A stretch of DNA of 64,000 nt from Candidatus Poribacteria bacterium (GTDB lineage Bacteria; Poribacteria; WGA-4E; WGA-3G): positions 1 through 64,000 of the forward strand of contig CBDBFU010000018.1 in the NCBI GenBank assembly GCA_965205025.1, given 5' to 3'. The position numbers and the translations under genes were made by a program. The notes beneath the pieces were generated by a model. That model was not told the origin of the DNA and searched no databases. It worked only from the letters and a program-made list of their open reading frames with translations. Positions within the stretch are counted from its first letter, which is position 1, and the number at the start of each line of letters is the position of its first letter. Shown one piece after another: positions 1 to 64,000 of the stretch.

Positions 1-171
1 TAATAGATGCATGCTATCTTTGTTTTACCGGTTCAACGGACCAGGAAGCATCGGACAAGTTGGACGTAACACCCGCGATCATTAGCGGGTGGCGTAAGTT
101 GGCTTTATGGAAGGGAAACAGAAAGGAAAATACAGATTGAAACCCCACATAAGAAAGGAATAGACTCCTGA
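1..171 (+). CDS. 3' end of a possible HTH-containing protein (partial, possibly frameshifted at GGG 114-116)
   Basis: Frame from base 3 reads IDACYLCFTGSTDQEASDKLDVTPAIISGWRKLALWK, which is HTH-like. Removing one G extends it to TGA 169-171, abutting the next ATG. Confidence 0.3.
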
Positions 172-172
172 T

Positions 173-2216
173 ATGGATACTATTATGACCAAAGAACTAC
201 CGAAAACAACATTGCACCGCATCAAACATGTTTTACTGCTCTATGTGTTTCTCACTGTTTATATGGGGTGTTCCGCCCCAGTAGAGATACCCGATGAAAA
301 CTTCGCTGAAATCGTGCGACACCACATTAGATTGGAAGGTATCAAATTAGATGAAAATAAACCTATCCGAGAAAAACACCTCAAAAAAGTAGAAAGTCTA
401 TTTACTGGTAGAGTAGGTATTCGCGACCTTACCGGCATAGAAAAAATGCCGAACTTGAAAAGGTTAGGACTCGATTACCATCAAATTGTAGACATCACGC
501 CGCTGGCACACTTGACACAACTACAAGAGCTTTCACTCAATGGCAACCCGATTGAAGATTTTACACCGCTGTCGAACTTAACACAGTTGAAAGCATTGCA
601 TATATCGCGAAATCAGATTGAAAACCTTGAGCCACTCACCAAACTGAAGCAACTCACCGAATTAGACCTGTCTCATAATCAGATTGAAAACCTTGAGCCA
701 CTCATCAACCTAAAGCAACTCACCGATTTAGACCTGTTTTTCAACAAGGTTCGAAATATTACGCCGATTGGGGAACTGACACAGCTCGTAAGCCCTAAAT
801 TTAGGATTTAATGGCCGAAATAATAGTATCCTTGACACTACACCGTTACAAAATCTAACCAAACTAACAAAGCTAAACCTTGAGAGTAATCAGATCAGCG
901 ATATTACACCGTTACAAAATCTAACCCAACTGAGAACGCTAAATCTTAATCATAATCAAATCGAAACCATACCCCTATTAAAAGGTCTAACACAGCTAAA
1001 AACTTTGGCTATTAGTGATAATAAGATAAATGACATTGCGGGACTTTCAGAATTAGAACAGCTGGAATATTTATCACTTAGCGGCAATCAAATATCTGAA
1101 ATGAGACCTCTCTCCAGTTTAGAGCAGCTGGAATCTTTATCACTTGACAACAATCAAATCGTTGATATTACATCGCTTACTGGATTAAGATTAAAGCAAC
1201 TGAAAACACTATCGTTGAATAAGAACCAAATCAAGGACATCAGCCCAATAGCAGAACTCAGACAACTGCAAAGTCTATCACTTGAAGAAAATCAAATTAC
1301 AGATCTCACGGATATTGTGATACACTTTACCGAATTGTCGCAGCTGACGGATTTAAAACTTGGAATGAATGAAATCAGCGATATCTCACTTCTATCAGGA
1401 CTAAAGCAGGTGATGTATTTAGATCTGGATGGGAACAACATATCGGATCTTACACCGCTTGCAGAATTATCAAATCTCTTTAAAATAAATCTCGCAGCTA
1501 ATGAAATTCGTGATATTACACCGCTCGCGAAATTAACACAATTGAGTGAGTTATATCTTTACGGAAATGAAATCAACGACATTACGCCCCTAAAGGATCT
1601 AACACAGTTGACATGGGTTCAGCTTTCGCATAATAAAATATCGAACATCACACCACTGGCTGGCTTAAGAAACCTTCAGATTTTAGGACTTGAGATTAAT
1701 CAAATAAGTAACATCGCACCCCTTGCAGAATTAAAGACACTTAGAATTTTGTCGCTTGGTGGGAATAAGATTTCCGACATTACACCCCTGCAAGGTCTAA
1801 CAGATCTACATATGTTGAGATTAGGGATCAGTGTCTATCAAAGTATGAATCCGAAGGATTATAGTAAGAACAACATTCAGCACCTTGAACCGTTAACAGG
1901 ATTAACGCAACTAACCGAACTTGCCTTAGTGAATACCGGGATTAGCGACATCACACCTATTCGTCATCTGAAACAACTTGACACCTTAGAACTCCAATAC
2001 AATGAAATCAGTGATGTTACACCACTCTCGGATTTGGTGCTTCTTCGTGTATTATGGCTTGACCATAATAAGATTAGGGATATTCGCCCCTTAGAAAGCT
2101 TGAAATATCTAAAATCTCTGTACATAAAGGATAATCCTATTGACGATATGGCATCGGTTCTACGACTCAAAAAACAGAATCCATCCTTGTATGTGGATAT
2201 TGAAATCGAAGACTAA
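173..2216 (+). CDS. Internalin-like LRR lipoprotein, split by a +1 frameshift at CCC 793-795
   Basis: Lipobox-like YMGC and ~22-aa LxxLxLxxNxIxDIxPL repeats. Deleting one C joins ORFs 173-811 and 1005-2216 via SLNLGFNGRNNSILDTTPLQNLTKLTKLNLESNQISDITPL. Confidence 0.85.
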
Positions 2217-2274
2217 TCTAATTCAGTTTGGGCGCGGGCTTACAATACATCTCGCCAGAGGCGTGTACCAAAAT

Positions 2275-3139
2275 TTATGAAGAGATAATTCCTTTCTCTG
2301 CCAACCACATCTTTAGGGGAACATCATCATCTTTGGGTGAAAAATGACCGTTTGCATTTGTGCCACCACCGAGAAGTTGTTGTCGAATTGGATCGTTCTG
2401 AGCAAAAATCTCATCTGGAATTGTCATATCGTCTTTACTACGTAACCATCGATAACCGTACCCATAAAACAGTCCTTTCCGAGTGATGTCAGAGTCGTTT
2501 TCGCTCCGTGCATGCCAAATTCGTCTGTCAAAAAAGACTGCATCCCCCGGCTTACAACAGATAGGTGTTGCACCTTCTGGAAGTGATCCATTGTTAGGTC
2601 TATTAAATTTGTCCCATAGATGACTCCCAGGGATTACGTAGAAATTACCGCGTCCCGGTTCTGAACAGTCCGATAGCCAATACACTATCTTAATGGATAA
2701 GCGTGGTCGTGGCGAACTCTCGATTTCAACGTTGACGCGTCCACTATCTTGATGCCATCCAAGTGGACCTGGCTTGCCACGTAATTGCTCTGATCTTGGT
2801 GGTGTAATTATGAAATGGCTATGATATGAATAGATATTCCATCCCAAGATACCCCATACCTTTGGAAATGTCTTATACCAATCCAATATATTAATAAATG
2901 CTTGATCTCTTCCAAGAAAATTTGGATAGAAGAAATTATCATTAGGCGTTAACTGCCTTTTTGTATATGGATCGTATTCCGCATCTAAGTGACCTTTATA
3001 AGATCGCATCTGTAAGTTCTTCTAATTGTACTACGACATCTAAAGGAAGAGCATCCTCAACAGTAAAATACCCATTTGTATTCAAACTATTCAGTTGTTC
3101 TTCTGTAATTTGATGCTGGATATGGCGTTCATCAAGCAT
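2275..3139 (-). CDS. Phytanoyl-CoA dioxygenase (PhyH) family Fe/2-OG dioxygenase, +1 frameshift near 3000
   Basis: WHQD, VIPGSH and GDAVFFDRRIWH motifs. The true N-terminus MLDERHIQHQITEEQLNSLNTNGYFTVEDAL starts at 3139 behind AAGGAG and joins after removing one base. Confidence 0.85.
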
Positions 3140-3162
3140 CTATAGATCTCCTTCTTAAATTA

Positions 3163-4113
3163 CTATGGAAGTGGACCTTCTATTTGGTCAACAAGTCGAA
3201 TTGAATGGATAACATCCCGTAGGTCAGTAAGTGGAACAGTCTTATTTCTCACCGAATCAACGAAATGCTGATGCATCGTGAGTACACCTTCATAACTCGG
3301 TGAATCGCGTTCGTCAACTTCATCAACTTCCCATCCACCCATAACATGTCTGTTGTTATTCTCATGGACCTCAATTTCTTCAGGTATTTTCATATAACAT
3401 CCTATGCCAACACCGTGTAATTCAGATCTTAAGACACGTCCACCGGAAGCTCTGTTTCCAAAGACTACACCTGTGACATTGTTATCAAACCGAACAAAAG
3501 CGGTGTAGAAGTTACGTTGTTCTGCATTGAATGTATCTCGATGTGCTGTGACCTCTACTGGTTCACCCCCTGCCATATACCTTAACAGGTCGACAACATG
3601 GCAGACATCGTTCCAAAGTGTCGTGGTAAATTCACGATTTCCACCTATCATCTGTTTGTTGAATGTGGTGACTGCTAATGAAACCGGACCTTTTTCAGCA
3701 ACTCGTCGCATTGCTTCTCGTGTTACAGCTGCGAACCTTCTTTGGAAACCAACCATACAATAGACATCATTTGCGACGGCAGCTTCCATGAGTTGTTGCG
3801 TTTCATCGCTTGTTGCACCTGGTGGTTTTTCAATGAATAGATGCTTCCCGGCATTTAGACAGTCAAGAGCAGGTTGTAAGATCCACTTTTCATTCATCAC
3901 ACAGTAGACAACATCCAAATCCATTGTATCCAACATCTTTCTGTGATCAGTGAATGTATGTGGAAATTCATACTTTTGTGCAACCTGATTTAACTTTCCT
4001 TCATCCAGTTCACATGCGGCAGACATTTCCACGTCATCCTCAAGTCGATTGACACTTGGATAATGTGCCCCTTGACTTCGTCCACCAGCACCAATAAATC
4101 CTGCTTTTAGCAT
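3163..4113 (-). CDS. Gfo/Idh/MocA family oxidoreductase
   Basis: GFIGAGG Rossmann motif, HLFIEKP and VGFQRRF. Confidence 0.9.
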   Translation of the reverse strand: MLKAGFIGAGGRSQGAHYPSVNRLEDDVEMSAACELDEGKLNQVAQKYEFPHTFTDHRKMLDTMDLDVVYCVMNEKWILQPALDCLNAGKHLFIEKPPGATSDETQQLMEAAVANDVYCMVGFQRRFAAVTREAMRRVAEKGPVSLAVTTFNKQMIGGNREFTTTLWNDVCHVVDLLRYMAGGEPVEVTAHRDTFNAEQRNFYTAFVRFDNNVTGVVFGNRASGGRVLRSELHGVGIGCYMKIPEEIEVHENNNRHVMGGWEVDEVDERDSPSYEGVLTMHQHFVDSVRNKTVPLTDLRDVIHSIRLVDQIEGPLP

Positions 4114-4267
4114 AGGTGTACCTCTTCAATGTACTTTTGAACTTAGAGGTATTTTATATGATGGATTCTTTTATTGCAAGTGGTTTCTATAAGTGTGCTT
4201 CTGCAGTTATTGATTTTTTATTGCTAATATGATAATGTATCTGAAATCCATTCAATGATTTATTTCC

Positions 4268-5995
4268 TTGCTATACAACCACTTTGAGGATATTTTGAGC
4301 ATTAAACAAAAAGCACTGATCTGTATTCCCATCTTTCTTGTTATTTGTATTGCATTAATATTGTTTTTTCCGAGAGTTGAATTGGAAGATGGAACAGTAG
4401 TTGAGTGGTATAGTGTTATCCCTCCTCTTGTTGCTATAACCTTAGCAGTTATCACAACAAAATTATTTTTAAGTCTGGGTATTGCGGTTGGATCTGGACT
4501 TATTCTTTCCTGGACACAGCAGAACTTTTCTTTTTACGGTTTCTTTTCGGAATTGCTCTGGTTTATATGTGAGGTTACTATCAATTATGGTGAAATCGAC
4601 ATATTTAATATAGACTATTCTAAGATTGACCTATTCAATATGTGGGTGATACTATTTGTTCTATTTATGATGTCCATGATATCTGTAGTTATAGCATCAG
4701 GTGGAATTGCAGGTGCGATTTCAATTCTGTCCAAATTAGCACGTGGTCCTCGTACGACTCAATTCATCACATCACTTATGGGGACATTAATATTTATCGG
4801 CGATTATAGTAATGCGATGCTTGTTGGTCCTACGATGCGACCATTAACCGATAAGTATAAGGTGAGTCGTGAAAAATTAGCATATATTGTTGATTCAACA
4901 AGTGCACCGATAGCAGGTCTTGCATTTGTTAGTACGTGGATTGGTTATGAGGTGGGTCTATTTAATAGTGTGGCTGAGAATATAGGATTAGATAGTGACG
5001 GGTATTCTATGTTCTTTGATGCACTACCTTTTAGATTCTATTGTATATTGACCATTCTATTTGTCATGATAAACGCCGTTAGTGGTCGTGATTATGGAAC
5101 AATGCGGCGTGCTCAAACACGAGCAAAAGAAACAGGAGATGTGTCTGCGTCAGACGCTCAAGTGATGGGTGGTATCTCTGCAGACCTGAACGTATCAGAA
5201 AGCAGGAATCAATTACTCTCCGCGTTTATTCCACTCACACTCTTATTCGGTCTAATCCTCGGGGGATTATGGATAGATGGAGGAGGTACAGGATCAATCT
5301 TATCACTAACATCGTGGCGGGATGCTCTGTCTAATGCTAATAATGTCAAAATTCTTGCCTCAGCAGCTATTATCTCTTTTTCAGCTGCAATTTTATGTGG
5401 TATATTAATTTCGAAGATGCCATTTTCTCAGATTGGTAAGGCAATTAAGGATGGATTATCAGGAACATTATTACCTGTTGCAATTATTTTATGTGCATGG
5501 GGTATAAAAGCAAGTTGTGATAAATTGGTGACTGGTCAGTATATCGCTTCTCTATTAAGTGATGTTGTTTCTCCGTTATGGTTTCCGGCACTTGTGTTTG
5601 TTGTTGCGTCCTTAACCTCATTTGCCACAGGTACAAGTTGGGGGACGATGGCAATCCTGATACCGACTGCTATTCCGGTAGCTTTTGTGCTTGATAATGA
5701 TGTCTACGGTATAACAACAATTATTTGTTTGGGGGCAGTATTGGATGGTGCAATTTTTGGGGATCACTGTTCACCCATATCAGATACGACAATCTTGAGT
5801 GCGATTGTGAGTAGTTGTGATCCTATGCATCATGTCCGAACACAGATTCCTTATGCGTTAACTGTTGCTTTTGTGGCATTGGTGTGTGGTTATGTTCCTG
5901 CAGCACTTGGTCTTCCATCCTACATTGGTATTCTCATTGGTTTCGGAGTTTTTGTGTTGTTGTTTTTTGGATTGTTACGGTTACGGACAAGTTAG
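4268..5995 (+). CDS. Na+/H+ antiporter NhaC-family membrane transporter
   Basis: SREKLAYIVDSTSAP, SFATGTSWGT and GAIFGDHCSPISDTT motifs; many TM helices; exact start uncertain. Confidence 0.85.
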   Translation: MLYNHFEDILSIKQKALICIPIFLVICIALILFFPRVELEDGTVVEWYSVIPPLVAITLAVITTKLFLSLGIAVGSGLILSWTQQNFSFYGFFSELLWFICEVTINYGEIDIFNIDYSKIDLFNMWVILFVLFMMSMISVVIASGGIAGAISILSKLARGPRTTQFITSLMGTLIFIGDYSNAMLVGPTMRPLTDKYKVSREKLAYIVDSTSAPIAGLAFVSTWIGYEVGLFNSVAENIGLDSDGYSMFFDALPFRFYCILTILFVMINAVSGRDYGTMRRAQTRAKETGDVSASDAQVMGGISADLNVSESRNQLLSAFIPLTLLFGLILGGLWIDGGGTGSILSLTSWRDALSNANNVKILASAAIISFSAAILCGILISKMPFSQIGKAIKDGLSGTLLPVAIILCAWGIKASCDKLVTGQYIASLLSDVVSPLWFPALVFVVASLTSFATGTSWGTMAILIPTAIPVAFVLDNDVYGITTIICLGAVLDGAIFGDHCSPISDTTILSAIVSSCDPMHHVRTQIPYALTVAFVALVCGYVPAALGLPSYIGILIGFGVFVLLFFGLLRLRTS

Positions 5996-6060
5996 AAGTT
6001 GTTAGTATTTTAATGTAAGCTTAATGTAAGAAAAATGAAGTTTTAAATCCATAGATAAGA

Positions 6061-6600
6061 TCCAAACCAACGGTATGAATGCTATTTAGCATTCCCCGTG
6101 GTTAGGAAACCGCACCATAGTCATCAATTTAAGGATACACATTTCACCCCTCTGGGGCTTTGTTGGTGGGTTTACCGTTTTCTACAACCTTTCGCCCCTC
6201 GAATCATTGAAGTACTTTCTTTGTGTAAAATTAGTGTGTATTACAGACAGAAATACAACTATCCTTGAAGATATAATACCAATTTTACTTAAGTAGTTTA
6301 CATTAATAGCAAATCGGATAAGTTAATTTAGATCAAAGGGATTCTATAAACATTCCGTCCCTACGGGACTCATTTTATGTAGAGGTGAGTATTCTATAGA
6401 CATTCCGTCCCTACCAAATCAACGGTATGAATGCCATTTAGGCATTCCCCGGGACTCATTTATACCATTTCTAACAATGTTTATCCCATCAACATTTGTC
6501 ATGTAAGCTTGAAATACTGCACAAACTGGAAGTTTGTGCTACATTTAAGAGACTTTGATTGTCAAAAATGGTATAAGATCGGAGATCGGAATCCCCTCAT
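6061..6600. repeat. Mosaic of REP-like hairpins, 35-bp elements (6065-6098, 6417-6451) and an ATACCA-ended MITE (~6461-6574)
   Basis: GGTTAGGAAACCGCACC, CACCCCTCTGGGGC, CCGTCCCTACGGGAC and TGCACAAACTGGAAGTTTGTGCTAC motifs recur throughout the window. Confidence 0.8.
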
Positions 6601-6614
6601 ACAGAAGAGAAGAT

Positions 6615-7514
6615 CTATGAACTGAGATCTGGAAAACGTAGAAACCTTTTAGCATTTCCACCCATAATGTCTTCTAATTCTGATTCTCGGAGATTCGGCA
6701 TGAGTTTTTCAATTATTGTTGTCAACTCTTCATAACCTGGTTCCTCTAAAATCCACGGGTAATCTGTTGCCCACATCACCCTTTTCGATCCAAAATCGTT
6801 GAATAGATTATTATGCATTCCTGCCAAATTCGTATAGGGGTAAGGTTCCTTACTAAATGCATATTGCCCGGAAAGATGAACAGTGACATTTTCATATCGA
6901 GCCAATCGGAATGTCGTGTGCATATTTAGATTATAACCCCCAATCTGAATCTGCGGTCTACCCAGTTCGTCTTGTGTGAATTTGCCCTTCCCAGGTGTCA
7001 TACCCAGATGATTTAAGACGACTCGAACCTGCGGAAATTCCTCTACCAAAAACGGAAGTAGATGTGCGTCAATTGATCTTGGATATACCCACATGACATA
7101 ATCTTTTTCTGCGGCACATTTCCAAATTGGGTATGTCCTGAATTCTGTAACATCTTTTGTTTCGAAAATATCGCGAGGTCCCCCAAGATCAAACAATCGG
7201 AAACCAATTATACCCGTTCCTTCTGCCAATTCTGTCATGTGTTCTTCTGGATTAGGATGATCTTGTGGTACAAGTCCAATTCCGAGAAATCTATCTGGAT
7301 AGGTCTTGAGACAATGAAGTAAATAACTGTGTTGTTCTATTGTGCTTCCACCAATCTGTACGAGTACAGCCTGATCCACACCATTATTCTCCATTAATCC
7401 CAATAGTTTTTCGGCTGATTCATCTCTATCAGCTGGTGTGTTGGATGATACTTCACGTGGGAATTCATCTGATTCCGTCGTAAATACATGAACATGTGCA
7501 TCAATTACCGGCAT
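6615..7514 (-). CDS. Amidohydrolase_2 family metal-dependent hydrolase
   Basis: IDAHVH, LNHLG and VMWATDYP motifs. Confidence 0.9.
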   Translation of the reverse strand: MPVIDAHVHVFTTESDEFPREVSSNTPADRDESAEKLLGLMENNGVDQAVLVQIGGSTIEQHSYLLHCLKTYPDRFLGIGLVPQDHPNPEEHMTELAEGTGIIGFRLFDLGGPRDIFETKDVTEFRTYPIWKCAAEKDYVMWVYPRSIDAHLLPFLVEEFPQVRVVLNHLGMTPGKGKFTQDELGRPQIQIGGYNLNMHTTFRLARYENVTVHLSGQYAFSKEPYPYTNLAGMHNNLFNDFGSKRVMWATDYPWILEEPGYEELTTIIEKLMPNLRESELEDIMGGNAKRFLRFPDLSS

Positions 7515-7534
7515 TTCAACATTTCCTTATATTA

Positions 7535-7895
7535 ACGTGAGTTTGATAACTCAGATTTTATATTCGAATCAAGAAATCAACGGTATGAATGCTATTTAGC
7601 ATTCCCGTGGTTAGGAAACCGCACCATAGGGGTCAATTTAGGGATACACCTTTCGCCCCGCTGGGGCTTAGGTTTAGTGGTTTAGTACGTGTTCTACACA
7701 CCTTTCGCCCCGCTGGGGCTTAGGATATTGGCGATAACGATTTCTATAAACATTCCGTCCCTACGGGACTCAAGATAGTGGATAAACACGTTTTCTATAG
7801 ACATTCCGTCCCTACGGGACTCACAAATGTGTATATGATAATCCCTGTTTCAGATTAGTCATAATGTAAACCAATAAATTGAAAATGGTATTATA
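7535..7895. repeat. REP/MITE mosaic with a 35-bp element (7575-7607)
   Basis: ACGTGAGTTTGATAA end, 2x CACCTTTCGCCCCGCTGGGGCTT, 2x ACATTCCGTCCCTACGGGACTCA. Confidence 0.8.
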
Positions 7896-7943
7896 TTAAT
7901 ATTTCCTATGTAACAGGGTTGTAGATTATATAAACAGATATGG

Positions 7944-8663
7944 TTACGCATCTAAGCTAAATATTTTGCGACGTGCTGGTGTATTACAGTGTTCTGCAAT
8001 GGATGCAAATTGTGTTGGTCCCACACGTCCAGGCGTGCGTTTCTCATAGATAAGTATGATAGACTTCCGGGGTGTATCTGAGGAATTATCCATTGAGGTA
8101 TGCCAACCACAGGAATTAAACATTATCGCTGTACCTGCCTTTCCAGGAAAACTTTTATGTCCCGGCATACTCTCTTGTAATAAGGGACGTTTATAGGGAC
8201 CAGACCCGTGTCTATGACTTCCCGGTACAAAGCCAAACTCCCCACCGCCTTTAGGGACATCATTAACATATATCTGTACCTTAATATGTATAGGATTATC
8301 TTTACCAACATCTGGATGCCATCCGGTATAACTTACTGGCCACGGTGCAACAGTTCTTACTTGAGGTCCGAGTAGGATTACATCGTCATCTGTGAATTCC
8401 ATCAATGCTCCGTAATAACTCGGATGATCTATGATGTCAATAAAAATAGTGTCTTTCTCAAGCGGATTTGGAATATCATAGAATGTTGCAGCTGCATCTG
8501 CTGTTTCAACCCTTTCCAACCATTCTTCCTTACATTCATCTGCCCAAAAATCAAATGCAGTTTGGAGACGTTTTAATTGTTCACCTTGGATTGCATTTTC
8601 AAAAACGAGATATCCGTCACGTTCCCACTGTTCTTTTTCTTCAGGTGTTGGTCTATTCATCAT
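7944..8663 (-). CDS. PhyH family dioxygenase
   Basis: WERDGYLVFENA, GWHPD, FVPGSH and GWH motifs. Confidence 0.88.
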   Translation of the reverse strand: MMNRPTPEEKEQWERDGYLVFENAIQGEQLKRLQTAFDFWADECKEEWLERVETADAAATFYDIPNPLEKDTIFIDIIDHPSYYGALMEFTDDDVILLGPQVRTVAPWPVSYTGWHPDVGKDNPIHIKVQIYVNDVPKGGGEFGFVPGSHRHGSGPYKRPLLQESMPGHKSFPGKAGTAIMFNSCGWHTSMDNSSDTPRKSIILIYEKRTPGRVGPTQFASIAEHCNTPARRKIFSLDA

Positions 8664-9703
8664 TTCACCTTTCCTCTACCGGCAATTTGCCAGATAGTTT
8701 CGACTTTATCTTCTCGGATTCCTACCAATTCATCGTGTAGATTACTTGTCATTCCTTGGTGTAGTGGAATGACTGACAATTTATCACCAACTTGAAATTT
8801 ATTTGAGCAATTACTCACATCAACATGTCCGTGTTCAACAGACATACCATATATTTTAGCATCTGGAAATTCGATTATATGACCATACGGACTTGGGGGA
8901 TAACTTGCAAAGGTTTTCTGTCCTCCATCGATTATAACTCGACCCGGTTTTGGTGTGCTAACTACTGTTGTTACGACACGTAGTACGCATTCCTCTGGAG
9001 ATAACATATCGGAATTACCTATTCGGGACAAACCTTCATAAACATAAGATCCGCTGCGTGTTTCTGTACACCCAATTTCTTTGGACGCTGTTTCTGAACC
9101 TGTACCACCCCCACTAATTATGTTTACAGATAAACCTTCATTTTTAAAGAGATCCACTGTTTCAGAGATATACTGTTTTGCACTGACATTACTGGGGTAA
9201 GTCATGATTCCTTGTAAATCAATTCCCGTCATTTTATCAATTTTTTGTGCAAGTTGTAATGCATGTTTCGGTGATTGAACACCACATCTACCACTACCCG
9301 TATCCAATTCGATTATCACAGGAATTACACAGTCATCTTTCGTAGCTTGTTGAGATATACCTTTGGCAGTCGTTTCTGAATCAACTGCGACAATAATCGT
9401 TGCACGTCTTGATAAGGCAATTAATCGCTTCAGTTTCGGTATACCGACAATGTTATAGGGTATTAAGATATTGTCTATTCCTGCCTCCACCATTGCTTCT
9501 GCTTCCCCTAATTTCTGACAAGTAATCCCTTGTGAACCAGCGGTGAGTTGCATTTTTGATATTTCTGGAACTTTATGGGTTTTGGTATGGACACGTAGCG
9601 GGATTTCAAGATTATGACAGCGTGTTGCCATGTCTTGAATATTCTTTTCAAGCACATCTAAATCCGCAATAAGTGTGGGAGTGTCTAAATCATGGATGTG
9701 CAT
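8660..9703 (-). CDS. PLP-dependent D-threonine aldolase / D-serine dehydratase (alanine racemase fold)
   Basis: LDTPTL, LRVHTKTHK (PLP lysine), ELDTGSGRCGV, SGGGT and SVEHG motifs; overlaps the PhyH start. Confidence 0.85.
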   Translation of the reverse strand: MHIHDLDTPTLIADLDVLEKNIQDMATRCHNLEIPLRVHTKTHKVPEISKMQLTAGSQGITCQKLGEAEAMVEAGIDNILIPYNIVGIPKLKRLIALSRRATIIVAVDSETTAKGISQQATKDDCVIPVIIELDTGSGRCGVQSPKHALQLAQKIDKMTGIDLQGIMTYPSNVSAKQYISETVDLFKNEGLSVNIISGGGTGSETASKEIGCTETRSGSYVYEGLSRIGNSDMLSPEECVLRVVTTVVSTPKPGRVIIDGGQKTFASYPPSPYGHIIEFPDAKIYGMSVEHGHVDVSNCSNKFQVGDKLSVIPLHQGMTSNLHDELVGIREDKVETIWQIAGRGKVK

Positions 9704-9876
9704 AGAAATTTCTCCTATAAAGTTCGTAATACTTTATCTATTGTGAAGTTTCGTGTCAAGACATTTAATCCTAATATACAGAGAAAATAAGGGATAAAAA
9801 ACAGACATTTAATCCTAAATACTCAGACAGTGGATCGGGTTGTTGTAGCATGAGTCTATGTGTCGAAAAAATGAAA

Positions 9877-9910
9877 AAAGTTACACTTTTTGTCACATCG
9901 TGTGACATTG
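9877..9910 (-). repeat. 34-bp TGTCACA-NNN-TGTGACA-AAAAG-TGTAAC motif, copy 1
   Basis: Reverse complement matches 34926-34959 at 33/34 positions. Confidence 0.75.
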
Positions 9911-10577
9911 AAATTGTCGTAAATTACCCCTATAACCCTTGTCATAGACTGGGTTTATAGTAGTTTTAACTTGATTTATAAGAATTTCAAAAAAGTGTGA
10001 TTTTGTGTTTTTGTTGTGCTTCCTGAATTTGGCATTTCCAACCGTTAAAAAGGTACGGTTTTTTGACGTATATAAGATTTCGTAATTAGGATCAATTTTA
10101 TAGATAGTCATTGGTTTTTAGTTTTTAGTTTTATAAATATTATACGATATAGTATTGTGTAATTTTATTGTTATTTTGACAAATATTATTTATATGTTTT
10201 TCTGTTTTTGTGATATATGTATGTTAGATGTTAGAGGTGGGTGTTTTCTTCATTTTTTTTCAATTTTATTCGAAAATAGTTTGTTTCGCATTATTTGATG
10301 CTTGTTAATGCGATACACTCTACACCCGCGAAGGTATTTCCAGAAGCATTCGGTTGTCCAGTCTAACCGATATTATAGCATTAACATATCATACCAATTT
10401 TACTTAATTAGTTTACATTAATAGCAGATCAGAAAAGCCAGTTTAGTTTAAATCGTATTCTATAAACATTCCGTCCCTACCAAATCAAGAAACAAGGAAT
10501 CAAGGAATCAACGGTATGAATGACATTTAGTCATTCCCCGGGTATGAATGCCATAAATCAACGGTATGAATGACATA

Positions 10578-10721
10578 TGAAGATTAATTTTTAAATTCGG
10601 CAATTTTGAAGAAAGGTCCAAATCAACGGTATGAATGCTATTTAGCATTCCCCGTGGTTAGGAAACCGCACCTACCGGGTTTGGGAAAATTAGAATTACC
10701 GAAATATTTTCTTAATCTTCA
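10578..10721. mobile_element. IS630-derived MITE (144 bp) with TA duplication
   Basis: Ends TGAAGATTAATTTTTAAATTCGGCAA / TTACCGAAATATTTTCTTAATCTTCA match the TIRs of the IS630 at 60399-61640; flanked by TA. Confidence 0.85.
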
Positions 10722-10873
10722 TAAGTCATTCCCCGGGACTCAAGATAGTGGATAAACGCGTTTTCTATAGACATAGCACTCCGCTGGAGTGCGAGAATGT
10801 ACCGATCATGTTTCTATAGACATAGCACTCCGCTGGAGTGCGGGAATACCCGGATCATGTTTCTATAGACATA

Positions 10874-11214
10874 ACGTGAGTTTGATAAGACACATTTTAA
10901 CCCAAACTTTTAGTTAACCCCAGAGTGTACAAACTGGAAAGTTTGTGCTACAAAGACTATCTTCAGGACAAAATTCTGTTTATCGAACTGACATTTTTAA
11001 TTATCAAACTGACGTTAGACATAGCACTCCGCTGGAGTGCGGGAATACCCGGATCATGTTTCTATGGACATAACGTGAGTTTGATAAGACACATTTTACC
11101 CCAAACTTTTAGTTAACCCCAGAGTGCACAAACTGGAAAGTTTGTGCTACAAAGACTATCTTCAGGACAAAATTCTGTTTATCGAACTGACATTTTTAAT
11201 TATCAAACTGACGT
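10874..11214. mobile_element. Two tandem MITE copies (10874-11015, 11073-11214) with ACGTGAGTTTGATAA TIRs, IS982-like
   Basis: TIRs ACGTGAGTTTGATAA / TTATCAAACTGACGT; TSD TAGACATA; family assignment is inference. Confidence 0.75.
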
Positions 11215-11258
11215 TAGACATAGCACTCCACTGGAGTGCGAGAATGTACCGAATTCAG

Positions 11259-14200
11259 TTACAAGGAAGGTAAACCGTTGACTATTTCAACTGTACGCAG
11301 ACTGACTCCAATCACACGACCCACCAAATCTACAATATAACGTTCATTATTCGCACGATTTGGGTCGTTTACAATACCACTGCGTTTGTCTGTCTTAATA
11401 CGATACTGATCCACAACCCACTCCAATGCTGACCGCGTCCCAAGCCGATAGTCATAAACTTCTTTTGGAATTCCAGAGATCGTCAGAAAATCGTTATAGA
11501 CTAACGATGTTTTATCTTTTGACAGTTTCATCTTCTCTACCTTCAGATTGATGGGGACATCCGGGGTTTCGATGTGTTGTAACTGTGGATATACAGGATA
11601 TTCTTCATAGTTGACGTGGATGTCTGCGAGTTCTGCGCCAGCATGTGCAAATCCCCAGAAATCAGGGGTATACGGGATATGCGGTAGGTCGCGTTTTAGG
11701 TTTGCCTGATACTTTTCACGATAATCTGGATGGTGTAGAAGTCCGTAGGTATAGTGGAAGATATCCCATTTGCTGATGGTGTTGTCGTTGTAATGTTCTC
11801 TGAATGCTGCAAGTGCCCAATCGGTGATGTTCTCTTCTCGGTTGGATCCGTCTTCGTCGTAGGTGTAAAATGGAAAGCATTGTGTACCACCATTAGCAGA
11901 ACTAGAAAACTTAAGCTCTGGAATTGAATTTGCAATATGGCAAATGAAGATATCATGTCCAACTCCACTTATGCAAATTACCATATTTTCTTTCTCTGAT
12001 TCTGGAGATGAAAAAATAGAAGGAAATACATAAACTCGTTGATTCATCAATCTATCAAAATAAAGGTGTACCTTCGTAAATGGTCGATATTGTGAATTTC
12101 TTATCTTTTCCGGAGAATATTCAACCTGTTTACCATTTTTCAGCGACTGTTTTAATCTATCAGTCCATTTTATTTTTGTATTATCATCTGTCACAAAATC
12201 ATCAACTTCTACATTTCTATCTACTCGATTACTCCACTTGAATAATTCTTCATTATAGATTTCAATCATATGATTAATATTATCACCGAGTGAATCGTGG
12301 TGAAAATTAAAAACCCATGCATCACGACTTGTGACTATTCCTAAACTAAAAACTTTAAAAATTACATCTAAAGCAGCACCTTTGTCAGACTTTACTTTTT
12401 TCGTACCCATAGGAATAAATGTATCAAAGTCATCATGTAGTCCTTCAGTTAACCAAGTATTCCTATTGTCAGGTATTATTTGAGACCATTCCAAATTCAG
12501 AACATGGTCTTTAGAATTGAGATATTCATACTTATTTTCTCTTCTCCAATATTCATCAACTTGAGTATGATAGATTTCTGACGAGTCAGAATTCACACCT
12601 TTCTTAATTAGTATGTTTATACTTACCCCAATCTGTATACCGAAGACGTTATGTGTTGTTCCTGATAATTTCGGATTATTACGGACGTCACCACCTAAAT
12701 TCAAAATGAAAATTGCATCAAAATCCTGTCCAAGATGTTTTCGCATACCATCAAAAGCAAATCCATCCAGAAAACTATTGTTTGTAACAAAGGCAACAAT
12801 TCCCTCATCCCCAATTCTGTCTGAAGCCCACCGAATTGCCTTCACATACGGATCATAAAGTTTATTTTTTAGGCTTGCATTTGATTCTGCAGCATAAGTC
12901 TCTTTAATCCTTCCATCCATTATCTTATATTCACGATTTCTATTATTATCGTTTTCATTTACTTGTCTGGAATTATACGGTGGATTGCCGATTACGATGA
13001 ACATATCCGTATTTTTCTGCCTTGATACTCTATCTGTATTTTTCTCTGAGAACAATTCAATCTGTTTATTTTCGAGCATTTCAAATGTATCGGCAAGTGC
13101 AATGCCTTCAAAGGGTAGATATTGCTGCGTGCGTTCATAGTATTCCTGTTCTATATTCAGACTGGCAATGTAGTATGGCAGCAGCATCACCTCGTTGCAG
13201 TGAAGTTCGTTTTGATATTTGTGCTTCAGGTTCATCCCATCAATATCCCGCATCAGTCGCACGATGAAATTCCCTGTCCCAACGAACGGATCAATGATAT
13301 GCACACCTTCGCTTGATAATGAGCGATCAAATTCTGTATTAAGGATATGTTCAACACTATTCACCATAAAGTCCACGATCGGTTGCGGTGTATAGACAAT
13401 CCCGTGTGTGTCTGCTACATCTGCCGAAAACCCTTGAAAGAACTGCTCATAGAATGTATTCAATAGATGCTGTTTTTGTGAGAAATCTCGGCAACCTTTC
13501 GCTGCGTTCTCTATGGCACGGTAGAACGGATCAAGCGGACGTAGGAATGCATCTCGACTGATGGCTTGCTGCATTAATGCTGCTGTAACTTTCTCTATCT
13601 CTTGTGCGATGATGTTCCGTGTGGTGAAATCGGATCGGTCAAATACGGTACGGAAGATACGTTCTGTGAGGATGTGCTGGATGAGCATCTCCTCAACTGC
13701 TTTTTGGGATAGATTCGGATTGATAGCAGATTTGCATGTCTCATAAAACCCGTTGAACGCAGTGCGGAAAGTAGCGTCATTTTCTAACTGTCTTTCGATG
13801 AGATCCATCATCTCTGTGGCGAGATCTGGAACGTGTGTTCTGAAATCGGCAACGGCGCGTTCCCAATCTTCGTGGACAGGTGTGGTGTAACCAAAAAGTT
13901 GGTGCAGTGTGTTGACGAGATTGTTTGGATCTGTCAGGTCTGTGTCAAGAGTTGTCTGTCCGTTCTGTATGAGGATGCCGCGTTCAGGTGTTTGGAACAG
14001 GATATTGTCTAACGGGTATCCTGCTTGTTGTTTCTGTTGAATGGCTTGTGGTAGGTCGTCGTGTATATCTTTGGCTTCCCAATAAGCAAGTGGCATACCG
14101 AGTTTTGTTACAGCACCATCTATGATGATACGTTCACCCGAATCGGTTTGCATCTGGTATTGCTGGGAGAAGGTGGCATCAATCTGTTTTGCGCAGATAT

Positions 14201-14327
14201 TTAGGAGTGCCCCGAAGGGTGCGCTGACTGCTCCTTCGTGGGTTATCGCCTGTTGGTTGTATTGTTGTAATGTGGCGTAATAATCTTTGATGGGTTTATG
14301 TGTCGGTTTAATGTTTAACTGGGGCAT
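11259..14327 (-). CDS. Fused restriction-modification enzyme: N6-adenine MTase with Type ISP-like C-terminal specificity domain, no helicase
   Basis: GIVYTP, DPFVGTG, VIGNPPY, GIVTSRDAW, YRPF and RSALEWVVDQY motifs; N-terminal IDG...WEAKD nuclease-like motif. Confidence 0.88.
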   Translation of the reverse strand: MPQLNIKPTHKPIKDYYATLQQYNQQAITHEGAVSAPFGALLNICAKQIDATFSQQYQMQTDSGERIIIDGAVTKLGMPLAYWEAKDIHDDLPQAIQQKQQAGYPLDNILFQTPERGILIQNGQTTLDTDLTDPNNLVNTLHQLFGYTTPVHEDWERAVADFRTHVPDLATEMMDLIERQLENDATFRTAFNGFYETCKSAINPNLSQKAVEEMLIQHILTERIFRTVFDRSDFTTRNIIAQEIEKVTAALMQQAISRDAFLRPLDPFYRAIENAAKGCRDFSQKQHLLNTFYEQFFQGFSADVADTHGIVYTPQPIVDFMVNSVEHILNTEFDRSLSSEGVHIIDPFVGTGNFIVRLMRDIDGMNLKHKYQNELHCNEVMLLPYYIASLNIEQEYYERTQQYLPFEGIALADTFEMLENKQIELFSEKNTDRVSRQKNTDMFIVIGNPPYNSRQVNENDNNRNREYKIMDGRIKETYAAESNASLKNKLYDPYVKAIRWASDRIGDEGIVAFVTNNSFLDGFAFDGMRKHLGQDFDAIFILNLGGDVRNNPKLSGTTHNVFGIQIGVSINILIKKGVNSDSSEIYHTQVDEYWRRENKYEYLNSKDHVLNLEWSQIIPDNRNTWLTEGLHDDFDTFIPMGTKKVKSDKGAALDVIFKVFSLGIVTSRDAWVFNFHHDSLGDNINHMIEIYNEELFKWSNRVDRNVEVDDFVTDDNTKIKWTDRLKQSLKNGKQVEYSPEKIRNSQYRPFTKVHLYFDRLMNQRVYVFPSIFSSPESEKENMVICISGVGHDIFICHIANSIPELKFSSSANGGTQCFPFYTYDEDGSNREENITDWALAAFREHYNDNTISKWDIFHYTYGLLHHPDYREKYQANLKRDLPHIPYTPDFWGFAHAGAELADIHVNYEEYPVYPQLQHIETPDVPINLKVEKMKLSKDKTSLVYNDFLTISGIPKEVYDYRLGTRSALEWVVDQYRIKTDKRSGIVNDPNRANNERYIVDLVGRVIGVSLRTVEIVNGLPSL

Positions 14328-14334
14328 GGTAGGT

Positions 14335-14364
14335 ATGTTAGCAGTTGTTTTGAGGAGGTGTCAA
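14335..14364 (-). promoter_or_regulatory. Putative sigma70 promoter for a leaderless R-M transcript
   Basis: TTGACA-18bp-TAACAT with an extended TG; the -10 box lies 7 nt from the ATG and there is no SD. Confidence 0.45.
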
Positions 14365-14431
14365 GTGAGTATGTGTATTCAGTGTCCTTAGTGCGATACC
14401 GCAAGACGCAATCTGGATGAAGGTTAATTTA

Positions 14432-15271
14432 TTAATGATGACTTTGTTCCGGATTTCCATTTGCCTCTCCTTCTTTATTAAAATCCACTTTTTGAGAACG
14501 GAGATTGTAATAGAGTATTGTAATACTGATAGCGTAAATCGGAGTCAACCAAACTTCTATGGCGGTGTAGAAAATTGTTGTTATCCAATCGGCTACCGAT
14601 GTCGGTGTGTGATCTGGATCAATCAGCAATCGTAGTTGTTGCTTTATAACGTCCCATAATGACGCCTCTGAATCAAAGAATCCAAACATTTGTATGAGTA
14701 TAACGAAAGATAAAGTAAGAATTAAGCTAATTGATAATAAGAGGAATATCAACTTGATTACATTCCACCAGACGCGCCACCACTTACCATGCACCAGGTA
14801 TCGACTTCTGCCAAATGCCTCCATAGTAGTCGTATTCTCAATTATAAGTACGGGTCCATAGAATATCCAAGAGATATGAATATAAACAATAATAGGATAC
14901 CCAATAAAGGTCACTGTTTCACTATCTGGAAATAGGTCTGGTAGTAGAAAGATCGCAACATAGATAATAGAACAACCAAAATAGGTATACACTTGAGCTA
15001 AATAACGTTGTATCACCTGCTTTAGTGTAATCTGTTGTCCGAGATAGATTTCACTCGTCGGTATAATCATAAGTCCGCATATTAAAGTAAAGAGTAACCA
15101 GCTTAAGATATCATCTATGAAAAAGGCAATCCACTCATTAACAAGGAATTCAGACACTATCATTCTTAACGTTTCACAGATGAAATAGAGTGTGCACAGC
15201 CAGAAAAATAACCAAAAATGTTTTCGATAAAGACTAAAAGCACCATCTAAAATCTCTGTGAAACGCATCAT
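14432..15271 (-). CDS. Integral membrane protein (GDPD-membrane-domain-like)
   Basis: EILDGAFSLYRKHF, EAFGRSRYLVHGKWWR and ILYYNLR motifs; ~6 TM segments. Confidence 0.7.
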   Translation of the reverse strand: MMRFTEILDGAFSLYRKHFWLFFWLCTLYFICETLRMIVSEFLVNEWIAFFIDDILSWLLFTLICGLMIIPTSEIYLGQQITLKQVIQRYLAQVYTYFGCSIIYVAIFLLPDLFPDSETVTFIGYPIIVYIHISWIFYGPVLIIENTTTMEAFGRSRYLVHGKWWRVWWNVIKLIFLLLSISLILTLSFVILIQMFGFFDSEASLWDVIKQQLRLLIDPDHTPTSVADWITTIFYTAIEVWLTPIYAISITILYYNLRSQKVDFNKEGEANGNPEQSHH

Positions 15272-15425
15272 AATAGGGTATTTCTCTATTTCAATTAGGG
15301 GTTCGGTAATCCTTGAAATCCTCTTAATCCAAGTTCAGAAAATTAATAAGACTGATAACCAATAGCCGAAAACCAACAGTTTAAGCCAAGCCGTTGATTC
15401 ATAGGTTACAACATGCTATATTATA

Positions 15426-15577
15426 ACGTGAGTTTGATAAAAGTCCATTGTAGCGTAAACTTTCCAGTTTGCGCACATAGACCACAAACTAGAAAGTTTG
15501 TGGTACAAGAACAATACGGTGTGCCTTCCAAGAAAGGACATGTTTTTAACTGATGCCATTTATTATCAAACTGGCGT
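15426..15577. mobile_element. ACGTGAG-TIR MITE carrying a GTAG-REP doublet
   Basis: TIRs ACGTGAGTTTGATAA / TTATCAAACTGGCGT; 9-bp TSD TATATTATA. Confidence 0.75.
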
Positions 15578-15706
15578 TATATTATAAGCTAATTTAGATT
15601 GGATTGACAACTAATGATAGAAAAATAAAAATTATGAAGAAAAAATAAGAATTCGCAACTATAATATACAACAATAATCATTAAGGAGTGGGGTCTTAGT
15701 AAATCC

Positions 15707-16312
15707 ATGAATTGCAAAAATAAAATAATCACATTAATCATAATTTCCTTTATCAACATTCCCAATCTGACCGATGCCATACAGATTCAAACGGCACAAA
15801 ATGCAGAAGGTGTGAATCTACAGAATGCTTCAATACAAAAACAAGCAAAAAACGCAGCAGAAAAAGATGCAATACAAAGCACAAATAAACTCGTTTGGTT
15901 TGGTACAGGTTTGGGATGTTGTATAACTACCTCTACTTGTGCAATCGTGGGTAGTTATATTGGTGGTAGTATAAATCCACCCCCAGTTGTTGAGGGTGAT
16001 GTCTTCCTCTATGACACAACACAGATAGGAACGAGTTCCTGTCTGTACGAAAATGGTTGTATAGATGAAGGATGTTTAATAGGCTCATTGTTTGGTTGTC
16101 TAATTCCTCTTATTGGTGTTGAAAACTATAAAATTAACCCATCACCAGAGATATTAATTGGAAAATCACCTGAATATATAGAACAATACACAAAAACATA
16201 TAAGAAGAAAAAGCGTTCAATACGTAGAAACATGGCAATTTCAGGATTTTCAACTGGATGTTTATCTGTAGGAATACTTACCTTGCTGATGAATTCCACT
16301 CACAATCCATAA
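15707..16312 (+). CDS. Cys-rich exported/membrane hypothetical protein
   Basis: Signal peptide, Gly/Cys-rich hydrophobic segments, LIGKSPEYIEQY motif, C-terminal TM. Confidence 0.65.
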   Translation: MNCKNKIITLIIISFINIPNLTDAIQIQTAQNAEGVNLQNASIQKQAKNAAEKDAIQSTNKLVWFGTGLGCCITTSTCAIVGSYIGGSINPPPVVEGDVFLYDTTQIGTSSCLYENGCIDEGCLIGSLFGCLIPLIGVENYKINPSPEILIGKSPEYIEQYTKTYKKKKRSIRRNMAISGFSTGCLSVGILTLLMNSTHNP

Positions 16313-16390
16313 TCAGTTTGATATCTATCATAAGCATCCAAATCAAAGGATTAAAAGAAAGGAAAAAGACACAAATTCATCCATAAAATT

Positions 16391-16509
16391 ACGTGAGTTT
16401 GATAACTGAGATTTTTATATTCAGTGCGGTTAGAAACCGCACCTACCGGGGGTATAAGAGTATTAATTTTGGAAGAGTGTAGTGCATATACCAATTATCA
16501 AACTCACGT
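16391..16509. mobile_element. ACGTGAG-TIR MITE carrying a GTGCGGTTAGAAACCGCAC REP
   Basis: Perfect 15-bp TIR; 7-bp TSD TAAAATT. Confidence 0.8.
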
Positions 16510-16601
16510 TAAAATTGAAAGCGATGTCAAGATACCATGTATTTATTAATTCCTTGACGATACACATAAAATCTGTAGAATACAATATAAGGTAATTAGT
16601 T

Positions 16602-17744
16602 ATGAAAATAACAGCAATCCACACATTCATGGCAAACTTCGGTAGCCGTCCACGCGGTCTTATCAAGGTAGAAACCGATGAAGGTATTCATGGATGGGGA
16701 GAAGCATACTCCACTGGACCAGATCTCTCTGTAGAACCCATAGCGAATTATATATTTGAGATGATTCAAGGTGAAGACCCACGTCGTATTGAATATATCA
16801 TGCTAAAGTTGTTCCAACAGTTCAGATTTCCACCAGGGGGTGCAGGTCTCGCTGTTATCTCAGCAATTGACCATGCGCTCTGGGACATCAGCGGGAAAGC
16901 AGCAGGATTACCCGTGTATATGCTACTCGGTGGACATGCACGAGATCGTATACGTATTTATAGAGGTATCGGTGGAAGAGATGGTATTGAAGCAGCTGAC
17001 CAAGCCAGAAAACTGAACGAAGAATGGGGATTCACTGCATTCAAGACAAGTCCATACCAACTTGATCCGGATGCTGCCAGATGGGGAAGAGTGTGTGATG
17101 CTGCAGCAACATATTTTGAACAGATTCGACTCAACACCCCTGATGACTGGGAAATAGCATTCGATCCACATGCCAAAATATTCGAACCCATTCGTGCTTT
17201 ACAACTTGCAAATGCTCTTGCACCCTACGATCCCTATTTCTATGAAGAACCATTACGTCCTGAACATATACCGGCGTGGTCACGACTTCGTTCTCAAATG
17301 CAAGTTCCACTTGCTACAGGAGAATCCTTATACACTCGGTTTGAATTCCTCAAAATCATAGCAGCACAAGGGGCAGATATTATTCAACCAGATATATGTG
17401 TATGTGGTGGTCTATTAGAGATGCGAAAGATTGCAGCTATTGCAGAAGCACACTATGTTTCCATTGCTCCGCATAATCCGATGGGACCATTAGCCACTGC
17501 TGTAAATGTACATTTTGCAGCAGCAACACCAAACTTCAAAATCCTTGAATATCTATTACCCACAGATGCGGTGTGGAATACATGGGTAGATGAACCGTAT
17601 ATGCCAAAAGATGGATATTTGGAGTTGCGCGACCGTCCAGGTTTCGGCGTAGAAATTAACGAAGAAGCCGTTACAGATAATGAGTATGTTCATTGGCAAC
17701 GAACTTGTCCGATCCGTCCAGACGGATCAACTGGGTATATTTAA
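16602..17744 (+). CDS. Mandelate racemase/enolase-superfamily acid-sugar dehydratase (galactonate dehydratase-like)
   Basis: ISAIDHALWDISGK, FDPHA, FYEEP, ATGE, IIQPD and APHNP motifs. Confidence 0.88.
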   Translation: MKITAIHTFMANFGSRPRGLIKVETDEGIHGWGEAYSTGPDLSVEPIANYIFEMIQGEDPRRIEYIMLKLFQQFRFPPGGAGLAVISAIDHALWDISGKAAGLPVYMLLGGHARDRIRIYRGIGGRDGIEAADQARKLNEEWGFTAFKTSPYQLDPDAARWGRVCDAAATYFEQIRLNTPDDWEIAFDPHAKIFEPIRALQLANALAPYDPYFYEEPLRPEHIPAWSRLRSQMQVPLATGESLYTRFEFLKIIAAQGADIIQPDICVCGGLLEMRKIAAIAEAHYVSIAPHNPMGPLATAVNVHFAAATPNFKILEYLLPTDAVWNTWVDEPYMPKDGYLELRDRPGFGVEINEEAVTDNEYVHWQRTCPIRPDGSTGYI

Positions 17745-17748
17745 AGTA

Positions 17749-18380
17749 ACGTGAGTTTGATAATAGGTAAATAAACTTCATTCTTTAAAGAATATTACTC
17801 CTATAGACCCGGTAGGTGGTGTTTCCCGGGGAATGCCATAAGGCGTACATACCGTTGATTCACCGCACTATAGGCGTCAATTTAAGGAACACCTTTCGCC
17901 CCGCTGGGGCTTAGCGACAGGGCTGCAACGTTTTCTACACACCTTTCGCCCCGCTGGGGCTGTTAATATGTATTACATCTGGTTTTTTATATCTCTGACG
18001 CACCAAATCAACGTTGAAGTAGGTTGAACAAAGCCAGAAGAGACGACAAGGGTAGTAATTACACTAACGTCACCCACTAAATTGACGCTATGAGTCCCGT
18101 AGGGACGGAATGTTTATAGCAAAAATAGAACCCACAGTATTGAGTCCCATAGGGACGGAATGTCTATATTCTTTTTGGACATAAAGATGGAAGTAGACTC
18201 ATCCTTCAAATCATAAAGTGAATTGTACTAATACCATTTCTAAATAATGATCGTCCATTATTAATTAAAGAAACCCCCTAAAGAATCAACGGTATGAATG
18301 CCTTAGGGCATTCCCCGCCCCTTATCAGGGGGACCACTAAGAGTATTCATAATGTGAACTATTTAAATAGAATTGGTATA
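17749..18380. repeat. REP/MITE mosaic with 35-bp elements (17827-17860 minus, 18284-18317 plus)
   Basis: GCGTCAATTTA/TAAATTGACGC-ended unit ~17873-18090; ATACCA-ended unit ~18231-18379; several REP hairpins. Confidence 0.8.
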
Positions 18381-18405
18381 AACTAAACCATAAAATGGAG
18401 AATAT

Positions 18406-19467
18406 ATGGAACCAGTCAAATTAGGCGTTATAGGATGTGGTGTCATCGGAAGTCGACATCTCAGTGTAGCAACACAATCAGACCATATTGAATTAGTCGC
18501 CGCGGCAGATCTCGTAGAGTCATACAGAGAAAGTGCTACCGAACGTTTCAATCCACCAAAAGTATATTCAAATGATATAGATCTCTTGGATGATGAAAAC
18601 GTCGAAGCTGTCGTTCTCGCATTTCCCACACAATACCGAACGGAAGTGGCACTACGTGCCTTCGAAAGAGGAAAACATGTCCTCATAGAAAAACCGATTG
18701 CTATGAACGTTGGAGAAGTAAATCAACTCATTGAAGCACGTGGGGATTTAGTTTCGGGTTGTTGTTCTTCTCGAAACCGATTCAACAAAGCTGCACGTCT
18801 TGCCACACAACTTATCACATCCGGTGGATTAGGTGATCTCCGAACGGTTCACTGCCGTGCACTCAGAGGATGTGGAAAAGAGCCGGATTCACCTCGACCT
18901 GCATGGCGCTTAAAGAAGACACTTAATGGTGGAGGTATCCTTGTAAATTGGGGTTGTTACGATATTGACTTCCTACTCGGAATTACAGGATGGGAATTAA
19001 AACCGAAAACAGTGTTTGCACAGACATGGACTGTACCATCCGTATTTGAATCACACATCGCAGAAGGTTCAGATGCCGAAACACACTATAATGCATTGGT
19101 ACGATGTGAAGATGGGACAACAATTACGCTTGAACGCAGTGAATTCATGGCAGCACAATCAAGCGCGAACTGGGAAATTATCGGTTCGGAAGGAGCGTTA
19201 AGACTGAATATGGGGAATGGTGATCCTGAAAAGGTTATACATACACAGTCAACCACTGCTGATGGTGTGAGTTCAGATCCGCTTGAAAACTTAGAGGATC
19301 TCCCCGGACCGCATTACAGTGATCCTCTGGTAGATTTTGCAGCTGCTATCCGTCAAGACCGGCAACCCATTACTGGTTTGGAACAAGCACTTGTTGTTCA
19401 GCAAATTACCGATGGGATATATGCCTCTGCTGAATCAGGATCTTCTGTAGAAATTGCTGACTTGTAG
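18406..19467 (+). CDS. Gfo/Idh/MocA family oxidoreductase
   Basis: GVIGCGVIG, HVLIEKP and GGGILVNWGCYDID motifs. Confidence 0.9.
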   Translation: MEPVKLGVIGCGVIGSRHLSVATQSDHIELVAAADLVESYRESATERFNPPKVYSNDIDLLDDENVEAVVLAFPTQYRTEVALRAFERGKHVLIEKPIAMNVGEVNQLIEARGDLVSGCCSSRNRFNKAARLATQLITSGGLGDLRTVHCRALRGCGKEPDSPRPAWRLKKTLNGGGILVNWGCYDIDFLLGITGWELKPKTVFAQTWTVPSVFESHIAEGSDAETHYNALVRCEDGTTITLERSEFMAAQSSANWEIIGSEGALRLNMGNGDPEKVIHTQSTTADGVSSDPLENLEDLPGPHYSDPLVDFAAAIRQDRQPITGLEQALVVQQITDGIYASAESGSSVEIADL

Positions 19468-19521
19468 TATCAATCTTAAGATCGTTTATTTGGTACCCAT
19501 ATCTTTTTATCCATCATTACC

Positions 19522-19985
19522 ATGGTAGGTGCGGTTTCCTAACCGCACTATAGGCGTCAATTTAGTGGTTTTCCCAGGCCGGTAGGTGCGATTTCCTAAT
19601 CGCACCATAGGCATCAATTTAGGATACACCTTTCGCCCCGCTGGGGCTTAGTGTTTTGTGTTTATTACGTTTTCTACAAACCTTTCGCCCCGCTGGGGCT
19701 TGGGATATTGGTGATAACCACTTCTATAGACATTCCGTCCCTACCAAATCAACGGTATGAATGCCATTTAGGCATTCCCCGGGACTCAAAACCAATAAAT
19801 CATAGTCTAAATTGACGCTAATAGTGCGATTTCCTAATCGCACTGGATCCTTCGCGAAAAACTTTATGAACGCAATTGGAACAAACCCGGTTCGGTTAGG
19901 AAACCGAACCTACCGACCTGAAATTTATAGCGTACTTCTCCTTAAATTGGCGCTAATGGTGCGGTTTCCTAACCGCACCGGATCC
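19522..19985. repeat. REP/MITE mosaic with a 35-bp element (19747-19781)
   Basis: 5x GTGCG(G/A)TTTCCTAA(C/T)CGCAC-type hairpins, 2x CGCCCCGCTGGGGC, GCGTCAATTTA ends. Confidence 0.8.
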
Positions 19986-20094
19986 GAAAATATGTAGCAC
20001 ACAGATTGCGTCCTATCGGACTTGAAAAGCCCTCCCACAAGAGGAGACGAAATCCGAAATTCTAACAGACGAATAACAAACGGAGAACTTATTC

Positions 20095-22413
20095 ATGAAA
20101 ACGACATTATCTTTCACACTCACACTACTCACTTTTGTAACCCTTGCCTTCGTGCCAAATAGTTTCGCACAAGACACTGCACCAGAATATGTCGTACGAG
20201 CGGTCTACTTTGTCCCAAAAGACCGAGAACCTGACCCCAACATGGACACAAAATTGGATACGATGATAAAAGATGTCCAAAAGTTTTACGCTGACGAGAT
20301 GGAAAGGCACGGCTTTGGCAGGAAAACTTTTAGATTTGAGGCAGATGGAAATGGAAATGTCAAAGTGCATCAAGTAACAGGAAAATATAACGACGCAGAT
20401 TATATAAACAAGAATAGATGGGCTTTTGAAGAAATCGAAGATCGGTTTAACCTTTGGCCTCCCAGAAACAAAAACATCTATTTCATTGTTTATGACTATA
20501 GCAGCGAAACGGTTGAGGGCGACGGTGGGTCGGCATGTGGGGCAGCAACCGGTAGTTCAAGTGGAGGACATGCGAGTGTCCCTGCTTCTGGTCCCTGCTT
20601 TAATTTTGAAATTATTGTCCATGAATTTGGACACACCTTCGGATTACCTCACGATTTCCGGAGTAATGCGTTCATGATGTCTTACGGGAGATATAGAAAT
20701 CAACTGTCACAATGCGCCGCCGAATGGTTGGATGTTCACCGTTACTTTAACCCTAACCAAGAAGTTTTCAATCTGTCCCCAAATCGGCATACAAATTTTC
20801 AAATGCTTCCCTCCACCTTTGTTTCACCACCAGTTACTATTCGTCTCCGCTTTGAATTAACTGACCCGGATGGACTCCATCAAGCACAGTTGCGATTACT
20901 CACTCGCGGCGAATTTTCCGTAATCGCCTGTCAGAGATTAAGTGGACAGAGTGATATTGCTGAATTTGACACGAACGATTTGTTAGGTGTTGGTGTTATT
21001 GAACTGCACGTTATGGATGCACAGGGAGACTTTCAAAGTTCTCGGTTTACGATTGATATTTCCGATTTGGTTCCAGCTTCCAAGGGTATTTCAATACCGG
21101 ATCCAAGTTTTGCAGCAGCGATACGATGGTCCCTTAGATTCGAACCCGACGAACCTATCACAGAATTGGATATGATAAGACTATTAGTTGTCGCTGCTGG
21201 GTATAACCCTGAACGACCACCAATTACAGACATCACTGGCATCGAATATGTAAAGAACGGAAAGGTTTTTGGTTTCTTTGATAATCAGATTAGCGATCTC
21301 ACAATATTCGCAAGCGCAAGTTTTCCAGAATTGAGAACGTTGTGGTTAGGTCGTAACCAAATCAGCGACATCACGCCTCTTGCCGGATTAACACAAGTAC
21401 TGGACTTAAGGTTAAGTGAAAACCAAATCAGCGACATCACGCCTCTTGCCGGATTAACACAATTACAAGTTTTAGAATTGAGTCTAAATCCAATAAATGA
21501 TTATACCCCTCTCATGGCATTAACACAATTGTCAGAGTTCTATCTCGCTGGAAATCAAATTAGTGATGTTAGTCAATTCGCAGAATTAAAAAACTTGAAA
21601 AGATTAGATTTAGGGGGCAACCAAATTAGTGATATTAGACCACTCGCAAAGTTGGTAAATTTAGAGAAATTACATATAATCAAGAATCAAATTAGCGATA
21701 TTGGTTCATTGGCTGAATTAAAGAATTTGGAAGAATTGTGGATAGGCTCTAACCAAATTAGTGATCTTAATCCGCTCGCAGAATTAAAAAACTTGAGAGA
21801 ATTATATCTGCTGGGCAACGAAATTAGCGATGTCAGTCCACTTGCAGGTTTAACAAAATTGAAAGTTTTATATCTGGATAACAACCAAATTAGCGATGTC
21901 AGTCCACTCGCTGAACTTGTAAATCTTAACAGATTATACCTTACAGAAAATCCGATTAGGAACAAAAAACCCCTCCTTGACCTATTACGAAAAAATCCAG
22001 ATATGAAAATATATCTAAAAGTCTGGGACAAGCCACTACCAGTTACCTTATCCCATTTCAGGGCAGAACATACCGATGCAGGCGTTCTCCTCAAATGGAC
22101 AACCGAATCAGAGGTAGACAACGCGGGTTTTTACATTTACCGCAGCAAAACAAAGAACGGTGAATTTAAGGTTGTCAACCCTACCATGATTCAAGGCGCA
22201 GGCACAACAGGAGAACGCCAGAATTACACGTGGACAGATACCACCGTTAAGCCAAATACCGTCTACTATTATCGTATTGAAGATGTGTCCCATGCAGGTG
22301 TGCGTGAACAGTTAGCCACCGTTCGCTTGAGAGGGCTTGTCTCCGCACGCGGTAAACTTACCACAAGATGGGTAGATTTGAAAAGCATATCAGTAGGCGC
22401 GATCTACAAATAA
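20095..22413 (+). CDS. Secreted zinc metalloprotease (metzincin) + LRR + C-terminal beta-domain
   Basis: Signal peptide; HEFGHTFGLPH with Met-turn FMMSYG; ~11 LRRs; LPVTLSHFRAE domain; GKLTTRW tail. Confidence 0.85.
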   Translation: MKTTLSFTLTLLTFVTLAFVPNSFAQDTAPEYVVRAVYFVPKDREPDPNMDTKLDTMIKDVQKFYADEMERHGFGRKTFRFEADGNGNVKVHQVTGKYNDADYINKNRWAFEEIEDRFNLWPPRNKNIYFIVYDYSSETVEGDGGSACGAATGSSSGGHASVPASGPCFNFEIIVHEFGHTFGLPHDFRSNAFMMSYGRYRNQLSQCAAEWLDVHRYFNPNQEVFNLSPNRHTNFQMLPSTFVSPPVTIRLRFELTDPDGLHQAQLRLLTRGEFSVIACQRLSGQSDIAEFDTNDLLGVGVIELHVMDAQGDFQSSRFTIDISDLVPASKGISIPDPSFAAAIRWSLRFEPDEPITELDMIRLLVVAAGYNPERPPITDITGIEYVKNGKVFGFFDNQISDLTIFASASFPELRTLWLGRNQISDITPLAGLTQVLDLRLSENQISDITPLAGLTQLQVLELSLNPINDYTPLMALTQLSEFYLAGNQISDVSQFAELKNLKRLDLGGNQISDIRPLAKLVNLEKLHIIKNQISDIGSLAELKNLEELWIGSNQISDLNPLAELKNLRELYLLGNEISDVSPLAGLTKLKVLYLDNNQISDVSPLAELVNLNRLYLTENPIRNKKPLLDLLRKNPDMKIYLKVWDKPLPVTLSHFRAEHTDAGVLLKWTTESEVDNAGFYIYRSKTKNGEFKVVNPTMIQGAGTTGERQNYTWTDTTVKPNTVYYYRIEDVSHAGVREQLATVRLRGLVSARGKLTTRWVDLKSISVGAIYK

Positions 22414-22700
22414 CGAAAATCCCTGCTGTAATTGTGTCTGTAAAGAGTTGCTACTTTTTACAAAATTGGCATAATAAGTCAATTATAATATAATTATAAA
22501 TATTGTATATATTAATTAAATATTGTCGTAATATTGGTTTAAAAGAATCGTTTTTTCAGTTTCCATTGACAAAAGACTCAGAAGTTACTCTGTACATCTT
22601 TGTTATGAACGACACATCGGTGCGGACATTGGCACTTGGACAAGCGATCCTCTCAAATGTCATACACGGATTCAACGTTGATTTAAAGTTAAGAAAAAGG

Positions 22701-22750
22701 ATCGGGCTTTCCTCCCCTGCCTAAAAGCAAGGGTCTCCAGCCCGAAGAAG
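22701..22750 (+). mobile_element. Orphan IS200/IS605-type (TnpB/IscB element) terminal hairpin
   Basis: CGGGCTTTCCTCCCCTGCCTAAAAGCAAGGGTCTCCAGCCCG resembles the TTCCTCCCC...CTAAAG...GGGGTYTCC end motif of that family; no transposase nearby. Confidence 0.45.
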
Positions 22751-25387
22751 TTGATGAAACACTTTCACATATTATTACTTATTGTATTACTTACGTTCAC
22801 CTGTTTTCCACCTCACATTGCACAGGCACAGGATGCCTCAACGTGGATGCCGGATTCGAATCTCCGAACCGCTGTCCGAAATTCTCTTGGGCTTGCAGTT
22901 GGCGAAGCTTTAACACAAGCAGGCATGTCAAACCTAACCGACCTTAGAGCTGCACGGAGAGGGATAAGCAGTCTCACTGGCTTAGCGTATGCGACTAACC
23001 TTACTGTAGCAAGGTTAGCACACAATCAAATCTCGGACTTGACACCCCTATCGGGTTTGACCTCGCTGACGAAACTTCGGCTGCAAGATAACAGTATCAC
23101 GAGTGTCACTTCACTATCGGGTTTAACAGTACTCACACAGTTATTCTTGAATAGCAATCAGATAACGGATGTCTCTGCTCTAAGCGGGTTGGTGAAGCTT
23201 CAGACGCTACGTCTTGCGGGCAATAATTTGACGAATGCACATGTTTTAAGTTCGCTAACAAATCTCGACAGTATTGATATAACGATACCCGAGCCACCAG
23301 ACACAGTTGCGCCGGATGTCAGTATTTCTGTACCTTCGGGTGTGCAGAACGGTGCATTCTCTGTGACGATCACTTTCACAGAGGTAGTCTCGGGGTTTGT
23401 CCAAGCGGATGTGAGCCTCTCAGGCACAGCAACAGCATCTATCACGGCATGGGCAACGACAGATAATACCACCTATACCGCAACGATTACACCCACTAAC
23501 AACGGCACAGTGACAATCGGGGTTGCCGCAAATGTCGCTACAGATGCTGCAAGCAACCAAAACACCGCCGCAACCTCGCAAACTGTGACCGTGGATACTA
23601 CCTCACCAGGTGTCAGTATTTCTGTGCCGTCAGGTGTGCAGTACCGTGCGTTTTCTGTGACGATCACTTTCACGGAGTTAGTATCGGATTTTGTCCAAGC
23701 AGATGTAAGCCTCTCCGGCACGGCAACAGCATCCATCACAGCGTGGGCAACGACAGATAATACAACCTATACCGCCACGATTACACCCACTACCAACGGC
23801 ACAGTGACAATCGGTGTTGCCGCGAGTGTCGCTACCGATGCCGCAAGCAACTCAAACACTGCCGCAACTTCGCAAACTGTGACCGTCACTCTGGATAGTA
23901 CACCACCGGGTGTCAGTATTTCTGTGCCGTCAGGGGTACAGAATAGTGCGTTTTCTGTGACGATCACCTTCACAGAAGCAGTGTCAGGGTTTACACAATC
24001 CGATGTCACACTCTCAGGCACGACAACAGCATCTATCACGGCATGGAATACGACAGATAATACCGTCTATACTGCCATGATTATACCCACTACCAGTGGC
24101 ACAGTGACAATCGGGGTTGCCGCAAATGTCGCTACAGATGTTGCGAACAACCAAAACACTGCCGCAACTTCAAAAACTGTGACCACCAATATTACAATCA
24201 CCACGCTCTCAGAACGCACGCAACAGGTGCAAGATGCTATTGTTGATGCTGTGGAAGGCGTAGATTCCGTAAATGATGTAACTCAAGCACACCTCGCGAT
24301 GATTACATATCTCAGTCTGCGAGGTGAATCAGTTACCTCGCTAAAATCTGGTGATTTCAGTGGGCTTAAAAGACTGAATTCCCTCAACCTGAGCGTCAAC
24401 GATTTTACCAGTTTGCCATCAGGGATATTTGACCAACTCATCGCTCTGAGATCGCTCACTATATATGACAGTTCTTTGACGAGTTTACCATCAGGGATAT
24501 TTGACAAGAACATCGAACTGACATATATCAATCTGGTCAAAAACGATTTGACGAGTTTACCATCAGGGATATTTGACAAGAACACCAAACTGACAATACT
24601 CTTTCTGGGCAACAACGACTTGACGAGTTTACCATCAGGGATATTTGACAAACTTACTGCTCTGACAACGCTCGATCTCCGCAGCAACGATTTGACGAGT
24701 TTGTCATCAGAGGTTTTTGACAAAAACACCAAACTGACAAAGCTCTATCTGCACGGCAACGACTTGACGAGTTTGCCATCAGGCGTTTTTGATGAACTCA
24801 CCGAACTGACACTGCTCTACATGTACCAAAACGACTTGGCGAGTTTGCCATCAGACGTTTTTGACAATAACACCAAACTGGCAGACCTCAAGCTGAAATT
24901 CAACAGAATCAAAGATGTATCCGCCCTTGAAAATTTGACATCGCTCACAATATTATCTATCAGAGCAAATCCGATCTCAGATTATGGACCGATCCGTAGA
25001 CTCATCGCAGCAATTGATGCAATTCCGGATCATCCGGGTCTAACTTTAGACACGCCAATTCCTAACGCTGTCCCATCAGCGCAACCCCTGCCAATACAAA
25101 CTGAACTCCTTGCTAATTTCCCCAACCCGTTCAACCCAGAGACGTGGATACCTTATCAGTTGGCAAAACCTGCGGATGTCACGCTGACGATTTACAATAT
25201 GCGCGGTGTTGTGGTGCGGGAGATAAAGTTAGGGCATCAAGTTGCGGGTTTGTATCAGAACCGTTCCCGTGCAGCGTATTGGGATGGTAGGAACGAGATC
25301 GGTGAACGCGTAGCGAACGGTGTCTATTTCTACAGGCTAAAAGCTGGGGATTACACTGCTACGCGCAAGATGTTGATACGGAAATAG
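22751..25387 (+). CDS. Secreted LRR + 3x bacterial Ig-like + LRR protein with a FlgD-Ig/secretion-type C-terminal domain
   Basis: Signal peptide; 22-aa LRRs; three ~100-aa PxVSISVPSGVQ repeats; 24-aa LTSLPSGIFD LRRs; NFPNPFNPETWIPYQL...GVYFYRL C-terminus. Confidence 0.88.
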   Translation: MMKHFHILLLIVLLTFTCFPPHIAQAQDASTWMPDSNLRTAVRNSLGLAVGEALTQAGMSNLTDLRAARRGISSLTGLAYATNLTVARLAHNQISDLTPLSGLTSLTKLRLQDNSITSVTSLSGLTVLTQLFLNSNQITDVSALSGLVKLQTLRLAGNNLTNAHVLSSLTNLDSIDITIPEPPDTVAPDVSISVPSGVQNGAFSVTITFTEVVSGFVQADVSLSGTATASITAWATTDNTTYTATITPTNNGTVTIGVAANVATDAASNQNTAATSQTVTVDTTSPGVSISVPSGVQYRAFSVTITFTELVSDFVQADVSLSGTATASITAWATTDNTTYTATITPTTNGTVTIGVAASVATDAASNSNTAATSQTVTVTLDSTPPGVSISVPSGVQNSAFSVTITFTEAVSGFTQSDVTLSGTTTASITAWNTTDNTVYTAMIIPTTSGTVTIGVAANVATDVANNQNTAATSKTVTTNITITTLSERTQQVQDAIVDAVEGVDSVNDVTQAHLAMITYLSLRGESVTSLKSGDFSGLKRLNSLNLSVNDFTSLPSGIFDQLIALRSLTIYDSSLTSLPSGIFDKNIELTYINLVKNDLTSLPSGIFDKNTKLTILFLGNNDLTSLPSGIFDKLTALTTLDLRSNDLTSLSSEVFDKNTKLTKLYLHGNDLTSLPSGVFDELTELTLLYMYQNDLASLPSDVFDNNTKLADLKLKFNRIKDVSALENLTSLTILSIRANPISDYGPIRRLIAAIDAIPDHPGLTLDTPIPNAVPSAQPLPIQTELLANFPNPFNPETWIPYQLAKPADVTLTIYNMRGVVVREIKLGHQVAGLYQNRSRAAYWDGRNEIGERVANGVYFYRLKAGDYTATRKMLIRK

Positions 25388-25514
25388 TATCATATGACCA
25401 TAGGATAGCTGGAATGCTGATGTTTATTAGCTTCCCAGTGATCATTAATGAATGGGTTAAAGTGTTTCGTCATTGAAACATCCCTTGAGGTATTCCATAA
25501 CCGGTTGAGTGTTC

Positions 25515-25745
25515 TTCACACCAGAGGTGTGATATGTCTATAGAAAACCGATACACGCTGAGCGCGCACTCCAGCGGAGTGCTATGTATCTCAAATCTCT
25601 TGGATTCGTCAGAACAAGCTATTAGATCCAGGAGCGGAGACTGCAGACTAAGGAACCAGAATTAACCTCTTATAGACATAGCACTCCGCTGGAGTGCATT
25701 AAGGGTGTGGTGTTTCTTCTATAGACATATTGCTCCACTGGAGCA
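25515..25745. repeat. Inverted pair of REP doublets (CACACCAGAGGTGTG / GCACTCCAGCGGAGTGC types)
   Basis: Hairpins with TCTATAGACAT flanks, in both orientations. Confidence 0.7.
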
Positions 25746-25989
25746 AAGAATAGATCGTCTGTGATGCGAATACATCTACACGTTAGATTGAATCATACTA
25801 ATAGTATAAGTCCTATGGTCATTTGATACAAACTATAAGTAACATTTCTATATAAACATGGAAAGTAAGTATTTCAAACAAAAGATGTTGAGGTCATAGT
25901 CGCTTGTGTCTTAAGAATATAACCGCACTATAGATGTCAATTTAGTTCACTGCAGTAATGGTAGCTTCGGTTTCCCGGGGAACGCCTAA

Positions 25990-26131
25990 TGAAGATTAAA
26001 ATAATAATTCGGTAATGTGTTAGAAATTCGAATCAACGGTATGAATGCTATATAGCATTCCCCGTGGTTAGGAAACCGAACCTACCAAGTTTGGGAAAAT
26101 GGGAATTGCCGAATTTAAAACTTAATCCTCA
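25990..26131. mobile_element. IS630-derived MITE (142 bp) inside a 35-bp element (25976-26153), carrying an internal 35-bp element (26031-26064)
   Basis: Ends TGAAGATTAAAATAATAATTCGGTAA / TTGCCGAATTTAAAACTTAATCCTCA; interior homologous to 10578-10721. Confidence 0.8.
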
Positions 26132-26208
26132 TAAGGCGTTCATACCGTTGATTCCCGAGCCGAATTTTCAGCATTGACAGAAAATCTTGCAGACAATAAC
26201 CTTAGATC

Positions 26209-27183
26209 TTATCCAAGAGAATTCTCAAGATCCTTTAACATGCTGGGAACTTGTAACATCATTTTATACTGTTTTTGAAGTGAATTCTGATGAGATGAAA
26301 CCCAAGAAAGTGCGTTGGCAATATCGTAGATATTTTCTGCTGGTTGCGCCCCTGGCACATTACCTTCTAAAGAAACGCTAATTATGTAAGAATCTTCGTT
26401 TTCTTCTGTTGTTTTATCTTTTGATCTTCTAACTTTTACATCTTGTCCTGTTTCTATAATACTATATACTCTCTCGGCATAACTGTGATTCCAACTATCA
26501 GACACTATGGTATCAATCCAGTTACGCAGTATTTCTGCATCTGTATCAGCATGCAGTTCTTTTTGTTTCCATCTTGTATATACTTCTTTTTCTTCTTGAA
26601 CTTTTGAGATGTTTTCATTTAAATATTCAACAAGTAATCCGGGTTCTAAAGATCTGGTCTGTCGCTTACTAAACCTACTTTCCGTATCTAAACACATAAG
26701 TCCGTTCTTACAAATAAGTCTAAACCAAGATAACTCAAAAACTAATGGGGTATTTCCATCTACAGAGTTCCTAACATGCAACTGAGGTATTAGTACATTG
26801 CCATCTCCTGGATCAAACATATCCCCTTTCAAGAATTGTATTTTCAACCACATACGCTCACCGTATTCTGTTAAATACAGGTTGCATTCGGTTTCATCTA
26901 TGTTATATCCCAGATATTCAAATGCTATAGTAATGATCTTAAGTATCTCAAAATGTTGAACTAAAGAATATGACTTAGATACTATTGCGACAGGTGTGTC
27001 ACCATGTGAAGTATTTACGATTACATCAAGACGTTTATTTTCCGATCCACCTATTTTGAAAGGTATCTTTCTAAAAACAGGTATAAAATCTGCAATTTCT
27101 ATAAGATTTCCTATATGTTCATTAACTAATCTACTGTCCCATTTTAAATTGTTTTGGTTATATGTATTATTTAAAATGTTCAT
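26209..27183 (-). CDS. DUF932 family protein
   Basis: VSKSYSLVQH and HVRNSVDG...WFRLICKNGL signature; low GC. Confidence 0.75.
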   Translation of the reverse strand: MNILNNTYNQNNLKWDSRLVNEHIGNLIEIADFIPVFRKIPFKIGGSENKRLDVIVNTSHGDTPVAIVSKSYSLVQHFEILKIITIAFEYLGYNIDETECNLYLTEYGERMWLKIQFLKGDMFDPGDGNVLIPQLHVRNSVDGNTPLVFELSWFRLICKNGLMCLDTESRFSKRQTRSLEPGLLVEYLNENISKVQEEKEVYTRWKQKELHADTDAEILRNWIDTIVSDSWNHSYAERVYSIIETGQDVKVRRSKDKTTEENEDSYIISVSLEGNVPGAQPAENIYDIANALSWVSSHQNSLQKQYKMMLQVPSMLKDLENSLG

Positions 27184-27342
27184 CGTACTTTCTCTGTTCT
27201 AATTTATTTGCTTTTATAATTATACTATAGTTTGGACAATTTCTGAGAGGAACTTCACCTATTTTCAAGGTGTTTCTGGTTTTTAGCCACGTTTCTTACG
27301 CCAATCCAACCCTGAAAAAACAAACTTTGATGCACTAAACGG

Positions 27343-27425
27343 TAGCCCCAGCGGGGCGGAATGTGTGTAGAAACGCCATACATCTCCAAGGTCCAAGCCC
27401 CAGAGGGGCGAAATGTGTATCGCTT
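27343..27425. repeat. REP doublet (AGCCCCAGMGGGGCG)
   Basis: Two hairpins of the CGCCCCGCTGGGGCT family, on the reverse strand. Confidence 0.7.
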
Positions 27426-27465
27426 AAAACTATCCAAGCTATAGTAAAGTTTAAAACCTTTGGTT

Positions 27466-27936
27466 TTATTTATGTGCAATATCAGTAGGAGGAACTAAAG
27501 GTCCCATTTCCCAGCCTCTCATATTTGCAATATCAGCAAGATCTTGCCGAAATTTATTGCGTTTGGCTTTAGTATTTGGTTGAGGCTTTAATAAAATTAG
27601 AGAATGAGCAATATTTCCATATTGTGGATCATATTTTACATATACATTATGACCAACTATATTTATTTTATTAAATATATCTCCAGCGATAAGTAGTATA
27701 ATTCCATCCGTATCATATTCTTGTGTCTCTGTAGGGTCAAAATCCCTATTACATGCTCTATCAACAGATGGCTGTCTATATTTATCTAAAAATGCATAAG
27801 GAGTTACCTTTAAGACCCCTGATATATCATAGTGATACTTTCGCTCATTTGGGTGTGTATTTTCGCTATGTATTGGAACTCTACGGTAAAGTTTCTCATG
27901 ATCTTCAATGTCACCATATTTAATATTATTCGTCAT
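27466..27936 (-). CDS. Putative ADP-ribosyltransferase/RES-like fold toxin
   Basis: EKLYRRV...PSVDR...DP..GNIAHSLI pattern (R-S-H triad); fold assignment is inference. Confidence 0.5.
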   Translation of the reverse strand: MTNNIKYGDIEDHEKLYRRVPIHSENTHPNERKYHYDISGVLKVTPYAFLDKYRQPSVDRACNRDFDPTETQEYDTDGIILLIAGDIFNKINIVGHNVYVKYDPQYGNIAHSLILLKPQPNTKAKRNKFRQDLADIANMRGWEMGPLVPPTDIAHK

Positions 27937-28486
27937 TAATTAACCATTTCCATACTGATATGCAGTTTTCATCATCAAGATTGCCTTCTTCAGACTGCAT
28001 ATCATCAACTGAAGTAAGTTTTTTTCTATATGTTGAACTATTACTTCCTATATGAATGTATAATGATTTACTTCCGTTATACCATCCTATACAAATACAG
28101 CCGTCTTCGTCACTGTATATAAACGGTTCAACCCACACATAACTTGCCTCATCCAATATATTTAAAAATGACGACATAAATGATTCAGCTTTTAATAGTG
28201 TAGATTGCTTTGGTTTTTCTAATCCGTACCCCTCCCAATCGTATTCAGATTCTACAAGTAATCTCAAATCTTTATATATTTTCTCTAAACGACTATCTAT
28301 AATTTTGGGTTTGTTAAGGTTTAAGTTTTTGGATATAATAAACCTATGATAAACATTTACTGGATAATCAGTTTCAGACAAAATACTTTTAAATACAATG
28401 ATTCTATCTTCACGAGAATTATTGCGATGAAAGGTATCAATATTATGTGATGTTTGCGAATGCGGTGTTGAGTAAGTGCCTGTCAT
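27926..28486 (-). CDS. Hypothetical protein, putative antitoxin (DWEGYG..P family)
   Basis: YDWEGYGLEKP...PFIYSDEDGCICIGW; low-complexity N-terminus; overlaps the downstream gene by 11 bp. Confidence 0.55.
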   Translation of the reverse strand: MTGTYSTPHSQTSHNIDTFHRNNSREDRIIVFKSILSETDYPVNVYHRFIISKNLNLNKPKIIDSRLEKIYKDLRLLVESEYDWEGYGLEKPKQSTLLKAESFMSSFLNILDEASYVWVEPFIYSDEDGCICIGWYNGSKSLYIHIGSNSSTYRKKLTSVDDMQSEEGNLDDENCISVWKWLINDE

Positions 28487-28487
28487 T

Positions 28488-29150
28488 TTAATCCTCCAAT
28501 TCTAATCCATAAGTTTCTGAGATAATCTTTCTGGATTTTTGTTGTAATATATGCATAGAATTTTCAGATATACACTTTTCGAACTGGATAAAATCCTCAA
28601 CATCAAAATGAAAGTTAAATTTGAGATGAAATATATCAGCGGTAGGATCAATCTCAATATTAACATTAATTTTTAGGTTATCCAGATTAAATCCGAAGTT
28701 ATATCGTTCAAAAGTAAATGATTCATAAAAACGATTGCGACTAGTTATTTGATTTAATCCTATGGTATCTATAACGTTATCAATATTGCCTTTCTGGGTA
28801 AAAGTAAAGTTTGCACCATATCCTGTAACAATAGTATTTATTGCACCTTTGAATATTTTTAAAGCAGATGATTCCAAAACAGAAAAATCTTCACATTCAT
28901 CCAAATGGAAAGTCAATATTCCATCAGTAAATATGAGTTTAAATCCTCTGTTTTTAAAGGATATAGTAAGTGGGGAAAGTCTAATTGAATGAGTATCACT
29001 CATCTCAACAGAGATTTCGACACCTTCACGCTCTTTATTTGGATCTCCATTTGAATCAAGGAAATTATTGCTAAGCCATTTAGGACTAAAAATGTTGGCA
29101 TTCCATCCACCTAATATAACGAGTGAACTGGAATCATAGTCTAATTTCAT
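28488..29150 (-). CDS. Hypothetical protein, TIGR04255/SecB-like chaperone candidate
   Basis: SLVILGGWNANIFSPKWL...VTGYGANF...FNFH pattern; stop lies 1 bp from the next ATG. Confidence 0.5.
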   Translation of the reverse strand: MKLDYDSSSLVILGGWNANIFSPKWLSNNFLDSNGDPNKEREGVEISVEMSDTHSIRLSPLTISFKNRGFKLIFTDGILTFHLDECEDFSVLESSALKIFKGAINTIVTGYGANFTFTQKGNIDNVIDTIGLNQITSRNRFYESFTFERYNFGFNLDNLKINVNIEIDPTADIFHLKFNFHFDVEDFIQFEKCISENSMHILQQKSRKIISETYGLELED

Positions 29151-29620
29151 AAAGGCATTCCTTATTATTCATTGATCATCAACACTATTGATTTTATTTG
29201 ATTTTATTTGTTTTTATTTTAAAGTCTATCAGAAAAATTATAGTGTATCAAGTAGAAATCATATATAGGGTATGTAAAGTTTTTGGCAAAATAAACTCAC
29301 TGTTATTGTGGACCCGTGTTACTGTTCCCACTTAGGTGTTGTTTTTATGCACTTTATTATTTGAAATATGCCATTCAGTCCCGTAGGGACGATATGTTTA
29401 TAGAAAAAACTCGTAATGAGTGCTTTTTGACGAAAATATGTAATTTGTTATATCGTTATAATAAATTCTGCAATAATCTACACCATCTAGCAATATCCTA
29501 TTACCCGCCTAAGATAAAGATGGTTAATGGCTTACGACTTAGTAATTAGCTTGCCAAACTACCAATTTTTGTGGCACCATGTATTATTAAATCTGACATA
29601 TTTCAATAGGATAGTGAATC

Positions 29621-29836
29621 ATGGGTAATGATAGAAATTTTGAAGTCCCAAGTGTTTTTATTTCATATTCACATGATAATGAACGCCATAAACAGTGGGT
29701 ATCAAATCTTTGCGATGATTTAGTTTCTAAAGGAATAGAAGTTATATTTGATGAATGGAACCCTATCGGTAAAAACGTGCAGTTTTTTATGTTAAGTTCC
29801 GCTCCAGAAGATGTTATTCAAAAACCCAAATTATAG
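29621..29836 (+). pseudogene. Truncated TIR/SEFIR-domain gene
   Basis: VFISYSHDNERHKQWVSNLCDDLVSKGIEVIFDEW is only the first half of a TIR/SEFIR domain. Confidence 0.7.
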
Positions 29837-29917
29837 TGGACGTTATTTATAGTAAACAATAAAATGAATACTACATTTTCTATTGGCTCAACTTACGTTC
29901 GCGTCCCACACCTCTTC

Positions 29918-29961
29918 TGTAGGAGCGACCTCCCGGTCGCGACCAGGAGGTCGCTCCTACA
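29918..29961. repeat. GTAG-type REP doublet
   Basis: TGTAGGAGCGACCTCCCGGTCGCGACCAGGAGGTCGCTCCTACA palindrome. Confidence 0.75.
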
Positions 29962-30013
29962 AGTAAAGTGTCTAATTAAATCTAAAGTTTACTATAGTTT
30001 CCATATCAACATG

Positions 30014-32920
30014 CTACTCCGCATCCAACTTAACCTTCGACTTCTTGCCCCCATGAATACTCGGCTCCTGACACAACATTTTCCGAAGCAGTGCAAGCCC
30101 TTCATGCACATCCGGACGTTCCGATTCCGTGATACCCAGCACATCTGATAACAACAACCGATCAAGCTCATGACGCACAGGGTCCTCATCCATCTGATTA
30201 AAAGGTAACATCTGCTTATGTTTCAGTTGGTTGAAAATCTGTTCTGCACTTGTCAAGACATCATCAGAGAGTTCGCGAACATCCAGCGTTGGCATTGCAT
30301 CGAAAGCAGCACGGCTCAATTTTCCTCTACCTTGCTGTTGCGTACCACTATGCATCCAGTGGGTGAGCAAACCAAACGTTGAATTACACCACAATGTCCA
30401 CACGTACTCATATTTTTCATTCATGAAGCAGACATTAGGAATTAAGGCAATGCCGAGAGATTTATCTTCAGTAAACATCACCACCAGTGAATTCGCATTA
30501 AACCGCAATTCCGTATTATAATGGACCCGACTATTCAACTTCAGAATTCGCTGCGCTTTTTCGTCAGAATTTGCGCGCGGTCTGGCGTGAGAATCTGGCG
30601 GTACTACCATCGCTCGCTGGGTCGTGCCATCTACATGCCACAATCCTGGATACTGCGCGGTGTCTGGACAGCCCTTCTCTACGTCAAAAGCACCTCTGCC
30701 GCCACCACCGTATATGTCCTTAGGACCTGCCCCAAGCGTCCCAATCTCTGACGCGAGGCAACATGGAAATTGAATAGCGTCACCCCCCTGGCGCGGAAGC
30801 CGTATCTGTCCATTTGCAAGATAGTATGCCGCTTGAATTGCCACCATGTCTTTTACACGAGAAATGGGCCATCCTGTATCACTATGCGGAAGTGGAGCCG
30901 AAATCACTTGTCCTATAGTAGCATCTCCTATCATGAGCGGATCACCGCCTCCCATACCATCTTCAAGATGTCGGGAATTACTCTTGAACCTACGAATCTG
31001 CTTCGCGACTTCCAATGCTTCTAACTCTCCATTAAGAGACCGCGTAAGACAAATGAATATTCCTCTCCCAGTATTTTTGCGTTCACCCTTCGTTGCAACA
31101 ACGAGACACTCTGCCATTCCTGTATCTGCGGAAAATGCACATTTTTCAATATTGGCATCAGCAACCGTGATTACAAAAACATTATGATATTCTTCTGCCC
31201 ACATTTTACGAACCTTCTGCCAACTACTGCCAGTAATAGCCGTGGCAGGTAGCACAAATGCCATTTTGGCGTTCCGTTTTAGCATTTTGTCCGCAAGTTC
31301 AACAAAGTGTGCCCCGAGACCTGTGTTATTGCCTGTGAGTTGACACTTCTGTACTTTGAGCGAATCTCGCATTGCTGCTGCTACCTTCTTGTCCCCAAAA
31401 ACGCTCTTTGGTACATTTGCGTTATTATCACCTGTTCGCGTATAAGGTGGATTCTGAATAACAATGTCAAATTCGCTATGTCTAAACGCATCTCTCATGT
31501 CAGTTGTTTCTGTGCCTTGTCCAGTGGCGGTTTCTGTAGTGTCCAGGGTCAACGGGAGCGTCCCTGATGGATCACTGAGTAGGTTGAGGGCACCAATCGC
31601 ATAGAGTCCATCCTTGCGCTGCGTACCGTAAGGCATTGTGTGAATACGTGTACCACCGATACGGACATCAGGGTAGGTACTCGCAATAATAGACGCTGTC
31701 AGATGCGCAGCGTTCGGCAGGATGTCACATCCTACAAGATTATTTTCCATCATATATTGATGGAGAGTTTCCCCTTTACCACCTGTCTGTTCGTAAAGCA
31801 TGAGGAGGCGTTGATAAACACCGTTGAGGAGTGAACCTGTGCCGCAGGCGAAATCTGCAATTTTCAGTTTTTTTGGATCGCGGTTAAGTTCGGGTAGCGC
31901 GAGGGCACAAAGCAGTGCAGAGGATTCGGGACGGGTGTAGTTTGCTTTGAGGATTTTCCGATTGTCGATAAGTTTCTGGAACACTATTCCTGCCAGTTCA
32001 TGCTCTTGGGCAAGTCCCCTCTTTTCTAATTCGCGGGCAGTATCGCGCAGTACACTCAAAATTTCACCGACCAGTTTATCATCAGCGGCAAGCGTTTCAA
32101 CGAGATTGTAGGCAACGTTAAAAATCGGTGCATAGTTAACCTTTTGGATTTCTCGCCATGCGCGGAGGATTTCGTCTGAATCAAGTTGTCCGTAATCTGC
32201 GGTGAGTTCACTGAGCGAGGGTACGTTTTCCAAATCTGGTTTACGTGCAAGGGAACTCTGAAATACAAGGGCATTGCTGATGATGAGCATTGCCATTTGT
32301 GTAGTTTGGTCACCGGGTTCTTGGACAAGGAGTTCACCTATTCTTTTACCGATTTGGGGGCGTTGTTCAATTGCACTATTAACGATAACGGCGGCACGAT
32401 GGATGCCGTTTTCCAACAATTCAGCGGCTTGTTCAATTTTGGTGATGGGTGTAGCACCAATACGAATTGCGGTTGCAATATCAGCGATGCTACCGTGAAG
32501 CCACCCTTTTCTCGGGAATCTGCGGGGTTCATCAAGATTAAGAAGATGATACGCGAAATCTTTAACGGCTTTTAGATTTTCACTAATCTCATCGCGTGGC
32601 ATTGTGCGGAATCTGTATGGAATGCGGATTACCATTGCACTGGTAAGTTTCTCATGCGTCATCGCGAGCGTCTTGCCTAAGTACTGTTCACGTGCCTGCT
32701 TTTCACCTGTTTCATTGGGACCGCGCTTGTAGTCAATTTTCACCTCAACTGCCATTGGGTTTCGTTCAACTGTACGTATAATTGCATCAGGTTTCTTTTT
32801 ATTTTCAACGAGTGGCTTCGTTGTCTGCTCATAGATTTTCCATTTTGCACTCATTGGCAACAAGATTTCTATGAATAACGTTGTTATGGTATCTTCACTG
32901 TTTGATGGTTGATGTTGCAT
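30014..32920 (-). CDS. Type IIG-like fused restriction endonuclease / N6-adenine methyltransferase
   Basis: N-terminal KPD...EVK nuclease motif; NYTRP, DFACGTGSLL and QNPPY motifs; C-terminal specificity region; higher GC than its flanks. Confidence 0.8.
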   Translation of the reverse strand: MQHQPSNSEDTITTLFIEILLPMSAKWKIYEQTTKPLVENKKKPDAIIRTVERNPMAVEVKIDYKRGPNETGEKQAREQYLGKTLAMTHEKLTSAMVIRIPYRFRTMPRDEISENLKAVKDFAYHLLNLDEPRRFPRKGWLHGSIADIATAIRIGATPITKIEQAAELLENGIHRAAVIVNSAIEQRPQIGKRIGELLVQEPGDQTTQMAMLIISNALVFQSSLARKPDLENVPSLSELTADYGQLDSDEILRAWREIQKVNYAPIFNVAYNLVETLAADDKLVGEILSVLRDTARELEKRGLAQEHELAGIVFQKLIDNRKILKANYTRPESSALLCALALPELNRDPKKLKIADFACGTGSLLNGVYQRLLMLYEQTGGKGETLHQYMMENNLVGCDILPNAAHLTASIIASTYPDVRIGGTRIHTMPYGTQRKDGLYAIGALNLLSDPSGTLPLTLDTTETATGQGTETTDMRDAFRHSEFDIVIQNPPYTRTGDNNANVPKSVFGDKKVAAAMRDSLKVQKCQLTGNNTGLGAHFVELADKMLKRNAKMAFVLPATAITGSSWQKVRKMWAEEYHNVFVITVADANIEKCAFSADTGMAECLVVATKGERKNTGRGIFICLTRSLNGELEALEVAKQIRRFKSNSRHLEDGMGGGDPLMIGDATIGQVISAPLPHSDTGWPISRVKDMVAIQAAYYLANGQIRLPRQGGDAIQFPCCLASEIGTLGAGPKDIYGGGGRGAFDVEKGCPDTAQYPGLWHVDGTTQRAMVVPPDSHARPRANSDEKAQRILKLNSRVHYNTELRFNANSLVVMFTEDKSLGIALIPNVCFMNEKYEYVWTLWCNSTFGLLTHWMHSGTQQQGRGKLSRAAFDAMPTLDVRELSDDVLTSAEQIFNQLKHKQMLPFNQMDEDPVRHELDRLLLSDVLGITESERPDVHEGLALLRKMLCQEPSIHGGKKSKVKLDAE

Positions 32921-33061
32921 ATATTTCTCATAAATTAAATAGTTGTGCTATCGTTGATTTAATTATAGCAGTTTAGCAAATGTAAGACAATAAAAGAGTG
33001 AAACCAGGTATTGCGCTCGTGACAGGAAATGCCCTGAAAACTAAAGTAATGTCTCCATTAG

Positions 33062-33607
33062 TTTTTCGGTATTATACAACCAGACCTACAATATTATTTT
33101 CGAAATCTCGGTGTTTCCAGTTTTGATAGTGCGTCCTACTTGAGAAAAGCGTGGGCAAGTCAAGATAGAAATTATTTATCAATAGATGGAGAAACATGGT
33201 ATGGGAGTTTCCGAGTTCCTTATAGTAATTCAAAAGCAATGCTTGATGCTGAAAAATCTCAATCGGAGATTTCCAATGGTGATTTAAAAAAAATGGAAAA
33301 AGAATGCCTATCAAGTCTCCAAAATTTTGATGCTGAAAATAAAATAGAAGATAGTGAAATTCAGGAAGTGCTCGCCAAAATTAATGAATATAGCAAAATT
33401 CTTCATGGGGCAAAAGCAAATGGTCACTATTCTAAAAAACATTTGAACTTACTTGAAGACCGTCCTTGGAAAAAATGTAAGTGTAAAGTTTGCCAAGATG
33501 CAGGTATTGATATTGTAATCTTTAGAGGGGCAAAGCGTAACAGACGTAGAGGATTTCATAATACTTGGGTATTTTACCATAAGATACTGCAAAGATTAAA
33601 AAAGTAG
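33062..33607 (+). pseudogene. dpdA: 5'-truncated DpdA/TGT-like transglycosylase (7-deazaguanine DNA modification) fragment
   Basis: In-frame GVSSFDSASYLRKAW and RPWKKCKCKVC...IVIFRGAKRNRRRGFHN; in-frame TAG at 33059-33061; N-terminal part missing. Confidence 0.65.
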
Positions 33608-33747
33608 TTTAAAAATGTGGGCAATGTTTTGCGATGAATATCAGGCATTCTTGTGTTTGGAAACCAATAATTCTCCTATACATTATTTTCAACAAATACC
33701 GCAACCTTACAGGGTTATGCCAATATTAAGAATTAAGGACTCTTTGA

Positions 33748-33880
33748 TGTAGCATAAACTTCCAGTTTGTGCAGTATCTTCTGTAGCATAAACTTCCAGT
33801 TTGTGCAGTATCTTCTGTAGCATAAACTTCCAGTTTGTGCAGTATCTTCTGTAGCACAAACTTTCCAGTTTGTGCAGTAT
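33748..33880. repeat. Tandem repeat, 4 x 34 bp of a GTAG-REP unit
   Basis: TGTAGCATAAACTTCCAGTTTGTGCAGTATCTTC starts at 33748, 33782, 33816 and 33850 (last copy variant); no spacers. Confidence 0.9.
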
Positions 33881-34925
33881 TTAATGACCTGCATAACAAC
33901 AATTCATGGTATAGACAATTATAAAATCAAATAGAAAACATCCCTCCTCTTCTATCCTTCCATTACCCAAAATAAATGAAAAAATATTGAAGAAAACCAA
34001 ACTATAAAACAACTAAAGACATAAATAAATATTAAACTTGACTATATATTTTTATTATGTTACCATATATATTACAGAAAAAGCATAGCATAAAATGTAG
34101 TCATGAAATTTTTACAACAGTTGTAAAAACGAAATCGAAATCTCATACTCCTACAAACCTATACCAGAACAGGCTTTAGAGCAATTCAAAACATGAACAG
34201 AGTATGAATTCTTAAAAAAATAACATTTTTTTGGAATTTCTAACAAACTCTTTCTGGGACTGACTTGAGAGCACTTTAAAACATAGATGTTTAAAAATTG
34301 TGTTGTAAAATAAAACTATGGTGTATCTCATAAATATAAATCGTTATTCACATCTAAAGAAAGAAGATAGAACAATAAAGAGGAAGATGAAAAATGACAA
34401 TCCAACATTTTCATAAAAATACAATCAGACATAGAAAAAATAGCGAATGGCTTCAGGGGTCAGGAAATTCAGAAAAACCAGAAAATGACACAAAACTCAA
34501 AATTCTTAAATTTCAAGAAAATAATCATAAACCCAATCCACCACAGGGATTAGAGCAATATTACAAAGTTACACTCTGTAACGAAAAGTGTAACTTTTTC
34601 ATTTTACTCTCTTTCGTTTTACTAAAGAGTATCACATTAATACAGTTCCTCTTCGTAGGGACGGGATTTCCCAGTCCGTATTTTCGATATATTATACATG
34701 GCAAGAACAATGAAGCCTCCAAATATATGATTTATGGGATATGTTCTAATATCTTGTCAAAATGGACGGTTAAAATATTTCACATTCATACGGTCCCAAA
34801 TCAATGGATGAGAAGAAAAGTAAAAGACACAAAATTCAACCCCACTTTATAATTGGGACAAATTTTTGTAACCTTAAAAAAGTGGCTATAAACACTGTGT
34901 GGTACTGACAGGAGAGAGGTTTTAC

Positions 34926-34959
34926 CAATGTCACACCATGTGACAAAAAGTGTAACTTT
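34926..34959 (+). repeat. 34-bp TGTCACA/TGTGACA/TGTAAC motif, copy 2 (variant at ~34565-34597)
   Basis: Inverted copy of 9877-9910. Confidence 0.75.
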
Positions 34960-35121
34960 ATTAAACATATTTATAATATAAATATCACAAATGTGAATAA
35001 TGAAAACGGAGTAAATTTACACAAGAATTACCCTGGTTCAATATAATATATAACAAAAAATAACTCTATGATTTCATGATATTCAGGCAAAAACTTTACA
35101 CACCCCTCTACCGATTTTGTG

Positions 35122-35150
35122 TTGACAAGAATAAGTAAATTTGTTACACT
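35122..35150 (+). promoter_or_regulatory. Putative sigma70 promoter of the transporter operon
   Basis: TTGACA-17bp-TACACT with an extended -10 TG. Confidence 0.55.
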
Positions 35151-35165
35151 TAGAAAAGCGAAATC

Positions 35166-38100
35166 ATGCATTTGAGGAATTATATGAGGATCCAGAGATA
35201 TATAGTTGTACTTTTACTGGTATTATGGAGTAATATTTCTCTTAGTTATGCTGCAGAAGGTAAAAAGACATTAGGTTTATCGGAAGCTGCAATACAGATC
35301 CGAGATGAACTCTCCATCCGAAACATTCGTAAAGACCTTGCCCGATTATCCAGCCTTCAAAGCCGAGTTACCGGCTACCCACAGGCAGCAAATGGTAGTA
35401 AATATATATTTGATCGCTTCGTTGAAATGGGATTACAGAACGTTGAAAGTCGTGAATTCTCTGTAACCGTTCCAATTGATCATGGTAATAGCGGTATTGA
35501 CGTTATTTCCACTGATGGTTCTATATTACATTCCTTCCCTCTAAGACCTTTATGGCCTAATCTGGTCAGAACATCTTTACTTACAGATGGGATCAAACAT
35601 ACAGTTGAAGTCGGTGAAACCCTTCAAGAGATAGCAGATAACTATGCTGTACCATTAACTGAAATCCAACAAAATACACATAATCAACACCTTCCAACAC
35701 CCGTTGTTGAAGGGAATGTTGTTTTTATTCCAACAGGTGGACTCACCGGTCAATTAATCTATGCCGGTAATTCTCAACTGTCAGATTTTAATGGCAGAAA
35801 TGTAGGTGGCTTTTGGTATCCCTTACAAGATGGAGATACACTCGTTTCATTAGCAAGACGTTACCGTGTCACCCAAGCCAGCATAACTGATGATGTGCTT
35901 AACGGACATCTTCAGAAAGCTTCTGATGGAATTGATAATGATGAAGATGGAATAGTTGATGAATACGGTGAAATTCCGTTGCTCTCAGAAATACTTGGAT
36001 GGGCGACAGACGGTATTGACAATAACGCTGATGGATGGACTGATGAAGTTCCTGGGGATGACACAGATGGCATTGATAACAATAGAGATGGTCAAATTGA
36101 TGAAGCCGATGAATTTGTTGCTGCAAGTGAGTCTCATATCTTTATACCGAAAGGGGCTATTATCCTCGCTGATTTTAACTCCGGTACACGCTGGATTAAT
36201 GCTGCAATGCTCGGTGCATCTGCCGTCATTTTTATTGAACCAGAAACAACTATACGTGGTGAAGCAGAAAACAAATTCCTTACTGTTCCAGCAAATATAC
36301 CCCGATTTTGGATTTCAAAACAGGATGCAACTGAAATAAGAAATCTCCTGGACACAGAAGCACAAGTAAACGTTCAACTACATGGGAAGATGACTTGGGA
36401 ACGCCGTGTTGGACAGAATATACGAGGATTCTTGGAAGGTGCGGATCCTGTATTACGGGATGAATTAGTCGTATTAACTGCGTATTATGACTCTATGTCT
36501 GTAGTGCCGGCACTTTCTCCTGGGGCTGATCCTACGTGTGGAATTGCAGTGTTAATGGAGATTGCTCGGTTATTTAGTCTACCGCAATACCGTCCTGGAC
36601 GATCCGTCCTATTCGTTGCCGTTGATGCACACTTCCAAGGCTTAGCAGGAATGCGTGCATTCATGGAGGGTATTGGTCAAGATATCGTCGGAACCACAAC
36701 CGATTCTCCAGGAACACCAACCTTACACGGGTTGAGACGAGGATTATCTAACGATATTATTGAGTTCGAAGAATTAGGTCGTAAACTACTTCTCTCAATT
36801 GATCGCAGCATTTTAGTTGACCTTGACGCAACTTTCTATCACGGTTTACACGGTATACGTGAAGACCTCGAATCGCTTGAGATTACTCTTGAAGGACTTT
36901 CTACCACCCGTTCTCAAATTGATTCTCTACATACAGCACAACGGGATTTTTCTGAACGTCAAAAAAAGCAGGCTGACCGTAGCAGAAAACGCGAAAAACA
37001 AGGATTTACAGAAGAAGAGAAATCAAGACTTAATGCTAACCTCGTTCGTTTTGAGAAAGAAGCACTTCAAACTACACACTTCCTAAGAGACATTGTTAGT
37101 AGACTCGGTCAAATTAGAACATTGGCATTGGATACAAGTAGAGATGCACAACGTGATCTGATTGAGAGTATTGCATTACCAATTGCAAGATTAGATACTT
37201 GGGCGATTGATAAGTTGAATAGAGAACTTGAAACAGATGAAATTGGTGACTCGTATGGCACACATCCTAATACTTCCTACCTTCTACCAGTTAAGTCTGG
37301 ATCGGATTACAATGTACCAACACCAGATGATCTCCCATCAGAATTGGTCGCAGATATCGAAATGCTCAATAAGACATTGGCTAATTGGGAAATGAGCGAC
37401 CAGAGAAAGTTCGCATTGATGTGGACTCCGGATAAAATTCTGGACCGACATTTGGATTTACCCTCCCTAAAAGATGCACGAAAGGCACGTAAAGTTCTTG
37501 CCAACACTGACGAACCTATGGAAGAGGCAATATCAAGAGAACGAGTATTGCTACAAAAAATCAGAGACAACCTTAAAGACAGCAATGCTATTGAGCAACA
37601 AATAAAAACTGCTATCACGAAATTGCGTGATGATCAAGAATACAATCTCCCAAACGAAATCCAAAACCAATATCTAACAGACACATCAAAAGATCGAATC
37701 GAAACAGTTAATGCTCAACTACGCCAACGTCTAACTGAAGCAGAAGCAGCTACCGAAACAGAAGGTTTTGATGATTCGTCGACTACTATCCTAATTGAGG
37801 ATTTAACTCGGGACAAGCAAGGTATTTTTGAGATTGCTCTACGGAATGTTCGTTTGGAGGAATCCCGAATTCTGAATCTCATTGATTCCCATGAAACTCT
37901 TACACGAGAATACCTGGATGAAGAATTAATCATACTAAATGGGTACTTAACTAAAGATGAAGTTGAGCAGGTGAAAGAAGCTCGAAAACACATCGCGGCT
38001 TATTTAGTTGAGGCACAAATTCTTGAATCTGTTAAAAACACCGCTGCAGCAGACGTTATTTCCCTTGAAAACCTAATCATTCAACTGCCATCTATAACAC

Positions 38101-41100
38101 GAGATTTAGATGCGCAGACTAAAGTTCTGCTCCGTGATAATATGCTCACTCTGAGAAATGCTCGATTCCGAAATATACAGAGTAGGGTTGAGAAAATGTC
38201 GCGTATAAGTGATATAGAATACAATCACAAACTCGAACAAATTGAAGCTGCTGTAGCATTGCAAGATCTATTCAACCGATACTATACATCTCTATTCTGT
38301 AGTATTGACCTTTCCTCTCAATCCAGTCAGTTTGGCGTCTTTAATAAAGGGTGGTTCTATGACCAGCAGCCTGAGTTTGTATTACGTAGGGAGTTTGCGA
38401 GTATTGGGAATAAACTTGCCGCTTATGCTGCTGATGCAGACTTTGGTGTACGAGTCAGAAAATTGTGGCAAGCCACAGATGACCAAATACGACAAGCTGT
38501 GATGGAACGGCAATGGTCGGTAGCCAGTCAAATCTCTGATAAGGAAGCGCTTGAAGGGAAGACACTTGAAACTCTCCTAAGCGCACATTATGGTAAGCTA
38601 ACGGGTTTAGGTGGTGTCAGTCGTCTGATGAAGATGCAATTTGAGCAGTGGAGAAACCGTGGTGAACCCTCGGAAGACATGCTCAAGGATATGGACTACA
38701 TTCGAAAAGAGGTTGAACGGTTCATCCGTAACGATGTTCGAAGTGCAAAGAAAAACCGTAAGAATAGTATCCGAATGCGTGAACAGTTAGATGCTATGCT
38801 AAGACTACGCCACGAAGACCCAGATACTTTTACAGAGGATGAGATTGAGGATATAAAAACATTAATCTCTATTGTTGGACTCGGTGGTGATACAAACTTC
38901 GTAAATGCTATATCCGCAAGTGGTGGAAAGACATGGAAAACATACATCCCCGGTAAAATCGCATTTGATAGTGAAGTTGCCACACTCGTTGGTAAAACAG
39001 GAATAGCATTTGCAACTATTGAAGATGCTCGCGTTCTCACCGATACACCACTTGATACAATTGATCGTGTGGATCTCCGTGAAGATGGAAATTTACACCA
39101 ACAGGCACAAACATTAGCATCTCTACTGATACAAGCGTTGCGTGACCCACAGATGCCTACCGCAGCACGCGTTGGAAACTTCTATTGTAACCTATTCGGG
39201 GACGTAGTTGAATTTGATGCACGTGAATCCGCTCTTCCCAACAAACCTGTCCCATATCCCATCCTTACGCTCCGACGTAAACACAAATCAATGATGGGGG
39301 TTCGTGGTGATCTATTTGTTATGGGTGATAACAAGGGGAATTTTGCAGTCGCCGGATTAGCCATGGAAGGTAGAGCAACCCGTCGACTTGGTGGTGTACA
39401 GGAAGTTGAAGCTTATATTCTTGATCCCGATTCTGGAGATATTGTCTATGCTCCCGATCTTGGAAATTACGGTGCCAAACTTCTTCCAAATAAGGTATCA
39501 ATCAACACACGCCGACGCGGATGTCGTGTTGTCACATTCCAATGTGTTTCTACGACTATCTACGATTTAGTTGACCAGCGTTACCTACGGACATTACGGG
39601 AATTAGAGGTATATGATGCGTTGTCGGATAGTCCACCAGAAAAATTTGGTGTATCTAAACCGTGGCAACAAGAAGGTGTTTCAGCTGCTGAACCGATTGC
39701 ACTTGTATATAGTGAACCGGAAACTCGTATTAAGATCGGTATGGCATACGGACAAATCGGAAAACGGCTACTCCTTATTAAAGCAACAAAAAGTGGTATG
39801 AAAAACCCTACACTTTATACTGGGGAAGGGTTCGTAGTAAGAGAAAACGGAAGTATTCGATTAACCCCTTATGTCGTTGTACGTGATATGTGGTGGCTTG
39901 ATGAAAACAGGTCACGACTCTATAAAAGGTTTGGTATTTCAAGTGACCGTCTCGACAAATTACATCAATTTGCAAATGAATATCTGACCCGCGCTGAAAC
40001 TGCACTATTCCAAAACGATTACCAACAGGCTCTTAAGTTAGCACGAGCAGCATGGGGATACGAATCTCGTGCTTATCCAGATGTAAAAAGGACAGGTAAT
40101 GATGTTGTAAATGGTATCATGTTCTATCTTGCCTTGCTGATGCCGTTCGCCTATTTTATGGAACGTCTGATATTTGGTTTCCCAAACATTAATAAACAGA
40201 TTTTAGGCACATTTGGTATTTTCCTTGTTGTCTTTTACTTCCTCAGTCAGGTCCATCCTGCATTCCAGATTACAACAACACCAATTATCATTCTCATTGC
40301 CTTTGTTGTTCTTGCCTTGACAGTGATTGTAATTAGTATTATCGTAAGAAAATTCGAGGAACAACTTGAGAAAATACGCCAGCAGGGTAACAAAGTATAC
40401 AAAGCCGACGTGGGTAGATTGAGTGCAAGTGCCGCTGCATTTAGCCTCGGTATTTCTAATATGCGGAAACGAAAAGGACGTACCATTCTCACCTGTGCCA
40501 CATTGGTTATACTTACATTTACTGTTATATCATTTACATCTGTGCGGACATTTATGCATCCAAACCGTACAAGTCTGCCACAGGTTACACCCCGTTACAC
40601 CGGATTACTCATCCGAGACCAATATTGGCGTCCACTTGAAGAACCCGTTCTAAACTCAATTCTCAATGATATGCAGAAAACACAAATTACTGTTGATGAT
40701 TTAGAACGTCTTCTCAGACAGAAAAACCAACTTCTGGTGAAACAAGGGCAAACGGAAATAGATATACCTGCAGCCATTGCACAATTAGAACAGAATGGAT
40801 TTATTGTTAATGTTGATGAAGAACCCATTCTCGCAGTTAAGAATGTTGTAGCACCGCGTTCTTGGTATCAATCTTCAGGAACAGGTGATCAGTCCTTTGT
40901 ACAACTAACGCGTAGCGCAAATTCAGAAGATACATCACCACCAACACATCCACTTACGGGTGAAGATTTACGTTTTGCTGCTAATATGCTTGTCGGTATG
41001 AGTGAAGCGGAACCTTCAGTTACAGGTATTGATCGTTATCTCCAATATGGAAAATGGTTCGATCGTGAAGATGCTGCAAATTGGCCGACAGATTGGCCCT

Positions 41101-42467
41101 ATGCAATTGTGTTACCAAAAGGTATGGCAGACTTATTAAAAATCACTGAAAGCGACATGGGTAAAGCAACTATCTCTGTTTATGGTGCTGACTTCACTGT
41201 TGTAGGTGTATTAGGGATCGGATTCAAGGATTTAACCGATAATGACGGTGAGGAACTCACACCTGTAGATTACCAGTTAATGCAACAGCAGCAGAGCCGC
41301 GGTGGAACAGGTGATGAAACGCTTGAAGGTGAACTTCAGAAATATCTCCATCTCACACCAGATAGCATCGCTATTTTGCCTTATGAAGTTGTAATGAACC
41401 AAGGTGGTACACTTAGAAGTGTTGCTGTCAACATGGAACCTCAAGAGGATGATCCCACACTATTAGGCGCAATTGATAAACTTGATCTCATCATGGCACC
41501 ATTAATGAACCGTATCGCACTTGATTTCTTTGTGGGTCGTGACAAAGATACCTACCTATACAGCAGTATCGGTATGACAAGTTTCAGTGGTATGGGGAAC
41601 CTATTCGTCCCGATTTTGATAGCTGCCTTGATTGTGTTGAATACGATGCTCGGGGCAGTTTATGAACGAGTACGGGAAATTGGAATCTATAGTTCTGTTG
41701 GACTTGCTCCTATCCATATTGCCTTCCTATTCCTCGCTGAAGCATGTGTATATGCCATTGTCGGTGCAGTATTAGGATATCTCATGGGACAGGTCATCGC
41801 TACGACATTAGTACATTTTGGATGGCTTGCAGGATTGACACTCAACTACTCTTCAATGTCTACGGTTGTGGCTACAGTAATTGTCATGATCGTTGTGCTG
41901 CTTAGCACACTATATCCTGCAATAAAAGCCTCTCGTATGGCGGTACCAGATATTGAACGGAAATGGAAGCTACCTGAACCTGAAGGTGATGTGTGGCATT
42001 TCAATTTACCTTTCACTGTCTTAGCCGAAGAAGCCTTAGGGTTAAATGTATTCATGCGTGATTACTTTGATGCACACGCTGATGAATCTGCAAGTGATTT
42101 CTACACTGATAATGTCGCCTTTAGAACTGTTGAGGAAGAGGATTCATTCCAAATTGGTATGATGGTTTGGTTAGCACCTTACGATTTAGGTGTGAGCCAA
42201 TCAATCCAGTTCATTACATCTCCAGTCGGTGGAGAAGAAGAAGATCTCTATAAGATTACATTAGAGGTAAATCGAGAGAGCGGTGAAATAGCCTCTTGGA
42301 AACGTGTTAATCGACGATTTCTTAATCTGTTACGTAAACAGTTGCTTATTTGGCGTACATTTAGTGTTGATATCCGGGCGGAATTCCATGAACGTGGTAG
42401 AACAGAAAGTGACGATATACCTGAAGAATCTCCACAATTGGAGCCAGTACCAACTACAGCAGATTAG
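35166..42467 (+). CDS. Giant M28-peptidase-like/PA/LysM/coiled-coil protein fused to an FtsX/MacB-type ABC permease
   Basis: Signal peptide; SRVTGY; two LysM; three DGIDN repeats; VVLTAYYDS...GAD; DTPLDT; TM bundle; SNMRKRKGRT; LNTMLGAVYERVREIGI. Confidence 0.8.
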   Translation: MHLRNYMRIQRYIVVLLLVLWSNISLSYAAEGKKTLGLSEAAIQIRDELSIRNIRKDLARLSSLQSRVTGYPQAANGSKYIFDRFVEMGLQNVESREFSVTVPIDHGNSGIDVISTDGSILHSFPLRPLWPNLVRTSLLTDGIKHTVEVGETLQEIADNYAVPLTEIQQNTHNQHLPTPVVEGNVVFIPTGGLTGQLIYAGNSQLSDFNGRNVGGFWYPLQDGDTLVSLARRYRVTQASITDDVLNGHLQKASDGIDNDEDGIVDEYGEIPLLSEILGWATDGIDNNADGWTDEVPGDDTDGIDNNRDGQIDEADEFVAASESHIFIPKGAIILADFNSGTRWINAAMLGASAVIFIEPETTIRGEAENKFLTVPANIPRFWISKQDATEIRNLLDTEAQVNVQLHGKMTWERRVGQNIRGFLEGADPVLRDELVVLTAYYDSMSVVPALSPGADPTCGIAVLMEIARLFSLPQYRPGRSVLFVAVDAHFQGLAGMRAFMEGIGQDIVGTTTDSPGTPTLHGLRRGLSNDIIEFEELGRKLLLSIDRSILVDLDATFYHGLHGIREDLESLEITLEGLSTTRSQIDSLHTAQRDFSERQKKQADRSRKREKQGFTEEEKSRLNANLVRFEKEALQTTHFLRDIVSRLGQIRTLALDTSRDAQRDLIESIALPIARLDTWAIDKLNRELETDEIGDSYGTHPNTSYLLPVKSGSDYNVPTPDDLPSELVADIEMLNKTLANWEMSDQRKFALMWTPDKILDRHLDLPSLKDARKARKVLANTDEPMEEAISRERVLLQKIRDNLKDSNAIEQQIKTAITKLRDDQEYNLPNEIQNQYLTDTSKDRIETVNAQLRQRLTEAEAATETEGFDDSSTTILIEDLTRDKQGIFEIALRNVRLEESRILNLIDSHETLTREYLDEELIILNGYLTKDEVEQVKEARKHIAAYLVEAQILESVKNTAAADVISLENLIIQLPSITRDLDAQTKVLLRDNMLTLRNARFRNIQSRVEKMSRISDIEYNHKLEQIEAAVALQDLFNRYYTSLFCSIDLSSQSSQFGVFNKGWFYDQQPEFVLRREFASIGNKLAAYAADADFGVRVRKLWQATDDQIRQAVMERQWSVASQISDKEALEGKTLETLLSAHYGKLTGLGGVSRLMKMQFEQWRNRGEPSEDMLKDMDYIRKEVERFIRNDVRSAKKNRKNSIRMREQLDAMLRLRHEDPDTFTEDEIEDIKTLISIVGLGGDTNFVNAISASGGKTWKTYIPGKIAFDSEVATLVGKTGIAFATIEDARVLTDTPLDTIDRVDLREDGNLHQQAQTLASLLIQALRDPQMPTAARVGNFYCNLFGDVVEFDARESALPNKPVPYPILTLRRKHKSMMGVRGDLFVMGDNKGNFAVAGLAMEGRATRRLGGVQEVEAYILDPDSGDIVYAPDLGNYGAKLLPNKVSINTRRRGCRVVTFQCVSTTIYDLVDQRYLRTLRELEVYDALSDSPPEKFGVSKPWQQEGVSAAEPIALVYSEPETRIKIGMAYGQIGKRLLLIKATKSGMKNPTLYTGEGFVVRENGSIRLTPYVVVRDMWWLDENRSRLYKRFGISSDRLDKLHQFANEYLTRAETALFQNDYQQALKLARAAWGYESRAYPDVKRTGNDVVNGIMFYLALLMPFAYFMERLIFGFPNINKQILGTFGIFLVVFYFLSQVHPAFQITTTPIIILIAFVVLALTVIVISIIVRKFEEQLEKIRQQGNKVYKADVGRLSASAAAFSLGISNMRKRKGRTILTCATLVILTFTVISFTSVRTFMHPNRTSLPQVTPRYTGLLIRDQYWRPLEEPVLNSILNDMQKTQITVDDLERLLRQKNQLLVKQGQTEIDIPAAIAQLEQNGFIVNVDEEPILAVKNVVAPRSWYQSSGTGDQSFVQLTRSANSEDTSPPTHPLTGEDLRFAANMLVGMSEAEPSVTGIDRYLQYGKWFDREDAANWPTDWPYAIVLPKGMADLLKITESDMGKATISVYGADFTVVGVLGIGFKDLTDNDGEELTPVDYQLMQQQQSRGGTGDETLEGELQKYLHLTPDSIAILPYEVVMNQGGTLRSVAVNMEPQEDDPTLLGAIDKLDLIMAPLMNRIALDFFVGRDKDTYLYSSIGMTSFSGMGNLFVPILIAALIVLNTMLGAVYERVREIGIYSSVGLAPIHIAFLFLAEACVYAIVGAVLGYLMGQVIATTLVHFGWLAGLTLNYSSMSTVVATVIVMIVVLLSTLYPAIKASRMAVPDIERKWKLPEPEGDVWHFNLPFTVLAEEALGLNVFMRDYFDAHADESASDFYTDNVAFRTVEEEDSFQIGMMVWLAPYDLGVSQSIQFITSPVGGEEEDLYKITLEVNRESGEIASWKRVNRRFLNLLRKQLLIWRTFSVDIRAEFHERGRTESDDIPEESPQLEPVPTTAD

Positions 42468-42500
42468 ACTTAATAGTATCTAATAGAATAGGAACGATAT

Positions 42501-42686
42501 ATGGAAAAATTAGCAGGTTTAATTATTTTTATCGGAACTGGACTATGGTTGGTCAGCATCCTTTTTTTAGGCGGACGTTGGCAGTGGCAGATGTTGGCAG
42601 CACTAATATTGACTATCGGAATTTTTCTTGCTCATTTTTGGGAAGAACTCAGCGAAGAAAAGAAAGACACACCGAAAGATGATTGA
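42501..42686 (+). CDS. Small 2-TM membrane protein
   Basis: AGGA SD; two hydrophobic helices and an acidic tail; lies within the operon. Confidence 0.7.
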   Translation: MEKLAGLIIFIGTGLWLVSILFLGGRWQWQMLAALILTIGIFLAHFWEELSEEKKDTPKDD

Positions 42687-42795
42687 ATGGTTCTCGGTTC
42701 TCGGTGTCTTTTGTGGGGTTGAATACTCTCCGCAATTGGAAATAACTATGACCAACTACCGAGGACTTATTGCCAATACAAAGGAGAAGTTTTAA

Positions 42796-44784
42796 TTGGC
42801 GCGAGAGAGAGTCTCACAAGCAGATGAATGGCAATCGTGGGCACAGCGGTACGACATAGAGGGTGGTATACGAACCTTTGAATCAGGGTTAACTGTCAAA
42901 GTGTTCTTTGGTGCTTTATTTGTCGGATTGCTGATGATGCCTGGATCCATTTATCTCAGTTATGTATCTGGTCAATCCGGTGCAGCCGCTGCTCCATGGG
43001 TTGCTGTTATTCTTTTCACTGAATTAGCCAGACGATCCTTTACCACTGCACGTCGACAAGAACTATACATGCTCCTAAGTCTAACTGGGGCAGCTGTCGG
43101 TAGTGGTATGCAATATCGGAATTTTATCTGGTATGCATATTTTATTAACACCCCTCAAGCCATTTCATACGAGATTGCAGACAAGATACCCGCATGGGTT
43201 GTTCCCGCGGGAGATTCTGTCGGGGTAATGACGCGCAGCTTGCTACATCCTGATTGGTTATTACCTATAGGAGTTTTCCTTGTTAGTAAATTGCTTGGAA
43301 CGTTGCGTTTCGTTAGTGGTCAGTATATTCTCTTTAGACTAACTGCTGATCTTGAACGTTTGCCTTACCCGATGGCACCTATTAGTGCTCAAGGAGCTAC
43401 AGCATTAGCTGAAACAACCGGTAAACAAGAGACTTGGCGATGGCAGGTGTTTTCTATCGGATCGATGGCAGGGTTAATCTGGGGTTTCATTTATATCGGT
43501 ATACCCGCACTCACCGGTGTAATGATGAGTGAACCGATCCAGATTCTGAAGATTCCGTGGATAGACTTTACGCAAAGTATTGAAGGATTCGCACCGACAG
43601 GTGTTTTTGCACTACGGACTGATTTCGGACAGATGTTAATCGGTTTCGTTATGCCGTTCCCAGTGGTGATGTCGGAGTTTGTCACTGCATTAATATCACA
43701 ATTCTTTATCAACCCTCAGATCCTATACAAGAACGGAATATTATGGCAATGGCATGCAGGACTTGATGTCCGGGGAGTAGGTCTATTTAACAACCTTGAC
43801 TTCTGGATGAGTTACGGCATGGGAAAAACGTTTAGTCTCGGTCTTGTTGGCATGGCAGCATCTATTCCGATGCTTTTCAAACTTCGCAGTACCAAGAAAA
43901 AGGCGGGTGAACGCGGTTCACTTGCCACACCACCAAACCGTGGCGATTTTCCATTATGGCTTATGGGAATACTATGGCTGATCGGTATGGGTGGATTTGT
44001 CTGGCTTATCCATTGGATGGTACCGAATTTCCCACTGAGTTTCCTACTTGGGTTCGCGTTCTTATATACGCCAATAAATTCGTATATCACCGCAAGGACT
44101 TTCGGGGTGCTCGGGCGTGATCTATTTGAAATACCTTATTTGCATCAGATTACCTTTATTCTCAGTCGTTACGAGGAGATTGATATCTGGTTTGCACCAC
44201 TACCTGACGAAGATTACGGTGCAGGCACACAAGGGTGGCGTGTGCTTGAACTGACGGGAACAACCTTTACATCAAACCTTGCTGCAACATTGCTAATAAT
44301 GCCAATCCTGCTTGTTAGCGGGATCGTCGTACTACACTTTATCTGGCAAATAGCACCAATACCGAGCGCACAATATCCATTTGTTCAGATGATGTGGCCA
44401 ATTAACGCAACAAACGAATGTCTTATGATAACATCACTGCGCGATGGGAATAGTGAGATAATACAAGCCATTCGAGGTGATTATGTTGCTGCTGGTTTCA
44501 CCTCCAGCCTTGCCATTTACGGCTTACTCTGGGTCTTTAAATACCCTTCAATGTGGTTCTACGGAATAGTTGGTGGTATTGGTGCTGATCCCGGTAGCAT
44601 GGTGGCTCGATTACTCGGTGCTATTATCGGTAGATTCTACATGATTAAACGGTTTGGATTGAAACGGTGGTATATGTTTAACCCCGTTTTGGCTGCGGGA
44701 TTTGCATGTGGTGTCGGTTTGATAGGGATGGGGACTGTTGCAGTTGCTCTTGTCTCGAAAGCAGTTATTGTTAAACCGTTTTAG
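42796..44784 (+). CDS. OPT/YSL-like oligopeptide transporter family membrane protein
   Basis: AAGGAG SD with TTG start; LERLPYPMAP motif; >12 TM segments. Confidence 0.7.
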   Translation: MARERVSQADEWQSWAQRYDIEGGIRTFESGLTVKVFFGALFVGLLMMPGSIYLSYVSGQSGAAAAPWVAVILFTELARRSFTTARRQELYMLLSLTGAAVGSGMQYRNFIWYAYFINTPQAISYEIADKIPAWVVPAGDSVGVMTRSLLHPDWLLPIGVFLVSKLLGTLRFVSGQYILFRLTADLERLPYPMAPISAQGATALAETTGKQETWRWQVFSIGSMAGLIWGFIYIGIPALTGVMMSEPIQILKIPWIDFTQSIEGFAPTGVFALRTDFGQMLIGFVMPFPVVMSEFVTALISQFFINPQILYKNGILWQWHAGLDVRGVGLFNNLDFWMSYGMGKTFSLGLVGMAASIPMLFKLRSTKKKAGERGSLATPPNRGDFPLWLMGILWLIGMGGFVWLIHWMVPNFPLSFLLGFAFLYTPINSYITARTFGVLGRDLFEIPYLHQITFILSRYEEIDIWFAPLPDEDYGAGTQGWRVLELTGTTFTSNLAATLLIMPILLVSGIVVLHFIWQIAPIPSAQYPFVQMMWPINATNECLMITSLRDGNSEIIQAIRGDYVAAGFTSSLAIYGLLWVFKYPSMWFYGIVGGIGADPGSMVARLLGAIIGRFYMIKRFGLKRWYMFNPVLAAGFACGVGLIGMGTVAVALVSKAVIVKPF

Positions 44785-44801
44785 GTAGGAACATTTTGTA
44801 G

Positions 44802-45761
44802 TTGGATAGAGATATGGACTGGACTCTTTTCGGTTGGGCAGGGATTCAATTAGAGATTCCAACTGAGTGGGAAATTAGTGGTATTAGTGGAGATGAGAAA
44901 AATGGTTATATGCGAATGGATGACCAAGAAATGCCACGCTTGGAACTCAAATGGGCAAAAACACGGAAAAAGAAGCCAGATTTACACACAACGCTTGATG
45001 AATATTTCAAATTAGTCCGTAAAAACTACAAACGTGCTGGAAATGTGTCCTTCCGTAGAAATGTAACCCTTATCAAAGATGAGGATTTTTTAAAAGGGAG
45101 TAATTACCTCGGTTTCAGTTGGAAGGGGACTATCAGAGCAAATGGTTTGATTGTGCATACTCCCGGTACAAAACGGATTACCATTGTACAGGTGATGGGA
45201 CGTTTAAAAGAGAATTGGCGTCCGATTGTACATAGAATCTTCCAATCAATCTCTGATAAGGAAGATCCGAAACACAAGGTGTGGAGTGCATACGGACTTC
45301 GGCTTGCAGTCCCCGCAAACTACAAGTTAGAGAGTCAGAAATTGTTGAGTGGATATCTTCTGTTTGCATTTTCAAGAGGCAAATCACGAAAGATCAGTGT
45401 AGAACGTTATGGTCCTGCTGAAGTATTATTAAACGAATATAATTCGGACGATAATCAATTAGAAACATGGTTTCGAGCACGATATGCAAAAGCAATCCGT
45501 GGTTACGGTTTTGAGGTGAACTCTTATGAGGAACAGGGAGACGAACGTATAACGTTTGTTGGACAACAGACACGTTTCTATGACAGTGTTCCGCTTTCAC
45601 CGGTGCTTATTCTGGATAGAATAAAAAAGCGAACACGTCTTGTATTTTACACGTGGCGTTGTCATCATACGAATCGAATCTATGTAGTTCAATCCATTGG
45701 TCGTAGTGATGTATCGGAAAAACTTGGTAAAGAAGTAGCAGATAGTATACACTGTCATTAA
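44802..45761 (+). CDS. Conserved hypothetical soluble protein (two-repeat DcrB/PsbP-like pattern)
   Basis: FGWAGIQLEIPTEW and WSAYGLRLAVPANY internal repeats; lies within the operon. Confidence 0.6.
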   Translation: MDRDMDWTLFGWAGIQLEIPTEWEISGISGDEKNGYMRMDDQEMPRLELKWAKTRKKKPDLHTTLDEYFKLVRKNYKRAGNVSFRRNVTLIKDEDFLKGSNYLGFSWKGTIRANGLIVHTPGTKRITIVQVMGRLKENWRPIVHRIFQSISDKEDPKHKVWSAYGLRLAVPANYKLESQKLLSGYLLFAFSRGKSRKISVERYGPAEVLLNEYNSDDNQLETWFRARYAKAIRGYGFEVNSYEEQGDERITFVGQQTRFYDSVPLSPVLILDRIKKRTRLVFYTWRCHHTNRIYVVQSIGRSDVSEKLGKEVADSIHCH

Positions 45762-45854
45762 TCCAGTTTGAATATTTATTCGTTTGCTATTATCCGAGAA
45801 TCTGGATAGTTTAACTATGATTATTTTGTCTTACCATATACATTCTTTGGAGTA

Positions 45855-46901
45855 ATGACAACACATCAAGAGATACTGAGTTTTTTTGATATCAAGATAG
45901 ACCATTTTTCTGACAAGAGTGCAAGATGGTTGTTCCAAGACAAGGAGAATGTTCGAGGTTTAATTGAAATTCTTGCTAATGAGTTATCTGAACGAATTGA
46001 TTTTAATCAACTCAAACAGATTAACAGGAGTTTTATTCCCAATACATTACGGGAGCAAGAGTCTGACATCGTATATAGTGTACCTATTAAGCATGAGTCT
46101 AAAACAGATGAGATTCTCATTTATATCCTTATTGAGCATCAATCAACAGTTGACATTACAATGGGATTTAGAGTACTATTCTATATGACTCAGATTTGGG
46201 ATTGGCAACGGCGAGACTATGAATCAGATAATACACCGAAGAGCAAATGGCGGTTTCGTCCTATTCTTCCAATTGTGTATTACACTGGCTCACGACAATG
46301 GAAAACACCATTAACACTTGACACTATTATGGATGTCCCTCAGGGGTTTGATCCATTTATTCCGAAATTTGATATCATATCTCTAAATATCAAAGACACC
46401 GAAGATGAAGTACTGACAAAAACCGGGCATCCACTCGGGTGGTTATTAACTGTACTGAAAAAGGAAGAGACATCAACTGAAACATTAGGCAACATATTGG
46501 TAGAAGCATTATCTAATATAAAATCTCTTAGTGATGAATACTCACACCAAAAACAGAGAGCAGTTATTTATTTTCTTCTGCTAATCTTGCATCGCCGACC
46601 TGCTGAGGATCATGAAAACTTAATATCGCTTATTAATAAATCAACACCTAACATGGAGGTGCAAACCATGGCTAAGTCAATGGCTGATGTTCTAAAAGAA
46701 CAGGGAATAGAACAGGGAGAAATACAAGCTAAACAACAAGCAGCTCTCAAACTGATAAACATCAAATTTGATGATGTTCCTAATGACGTTTCTAATAAGA
46801 TTACTTCCATAACTGACATTTTACGTCTTGATTTACTCTTTGAGAAAGCTGCTACTGCTCAAACGCTTGATGAGATTGATTTAACATTCTATGACGATTA
46901 A
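45855..46901 (+). CDS. Rpn/YhgA-family recombination-promoting nuclease (putative transposase)
   Basis: ESDIVY, YILIEHQS, PILPIVYYTG and EQGIEQG motifs. Confidence 0.88.
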   Translation: MTTHQEILSFFDIKIDHFSDKSARWLFQDKENVRGLIEILANELSERIDFNQLKQINRSFIPNTLREQESDIVYSVPIKHESKTDEILIYILIEHQSTVDITMGFRVLFYMTQIWDWQRRDYESDNTPKSKWRFRPILPIVYYTGSRQWKTPLTLDTIMDVPQGFDPFIPKFDIISLNIKDTEDEVLTKTGHPLGWLLTVLKKEETSTETLGNILVEALSNIKSLSDEYSHQKQRAVIYFLLLILHRRPAEDHENLISLINKSTPNMEVQTMAKSMADVLKEQGIEQGEIQAKQQAALKLINIKFDDVPNDVSNKITSITDILRLDLLFEKAATAQTLDEIDLTFYDD

Positions 46902-46940
46902 ATTCATAGTATTCTAAGTCTATACAAATATTATATTAAC

Positions 46941-47405
46941 ATGTTAAATAAGATATTATACGGTCTAAAAATAAAAAAGCGTCCTGATGTAGATAGAGGA
47001 AAAATCCTTGAGGCATTTCCGTTGCGGAATCAGCTCATCACATGGGAAATGGACGATAAAGGGGAAGCCTCACTTGTAATACCACAGAAGGATAAACTCA
47101 TGGTGCGTCTTACAAGTAAACTGTTTATGCTACCTGATAAACGTGTGGTAGTATTGGATAGTATAGGTGCATTCGTATGGGAGATGTGTGACGGTGAACA
47201 CACGATTTCTCAGATTATTAAGGCAATCCAAAAGAAACACCAGTTGACACGAAAAGAAGCCGAAACTTCATTGTTTACTTTTATTAAGCAACTTGGCAAA
47301 CGGAATTTTATCGGCTTTGCTATTCCTACAGAAGCCAAAACGAATGAAGAGGACACACAGAAACCTGCACAACAGAAACGTTTCGGTTTCTTATCAAAAG
47401 GGTAA
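46941..47405 (+). CDS. PqqD family (RiPP recognition element-like) protein
   Basis: LDSIGAFVWEMCDGEHTISQII...FIKQLGKRNFI. Confidence 0.82.
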   Translation: MLNKILYGLKIKKRPDVDRGKILEAFPLRNQLITWEMDDKGEASLVIPQKDKLMVRLTSKLFMLPDKRVVVLDSIGAFVWEMCDGEHTISQIIKAIQKKHQLTRKEAETSLFTFIKQLGKRNFIGFAIPTEAKTNEEDTQKPAQQKRFGFLSKG

Positions 47406-47428
47406 TGTGTCTATAAAGGAGAAGAGAT

Positions 47429-48235
47429 ATGCAAGCAGAAATGGGTAGCGTTCAACCAGATATTACGGAAACTCCCAGACGATTCAAACGTGAATTACCA
47501 AAAGAGAACACAGTCAGAGTTCGGAACCTTATAAAACGGTATGAAATGGGTACACAGTCTGTGGATGCTTTACGGGGTGTGAACTTCCAGATTCAACGCG
47601 GTGAATATATCTCTATCATGGGACCGTCCGGTTCAGGTAAATCCACACTTTTTAATATGATTGGCGGATTAGATAAACCAACTGAAGGACGCGTCTATAT
47701 TGATGAAGTAGACATTGCTCAACTTGATGCCTATGAATTAGCATGGCTTCGTTGCAGGAAAATAGGCTATATATTCCAATCGTTTAACCTTATCCCTGTT
47801 ATGACAGCACTTGAAAATGTATCGCTTCCAATGATCTTTGCTGGGATGAGTGCTGATGAAAGTAGAGATAATGCGGTAGACAAACTTTCACTCGTTGGTT
47901 TAGGCGATCGTATCCAGCATAAACCGTTAGAACTTTCAGGGGGTCAGCAACAACGTGTTGCAATTGCACGTTCCCTTGCCAATGATCCAGCAATAGTTCT
48001 CGCCGATGAACCAACTGGTAATCTGGATACAAAAACAGGTTTGGAAATCATCGCTTTACTTCGACGTCTGAATGATGAAAACGGTGTGACAATTATCACT
48101 GCAACACATGATCATAAGATGCTTGATGTATCCGACCGAATCTTCCATATGGCAGATGGAAAAGTTGATAAAATAGAATCTCGTGATGAAATCGACCTGC
48201 ACGTTGGAAGGTTAGACGGTCAAGAGGTCGGATAA
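47429..48235 (+). CDS. ABC transporter ATP-binding protein (LolD/MacB-type)
   Basis: GPSGSGKST, LSGGQQQR, LADEPTGNLD and ATHD motifs. Confidence 0.93.
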   Translation: MQAEMGSVQPDITETPRRFKRELPKENTVRVRNLIKRYEMGTQSVDALRGVNFQIQRGEYISIMGPSGSGKSTLFNMIGGLDKPTEGRVYIDEVDIAQLDAYELAWLRCRKIGYIFQSFNLIPVMTALENVSLPMIFAGMSADESRDNAVDKLSLVGLGDRIQHKPLELSGGQQQRVAIARSLANDPAIVLADEPTGNLDTKTGLEIIALLRRLNDENGVTIITATHDHKMLDVSDRIFHMADGKVDKIESRDEIDLHVGRLDGQEVG

Positions 48236-48243
48236 ACTTCGAT

Positions 48244-49364
48244 ATGTCGATATACAGACGATTAGGTATCCGGACAGTCATAAACGGCAATGCAACACTA
48301 ACTCGCCTTGGTGGATCCATCATGCCACCCGTAGTCGTTGATGCTATGGCTGAAGCCTCTAAACATTTTGTAGACATCATAGAACTCCAACAACGTGTCG
48401 GTGAAGAATTAGCAAGACTTACCCATAACGAAGCAGCCTACGTATCTTGTGGTGCTGCAGCAGCGTTAACACATCTCCACTGCAGGCCTGTATCACAGGT
48501 CTTGACGCTGGAAAACGTGAAAAACTTCCTCATCTTAATAGTTCAATGAAGAACGAAGTTATCGTGCATCGACACGGTAGAGTTGGTTATGATTATGCAG
48601 TGAGACAGGTTGGTGTTAATTTTATAGAGATTGGAGACGAAAACGGCACTCCACCTGACGAACTTGAAAATGCTATAACGGATAAAACTGCTGCAATCTT
48701 CTACTTCGCAAATCCAGGTAGAGAACATCTTTGGGTATCCTATCAGAAAGGGATTGAAATTGCTCAAAAGCACGGTGTTCCATTGATAGTTGATGCTGCA
48801 GCGCAGTTGCCTCCTCCTGAAAACCTTTGGCGATTTACTCAGATGGGGGCAGATTTAGCGATGTTTAGTGGTGGTAAAGGATTGTGTGGACCACAAAGTA
48901 GTGGTCTCATTGTCGGTAAGAAATCGCTCATTGATGCAATTGCATTCAATGGTCCTCCGAATCCTTATATTGGTAGAGGAATGAAGGTTGGCAAAGAAGA
49001 AATGGTCGGATTGCTGGCTGCAGTTGAGTGGTATTTGAAGCAAGACCCTGAAGAAGTCATGCAGTCTTATGAAGACCAAGTTACCTACTACCGTGAGTTA
49101 TTTAAGGATATACAAGGAATATCTGTACATAGAAGTTTTCCATCTGAAGCGGGACAACCAATGCCACGTACAGAAATCCGATTTGATGCAGAACAACTCG
49201 GTATTACACGTGATGAAATACTTCACCAACTCCATACAGGTGAGCCTTCGATAGATATTGCAGGAGCAGGTACAAACGGTGTTCTCATTAATGGACAGAC
49301 ACTGATGCCGGGTGAAGTAGAAATTATAGGGAATAGGATAAAGCAGATAGTAGTTAATTTATAA
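48244..49364 (+). CDS. SelA-like / DgaE-like PLP-dependent enzyme, frameshifted at ~48470-48490
   Basis: GIRTVINGNATLTRLGGS, VDAAAQ, FSGGKGL and IGRGMKVGKEE motifs; removing two extra bases restores LTLSTAACITG. Confidence 0.82.
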
Positions 49365-49427
49365 CGCACGGTCTCTTTGTCTTGTTGATACAGTATAACT
49401 AAAAAATCAATAATATAGGAACACATC

Positions 49428-50138
49428 ATGAAACTAAACAATGGTATACAACTTACATGGTTGGGACATGCAACCTACAAAATTGAAGTAGATGGTAACA
49501 CTCTTTTAATTGACCCTTGGGTAGACAGCAATCCTGTCTGTCCGGATGAACTAAAAACCTTTGATAAGCTTGATGCGGTAATATTAACACATGGACATGC
49601 GGATCATATAGCAGATGCTATCCCAATTGCGAAGAAATATACACCTACTGTCGTTGGTATCATTGAAATCGCAAAATGGCTTGAGAATAAAGGTGTTGAA
49701 AATACTATAGGATTTAATAAAGGTGGAACAGTAACAGTATGTGGTGTCAAGGTGACGATGGTCACTGCCAATCATAGTAGTAGTATCACGGAAGATGATG
49801 GCACTATTGCATACTTAGGTGAGGCAGCTGGTATTATACTTGAGTTTGCCAACGGATATAAAATCTACCATGCTGGAGATACGAATGTATTTGGTGATAT
49901 GAAGATTATCGGTGATATCTACCAACCAGACTTAGCACTGCTTCCTATTGGGGATCACTTTACTATGGGACCACGTGAAGCAGCTTATGCCACACAACTG
50001 CTAAATATACCAAGAGTTATCCCTATGCATTATGGTACATTTCCAGTTTTGACAGGAACAGTAGAAGAATTCCAAAAACTGACTGCTTCTCAAGATATAG
50101 AAATATATGAAATGCAGATTGGGGAGACCTTAGAGTAA
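49428..50138 (+). CDS. Metallo-beta-lactamase-fold hydrolase (UPF0173-like)
   Basis: TWLGHA, THGHADH, YHAGDT and IPMHYGTF motifs. Confidence 0.9.
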   Translation: MKLNNGIQLTWLGHATYKIEVDGNTLLIDPWVDSNPVCPDELKTFDKLDAVILTHGHADHIADAIPIAKKYTPTVVGIIEIAKWLENKGVENTIGFNKGGTVTVCGVKVTMVTANHSSSITEDDGTIAYLGEAAGIILEFANGYKIYHAGDTNVFGDMKIIGDIYQPDLALLPIGDHFTMGPREAAYATQLLNIPRVIPMHYGTFPVLTGTVEEFQKLTASQDIEIYEMQIGETLE

Positions 50139-50145
50139 ACTGTCT

Positions 50146-51051
50146 TTATAGGGGATAGGGGCCTTGGTGTCCAAAAGCAATTTCTGTCTTTAATAATTCC
50201 TGCGGGTTGCCTGTGTCATAACGTTTACCTTCTACACGGTAACCATACATTCCTTCCTGTTTTACGATTTCTCCCATGGCATCCCGCAGTTGAATCTCAC
50301 CATGTGTCAAAATCTTATTCCTGTAATTATAATCTAATACATCAAACAGGAGTGGTGTAAGTAAATCTATCCCAAAATGACACAGATATCTATGGTTTGG
50401 TTCGTTATCCCAAATACCATCAACACGCATATATTCCCGTGCATAATCCACTGTAGGTTTTTCTGCTATCCGTGCTAATTGGAATAGGTTTGAATTATCC
50501 TCAGAAACAGTTCCTTGTACAATTCCATTTACAGAAAGATCACTTTCATCGCAAATATCAAGGCTTGTCACTGATTTACCAACATTACCATAGACATCTA
50601 CCAACTGCTTTGCACAAGTCACATCGTTATCAGGAATATAGAGATGGTCACCGAGTAGGACTATCACAGGATCACCTGCAGCGAAATCCTTACCACAATA
50701 GATAGCGTGTCCAAACCCTTCAGGAACAGACTGAATTGCAAATTGCAATCGTTTCCCAATTTCTGTCAATTTGTCTGCATGAATTGCCAGTTCCGGTTTT
50801 TCCCGAATGGCTTGTGGCACATCCCCAGAGAAATAGTCAGTAATCGGGTCAACCTGATGAGGTTGTGCGACAATACACACCTGTTCTACACCAGCCGACA
50901 ATGCTTCCTCAATTATTAATTGTATGATCGGTTTTGCGAACCCATCTTTATCAATAATTGGGAAAAGTGCTTTTGGAACGGCTTTCGTAGCAGGGAACAA
51001 ACGGGTTCCATATCCAGCGATAGGTATTATTGCCTTTTTAATTGATGACAT
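50146..51051 (-). CDS. Sugar-phosphate nucleotidyltransferase (GalU-like)
   Basis: KAIIPIAGYGTRLFPATK, GFGHA, LLGD, EKP and RYDTG motifs; start placed at MSSIKK. Confidence 0.85.
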   Translation of the reverse strand: MSSIKKAIIPIAGYGTRLFPATKAVPKALFPIIDKDGFAKPIIQLIIEEALSAGVEQVCIVAQPHQVDPITDYFSGDVPQAIREKPELAIHADKLTEIGKRLQFAIQSVPEGFGHAIYCGKDFAAGDPVIVLLGDHLYIPDNDVTCAKQLVDVYGNVGKSVTSLDICDESDLSVNGIVQGTVSEDNSNLFQLARIAEKPTVDYAREYMRVDGIWDNEPNHRYLCHFGIDLLTPLLFDVLDYNYRNKILTHGEIQLRDAMGEIVKQEGMYGYRVEGKRYDTGNPQELLKTEIAFGHQGPYPL

Positions 51052-51160
51052 AGTTCGTAATCCTAACCGATTCAAAAATAAAAATGCGATGTCTACTTAG
51101 TTTCGCAGACATCGCACTATGAATGCACTACGTAATTAGTATAGACAGTGTAGAGAAATA

Positions 51161-51997
51161 CTATTTAACTGATTTGAGTTTACCCCAAGTGGTAGTTGTT
51201 TTACCACCAGCATCAACAGCTAAAGCTCCTTCAATACCGTTCCCAAGTGCAGTTACTTCATCATCGGTAAGTATGGTGTTAAAGATAACGATCTCGTCCA
51301 TCACACCTTTCCACTGACATCGCTTGTTACATCCCGGATCTGCTCCCATAAATACTGCTTCTGGTGAAGCCCAGGGTGGACCAGCTGCATCAGCACTATT
51401 CTGCAATTTACCATTCACATAAATATGCAATTTGGCACTGTCCCAAACACCAACGAGATGGATCCATTCTTTCGCGGGAAGAGGATCTCCGAGCACTTCA
51501 AGCTTACCACCGCCATTTGCAGAGCGTATGTGGAATGACGCTTGAGCCGTATTTTGTCCATTTTCATGTGCCCCTGTACCAAGGAGGTATTGGGACCAAG
51601 TAGAACATCCAAGACCTTTCCAAATAACACATTTTCCATTTGGTGTCTCTTCTGCCATTACCCACGCATGGATGGAAAAACCTTCAGAGGCTTTAAAATC
51701 TAACGCTGCTAAGGAATCAGCATTCCCTTTTTCACCAATTCTAACCCATGTATCGGCTCCGTCAAATTCTAATCCTCCCCCGAATTTACCTTTTACCCAT
51801 TTGAGGTCACCTACAAATACACCATCACTTCCATTTCCTGATTCATCAGTAACCGTTTCACCTTTACCATCTTCAAAAGTCCACATTCCAGCAATTGTGC
51901 CTTCATCAATATTGGCATCAACTGTATTTACATACCAACAAGTAGTAAACAACAGACTGAAGATGCCAATTATACTCATAGTCTTAACCATTGTCAT
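51161..51997 (-). CDS. Secreted LamG/concanavalin-like domain protein
   Basis: Signal peptide; GKFGGGLEFDG, WIHLVGVWD and MDEIVIFN; AVDAGGKTTTTWGKLK tail. Confidence 0.85.
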   Translation of the reverse strand: MTMVKTMSIIGIFSLLFTTCWYVNTVDANIDEGTIAGMWTFEDGKGETVTDESGNGSDGVFVGDLKWVKGKFGGGLEFDGADTWVRIGEKGNADSLAALDFKASEGFSIHAWVMAEETPNGKCVIWKGLGCSTWSQYLLGTGAHENGQNTAQASFHIRSANGGGKLEVLGDPLPAKEWIHLVGVWDSAKLHIYVNGKLQNSADAAGPPWASPEAVFMGADPGCNKRCQWKGVMDEIVIFNTILTDDEVTALGNGIEGALAVDAGGKTTTTWGKLKSVK

Positions 51998-52240
51998 ATT
52001 CTCCTTTAGTCTTTACCCGATTGTGTTTACTTGCCGTAGACCTATCGGGATCATTTTATTCTCAACTACTCAAGAAATCTAAGCAACATTGAGTTTTGTT
52101 AGATTGTTGAGTATTCGTTTATATTTATATCTGCAGATTTTATCATATACCATTTTTACATATTTTTCAAGTAATTCATCTCCATTGCCAAGATAAATCA
52201 GTATTTATTATACCAAGATGTATAAATAGAAGATATCGCG

Positions 52241-53089
52241 CTAATTTATAGATTTTAGTTTTCCCCAGGTAGTCGTGGTTTTTCCAGAGGCATCTACTGC
52301 TAAAACCCCTTCAATTCCATTACCGAGGGAAACAACTTGATCCTTGGTGAGCGGCATATTAAAGATAACAACTTCGTCAATGATACCTGCCCAATGACAC
52401 CTTCCCTTACCAGCATTACAACCTGTATCATGTCCTATGAAGACAGCTTCAGGTGAATCCCAGGGTTGTCCTACAGCGTCAGCACTGTTTTGCAGTTTTC
52501 CGTTAACATATATGTGTATTTTCGCGCCATCCCATACACCGACCAAATGTACCCACTCATTTACGGGAAGCGGATCTCCGAGTGCTTCAAATTTATCAGG
52601 TGAACTTCTTAGTCGATAATGGAAGGAAGCTTGGTTTATTCTTCCGCCAGGATTCTCATGTGCACCCGTGCCAAGTAGATATTGTGACCAGCTTGAGCAT
52701 CCTTGTCCTTTCCATATTACACATTTCCCATTGGGAGGCACTGATGAAAGAACCCATGCATGAATTGAGAAACCTTTGGAGTCTTTAAAATTTAGGGCAG
52801 CCAAACTATCAGCATCACCTTTCGTACCTATACGCACATGGTTTTGTGCTTCAACACCAGTAAACTCTATACCTCCACCGAATTTACCTTCCACCCATTT
52901 GATATCGCCTACAAATACACCATCACTACCGTTTCCAGAAAGATCTTCAACAGTTTCACCTTTTCCTTCTTCAAATATCCACATGCCCTGTATTATGTTC
53001 GGTGAAATCTTGGCATCACTCTTTTGAACTATAATCATACCAAACACACATATTACAATTATTATATACCCAATATACTGTTTTATCAT
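52241..53089 (-). CDS. Secreted LamG domain protein (paralog of the adjacent gene)
   Basis: Same architecture; shared KCVIWKGxGCSxWSQYLLGTGAHEN. Confidence 0.85.
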   Translation of the reverse strand: MIKQYIGYIIIVICVFGMIIVQKSDAKISPNIIQGMWIFEEGKGETVEDLSGNGSDGVFVGDIKWVEGKFGGGIEFTGVEAQNHVRIGTKGDADSLAALNFKDSKGFSIHAWVLSSVPPNGKCVIWKGQGCSSWSQYLLGTGAHENPGGRINQASFHYRLRSSPDKFEALGDPLPVNEWVHLVGVWDGAKIHIYVNGKLQNSADAVGQPWDSPEAVFIGHDTGCNAGKGRCHWAGIIDEVVIFNMPLTKDQVVSLGNGIEGVLAVDASGKTTTTWGKLKSIN

Positions 53090-53199
53090 AATAACTTCTT
53101 ATCACATGAGATAACTTAATTAGTAGCAATACGAACTATAGTCACCGATTACAATTTTCATATTATCTTTTAGTCCTTCAGGAAATATACTCTATGAAT

Positions 53200-54339
53200 T
53201 TACTTCTTGATCTGCCCCCATTGGGTTGACATTTTCCCCGCAGGATCAACGGCTAATGTTCGATTTAGCCAATTCGGTTCACCATCATAACTTGGATGAT
53301 TTGTGATATTTACAATTTTATGTGTATTAAGATGGTATCTATAAATATCCGAATTACCTCCCCAACGTTCTGGGGAAGCTGCGAATATAATTTCTTTACT
53401 ATTCGGGGACCATCCTGTACCTAAAGCGAATGACCATTCTTCTGGAATTGTCAATTTCGGTATATCAAAACCGTCAACACTGATGATAACCAATCTATCC
53501 TTTTTACCTAAAATTAGGTTAATAATAAAGGGGATAACATTGGGATTCTGATTAGCATTGGCTATTACATCCGCAAAACTAAGCTCATGATACAAAATAT
53601 ATTTCCCATTTGGGGACCAACGAGGACGATTCTTTATGATACTAAGTTCAGGGGGTGTTAAAGGCTTAGTCACCTCTCTCTTAACATCCATTATATAGAT
53701 GGTTTGCCCTCTTCGGGGAGTACTTTGTTCGTAGGCAATATATCTCCCATCTGGTGACCAGGATGGTTCATTTGCCGTACCATCAAGAGGTCTGTTGTCA
53801 GTCATTTGTCTTACTTTACCACTAAAGATGTCAAGGATATGGATTTCATTCCTTCCTGAACGATTGCTTGTGAATGCAATGTGCTCTCCATCTGGTGACC
53901 ATGCTGGACTACCGTCTCGTGCGGGATGATCCGTGAGATTTCGCTGGTTATCACCATCAGCATCCATAAGGATAATATCGAATTGTTTCCCCTTAATATC
54001 CGCATCTACATCTCTTGTAAAGGCAATTTGTTTCCCATCCGGTGACCAGACAGGACTTTTTTCAAAAAACTGATTATCTGTTAATCTTTGGATATCGCTT
54101 CCATTGTCGTCCATCACATATATTTCGCGAGTGCCATCCCGTGAAGATGTAAATACAATTTTTGCTTGGGCAACAACAGAAATTAATAACATCAGTATTA
54201 TGACTATACATTTATGATAATTGAGCATAGATAATTGTGGATGGTTCATAATTCTCCCAAATGAGATATCAAAGTGACTATTTATGTTTGATGAAAAGGA
54301 TGATGGACTTATCAGGTACAGATGGGATTTCTTTCTCAA
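53200..54339 (-). CDS. TolB-like PD40/WD40 beta-propeller protein
   Basis: Repeated PxWSPDG; AVDPAGKMSTQWGQIK tail; real start is probably downstream (near 54249 or 54228). Confidence 0.85.
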   Translation of the reverse strand: MRKKSHLYLISPSSFSSNINSHFDISFGRIMNHPQLSMLNYHKCIVIILMLLISVVAQAKIVFTSSRDGTREIYVMDDNGSDIQRLTDNQFFEKSPVWSPDGKQIAFTRDVDADIKGKQFDIILMDADGDNQRNLTDHPARDGSPAWSPDGEHIAFTSNRSGRNEIHILDIFSGKVRQMTDNRPLDGTANEPSWSPDGRYIAYEQSTPRRGQTIYIMDVKREVTKPLTPPELSIIKNRPRWSPNGKYILYHELSFADVIANANQNPNVIPFIINLILGKKDRLVIISVDGFDIPKLTIPEEWSFALGTGWSPNSKEIIFAASPERWGGNSDIYRYHLNTHKIVNITNHPSYDGEPNWLNRTLAVDPAGKMSTQWGQIKK

Positions 54340-54388
54340 TTTCCTGTAAGTATACTGAAACTAAAAAATAAATAGACACTTTTACCCT

Positions 54389-54455
54389 CTGGTAGGTTCG
54401 GTTTCCCGGGGAATGCCTAAATGGCGTTCATACCGTTGATTCACCGAACCGGCAC
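54389..54455. repeat. GTAG-REP interrupted by a 35-bp element (54407-54441, minus)
   Basis: GGTAGGTTCGGTTTCC-[element]-CACCGAACC; the intact form is at 19889-19914 on the opposite strand. Confidence 0.8.
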
Positions 54456-54492
54456 AGAGCGTCCTATTGATTCTAAACTCTACTATAAATAT

Positions 54493-55431
54493 TTATGTGG
54501 CTAATGCCGCGAATAGTGCTTTGATGTAACCAACTGAATATGCTAATCCGTCATTACCTTCTAATCTTGGAATATGGTCCGGGTTTATACACCCATCAAA
54601 TCCAACATTTTTTAATTCACTCACGATCTTGAACATGTTCATGTCACCATCGTCAAGAAGTGTTTCTTCGAATGCTCCTGCTGTGGCAAGGCTACCTCGA
54701 ACATTACGTAGATGGACCATAAAGATTCGATCCTTCCGTCCATAATTGTTTATCTCATCAAGAACAATTGTGCTACCCCCTGCCTCAGCACGAGTTCCAC
54801 AACAGTAAAGATAGCCAACGTTCTTACTTGGAAATGTATCTATCACCCTATGAAATCCAAGACTTCCTAATGGTGTATCAGGATTCGGTACATCTGATGG
54901 ATGAATTGCGAGTTTTATGTCCTGTTCATCAGCAATTGGAACGAGTGCGGCATATACTTCACAGAATCGTTCCCACCATTCATCAAGTTCTTCTCTGGTT
55001 GGTATAGGTGGAGGGTTTTGGGTAGCAGCACGACTTTCTCCACGAGAAATATAGCCACCACGGTGAACAGCTGAATAACGAGTCATTAAAAAGTCAAAAG
55101 TATCACCCCAAAACCGTTGTCGTGCAATAGGTACACCTGCTTCAGCGAAGACTTTCAATGCGTTACAAGTATTTTCGAGTTCCTTTTCCCCACCAGGTTG
55201 TCCCTTCATGAACTTTTCTGTAATGTTCGGTAACGTTACACGATTGATATCTAAACCGTAGGAACGTAGCAATTTCTTCATTTTTAAAAGTTCATCTAAA
55301 TCAGGATACCCTTGTTCACTCACACCTGGAAATGAGCCACCATTTCCAAAATCTATACAGTCTGCCCCAAGTTGTGTAACTTGCTTTAGATAGGATTCAG
55401 AAAGGCCACCATCCCAAACAGATATCTTCAT
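54493..55431 (-). CDS. Mannonate dehydratase (UxuA)-family protein
   Basis: LAIHPSD, VHLRNVRG, DDGDMNM, INPDHIP and YSVGYIKAL motifs. Confidence 0.82.
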   Translation of the reverse strand: MKISVWDGGLSESYLKQVTQLGADCIDFGNGGSFPGVSEQGYPDLDELLKMKKLLRSYGLDINRVTLPNITEKFMKGQPGGEKELENTCNALKVFAEAGVPIARQRFWGDTFDFLMTRYSAVHRGGYISRGESRAATQNPPPIPTREELDEWWERFCEVYAALVPIADEQDIKLAIHPSDVPNPDTPLGSLGFHRVIDTFPSKNVGYLYCCGTRAEAGGSTIVLDEINNYGRKDRIFMVHLRNVRGSLATAGAFEETLLDDGDMNMFKIVSELKNVGFDGCINPDHIPRLEGNDGLAYSVGYIKALFAALAT

Positions 55432-55442
55432 TTTTCTCTCCT

Positions 55443-56447
55443 CTATAATGGCAATGTTACCGGCTGTCCTGTCTCTACTGATTTGTATGCGGCTAAAGCA
55501 ATTTCAACGGCAGCGCGTCCATCAGCACCCGTTATTGGTGGGGTGGTATTGTTGCGAATTGAATCAACAAAAACACGAATTTCTTGTTGTACCGGAGGAG
55601 GAACTTCGATATCACTGATTTTTATACTTCTGCCTTCACCTTCAAAAGGTTTTATCTGTATAGATGCATCACCACCCCAAGTTTGTGGGAAGTATATTGA
55701 CCCTTTATCACAATCAACTCGTCCTCCATAACCACCTATAGCTGCTACATGACTGGAGTGGAGTAATCCGACCGCTCCATTTTGAAAATTCAATGATGCA
55801 AGTACAAGATCAGGATAGTTTGTATGGTCATGAACATATTGTCCCCCAACACCATAGACCTTTTCTACATCTCCACAAGTCCATCGCATGAAATCAATCT
55901 CATGAGCGTTAATTTCCATGAGACTACCGCCAGATTTTTCTCTTTCTAAACGCCATGGAACACGATTCCCACCACCCCACGGACCTCCAATACGATGCAC
56001 CATCATATTGACAGGGGTACCAAGTTCACCACTCTGTACAATTTCTCGAACTTTGGAATGTGTGGCATGATAACGGCAAACTAAACCGATAGTCAGGTAA
56101 ACGTTATTCTCTACTGCCGCATTAATCATTGAATCACATTCTTCTAATGTGGGTGCCATCGGTTTTTCTGAAAATACATGCTTACCGGCATTGGTAGCAT
56201 CTATAGCCATCTGGGCATGTAAGAATGGTGGTGAGGCGATTAATACAGCTTGTATTTTATCATTTGCTAAGAGTTGATGGTAATCGGTAGTGTAGTTTGT
56301 ATTTAAATTCTCAGCGAGTGTTTTTGCTAATTCCTCTTGTAGATCACTTACGCAAATAACATCTATACCCTCAACGGCATGTGCTCCATTTGCGAGACTT
56401 CTCCCCATTCCTCCACAACCAATGACCCCTATCCCGATGGTTTCCAT
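55443..56447 (-). CDS. Gfo/Idh/MocA family oxidoreductase
   Basis: GVIGCGGMG, HVFSEKP and SGGSLMEINAHEID motifs. Confidence 0.9.
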   Translation of the reverse strand: METIGIGVIGCGGMGRSLANGAHAVEGIDVICVSDLQEELAKTLAENLNTNYTTDYHQLLANDKIQAVLIASPPFLHAQMAIDATNAGKHVFSEKPMAPTLEECDSMINAAVENNVYLTIGLVCRYHATHSKVREIVQSGELGTPVNMMVHRIGGPWGGGNRVPWRLEREKSGGSLMEINAHEIDFMRWTCGDVEKVYGVGGQYVHDHTNYPDLVLASLNFQNGAVGLLHSSHVAAIGGYGGRVDCDKGSIYFPQTWGGDASIQIKPFEGEGRSIKISDIEVPPPVQQEIRVFVDSIRNNTTPPITGADGRAAVEIALAAYKSVETGQPVTLPL

Positions 56448-56609
56448 TTATTTCTCCATAATTATCACCCTACATACAATGTCAATGGGTGTATAAATTG
56501 TTTTCTACAAGTAATTTATGCAATTCAAATGATTAACTTTTCATCCTAAGAAGCCTTGAGATCAAGGGTAGAGACCACTTTAATTCCTTAAGCGAAATTC
56601 ATGTTTGGT

Positions 56610-57477
56610 TTATCTACGTCTCGCCTTTATATGTCCCCAGGTTACACTCAAGTGATTTGAAGTTGGACTAACATCAAGTCCTTCTGCCCTCATGTTTTTC
56701 TTTACTTCAGCTGCTGTCAATGCCCGATCATAAATACGGAATTCGTCGACATATCCTTGAATAGTATCACAATTGCATCCATCCGAACGATCTCCAATTG
56801 CTAACTTGAGTCCACCTTTCGGTAGTTTGCCACCTGGGACTGCATACTTTTTCTCTTGTTTTCCATTCACATAGTAATGAACTGTATTTCCATCGTATGT
56901 CCCTACAAGATGTATCCATTCTTCAAGTGGAATATCTTCCAACACATTATGTTGTGCAGCTTTAGTTTCCTGACCACCAGCCCTAACAAAAAAGCCGTGT
57001 TGGTTGTCATCATCATCATAATATAAACTAACAACTGCCTTATTAGCAGGCATATCATCAAGCGAGATGATCCGATTCCAACTATCATCTAAGGCATTAA
57101 ATGAAAACCCAACACTCCAACGTGATTTCATTCCAATCACGGTCTATTTTCGCTGGTGCTGAATCTTCAACGAGAAAATAGTCAACATCCCCATCAAATA
57201 ACACACATTCCCCAACTTTACAATTATCTGCTGCTGCGAGTTCAGGGTCGCCTTTTACAACTGCCTTAAGACCTGAAAAAATATCCTCTGCCTGCTTCTG
57301 AATTTGCACTGTATCTCTATCAAATGACCAGTATGCCACAAGACCGTCTTCTATTGCACCTATAACAGCATACGTTGGAAGTGTTAAACATGTTAGAAAC
57401 ACAATAACAATCAAACTGAATATTGGTAATACTGTTTTTGTGAACATGATGCCTCCTTTGCTTTGGTTGATTAACAT
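56610..57477 (-). CDS. Secreted LamG domain protein, +1 frameshift at ~57100
   Basis: GLVAYWSFD...ITLECWVFI joins NALDDSWNR after deleting one base; WIHLVGTYDG; LSVTWGHIK tail; start probably at 57447. Confidence 0.82.
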
Positions 57478-57499
57478 AAGTTTGACTAACCAAAAATAT

Positions 57500-57675
57500 T
57501 ACTAACGGATTTTGATCATTTCAACACAGTTTTCAGACTCTTTCCTCACCCCGGTGAATGACCTAATGTCATTCATACCGTTGATTCGAGGGGTGATATG
57601 TCTATAGAAAATGGTATATCAACACCCTGCACTCCAGCGGAGTGCTATGTAAGTAAATAGGTGGAACTTGAGTTA
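57500..57675. repeat. IS-free paralog of the composite element at 60321-61750, containing a 35-bp element (57552-57586, minus)
   Basis: TACTAACGGATTTTGAT...CCTCACCCCGGTGAATGACC|TGTCATTCATACCGTTGATTCGAGGGGTGATATGTCTATAG is shared with the IS630 flanks. Confidence 0.85.
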
Positions 57676-59064
57676 GGTTAAGTCTCTCATAGCACGACGA
57701 CGATCATCAGCAATTTGACGTTCTGCTTCTTCATCAGAAGGTTGTTGAAGGTCAATTGATTGAATTGGACGATATTGAGCCGCTTCACTTCTACGTTTAA
57801 AGAGTCGGAAATAGTCAAATCTTGTTAATGTCGGAGGTATATTTCCAGGGCAGAGCGAGTGCAAGCCAACCTGTACACGAGGTCCCATTGCAACACGAGT
57901 GACACCCACTCCCTTCCAATGGATAGCGTCTTCACTCGCGTATGCAGTAAATTGATTCCCCCGTCGTTCAAGCCTAAGAAATAGTTCCCGCACATTACGC
58001 ATTCCACCGCGAGCCACCAGTCCAAATCGTCGATTCACATGCCGTTCAAAACGGACATCCCCTCTGAATGCATGCGGTCCAGATGTCTTTTCAAGTCGAA
58101 GGAATTGGTTTTCATTTTTCCATACAATCAGTCCACCATGTTCACGGAGTTGAGGTGTGATCCGCATACGTGTTTCTATAGCAAAATCTTCAGTAACTTC
58201 CATGAGAAGTCGAGGTGCTGTCATATCACCACCTCTTCTGTTCGGACCGTGCCAGAGATCTTGTCCGGATTCAGTACGCATCTCAAGGTAGCCTTGTCGC
58301 TCTGTCCAATCACCTCCACCTTGTGGATCTTCCCAACGCCATTCAGGACGCATGTCATTACCAATGAACTCATCATCAAATACCATTTCAGTAAATTCTC
58401 CTGATGAAGCCCATCCTTCAATTTTTATCGCAGAGATAGAATCACCAAAATTCTGCGGTAATAAATGTAAGTTTGGAAATTCTTTTTTATACTCTGATGG
58501 TTCCATACGGACTCTAAGTTGACCTCCCTCAAATTCTGGGTGTTCGTAAAACACGACTTCAGCTCCATCAGGAGGAAAATCTGGACCCTTAAATATTCTC
58601 ATTGATGAGATTCGATCTTCAAACCAAGTGCCCCCTTGAGGGTCTCTTAGATTGGCAATATCACGGAGAATTGTTATTTTCTTACCTTTGAATTCGACAT
58701 GTTCATAACATTCAACAATGATCGGAATTGTTCCCCATTCTGGTCCTACAACGTCTATAGATGATCCAAAGTTTATAGAGGATATTCTATCAGCAAAGTT
58801 GAATGCAACATCATGTAGATTCGGATAAAATCCAGGACCAAGTGCTAATTTTTTACCTTTATAGTTGACATGTTGATAAAGGTGGACTTTATAATTTGGA
58901 CTACCGGCAAAATTCGGTCCTTTGTAAACTCGAAGTGAGGAGATATTGTCTTGAAAACCGATATGACCAGTATGTGGAACTGGTTCTAAGACATATCCCA
59001 TCCTACCGCGAAAATTAGTGTGTTGAAATACTTCAACTATCAGACGGGGAATTACAACTGGCAT
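57673..59064 (-). CDS. Beta/gamma-crystallin repeat protein fused to a DUF1349/ConA-like domain
   Basis: Four (F/Y)xHxx(F/Y)xG...D(N/R/S)IS(S/A) Greek-key motifs; DLWHG...APRLL...GGLIVW...LRLERRGNQFTAYAS. Confidence 0.8.
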   Translation of the reverse strand: MPVVIPRLIVEVFQHTNFRGRMGYVLEPVPHTGHIGFQDNISSLRVYKGPNFAGSPNYKVHLYQHVNYKGKKLALGPGFYPNLHDVAFNFADRISSINFGSSIDVVGPEWGTIPIIVECYEHVEFKGKKITILRDIANLRDPQGGTWFEDRISSMRIFKGPDFPPDGAEVVFYEHPEFEGGQLRVRMEPSEYKKEFPNLHLLPQNFGDSISAIKIEGWASSGEFTEMVFDDEFIGNDMRPEWRWEDPQGGGDWTERQGYLEMRTESGQDLWHGPNRRGGDMTAPRLLMEVTEDFAIETRMRITPQLREHGGLIVWKNENQFLRLEKTSGPHAFRGDVRFERHVNRRFGLVARGGMRNVRELFLRLERRGNQFTAYASEDAIHWKGVGVTRVAMGPRVQVGLHSLCPGNIPPTLTRFDYFRLFKRRSEAAQYRPIQSIDLQQPSDEEAERQIADDRRRAMRDLT

Positions 59065-59187
59065 TATATTCTCCTATTTATTTTTTCAAATTCTTAATTA
59101 TTTCAAGTCAATAGCCAATGAAAGTTGTGTTATTGAATCTATTTATTGGATGTAGGTATTCATATATTGGTCGTTTTCCGTTTCAAA

Positions 59188-60282
59188 TTAACCTTCAAGA
59201 GTTGCTTCATATACTTGTGAAAAACCACATCTATCGGATGTAAACACGACATGTTTTCCATCAGGACTAAATGATGGATGTGGATGTGTATGTTGCGGTG
59301 CATATACAGTTATGGGACCATCAGCATACGGAAAAGGTCCATTCCAATGTTCACCGATTGATGATGCGTATGGGAAACACAATGTTTCCGGTTCACCTAT
59401 GCCATCACGTGGATCGAATAACTGTATGCCAATATCTGGAAAGTTAGTATCCGCAACCATGAGTGTTCCTTGTCTATTAGAAATAGCATGCCATGCGTTA
59501 ATGGTTGTAACCTGCCGTACCTCTTTAGTATCAGCATTGACACATCTTACACCACGGTTCCAATCTACAAAAGCAAGTTCACGGGTTCCGGGAATCCAAG
59601 TCTCGTGAGTGATCCACTCATTTTCTTCTTCATTCCGTTCATAGAGCCGTCGGTTTCCTGTACCATCCCTATTTATTACCCAGACTCGATCTGTCAGCGG
59701 ACCAGCATAATACAGTAAGTCTGCATCATCAGGACAGAATTGGAGATGGGCAATACTGTCTCTTCTTAAAATAACCTCATTTTCACCAGTTTCAGCGTTG
59801 ATAATATTCAGAGCGACTTCGTCACCTACCCGATAACGAACTGCCCACCATTTATCATCATGACTAAGTGCAGTTGTTCCCATAGCTGCTGCAACCATAC
59901 CCTTATCTTGCATTTCTGTCGCAACGAAGTTTACGAGTTCTCGCTCTTCAAGTGTAACTAAATCAAGCCTCCATCCGCTTGTTCCAGCAGTAAAAAAGAC
60001 GGCTTCACCATTCCAAGAAGGATGAACAGACCATTCACTCAAATCGGGTCTGTCAGTGAGTTGAATTAACTCTCCTGTTTCGCGGTCTTCAGCGAAAATC
60101 TGTGATGACCCGGTCCGATATGAGACAAAAAAGAGTCTCTTCATCATATTGTCATAGGCAGGTATTATGAAGAATGGATGATGATGTAAGGCACATGCAG
60201 TCGTAACCTGACGGATATGTGTACCTGTTCTTCTATCATAAAAAGAACGTGATTCAGATGAAGAAACTGTTCCTTTTGCCAT
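59188..60282 (-). CDS. Oligogalacturonate-lyase-like beta-propeller protein
   Basis: IRQVT...HHHPFF, AHLQFCP, ITHETW, WH and THPHPSFSPDG motifs. Confidence 0.75.
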   Translation of the reverse strand: MAKGTVSSSESRSFYDRRTGTHIRQVTTACALHHHPFFIIPAYDNMMKRLFFVSYRTGSSQIFAEDRETGELIQLTDRPDLSEWSVHPSWNGEAVFFTAGTSGWRLDLVTLEERELVNFVATEMQDKGMVAAAMGTTALSHDDKWWAVRYRVGDEVALNIINAETGENEVILRRDSIAHLQFCPDDADLLYYAGPLTDRVWVINRDGTGNRRLYERNEEENEWITHETWIPGTRELAFVDWNRGVRCVNADTKEVRQVTTINAWHAISNRQGTLMVADTNFPDIGIQLFDPRDGIGEPETLCFPYASSIGEHWNGPFPYADGPITVYAPQHTHPHPSFSPDGKHVVFTSDRCGFSQVYEATLEG

Positions 60283-60398
60283 ATTTAATTACAAACGTAT
60301 AACAGACATCTCCTTATATAACCTAAGTTGCTACTAACGGATTTTGATAGTTTCAACACAGTTTTTCAGACACTTTCCTCACCCCGGTGAATGACCTA

Positions 60399-61640
60399 TG
60401 AAGATTAATTTTTTAATTCGGTAATAATCCGATCTGGCGTAGCAGCATCTGTGATCCTCCTATGAACTGCGACATAAAAAAACTAATCACCTTGTCTTTC
60501 ACGATTTCCCAATCATCGCAATGACGATGGTTATGTAAAACCGATTGACGCACCCATCGCCATAACTTTTCAATCGGGTTCGTCCACGGCGCATAAGTCG
60601 GTAGTTGTATTATCTCAATCGGAAGTTTTTGTAGTGTTCCGATTTTCTCTGAGGGTTTACCTGTCCAATTCGGTGGCTTCGGTTTCACAAACGATGCTGT
60701 TTGCGGGAGAAGTGCTTCCAATAAGTTAGCTTGAAAGTGGGTTGACCAATTGTCTTGTATCAAATATATCCGTTGCTTGTTTGCGTAGCGTTGGCAAATC
60801 TCGGTGTAAAAAGAATGAAGTGCTTCAGCAGTGCAGCGTGAAACTTGCTGGTAAACAACATCTCCAGTATGTGGGTTCAGAGCCCCGATCCCATAGCACG
60901 TTTGGTTGTGTCTGTAGCTCTGACGGGCTAAAGGTGTTTTCGTGCCTGTTTGTGCCCAGTCTTTTGCTATGGTAGGGTTGCGATAAAACGAGAACTCATC
61001 TTGGTAAAGCGCAACACAGGTCTGTGGATGTTGACGGGTCTCTTCCAAAACTTGCTGGACCCTGTCTATTTTTTGGGCATAGTCTGTATCCGGACTATGT
61101 ATGTATAAGCGAGCGCGTTTATAGCTGAGACCGAGTCGACTAAGGATTTTGTGAATACCCGGCACAGACACATCACTGAGCCAAGGGACGATGTTTCCAA
61201 GGGATCGGAGTGTCCATCGTGTTTGATGCGGATTATGTTGTTCAGGTCCCTGTGCGATAGTATTATAGACCTCCGCCTCTGCTTCTTCGGGGGATTTAGG
61301 GGAATAAGCAGGTTTGCGACCACGACCGGGTGTATAGAATAAACCTTGAATACCGTTTTCATTGTATCGGTGAAGCCACGAATAGACCGTATCAGGATCG
61401 CGTTCTTTCAAGAGCATTTTTCGGGCGACTTTGTGAGGGGAAAACCCCTCGCTTATTTTCAAAAGGGCAGCAGCGCGTTCTCGTAGATAAGCCGGTTCGC
61501 CTTTATCACGGAGTTCAACGAGTTTTTGTCGTTCAGTTTCACTGAGTTCAAGTTTATGATGTTTTGCCATGAATAAATACCTCCTTGAACAAGAGGATAG
61601 CACAAAAATAAAATTTACCGAATTAAAAAATTAATCTTCA
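60399..61640 (-). mobile_element. IS630-family insertion sequence
   Basis: Perfect 26-bp TIR TGAAGATTAATTTTTTAATTCGGTAA; TA duplication at 60397-98 and 61641-42. Confidence 0.95.
60413..61603 (-). CDS. IS630-family DDE transposase
   Basis: HTH, GRGRKP, YQDE, IQDN and LPTYAPWTNPIE motifs; uninterrupted ORF; start probably at MAKHH (61570). Confidence 0.93.
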   Translation of the reverse strand: MLSSCSRRYLFMAKHHKLELSETERQKLVELRDKGEPAYLRERAAALLKISEGFSPHKVARKMLLKERDPDTVYSWLHRYNENGIQGLFYTPGRGRKPAYSPKSPEEAEAEVYNTIAQGPEQHNPHQTRWTLRSLGNIVPWLSDVSVPGIHKILSRLGLSYKRARLYIHSPDTDYAQKIDRVQQVLEETRQHPQTCVALYQDEFSFYRNPTIAKDWAQTGTKTPLARQSYRHNQTCYGIGALNPHTGDVVYQQVSRCTAEALHSFYTEICQRYANKQRIYLIQDNWSTHFQANLLEALLPQTASFVKPKPPNWTGKPSEKIGTLQKLPIEIIQLPTYAPWTNPIEKLWRWVRQSVLHNHRHCDDWEIVKDKVISFFMSQFIGGSQMLLRQIGLLPN

Positions 61641-61814
61641 TATGTCATTCATACCGTTGATTCGAGGGGTGATATGTCTATAGAAAAAGATGTATCAAAA
61701 TCCTGCACTCCAGCGGAGTGCCATGTAAGTGATTAGATGGCAACTTGGGTTATATAGTAAACCTCATAGTCATGATACAGTAGCATTCATTGGGAAGCAT
61801 ACCGACTTAATCAA

Positions 61815-62813
61815 CTATTCTTCAAATGCCGCATCAAAAGCGACTGCGGATGGTTCAAAGTCATAACCTTTTACAGCAGCACATGCTTCACTTGCACCGT
61901 GCTCACGATCCATCCCACTATCCTCCCACTCAATGGAGAGTGGACCATCATATCCGATATTGTTTAATGCCCGGATTATCTCTTCGAAATTAATATTTCC
62001 CCGTCCGATGGAACGAAAATCCCAGAAACGTCTGGAATCTCCAAAGTTCAAATGTCCACCAAATACACCAGATAGACGCGGCGTATCTGCCCACCACACA
62101 TCCTTCATATGAACGTGATAAATTCGATCACTTAAACGTTCAATGAATACTACATAATCAACCCCTTGATATCCAAGATGACTTGGGTCATAGTTGAAAC
62201 CGAATGTCTCTCGACCATCAAGTGCTTCTATAGCACGTTCAGCAGTTACAATGTCAAAAGCGATTTCGGTCGGATGAACTTCAAGTCCAAACTTCACACC
62301 GACTTCGTCAAACACATCAAATATAGGATTCCAACGGTCCGCAAAATCTTTGAATCCAGCATCAATCTGATCAGGTGTTACTGGGGGGAATGAATAGAGT
62401 AGATGCCATATTGAACTTCCTGTGAAGCCGTTAACAACATCAACACCGAGTTGGGCAGCAGCACGTGCAGTATTTTTCATCTCTTCCGCAGCACGTTCTT
62501 GAACACCGGCAGGATCACCGTCTCCCCAGATTGCTTCTGAGATAATGGATTGATGTCGGTCATCTATGTTATCGCAGACTGCTTGTCCAACAAGATGGTT
62601 ACTAATTGACCATACCTTTAAACCATATTTTGCCAGTAGGTCGTGCCTTCCTTGACAATAACTATCATCTGAAAGAGCTTTGTCTACTTCAAAGTGGTCT
62701 CCCCAACAAGCAAGTTCTAATCCATCATAATTCCACTCACTTGCTTTTTTTGCTATATCTTCAAGAGTTAAATCTGCCCATTGTCCTGTAAACAGTGTGA
62801 CAGGTCTTGCCAT
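61815..62813 (-). CDS. Sugar phosphate isomerase/epimerase (AP endonuclease 2 TIM barrel)
   Basis: [26 protein letters not shown] and SIEWED motifs. Confidence 0.9.
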
Positions 62814-62924
62814 ATTATTTCTCCTTGATTATGTAAGGTTTATCCTTCTTCAAACCAAATCTTTAGGTAATGATTCTAAACCAGATCTCACAATAATCTG
62901 TACTACTAATTGTTGCTGCTATTC

Positions 62925-64000
62925 TTATTCTGGTGGCGTATAACTTGCATCAACCCATGCCCTTTGTTTTCCACTCTCAACGGCAGTATTAATGAAATGT
63001 ACCCCACGAGCACCATCTTGAACAGTTGGAAAATCTGTATCAAACTCGGTTGGGAATTCACCTGCAATTTTGGCAGCCATTGTACGTGATGCATTGACAT
63101 AAATGTTCGCAAATGCTTCTATAAACGCTTCTGGATGACCGAAGGGTATTCGTGAATTGTGCTGTACGACTTCAGCAAGATAATCATTCCCACGTTTATA
63201 AACCTGTTCTGGTCCATCTGGGAATCGTACAGAGAGATAATTCGGATTCTCTTGATGCCATTCTAATGATGCATCTGTCCCATAAACCCGGATACGTAGG
63301 TTATTCTCTTCACCGACAGATACTTGAGATGCATAGAGCACACCTCGTACGCCGTTATCATAATGAACTAAGATATTCCCATCGTCTTCTAACAATCGTC
63401 CTTCAACAAAAGTGGTCATATCTGCACATATCTCTTCCATTCCAAGACCAGTGATATAGTGTGCCAAATTCTCAGCGTGTGAACCGATATCACCGATACA
63501 TGATGAAGCGCCTGCTTGTTTTGGATCTGTCCGCCATACTGCCTGTTTCGCGCCTTCGTTTTCTAAGAAGGTTGCAAGCCATCCTTGTGGATATTCTACA
63601 ACTATTTTTCGCAGTGTACCCAGTTTTCCATCTTTTACCAGTTCGCGTGCCTGTTTCACCATTGGGTATCCGGTATAATTATGTGTAAGAGCAAAGATCA
63701 CATCGTTTGATTTTACGAGATTACATAATTCCTCGGCATCTTCGATGGTAGTTGTCATCGGTTTATCGCAGACAACGTGGAACCCAGCTTCAATAAATGT
63801 CTTAGCAACATCAAAATGCACATGGTTCGGTGTGACAATTGAGACAAAATCAATTCTTTCACCATCAGGAAGTTGACTCTCTTTTTCTGCCATCTCCTTA
63901 TACGAACCATAAACCCTATTATCGTCCAGAAAAAGTTCTGTTCCCTGCTGTTTAGATTTTTCTGGTGAAGATGAAAATGCCCCTGCTACCAAATCTATTT
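62925..64000 (-). CDS. Gfo/Idh/MocA family oxidoreductase (5' end outside window)
   Basis: VAGAFSS, IVTPNHVH, CDKP and GDIGSHA motifs. Confidence 0.9.
   Translation of the reverse strand, partial: IDLVAGAFSSSPEKSKQQGTELFLDDNRVYGSYKEMAEKESQLPDGERIDFVSIVTPNHVHFDVAKTFIEAGFHVVCDKPMTTTIEDAEELCNLVKSNDVIFALTHNYTGYPMVKQARELVKDGKLGTLRKIVVEYPQGWLATFLENEGAKQAVWRTDPKQAGASSCIGDIGSHAENLAHYITGLGMEEICADMTTFVEGRLLEDDGNILVHYDNGVRGVLYASQVSVGEENNLRIRVYGTDASLEWHQENPNYLSVRFPDGPEQVYKRGNDYLAEVVQHNSRIPFGHPEAFIEAFANIYVNASRTMAAKIAGEFPTEFDTDFPTVQDGARGVHFINTAVESGKQRAWVDASYTPPE

Follow-up and report, generated by a model that had tools for sequence, protein, structure and literature searches.

A hairpin repeat of sponge-symbiont Poribacteria, reaching about 500 copies per genome, lies within other hairpin repeats and within itself

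The window analysed here, a stretch of 64,000 nt from a Candidatus Poribacteria MAG that is 95% complete, is dotted with copies of a hairpin repeat of 33-35 nt, hereafter E. Searching the window for the 15-base head of the element (AATCAACGGTATGAA) with up to two mismatches returned 14 matches, against a mean of 0.30 and a highest value of 3 in 100 shuffles of the window. These are the same sites as the approximately 14 copies of the initial annotation, in which minus-strand copies were entered by their low coordinate (17827, 54407, 57552). Two of its entries, 25976 and 60385, are real but mark 3' halves, the corresponding heads lying at 26153 and 61662 on the minus strand. Eleven window copies are complete. 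The copies and the host repeats (H1 to H5) map as follows.

6065..6098, plus strand: E copy, 34 nt, with one change in the tail (AACCAAC); the sequence after it, TGGTTAGGAAACCGCACC, is H5, a fixed composite context
6353..6369, plus strand: intact, empty H1 REP hairpin TTCCGTCCCTACGGGAC
6417..6451, plus strand: 35-nt E copy inside an H1 REP, sitting between the TAC of the loop and the GGGAC arm; left junction CA
7575..7607, plus strand: E copy, 33 nt, 3' end short by one C, H5-type context
7753-7769 and 7804-7820: more intact H1 REP copies
10480..10505, plus strand: run of 5' stubs (AATCAAGA, AACAAGG, AATCAAGG) after an H1 left arm
10506..10540, plus strand: E copy, 35 nt, innermost in a nested array
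10541..10555, plus strand: 5' half of a hairpin, GGTATGAATGCCATA, from an outer E that has the next copy in its loop
10556..10735, plus strand: E copy, loop split by an IS630-type MITE of ~150 bp (about 10577-10724); 3' half at 10725-10735, then H1 right arm
10621..10654, plus strand: passenger E copy, variant TGCTATTTAGCA, within the MITE that splits the 10556 copy
17827..17860, minus strand: 34-nt E copy occupying the loop of a GTAG-tagged REP of H3 type
18142..18160, minus strand: empty H1 REP GAGTCCCATAGGGACGGAA
18284..18317, plus strand: E copy, 34 nt, inside an H4 element (CCCCCTAAAG^CCCCTTATCAGGGGG)
19747..19781, plus strand: E copy, 35 nt, within an H1 REP
19889..19910, plus strand: intact H3 REP GGTTCGGTTAGGAAACCGAACC
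25976..26153, minus strand: E copy, loop split by an IS630-type MITE of ~148 bp (about 25987-26132); head 26139-26153, 3' half 25976-25986
26031..26064, plus strand: E copy inside the MITE that splits the 25976..26153 copy
54407..54441, minus strand: 35-nt E copy within an H3 REP (GGTTCGGTG^GGAAACCGAACC)
57552..57586, minus strand: 35-nt E copy with 3' end CATTCACCG, hosted by an H2-type REP (CACCCCTCG^GGGGTG)
60385..61662, minus strand: E copy, loop split by a complete IS630-family insertion sequence; head 61648-61662, 3' half 60385-60395
60396..61641, minus strand: IS630-family insertion sequence, ~1.25 kb, transposase ORF 60413-61603

The stubs at 10480..10505 are heads of outer, interrupted E copies and/or slippage products. 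Long copies whose halves flank a transposase, which the initial annotation had proposed to look for as the autonomous parent, turned out to be IS630 elements inserted into the E loop. The ORF at 60413-61603 scores 80.6 bits with DDE_3 and 180.6 bits with transpos_IS630 (cut-off 100); the element carrying it was considered as the parent of E and rejected, being a separate element inserted in the loop. The ends of E (AATCAAC... at 5' and ...CATTCCCCG at 3') differ from those of the IS630-type elements that split some copies (ATGAAGATTAA...). As initially claimed, E has neither terminal inverted repeats (TIR) nor a target duplication (TSD); a TIR matching an IS, together with target duplication, would mark an IS630/Tc1-mariner MITE.

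Genome-wide, the head occurs 275 times at up to one mismatch (250 exact), versus once for the reversed word, and 222 complete arrays were counted. Copies are intergenic, 2 of the 275 falling within long ORFs. The exact 15-mer is present in all 39 genomes of the genus, at 1-498 copies, and in 61 of 65 genomes of the sister genus; the range across both genera is 0-498. Seven genomes from four other genera of the same family lack the exact head. In 100 cases E lies antisense to the genes on both sides, against 52 cases in the sense direction, a bias that shows some link with transcription. This bias, the conserved head and the near absence from long ORFs could be read as signs of a non-mobile, host-beneficial site under selection (protein binding, RNA processing or termination). 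Such a reading is very hard to reconcile with E positions that are not conserved between species ~90% identical in genes, with copy numbers running from 0 to 498, with the presence of E inside other selfish repeats and inside itself, and with a search of Rfam that gave no match; we rate it as most improbable.

Folded as single-stranded DNA, E yields -7 to -9 kcal/mol, with z between -2.5 and -4.5. The conserved tail AATCAAC is unpaired; a short basal stem, CGG/CCG, encloses an unpaired TAT, and the main stem measures 7 bp. Its distal positions vary with compensatory changes, three positions alternating between Watson-Crick pairs: in 84 distinct sequences, 304 of 336 variable cells are paired, as compared to a mean of 260 and a maximum of 274 in the shuffle control. 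Constraint shows in the exact 15-mer, which is kept in two genera while the distal stem and the loop vary. G-T intermediates are scarce (0-4 per stem position). This last observation bears on the idea that E is transcribed and its RNA hairpin copied into DNA by a reverse transcriptase, a route proposed for the cyanobacterial SDRs. The analogy with SDRs and the 100 to 52 antisense excess speak in its favor; the paucity of G-T pairs speaks against it, as does a search of the 95%-complete genome, which gave no RVT_1 match. We give RNA-mediated spread very little credence. IS110 and TnpB-type genes also went undetected in this genome, and the IS110-like and RT-primed engines entertained in the initial annotation are not supported.

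The initial annotation also held that every copy interrupts another palindrome. This stands genome-wide in a broader form: the adjoining 40 nt are repeated more than five times on the left side in 186 and on the right side in 197 of the 222 arrays, and both flanks are unique in just three. E resides in the REP hairpins found on the flanks of the Y1/RAYT genes of the genus, in IS630-type MITEs and in its own copies. As had been stated, it keeps a single orientation with respect to the host, with counts of 30:0 in H1 (CCGTCCCTAC^GGGAC), 43:0 in H2 (CGCCCCGC^GGGGC) and 21:0 in H3 (GGTTCGGT^GGAAACCGAACC). Intact and filled hosts number, respectively, 170 and 30 for H1, 114 and 43 for H2, 73 and ~20 for H3, and 42 and 16 for H4. 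The small host losses reported at first are confirmed (1-5 nt), and the nucleotide or nucleotides before the tail vary (G, CA, A), but two details of the hosts need correction. Since intact H3, as at 19889, reads GGTTCGGTTAGGAAACCGAACC, TA is lost on filling; similarly, the intact form of the CCCCCTAAA host is CCCCCTAAATCCCCCTTATCAGGGG, so that TC is lost. At the right junction, CCCCG is followed by GG in about half of the arrays; the left 4-mers include ggtg (24), acca (24), ttcg (24), cgcg (21) and aaag (16), among others. The named contexts number eight, and the distinct 7+7-nt junction pairs 112. Insertion points correspond to the stem/loop or stem/base junction of unrelated hairpins, and other species offer further, different host hairpins with the same geometry. 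Recognition of structure rather than sequence, as first suggested, is therefore plausible. Against it, IS630-type MITEs, which are unrelated to E, place 237 of 294 ends at hairpin arms in this genome (69 of the 294 lie within E halves); hairpin tips may thus simply be accessible.

E nests in E at one fixed point, between AATCAA and GGTATGAA, leaving 8-nt stubs upstream and hairpins downstream. Extra downstream hairpins are found in 46 of the 222 arrays, 45 of which also have upstream stubs; a further 24 arrays have stubs without extra hairpins, and in some arrays the 8-nt stubs outnumber the hairpins. Among the 20 commonest inner/outer variant pairs listed, nearly all are different combinations, and GAACGCC variants are inner in eight arrays with none on the outer list. 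This nesting inside other repeats and inside itself indicates recent movement. Other pointers to recency are the 250 exact heads among the 275, the spread of 1-498 copies among congeners and, as described below, the unshared sites and the REP that is empty here and filled in a relative. The very small element of the initial annotation is real and non-coding, with independent junctions in at least eight contexts and in its own copies; the possibility raised there, that copies might occur only in fixed composites, applies to about a quarter to a third of them, which are passengers of such composites. Close pairs in this genome (up to 400 nt apart) are direct in 66 of 72 cases and inverted in 6. 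In the complete relative G017, perfect long palindromes centred on the E loop resemble snap-back copies, and G013 has more complex inverted pairs of the E head.

We considered whether E might be copied into hairpins with no dedicated enzyme, by template switching, or by repair synthesis primed from a hairpin, at stalled forks or where extruded hairpins break, with G/C microhomology as the guide. The palindromes and inverted head pairs just described fit such a process, and so do the 1-5 nt host losses with variable extra nucleotides at the left junction, the CCCCG-GG right junction, the slippage-like excess of stubs (including the 24 stub-only arrays) and the landing of an unrelated IS630-type family at hairpin arms. 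However, a passive process is not expected to pick one sequence and one polarity, and here the exact 15-mer is conserved in ~100 species while the distal stem drifts, orientation is strictly single and the insertion point within E is fixed. We regard this explanation as improbable.

Comparison with contig 31 of the relative G018, ~90% identical in genes, provided 38 collinear gaps. In six of them E is present in one genome or the other, and no site is shared. The H1 REP at 18142..18160 is empty here and in a second locus (L002) and is filled in G018 (L003) by a 70-nt insert, a tail-sharing relative whose loop holds an E. The check for empty orthologous sites suggested at the outset thus produced one base-precise empty/filled pair, the only one found, and its filling is composite. 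H4 plus E behaves as one unit of ~130 bp, wholly present or absent between species; the unit at 18284..18317 is an insertion absent from loci L001-L003.

Several of these data would also be accounted for if E were a passenger only, that is, if a few old insertions had been amplified with their hosts, Y1/RAYT moving the REPs, the IS630 transposase moving the MITEs and recombination reshuffling copies, with E itself not now mobile. The E variant is strongly tied to its host (share of the dominant variant: H1, 15 of 18; H4, 11 of 16; MITE, 21 of 23), two MITE contexts hold 34 of the 222 arrays with ~20 more sharing the same right junction, and H4 and E come and go together. Chimeric flanks, H2-left with H1-right (4) and H2-left with H3-right (2), show recombination between copies. 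Given this tie of variant to host, and the near absence of E from unique DNA, many apparent insertions may represent host amplification. Nevertheless, we find it unlikely, if worth serious attention, that this is the whole account: the 46 nested arrays combine many different inner and outer variants, some of them inner only, the same geometry recurs in other species, where the hairpins are unrelated, an orthologous REP carries a filling in one species only, and genomes lacking Y1 genes altogether preserve E just as well (82-89% exact heads).

We thus think it probable that E represents a family of non-autonomous mobile hairpins of the REP/SDR kind, very small at 33-35 nt and confined to two genera of one Poribacteria family. 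New copies might arise by strand-specific cut-and-join or copy-and-join, acting on DNA with hairpins in extruded or single-stranded form, and a trans-acting factor could read the conserved tail and the hairpin base. Many copies would then have spread as passengers of REPs and IS630-type MITEs, and through recombination and slippage between copies.

By anatomy, the best available candidate for such a factor is a Y1/HUH (RAYT-like) enzyme, though co-occurrence lends it no support. The hosts H1/H2 and H3, being REPs that flank Y1/RAYT genes, provide a context for an enzyme of single-stranded DNA: as judged by eye, H1/H2-type hairpins flank 23 IS200-like Y1 loci (two of the three in this genome and 21 from 17 other genomes), and H3-type REPs flank five of six classic RAYT loci. 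E flanks none of the 29 Y1/RAYT loci inspected, the nearest exception being L117, with a nearby array on one side only. Y1 hits do not correlate with E copies per genome (Spearman rho -0.01, 40 genomes), and three genomes that are 92-97% complete (G001, G010, G023) have 112-191 exact copies and zero Y1 hits. No E-mobilising enzyme was found among profile hits and in the flanks of Y1/RAYT loci, and the Y1/HUH engine is not supported in the form first given, the Y1 genes being flanked by host REPs and not by E. A strand bias such as IS200/IS605-type elements are known for is not seen: the strand of E has no link with GC skew, and along the 3 Mb of G017 strands are mixed among the 100 places listed of 164.

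The sequence of E appears undescribed in the searchable literature, as the initial annotation surmised, but its kind is already known. Among known elements, E stands nearest to REPs and to the SDRs of cyanobacteria. SDRs, of 21-27 nt and lineage-confined, reportedly nest in themselves, in short tandem repeats and in mini-transposons, SDR5 is said to lie within another palindrome, HIP1, and their structure is reportedly kept by compensatory changes; we know of no enzyme for them. E resembles them in being very small, non-coding, restricted to one lineage and so far enzyme-less, in nesting within its own copies, in lying amid runs of 8-nt stubs, in IS630-type MITEs and in REP loops, and in the compensatory changes that preserve its structure. 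It differs in its occurrence in Poribacteria, its larger size, its REP hosts with identifiable Y1/RAYT genes and its tandem units, which are 8-nt copies of its own head. E is therefore an analogue of SDRs and not a member, set apart by organism and size. SDR1-8, the small dispersed repeats of Nostocaceae, are mentioned in two papers (PMC5861425, PMC3116915).

According to Di Nocera et al. 2013 (PMC3733652), one end of a REP bears an unpaired tag, GTAG or CGTC, and REPs are, in some species, "inserted within small palindromes". Like REPs, E is a short imperfect palindrome in the 20-40 nt range with an unpaired conserved end, hundreds of intergenic copies, no TIR or TSD and a place in repeat mosaics, and the genus has REPtron-like loci. 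Unlike REPs, E lacks the GTAG/CGTC tag: its unpaired end is AATCAAC, the TAT by the stem gives GTAT, and tail-sharing relatives lack even this. In further contrast to REPIN-RAYT systems, no Y1 gene is flanked by E in inverted orientation, E does not form inverted doublets in this genome and its numbers do not track those of Y1 genes; moreover, REPs serve as its hosts, always at the same point and with the same polarity, and it self-nests. PATEs, derived from IS200/IS605, have hairpin ends and no TIR or TSD and are inserted strand-specifically by Y1. E shares the hairpin end and the lack of TIR and TSD, but has one hairpin only, is far smaller and shows neither a conserved left tetra- or pentanucleotide nor a replication-strand bias. 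Finally, IS1397/ISKpn1 and ISPpu9 are described as insertion sequences targeting REP hairpins. Like these and the IS630-type MITEs, E targets the loop region of repeated hairpins; unlike these coding ISs and TIR-bounded MITEs, it has no gene and no TIRs, and it is itself among their targets.

A search for the 15-nt head of the hairpin element E, AATCAACGGTATGAA, allowing up to two mismatches, yielded 14 sites in the window, where 0.30 were expected and no more than 3 occurred in any of 100 shuffles. These are the same 14 sites from which the initial annotation had proposed a mobile hairpin of about 35 bp. Eleven are complete copies of 33-35 nt, and the other three are interrupted within the loop of the hairpin:

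10556, plus strand, split by a MITE of about 150 bp
26153, minus strand, split by a MITE of about 150 bp; the detached 3' half is the site at 25976
61662, minus strand, split by a 1.25-kb insertion sequence; the detached 3' half is the site at 60385

All copies in the window are intergenic. (The window also contains a 2433-aa open reading frame at 35166-42467.) Across the assembly (5.66 Mb, 33 contigs, 95% complete), the head has 312 matches at up to two mismatches and 275 at up to one, 250 of the latter being exact; the 3' half is present in 227 of the 312.

Element E begins with one or two variable nucleotides (G, CA or A), followed by the tail AATCAAC, then GG and TAT. Next come a 7-bp stem, GAAYRNN, a loop of 3-5 nt, the complementary NNYRTTC, a C or an A, and CCG. 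As single-stranded DNA, either strand is predicted to fold into the hairpin (-7 to -9 kcal/mol, z -2.5 to -4.5); within H1, one of the repeated hairpins that host E, the host stem is predicted still to close around the element (-10.7 kcal/mol). Covariation was measured in 227 copies located by the two outer anchors only. Pairs are T-A (200) or C-G (20) at stem position 4, C-G (188), A-T (20) or T-A (5) at position 6, and C-G (140) or T-A (76) at position 7, with G-T pairs scarce throughout (0-4 per position). In 84 distinct E sequences, 304 of 336 variable cells are paired, as compared to a mean of 260 and a maximum of 274 in 1000 shuffles. A looser scan for the hairpin unit gave 699 matches versus 371 in the reversed sequence; among units in the real sequence, the tail is present in 222, and another hairpin immediately precedes 45. 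Beyond these two, the scan revealed no recurrent upstream context for E-type stems.

Nearly all copies lie inside other repeats. The 40-nt flanks of E occur more than five times in the genome on the left side of 186 and the right side of 197 of 222 arrays, and both flanks are unique in only 3. The hosts are listed below.

Hosts of E in the genome of the window (intact, empty host; filled, host with E)
H1, TTCCGTCCC-TAC-GGGAC: 170 intact, 30 filled
H2, TTCGCCCC-GCT-GGGGC: 114 intact, 43 filled
H3, GGTTCGGT-TAGG-AAACCGAACC: 73 intact, about 20 filled
H4, CCCCCTAAATC-CCCCTTATCAGGGG: 42 intact, 16 filled
H6: the 3' foot of H3
IS630-type MITE: two internal positions
E itself: E within E

The junction is regular for each host. 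In H1 the loop is kept and CA is gained; filling costs H2 its loop T, H3 a TA, H4 a TC and H6 an A. The 3' end of E is invariably CCCG, with GG coming next in about half of the arrays. Orientation relative to the host is fixed, as had been noted from the window, at 30:0 in H1, 43:0 in H2 and 21:0 in H3. In other species E occupies further, different hairpins, again within or beside the loop. The strong association between hosts and E variants shows that a large share of the copies spread together with their hosts. Relatives of E with the same tail, (CC)AAATCAAC, and other stems, for example AATCAACGCCGAATGCGCG... and AATCAACACCGAATACC..., are found in this genome and at loci L003, L058/L062 and L107. 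They sit at the same H1 and H2 junctions and take E in their loops; they are scarce in this genome (6 of one type).

Insertion of E into E leaves a characteristic array, host-AATCAAGG-AATCAAGG-AATCAACGG...CCCCG-GGTATGAA...CCCCG-GGTATGAA...CCCCG-host. Outer copies have left their heads upstream, as 8-nt stubs, and their bodies downstream, as hairpins. Of the 222 arrays, 152 are plain, 46 have extra hairpins (45 of these with stubs too) and 24 have stubs only. Inner and outer hairpin variants are usually unlike: the 20 commonest pairs are nearly all different combinations, and GAACGCC variants, inner in 8 arrays, are missing from the outer list. Thus, E entered E repeatedly at a single point, between AATCAA and GG, the C at this point being lost on nesting. 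Runs with more stubs than hairpins suggest slippage of the 8-nt unit as well. In 6-7 further cases E lies within the loop of another E. Pairs of E no more than 400 nt apart are direct in 66 of 72 cases, so that this genome has no REPIN-like doublets.

Inverted pairs of E heads were observed in two other genomes. In G017 (C1:745467-745509 and 2156242-2156284; loci L129 and L130) they form perfect long palindromes whose arms consist of the 5' half of E plus the left side of the host, and resemble snap-back (strand-switch) copies with the E loop at their centre. Loci L125-L128 of G013 have more complex nested forms. The stubs, chimeric flanks and snap-back palindromes show the family to be shaped by slippage, recombination and template switching too.

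The exact head is confined to two genera. It is present in 39/39 genomes of the same genus (1-498 copies) and in 61/65 of the sister genus (0-258 copies), and in 0/7 genomes from four other genera of the family; reversed-word controls gave 0-1. In 16 genomes from three other families, head matches at up to one mismatch were at control level. Searches of the window against Rfam and of plasmids in PLSDB gave no match; a 17-mer found in five viral contigs was dismissed as a chance match, the 3' half being missing from all five. In JGI metagenomes the closest relative has 60% protein identity. Among low-copy genomes, G003 and G020 have one copy in common, in repeat-filled intergenic DNA; it was dropped as a candidate master copy, there being no telling gene nearby.

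Gene identity with the nearest species is just 83-92%, and at this distance most intergenic DNA is not alignable. Comparison with G018 (225 kb) provided 38 collinear gaps, of which 4 contain E only here, 1 only in G018 and 1 in both; in none of the 38 does E occupy the same site in both genomes. An H1 hairpin at 18142-18160 in the window is empty here and at the orthologous locus L002, and is filled at L003, in G018. The filling lies exactly at the H1 junction and consists of a tail-sharing relative with E in its loop. Other orthologous differences are whole composites gained or lost, such as an H4 unit with its E. The stretch is represented in two sequencing runs (shares 0.87 and 0.79), whose long pieces, as far as listed, match it letter for letter; the four runs examined consist of short contigs that end at repeats, none bridging a copy of E.

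The initial annotation anticipated long copies of E whose halves flank a transposase and that would represent an autonomous parent. Such copies do exist, but they are not parents. Heads were paired with a matching 3' half up to 6 kb away, and the intervening sequences are IS630-type MITEs of 105-401 nt, a 1.25-kb IS630-family IS (4 copies, and 1 more with no matched half) and a decayed, frame-broken IS630-type IS of about 0.9 kb, inserted at a TA in the E loop (contig 28: 30553-31463). The gene at 60413-61603 in the window encodes an IS630-family transposase (DDE_3, 80.6 bits; transpos_IS630, 180.6 bits). As every interrupter is of IS630 type, an autonomous parent among these copies was rejected; nor is there a small nuclease gene between halves of E. 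Hairpin arms adjoin 237 of the 294 IS630-type ends in the genome: halves of the CACAAACT..AGTTTGTG hairpin adjoin 155, halves of E 69 and H3 arms 13. Thus, the unrelated IS630-type family also lands at hairpin tips. The base preceding the end is T in just 111/294, so that it seems to target structure and not TA. Also rejected was a reading of E itself as an IS630-family mini-MITE of 21 nt flanked by TA, the symmetric forms that suggested it carrying mirror-image duplicated host arms as well.

Reverse transcriptase, IS110-like and Y1 enzymes had been put forward as engines. Scans of this 95%-complete genome detected no RVT_1, IS110 or TnpB-type domain. Y1 genes are present in three nearly identical copies (97-100%), all IS200-like and all on contig 27 (loci L054-L056):

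53137-53481, minus strand, Y1 gene
72631-72975, plus strand, Y1 gene
86996-87340, plus strand, Y1 gene

They score 100 bits with Pfam Y1_Tnp and 84 bits with NCBIfam transpos_IS200 (cut-off 55), and every one of them lies between inverted H1 hairpins. Upstream, H1 is repeated up to five times in a 52-bp tandem array, and two of the loci have 2.2 kb in common at 98.5% identity. At 21 related Y1 loci in 17 other genomes, an H1- or H2-like hairpin proper to each lineage flanks the gene, as judged by eye. Y1 genes of a second kind (NCBIfam REP_Tyr_transpos, 123 bits; cut-off 80) are flanked by H3-type, GTAG-tagged hairpins at 5/6 loci. Accordingly, H1, H2 and H3 are classical REPs with transposases, and E is a guest in them. 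A GTTGATT beside the Y1 start codon in this genome was considered and dropped, as the Y1 loci of other species do not conserve it. Two copies of another REP type, TTCTATAGACATAGCACTCCGCTGGAGTGC, lie at 10780-10860 in the window; it is similar to the hairpins flanking Y1 genes in other congeners (L102, L112).

Neither abundance nor strand ties E to Y1. Y1 hits per genome are uncorrelated with E copies (rho -0.01, 40 genomes); no Y1 match was obtained in G001, G010 and G023, which carry 112-191 exact copies with heads as well preserved as elsewhere (82-89% exact). E orientation bears no relation to local GC skew, and in a complete relative the strands are mixed over the first 3 Mb (19+/14-, 15+/20- and 18+/14- in successive Mb, for the 100 of 164 places listed).

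The tail and hairpin base are conserved over about 100 species while the distal stem drifts; taken with the one polarity of E and its constant point of self-insertion, this argues that something sequence-specific would read E. Because E has neither TIR nor TSD, chooses stem junctions of unrelated hairpins and causes small host losses, a reaction that acts on hairpin DNA, single-stranded or extruded, would fit better than double-strand DDE transposition. A Y1/HUH enzyme would be the natural candidate, such enzymes serving the host REPs; with the co-occurrence and strand tests unsupportive, we grade it low within this explanation and consider it a rather unlikely mover. More speculatively, E and its tail-sharing relatives could form a class of mobile DNA of about 35 nt, read at the 7-nt tail and hairpin base by a factor other than Y1/RAYT, DDE, IS110 or RT, which would insert them tail first and in one polarity at the stem junctions of any extruded hairpin. 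Such a factor, widely conserved and host- or element-encoded, could even equal the mechanism of cyanobacterial SDRs; we regard this proposal as improbable. Were it true, an SDR-like mechanism would become testable in a second phylum, in more than 100 genomes with 0-500 copies each.

E behaves much as the small dispersed repeats (SDRs) of Nostocaceae do; the host being Candidatus Poribacteria and not a cyanobacterium, the link is an analogy only. To our knowledge, the insertion mode of SDRs, the only described analogues, and even of classical REPs is unsettled. E is like REPs overall, and departs from REP/REPIN-RAYT systems in the four defining features tested, namely tag, cognate gene, doublets and co-occurrence. 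A passage in Di Nocera et al. 2013 (PMC3733652) already notes REPs inserted within small palindromes. The present analysis adds the definition of the sequence family, an account of its hosts and distribution, and three candidate engines tested with negative results; among the papers searched, none connects Poribacteria with REP, MITE, REPIN, RAYT or extragenic repeats. Elements of about 35 nt carry neither gene nor inverted ends, so their spread must rest wholly on what a trans-acting machine reads. The anatomy of E is clear in this respect (fixed polarity, fixed self-insertion point, stub scars), and about 100 related genomes with none to about 500 copies offer natural contrasts, making the search for the factor a tractable comparative problem. 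Intergenic DNA of Poribacteria is filled and rapidly remodelled by such repeats, and short-read assemblies break at every copy; annotation of promoters, terminators and small RNAs in Poribacteria symbionts should mask the repeats or model them.

With respect to the two long ORFs that flank it, E is antisense to both in 100 cases, as against 52 in sense, in copies that are not independent; the corresponding ratios for intact hosts are 60:46 (H1) and 46:29 (H2). Mismatched stem cells on the tail strand are more often C-A/A-C (19) than G-T/T-G (9). The antisense excess and these mismatches, again in non-independent copies, hint that the complementary strand of E may be the one that matters. Separately, head strand counts are lopsided in some genomes of the sister genus (7/48 in G094, 2/17 in G105 and 0/13 in G127).

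Follow-up and report, generated by a model that had tools for sequence, protein, structure and literature searches.

A conserved poribacterial operon pairing a predicted type VII ABC permease with an M28-like arm and an OPT-fold membrane protein

We analyzed a window of 64,000 nucleotides from the genome of a Candidatus Poribacteria, a sponge symbiont. Six genes on the + strand encode a 2433-aa M28-like/FtsX protein, a 61-aa protein with two transmembrane segments (2-TM), a 662-aa OPT-like protein, a 319-aa protein, a PqqD protein and a LolD-like ATPase (Table 1). The same six open reading frames (ORFs) had been listed in a sequence-only reading of the window, and all were recovered with identical positions and strand. 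The co-directional run described there stands in that the six genes share one strand, but it is interrupted between the 319-aa and PqqD genes by an Rpn/YhgA-type gene. This nested gene, overlooked in the earlier reading, is an insertion and no part of the system; tblastn matches to it were found in 7 of 71 Poribacteria loci, and most relatives were without it. Gaps between the operon genes measured 17–110 nt, and the PqqD-to-ATPase distance reached 1.5–5 kb in 6 of 64 loci. The operon thus accommodates insertions, indicating that tight co-translation is not required. The promoter-like site listed in Table 1 came from a scan performing at chance level (47 sites versus 46.9 in shuffled sequence) that gives no support to the one promoter of the sequence-only reading, and an Rfam scan of positions 33000–50500 found no family. 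Eukaryote-like LRR proteins were abundant in the window.

Table 1 Coordinates of the operon genes, of the predicted segments of the giant protein and of neighboring features.
Feature	Position	Strand	Basis or remark
Candidate promoter-like site	35122..35150	+	TTGACA, 17 nt, TACACT, with TG; just 5' of the first gene
Giant envelope protein, 2433 aa	35166..42467	+	Pfam: FtsX 46.9 bits, Peptidase_M28 32.8, LysM 25.7
Residues 1–30, probable signal peptide	35166..35255	+	Hydropathy; hydrophobic segment 12–30, ends SYA/AE
Residues 31–213, N-terminal extracytoplasmic domain	35256..35804	+	Kept in Armatimonadia; 16–213 align to L074
Residues 214–328, Poribacteria-specific insert	35805..36149	+	Second LysM-like motif, acidic repeats
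Residues 329–505, first half of M28-like (PA/M28) domain	36150..36680	+	Non-canonical zinc/catalytic positions
Residues 506–1240, charge-rich, Pro/Gly-poor insert splitting the M28-like domain	36681..38885	+	Composition
Residues 1241–1646, remainder of extracytoplasmic arm	38886..40103	+	Kept across phyla
Residues 1647–1725, bundle of three TM segments	40104..40340	+	Hydropathy
Residues 1773–2258, MacB/FtsX-type permease unit	40482..41939	+	FtsX PF02687, topology
Residues 2259–2433, cytoplasmic C-terminal domain	41940..42464	+	Kept across phyla to about residue 2411
Two-TM protein, 61 aa	42501..42686	+	Two hydrophobic segments; motifs GGRWQxQ and AHFWEE
OPT/YSL-fold polytopic membrane protein, 662 aa	42796..44784	+	AlphaFold model
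Tandem PsbP/Mog1-like protein, 319 aa	44802..45761	+	Structure model
Rpn/YhgA-type (Transposase_31) gene	45855..46901	+	348 aa, E 2.7e-27; between the 319-aa and PqqD genes
PqqD/RRE-type protein, 154 aa	46941..47405	+	PF05402, 44.4 bits vs cut-off 23.4, residues 63–124
ABC ATPase, LolD/MacB/FtsE type, 268 aa	47429..48235	+	ABC_tran 124 bits; best NCBIfam LolD

The conservation of the locus was surveyed in 71 Poribacteria loci and four others, drawn from the best 80 of 523 genome hits. All six genes were colinear on one strand in 64 of the 71 Poribacteria loci with protein identities of 40–96%, and they are therefore real genes rather than chance ORFs. Six of the seven incomplete loci end at a contig edge, and the seventh (L068) was without a match for the 2-TM gene only. 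Among the same best 80 of 523 hits, the core of ATPase, M28-FtsX and OPT-like genes was present in three of the four loci outside Poribacteria, all three in Armatimonadota. A lack of co-occurrence elsewhere, which the sequence-only reading had named as a refutation, was thus not observed: the gene set is conserved as an operon within Poribacteria and as a core beyond it. Gene order differed, with PqqD, small FtsX, ATPase, M28-FtsX and OPT-like genes in L072 (Armatimonadia), ATPase, M28-FtsX and OPT-like genes in L074, and FtsX and OPT-like genes in L075; in the fourth locus, L073, the OPT-like gene was found alone, with no ABC gene within 10 kb. The M28-FtsX gene adjoined the OPT-like gene in 70 of 71 Poribacteria loci and in three of the four others. 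The 2-TM gene was likewise present in 70 of 71 Poribacteria loci and was not found in L072, L074 or L075. Flanking genes varied between lineages.

The giant protein is ordered as a signal peptide, an extracytoplasmic arm, three TM segments, a MacB-type permease unit and a cytoplasmic C-terminal domain. In type VII ABC systems, the subject of PMC5985334, PMC7668044 and PMC12646458, cytoplasmic ATP hydrolysis powers the movement of extracytoplasmic domains (mechanotransmission) and not the passage of solute through the permease. Pfam, NCBIfam and PDB sequence matches upheld three domain calls of the sequence-only reading: the permease as FtsX/MacB-type, the ATPase as LolD-like, and the PqqD protein. 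The FtsX domain (PF02687) scored 46.9 bits against a cut-off of 25.5 over residues 2148–2258, and the permease matched MacB and LolC (both E about 1e-8) and YtrF (E 6e-6) in the PDB. Its unit is predicted to consist of one TM segment, a 355-residue periplasmic loop (1792–2146) and three further TM segments. The loop matched MacB_PCD weakly, at 21.4 bits against a cut-off of 27, with the L074 homologue reaching 27.1 bits. The named NCBIfam equivalogs were not reached by the permease (LolC 32.5 vs 473, MacB 28.1 vs 966, ADOP 27.8 vs 622, FtsX_actino 21.9 vs 250), and the ATPase scores were all under the equivalog cut-offs as well (LolD 234.9, DevA 217.5, YbbA 217.4, MacB 215.6, FtsE 210.9). The ATPase was 67–72% identical to the Armatimonadia copies. 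Judged by these matches, the ATPase and the giant protein are predicted to form a type VII (MacB/FtsX-class) ABC system.

Like MacB-MacA-TolC, LolCDE, FtsEX-EnvC and YbbAP-TesA, the predicted system has an FtsX-type TM bundle, a putative periplasmic domain between the first two TM segments of the permease unit and a separate LolD/FtsE-like ATPase, and by analogy its extracytoplasmic domains would be moved by ATP. Unlike the known type VII systems, it has two additions fused ahead of the permease unit, an M28-like arm of ~1600 residues and a further 3-TM bundle, and it also has a cytoplasmic C-terminal domain. The operon, in contrast to MacB-MacA-TolC, has no gene for a MacA-like adaptor, and its partner genes code for an OPT-fold transporter together with PqqD and PsbP-like proteins. 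A duplicated FtsX permease, first suggested by the topology, was dropped because hhalign of residues 1630–1735 against 2125–2262 gave a probability of 0.3%; the first 3-TM bundle looks like a repeat in TM count and topology only. Since this bundle is not detectably FtsX-like, the stoichiometry could be that of a homodimer or of a one-chain pseudo-dimer. No family was found for the C-terminal domain (residues 2259–2433), and a protein-atlas look-up gave no usable lead for it (best score 0.88, low recognition).

Residues 1–30 of the giant protein are probably a Sec signal peptide with a cleavage site read by eye, or else a first TM segment. The arm has two LysM-like half-motifs, the first near residue 145 and the second in the Poribacteria-specific insert; each scored about 17 bits, singly under the Pfam cut-off, and the whole protein reached 25.7 bits. 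The insert of residues 214–328 also holds three acidic DGIDN..DG repeats, at residues 254, 282 and 301. The M28-like domain, which had been overlooked along with its altered active-site positions in the earlier reading, scored 32.8 bits against a Peptidase_M28 cut-off of 21.3 over profile positions 1–78 of 193 only, and the L072 homologue covered positions 10–184. PDB matches were Vibrio aminopeptidase (E 6e-5), nicalin (E 9e-5) and transferrin receptor (E 0.29), and also GCPII. The second insert, of ~735 residues (506–1240), comprises 6% P+G and 28% E+K+R+Q and is much shorter in the Armatimonadia homologues; from this composition it is presumed to be helical or coiled coil. Residues 1241–1646, which matched no Pfam family and no PDB sequence, are presumed to comprise the second half of the M28-like fold and another domain.

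Alignment of eight family members, including two Armatimonadia proteins, revealed the motifs AYYDS, PGAD/E and xH[F/H] in all eight. The zinc and catalytic positions of Vibrio aminopeptidase, which we take to be His97, Asp117, Glu151 and Glu152, are occupied in 8/8 by Tyr, Asp/Glu, His and Phe/His, respectively, so that the canonical M28 zinc ligands and catalytic Glu are not kept at the positions aligned, which cover the first half of the fold. These conserved substitutions suggest that the arm (~1600 residues) is probably an inactive-looking binding or adaptor module and not an aminopeptidase, provided that this numbering is right. In sequence, the first half of the fold resembles nicalin, transferrin receptor and M28 aminopeptidases. 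The domain differs from the aminopeptidases in the conserved Tyr, His and Phe/His at the presumed His97, Glu151 and Glu152, and from all of these proteins in having its fold split by a long insert and fused to an ABC permease.

The OPT-like call for the 662-aa protein, made in the sequence-only reading, stands at the level of fold, whereas the Pfam OPT sequence model was not matched. The AlphaFold model (pLDDT 81, pTM 0.78) resembled the barley transporter YS1, with E-values of 4e-10 (7wst_A) and 3e-9 (7wsr_A) and TM-scores of 0.55–0.62 over about 680 columns. These two chains were the only PDB structure matches at E ≤0.001, the next having a TM-score of 0.10. The protein itself matched no Pfam or NCBIfam model, Pfam OPT was matched by one of 18 relatives (E 5.8e-4), a precomputed PF03169 label occurred on 5 of 120 relatives among the matches listed, and neither the protein nor its profile retrieved any PDB sequence. 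The predicted model thus has the overall OPT/YSL fold of barley YS1 (7wst, 7wsr) but differs from OPT/YSL transporters in its 15–16% identity and in the location of its gene inside an ABC operon. The OPT-like gene was tandem-duplicated on its own in the L053–L060 lineage. A fusion of the 2-TM gene to the OPT-like paralogue in L053 was considered and rejected, the ORF listing giving separate genes; a small ORF preceding the second OPT-like gene there is unrelated to the 2-TM gene.

The 319-aa protein is soluble as the sequence-only reading had it, with no hydrophobic segment. Its PsbP/Mog1-like fold had been overlooked. The predicted model (pLDDT 87.6) gave 21 PDB matches at E ≤0.001, mainly PsbP, Tli4/TplEi and Apa chains, with E 3e-6 for PsbP and 6e-6 to 5e-5 for two-domain Tli4/TplEi; Mog1 fell just above the 0.001 line. 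The model suggests two PsbP/Mog1-like domains, one in each half. Identity to PsbP and Tli4/TplEi is 8–14%, and the protein is judged cytoplasmic by its absent signal and TM segments, unlike PsbP and Tli4, which act outside the cytoplasm. No Pfam or NCBIfam model matched, and PDB sequence matches occurred only at E above 0.2. The family comprised 1306 cluster representatives at E ≤0.001; a profile search of L072–L075 returned nothing, and relatives are present elsewhere in Armatimonadota and in Planctomycetota.

The PqqD protein has a conserved, family-specific basic N-terminus and an insert. It is PqqD/RRE-like in exceeding the PF05402 cut-off, but PqqD-type NCBIfam models all remained under theirs (35.5 vs 100 and similar), and neither a partner maturase nor a precursor gene accompanies it. 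The scanned ORFs of at least 90 aa across the window included no radical SAM or YcaO gene, and no maturase or precursor lies beside the RRE among them, as the sequence-only reading had maintained; the operon is not a RiPP biosynthetic cluster. Co-folding of the 319-aa protein, ATPase and PqqD protein with separate alignments scored 0.20 against a mark of 0.32, which counts neither way.

The operon is an uncharacterized system assembled from known parts. Literature titles and abstract openings contained no description of this gene combination, consistent with the earlier statement that no characterized equivalent was known. The reading we favor, with a probability of about 0.45, is that a type VII ABC mechanotransducer is functionally linked to an OPT-fold transporter and acts on a peptide-like envelope ligand. 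Gene content, domain and fold assignments, synteny and conservation are observations; how the ABC and OPT parts are linked in function, what kind of ligand they handle and which way it is moved are inferred. The single physical machine and the peptide or glycopeptide ligand of the sequence-only reading are hypotheses too. The moving part would be built into the permease itself as an extracytoplasmic arm on a PA/M28-like scaffold, which in Poribacteria would be extended by the ~735-residue helix-prone insert, the LysM-like motifs and the acidic repeats. The ABC unit would spend ATP to capture, release or pass on the extracytoplasmic ligand, the OPT-fold protein would carry the ligand or its product over the cytoplasmic membrane, and the two cytoplasmic proteins, PqqD-like and PsbP-like, would either bind a stretch of peptide or have a regulatory role at the cytoplasmic face. 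Weighing against this reading are the solitary OPT-like gene of L073, the lack of a fused OPT-like/ABC protein in a weak search, the missed Pfam OPT model, the insertions accommodated by the operon, and the failure to find the 319-aa and 2-TM proteins in the three Armatimonadota loci.

Only a few partners are known for type VII ABC systems, namely efflux ducts, lipoprotein release and cell-wall hydrolase activators. A pseudo-peptidase arm with a fixed OPT-fold genetic partner would, if the favored reading is true, represent a new output of the type VII mechanism. It would also provide a functional context for bacterial OPT-like proteins, which to our knowledge are almost unstudied. The structure models assign predicted folds to two 'hypothetical protein' families reaching beyond Poribacteria, and the operon offers a case of a PqqD/RRE domain conserved without a RiPP cluster around it. 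Armatimonadota include cultured members, so the presence of the core in this phylum may make the question accessible to experiment.

A stronger form of the ABC–OPT link, which we consider unlikely, is that the OPT-fold protein serves as the conduit of a physically coupled ABC-plus-OPT hybrid and not as a free-standing secondary carrier. The channel formed by the OPT-fold protein would then be loaded or gated on its outer side by the pseudo-peptidase arm of the mechanotransducer, with the PqqD-like and PsbP-like proteins receiving or gating cargo on the inner side. Such a machine, if true, would have no characterized counterpart.

FtsEX-EnvC is the textbook case of ABC-driven hydrolase control, and the giant protein might by comparison be a one-chain FtsEX-EnvC-like device for cell-wall remodeling, in which a degenerate metallopeptidase-like domain and an ABC-driven helical arm control a peptidoglycan hydrolase encoded elsewhere and the OPT-fold protein imports the freed peptides. 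PMC7668044 and PMC11491553 deal with FtsEX-EnvC. The LysM-like motifs in the arm, and a long helix-prone insert beside a peptidase-like domain with substituted catalytic positions, are compatible with this explanation, which nevertheless appears doubtful: the motifs, each under the Pfam cut-off, lie in the Poribacteria-specific insert and are missing from the shared core, the operon encodes no amidase or other peptidoglycan hydrolase, the degenerate domain is of M28 and not of M23/LytM type, and the FtsX NCBIfam score was 21.9 against a cut-off of 250.

The genes might also belong to two independent neighbors, one being a MacB-type exporter or extractor together with its accessory proteins, the other an OPT-type importer. 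The solitary OPT-like gene in L073, its separate tandem duplication in the L053–L060 lineage and the tolerance of the operon to insertions agree with such independence, as does the fact that a weak search for fused OPT-like proteins of 1160–3310 aa found none. We nonetheless consider separate systems improbable, given that the M28-FtsX and OPT-like genes remain adjacent in 70/71 and 3/4 loci despite 40–45% identity and a changed order of the other members, and that in Poribacteria the OPT-like gene sits between the permease and ATPase genes of one ABC system.

Export of, or self-protection against, a ribosomal peptide with precursor and maturase genes at other loci, with PqqD as the leader receptor feeding the ABC system, would accord with a PqqD domain above the Pfam cut-off that scores against the lasso, ScmD and PqqD NCBIfam models, with the DarD and lactococcin 972 MacB-type exporter ATPases among the good ATPase matches, and with a radical SAM gene upstream on the opposite strand in L074. 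This is highly improbable, however, as those NCBIfam scores are far under the cut-offs, neither the window nor the conserved unit, with its short gaps, holds a maturase or plausible precursor, and the operon flanks vary between species, leaving no conserved biosynthetic neighbor. Least likely is a host-contact device whose long arm with acidic, calcium-binding-like repeats would reach the host matrix or cell surface, the transport parts being secondary: the DGIDN..DG insert and the ~735-residue helix-prone segment are Poribacteria-specific and eukaryote-like LRR proteins abound in the window, but Armatimonadota from other sources have the core without these inserts, so that host contact would be at most a lineage-specific addition.

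In the conserved operon, a type VII ABC unit stands together with an OPT-fold membrane protein and with two cytoplasmic proteins whose folds are of binding type. The nearest relatives of its 662-aa OPT-like protein and of its 2433-aa giant protein were found in Candidatus Poribacteria MAGs, with identities of up to 95–99%. A profile of the 662-aa protein retrieved 523 relatives from genome contigs, and the best 80 of these were examined, giving 75 loci: 71 clustered with Poribacteria relatives and four (L072–L075) fell outside, including two from Armatimonadia and one from the Armatimonadota class Candidatus Zipacnadia. Matches to the window's proteins in the 71 Poribacteria loci were counted by tblastn (see table). 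The six operon genes kept their order on a single strand in 64 of these loci; among the seven incomplete ones, six were cut by a contig end and L068 had no match for the 61-aa gene only. The ORF upstream of the operon had no counterpart in any of the examined loci, the downstream DgaE-like and MBL genes were present in just 39–40 of the 71 Poribacteria loci, and distant Poribacteria carried other flanking genes, often on the opposite strand. With variable flanks around six conserved genes, the conserved unit runs exactly from the giant protein to the ATPase.

Features of the window and of the giant protein, with tblastn matches among the 71 Poribacteria loci
Feature	Position	Strand	Basis	Loci with match
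Leucine-rich-repeat proteins (four)	173–2216 and 20095–25387
Restriction-modification genes and DpdA-fragment ORF	11259–14327 and 30014–33607
Upstream ORF	34394–34852
Promoter-like TTGACA, 17 nt, TACACT	35122–35150
Giant signal peptide / M28-like / FtsX protein, 2433 aa	35166–42467	+	ORF	70/71
Giant protein: N-terminal hydrophobic segment, ends SYA|AE	residues 12–30		hydropathy
Giant protein: extramembrane part, about 1600 residues	after N-terminal segment		hydropathy
Giant protein: first TM bundle, three segments	residues 1647–1725		hydropathy
Giant protein: short cytoplasmic linker	between first bundle and single TM segment		hydropathy
Giant protein: single TM segment	residues 1773–1791		hydropathy
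Giant protein: loop, 355 residues	between 1773–1791 and 2147–2249		hydropathy
Giant protein: three or four TM segments	residues 2147–2249		hydropathy
Giant protein: cytoplasmic tail, 180 residues	C-terminal		hydropathy
Two-TM protein, 61 aa	42501–42686	+	ORF	70/71
OPT-like membrane protein, 662 aa	42796–44784	+	ORF	71/71
Soluble protein, 319 aa	44802–45761	+	ORF	70/71
Segment in place of 37 bp in close relative L004	45769–46890
Rpn/YhgA-type gene, 348 aa	45855–46901	+	Pfam Transposase_31 E 2.7e-27; NCBIfam Rpn family	7/71
PqqD protein, 154 aa	46941–47405	+	ORF, PF05402	68/71
ABC ATPase, 268 aa	47429–48235	+	ORF	66/71
DgaE-family PLP enzyme gene, two overlapping ORFs	48244–48549 and 48447–49364
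Laminin_G_3 (concanavalin-like) paralogues (three)	51161–53089 and 56610–57140	−
DDE_3 transposase	60413–61603

Outside the Poribacteria group, L072 (Armatimonadia) carried, in order, genes for a PqqD protein (143 aa), an FtsX protein (204 aa), an ATPase (254 aa), an M28-FtsX counterpart of the giant protein (1486 aa) and an OPT-like protein (681 aa). L074 (Armatimonadia) carried an ATPase, an M28/MacB_PCD/FtsX protein of 1683 aa and an OPT-like protein, and in L075 (Zipacnadia) an FtsX gene truncated by the contig end precedes an OPT-like gene. The ATPase/M28-FtsX/OPT-like core is thus common to two phyla in three of the four outside loci examined, and the neighbourhood singled out by the sequence-only reading proved to be conserved within Poribacteria, and its core beyond. 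L072, L074 and L075 gave no match for the 61-aa or the 319-aa gene. Between phyla, the ATPases were 67–72% identical and the giant proteins 40–45% identical over window residues 1237–2411, with further blocks at 16–213 and 329–500. The 204-aa FtsX-domain protein of L072 (4030–4644), encoded between the PqqD and ATPase genes, has almost no periplasmic loop, matches giant-protein residues 2150–2258 (32% identity, E 8e-14) and could act as a hetero-partner there. A radical SAM protein (Radical_SAM_N2 + Radical_SAM) was encoded upstream of the L074 cluster at 525–2141 on the opposite (−) strand; since such a gene lay by the cluster in just one of the four outside loci, it is probably unrelated. 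Among the scanned ORFs of at least 90 aa, the 64-kb window had none for a radical SAM, YcaO or other maturase, which bears out the earlier view that this is not a RiPP cluster.

The window holds seven long ORFs at 35166–48235: the six that had been described as a co-directional run are all present on the + strand, but the Rpn/YhgA-type ORF had been overlooked. This gene was missing from L004, where 37 bp occupy the site, and only its last 200–250 nt remained in L001 and L003; it is therefore a nested insertion of mobile-element type, outside the system. The spacer between PqqD and ATPase genes held an insertion of ~1.5–5 kb in six of the 64 complete loci (L005, L007, L031, L038, L041 and L047), and operon spacers appear to be insertion hot spots. 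In the L053–L060 lineage (about 7200–12000) the OPT-like gene was duplicated in tandem (665 aa each in L053), with the two-TM gene preceding the first copy only; an extra 263-aa ORF without a family match followed the second. The single promoter proposed for the operon was not established: a candidate site lies upstream of the giant-protein gene, but the promoter scan returned 47 sites against 46.9 in shuffled sequence. No Rfam family matched within 33000–50500. Directly downstream of the operon, the DgaE-family gene is split between two frames by a frameshift or a sequencing error; in L008 it is a single 373-aa ORF.

The N-terminal segment of the giant protein is read as a putative signal peptide, and its last module is a MacB/FtsX-type unit. 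FtsX PF02687 matched at 46.9 bits, and PDB sequence matches were to MacB and LolC (E about 1e-8) and more weakly to YtrF and LolF. The 355-residue loop matched MacB_PCD weakly (21.4 bits); the L074 homologue, at 27.1 bits, reaches the cut-off. Against the curated MacB, LolC/E, FtsX and ADOP models the protein scored far under the cut-offs, which places it in the superfamily but in none of these named families. A degenerate second FtsX repeat in the first TM bundle, which topology alone favours, was rejected (hhalign probability 0.3%). The protein may be active as a homodimer.

The extracytoplasmic part preceding the TM segments, here called the arm, contains an M28-like domain at residues 329–505, which matched Pfam Peptidase_M28 at 32.8 bits over the first 78 of 193 model positions only. 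Its PDB matches were Vibrio aminopeptidase (E 6e-5), nicalin (E 9e-5), YwaD, GCPII and, weakly, transferrin receptor. Active-site residues were compared using the printed PDB alignments and an alignment of eight family members from both phyla, at the aminopeptidase positions that we take to be His97, Asp117 and Glu151–Glu152. The family has Tyr (AYYDS) at the first, keeps Asp or Glu (PGAD/E) at the second, and has His-Phe or His-His at the Glu pair; the top-scoring chain, 2anp_A, likewise carries His in place of the first Glu, and the other aminopeptidase chains, including 1amp_A, scored lower. The substitutions are conserved and non-random across the family, so the domain is read as a non-canonical M28/PA module that is probably non-catalytic, like nicalin and transferrin receptor. 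The ABC unit carries a large arm with this domain. The M28-like fold is broken after residue ~505 by an interruption of about 735 residues in Poribacteria, low in Pro/Gly (6%) and high in E/K/R/Q (28%), which might, as a guess from composition, form a coiled-coil hairpin. L074 has a much shorter helix-prone stretch at this place, and in L072 the M28 match is continuous.

The 662-aa protein matched no Pfam or NCBIfam model, and PDB searches with the sequence and with its profile found nothing. PF03169 touched one of 18 aligned relatives (E 5.8e-4) and was the precomputed label of five of 120 relatives listed; some Armatimonadota relatives are named 'peptide transporter' at NCBI. An AlphaFold2 model built from a 68-sequence alignment (mean pLDDT 81.2, pTM 0.78) gave two Foldseek matches in the PDB at E ≤0.001, both to Yellow stripe 1, a barley transporter (7wst_A, E 4.2e-10; 7wsr_A, E 3.4e-9; TM 0.55–0.62), and the next match had a TM of 0.10. 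The 'OPT-like' assignment from sequence therefore stands at the level of fold, but not at that of the family sequence model.

The 319-aa protein has no hydrophobic segment by hydropathy and no family match in Pfam, NCBIfam or PDB sequences. Its model (31 sequences, pLDDT 87.6) matched PsbP (E 3e-6), Mog1 and Apa as well as Tli4/TplEi, which are T6SS immunity proteins with two domains. It shows two PsbP/Mog1-like domains in tandem; this fold mostly serves protein–protein contacts. A profile search gave 1306 cluster representatives at E ≤0.001 (181 at ≤1e-30), nearly all 290–350 aa long and standing alone; the family also occurs elsewhere in Armatimonadota and Planctomycetota, annotated 'hypothetical protein'. 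The PqqD protein matched PF05402 at 44.4 bits, scored far under every cut-off of the curated PqqD-type NCBIfam models, and belongs to a family in which a basic N-terminus is conserved and a TRKEAETSL-like stretch is invariant. The 61-aa protein has two hydrophobic segments and conserved GGRWQxQ and AHFWEE motifs. The ATPase is the best-conserved operon member (mean column identity 87%).

In MacB, LolCDE and FtsEX units, ATP hydrolysis drives movement of extracytoplasmic domains. Our leading interpretation, at a probability of roughly 0.45, is that the operon is a functional unit in which the arm would bind or hand over a peptide-like ligand on the extracytoplasmic side, the OPT-fold protein would move that ligand or its product through the membrane, and the PqqD-like protein would bind peptide segments in the cytoplasm. 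A cell-wall device resembling FtsEX–EnvC, with peptide recycling, is unlikely; the arm has one LysM-like motif within residues 214–328 and a second half-motif near residue 145, each by itself under the Pfam cut-off. There is a similarly small chance that the ABC unit and the OPT-like protein are two unrelated transporters that are merely neighbours. In L073 the OPT-like gene is solitary, and no ABC gene lies less than 10 kb away. This solitary gene counts against a tight machine, as do the tolerated insertions within the operon (the Rpn gene and those between PqqD and ATPase genes) and, as weak evidence from a weak search, the failure to find fused OPT-like forms. The boldest reading, a physically coupled ABC-plus-OPT hybrid transporter, is unlikely. 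A module that exports a peptide produced elsewhere, or confers immunity to it, is improbable. Slightly less probable still is a host-contact role of the Poribacteria-specific inserts, which include residues 214–328 with three DGIDN..DG acidic repeats at 254, 282 and 301.

Each part of the proposed functional unit is of a known kind; the combination and the permease architecture are uncharacterised. Members carry public names such as 'M28 family peptidase', 'LysM peptidoglycan-binding domain-containing protein', 'peptide transporter' and 'hypothetical protein'. A literature search over the main text of papers found no published description of the gene combination, in agreement with the sequence-only reading, which knew of no characterised equivalent.

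Upstream of the operon, the DNA has the look of a variable island. The restriction-modification genes of this region include an Eco57I-type gene (968 aa) and, farther upstream, a Type ISP enzyme (1022 aa); an upstream 155-aa ORF matches just the last ~145 positions of DpdA and is a fragment, and G+C falls to 0.31–0.35 at 26–30 kb. The three Laminin_G_3 paralogues lie amid sugar-acid metabolism genes. Among the four leucine-rich-repeat proteins, an M12-like metallopeptidase head occurs in one, and Big_12 and FlgD-Ig domains occur in one; all four are eukaryote-like repeat proteins of a type common in sponge symbionts.
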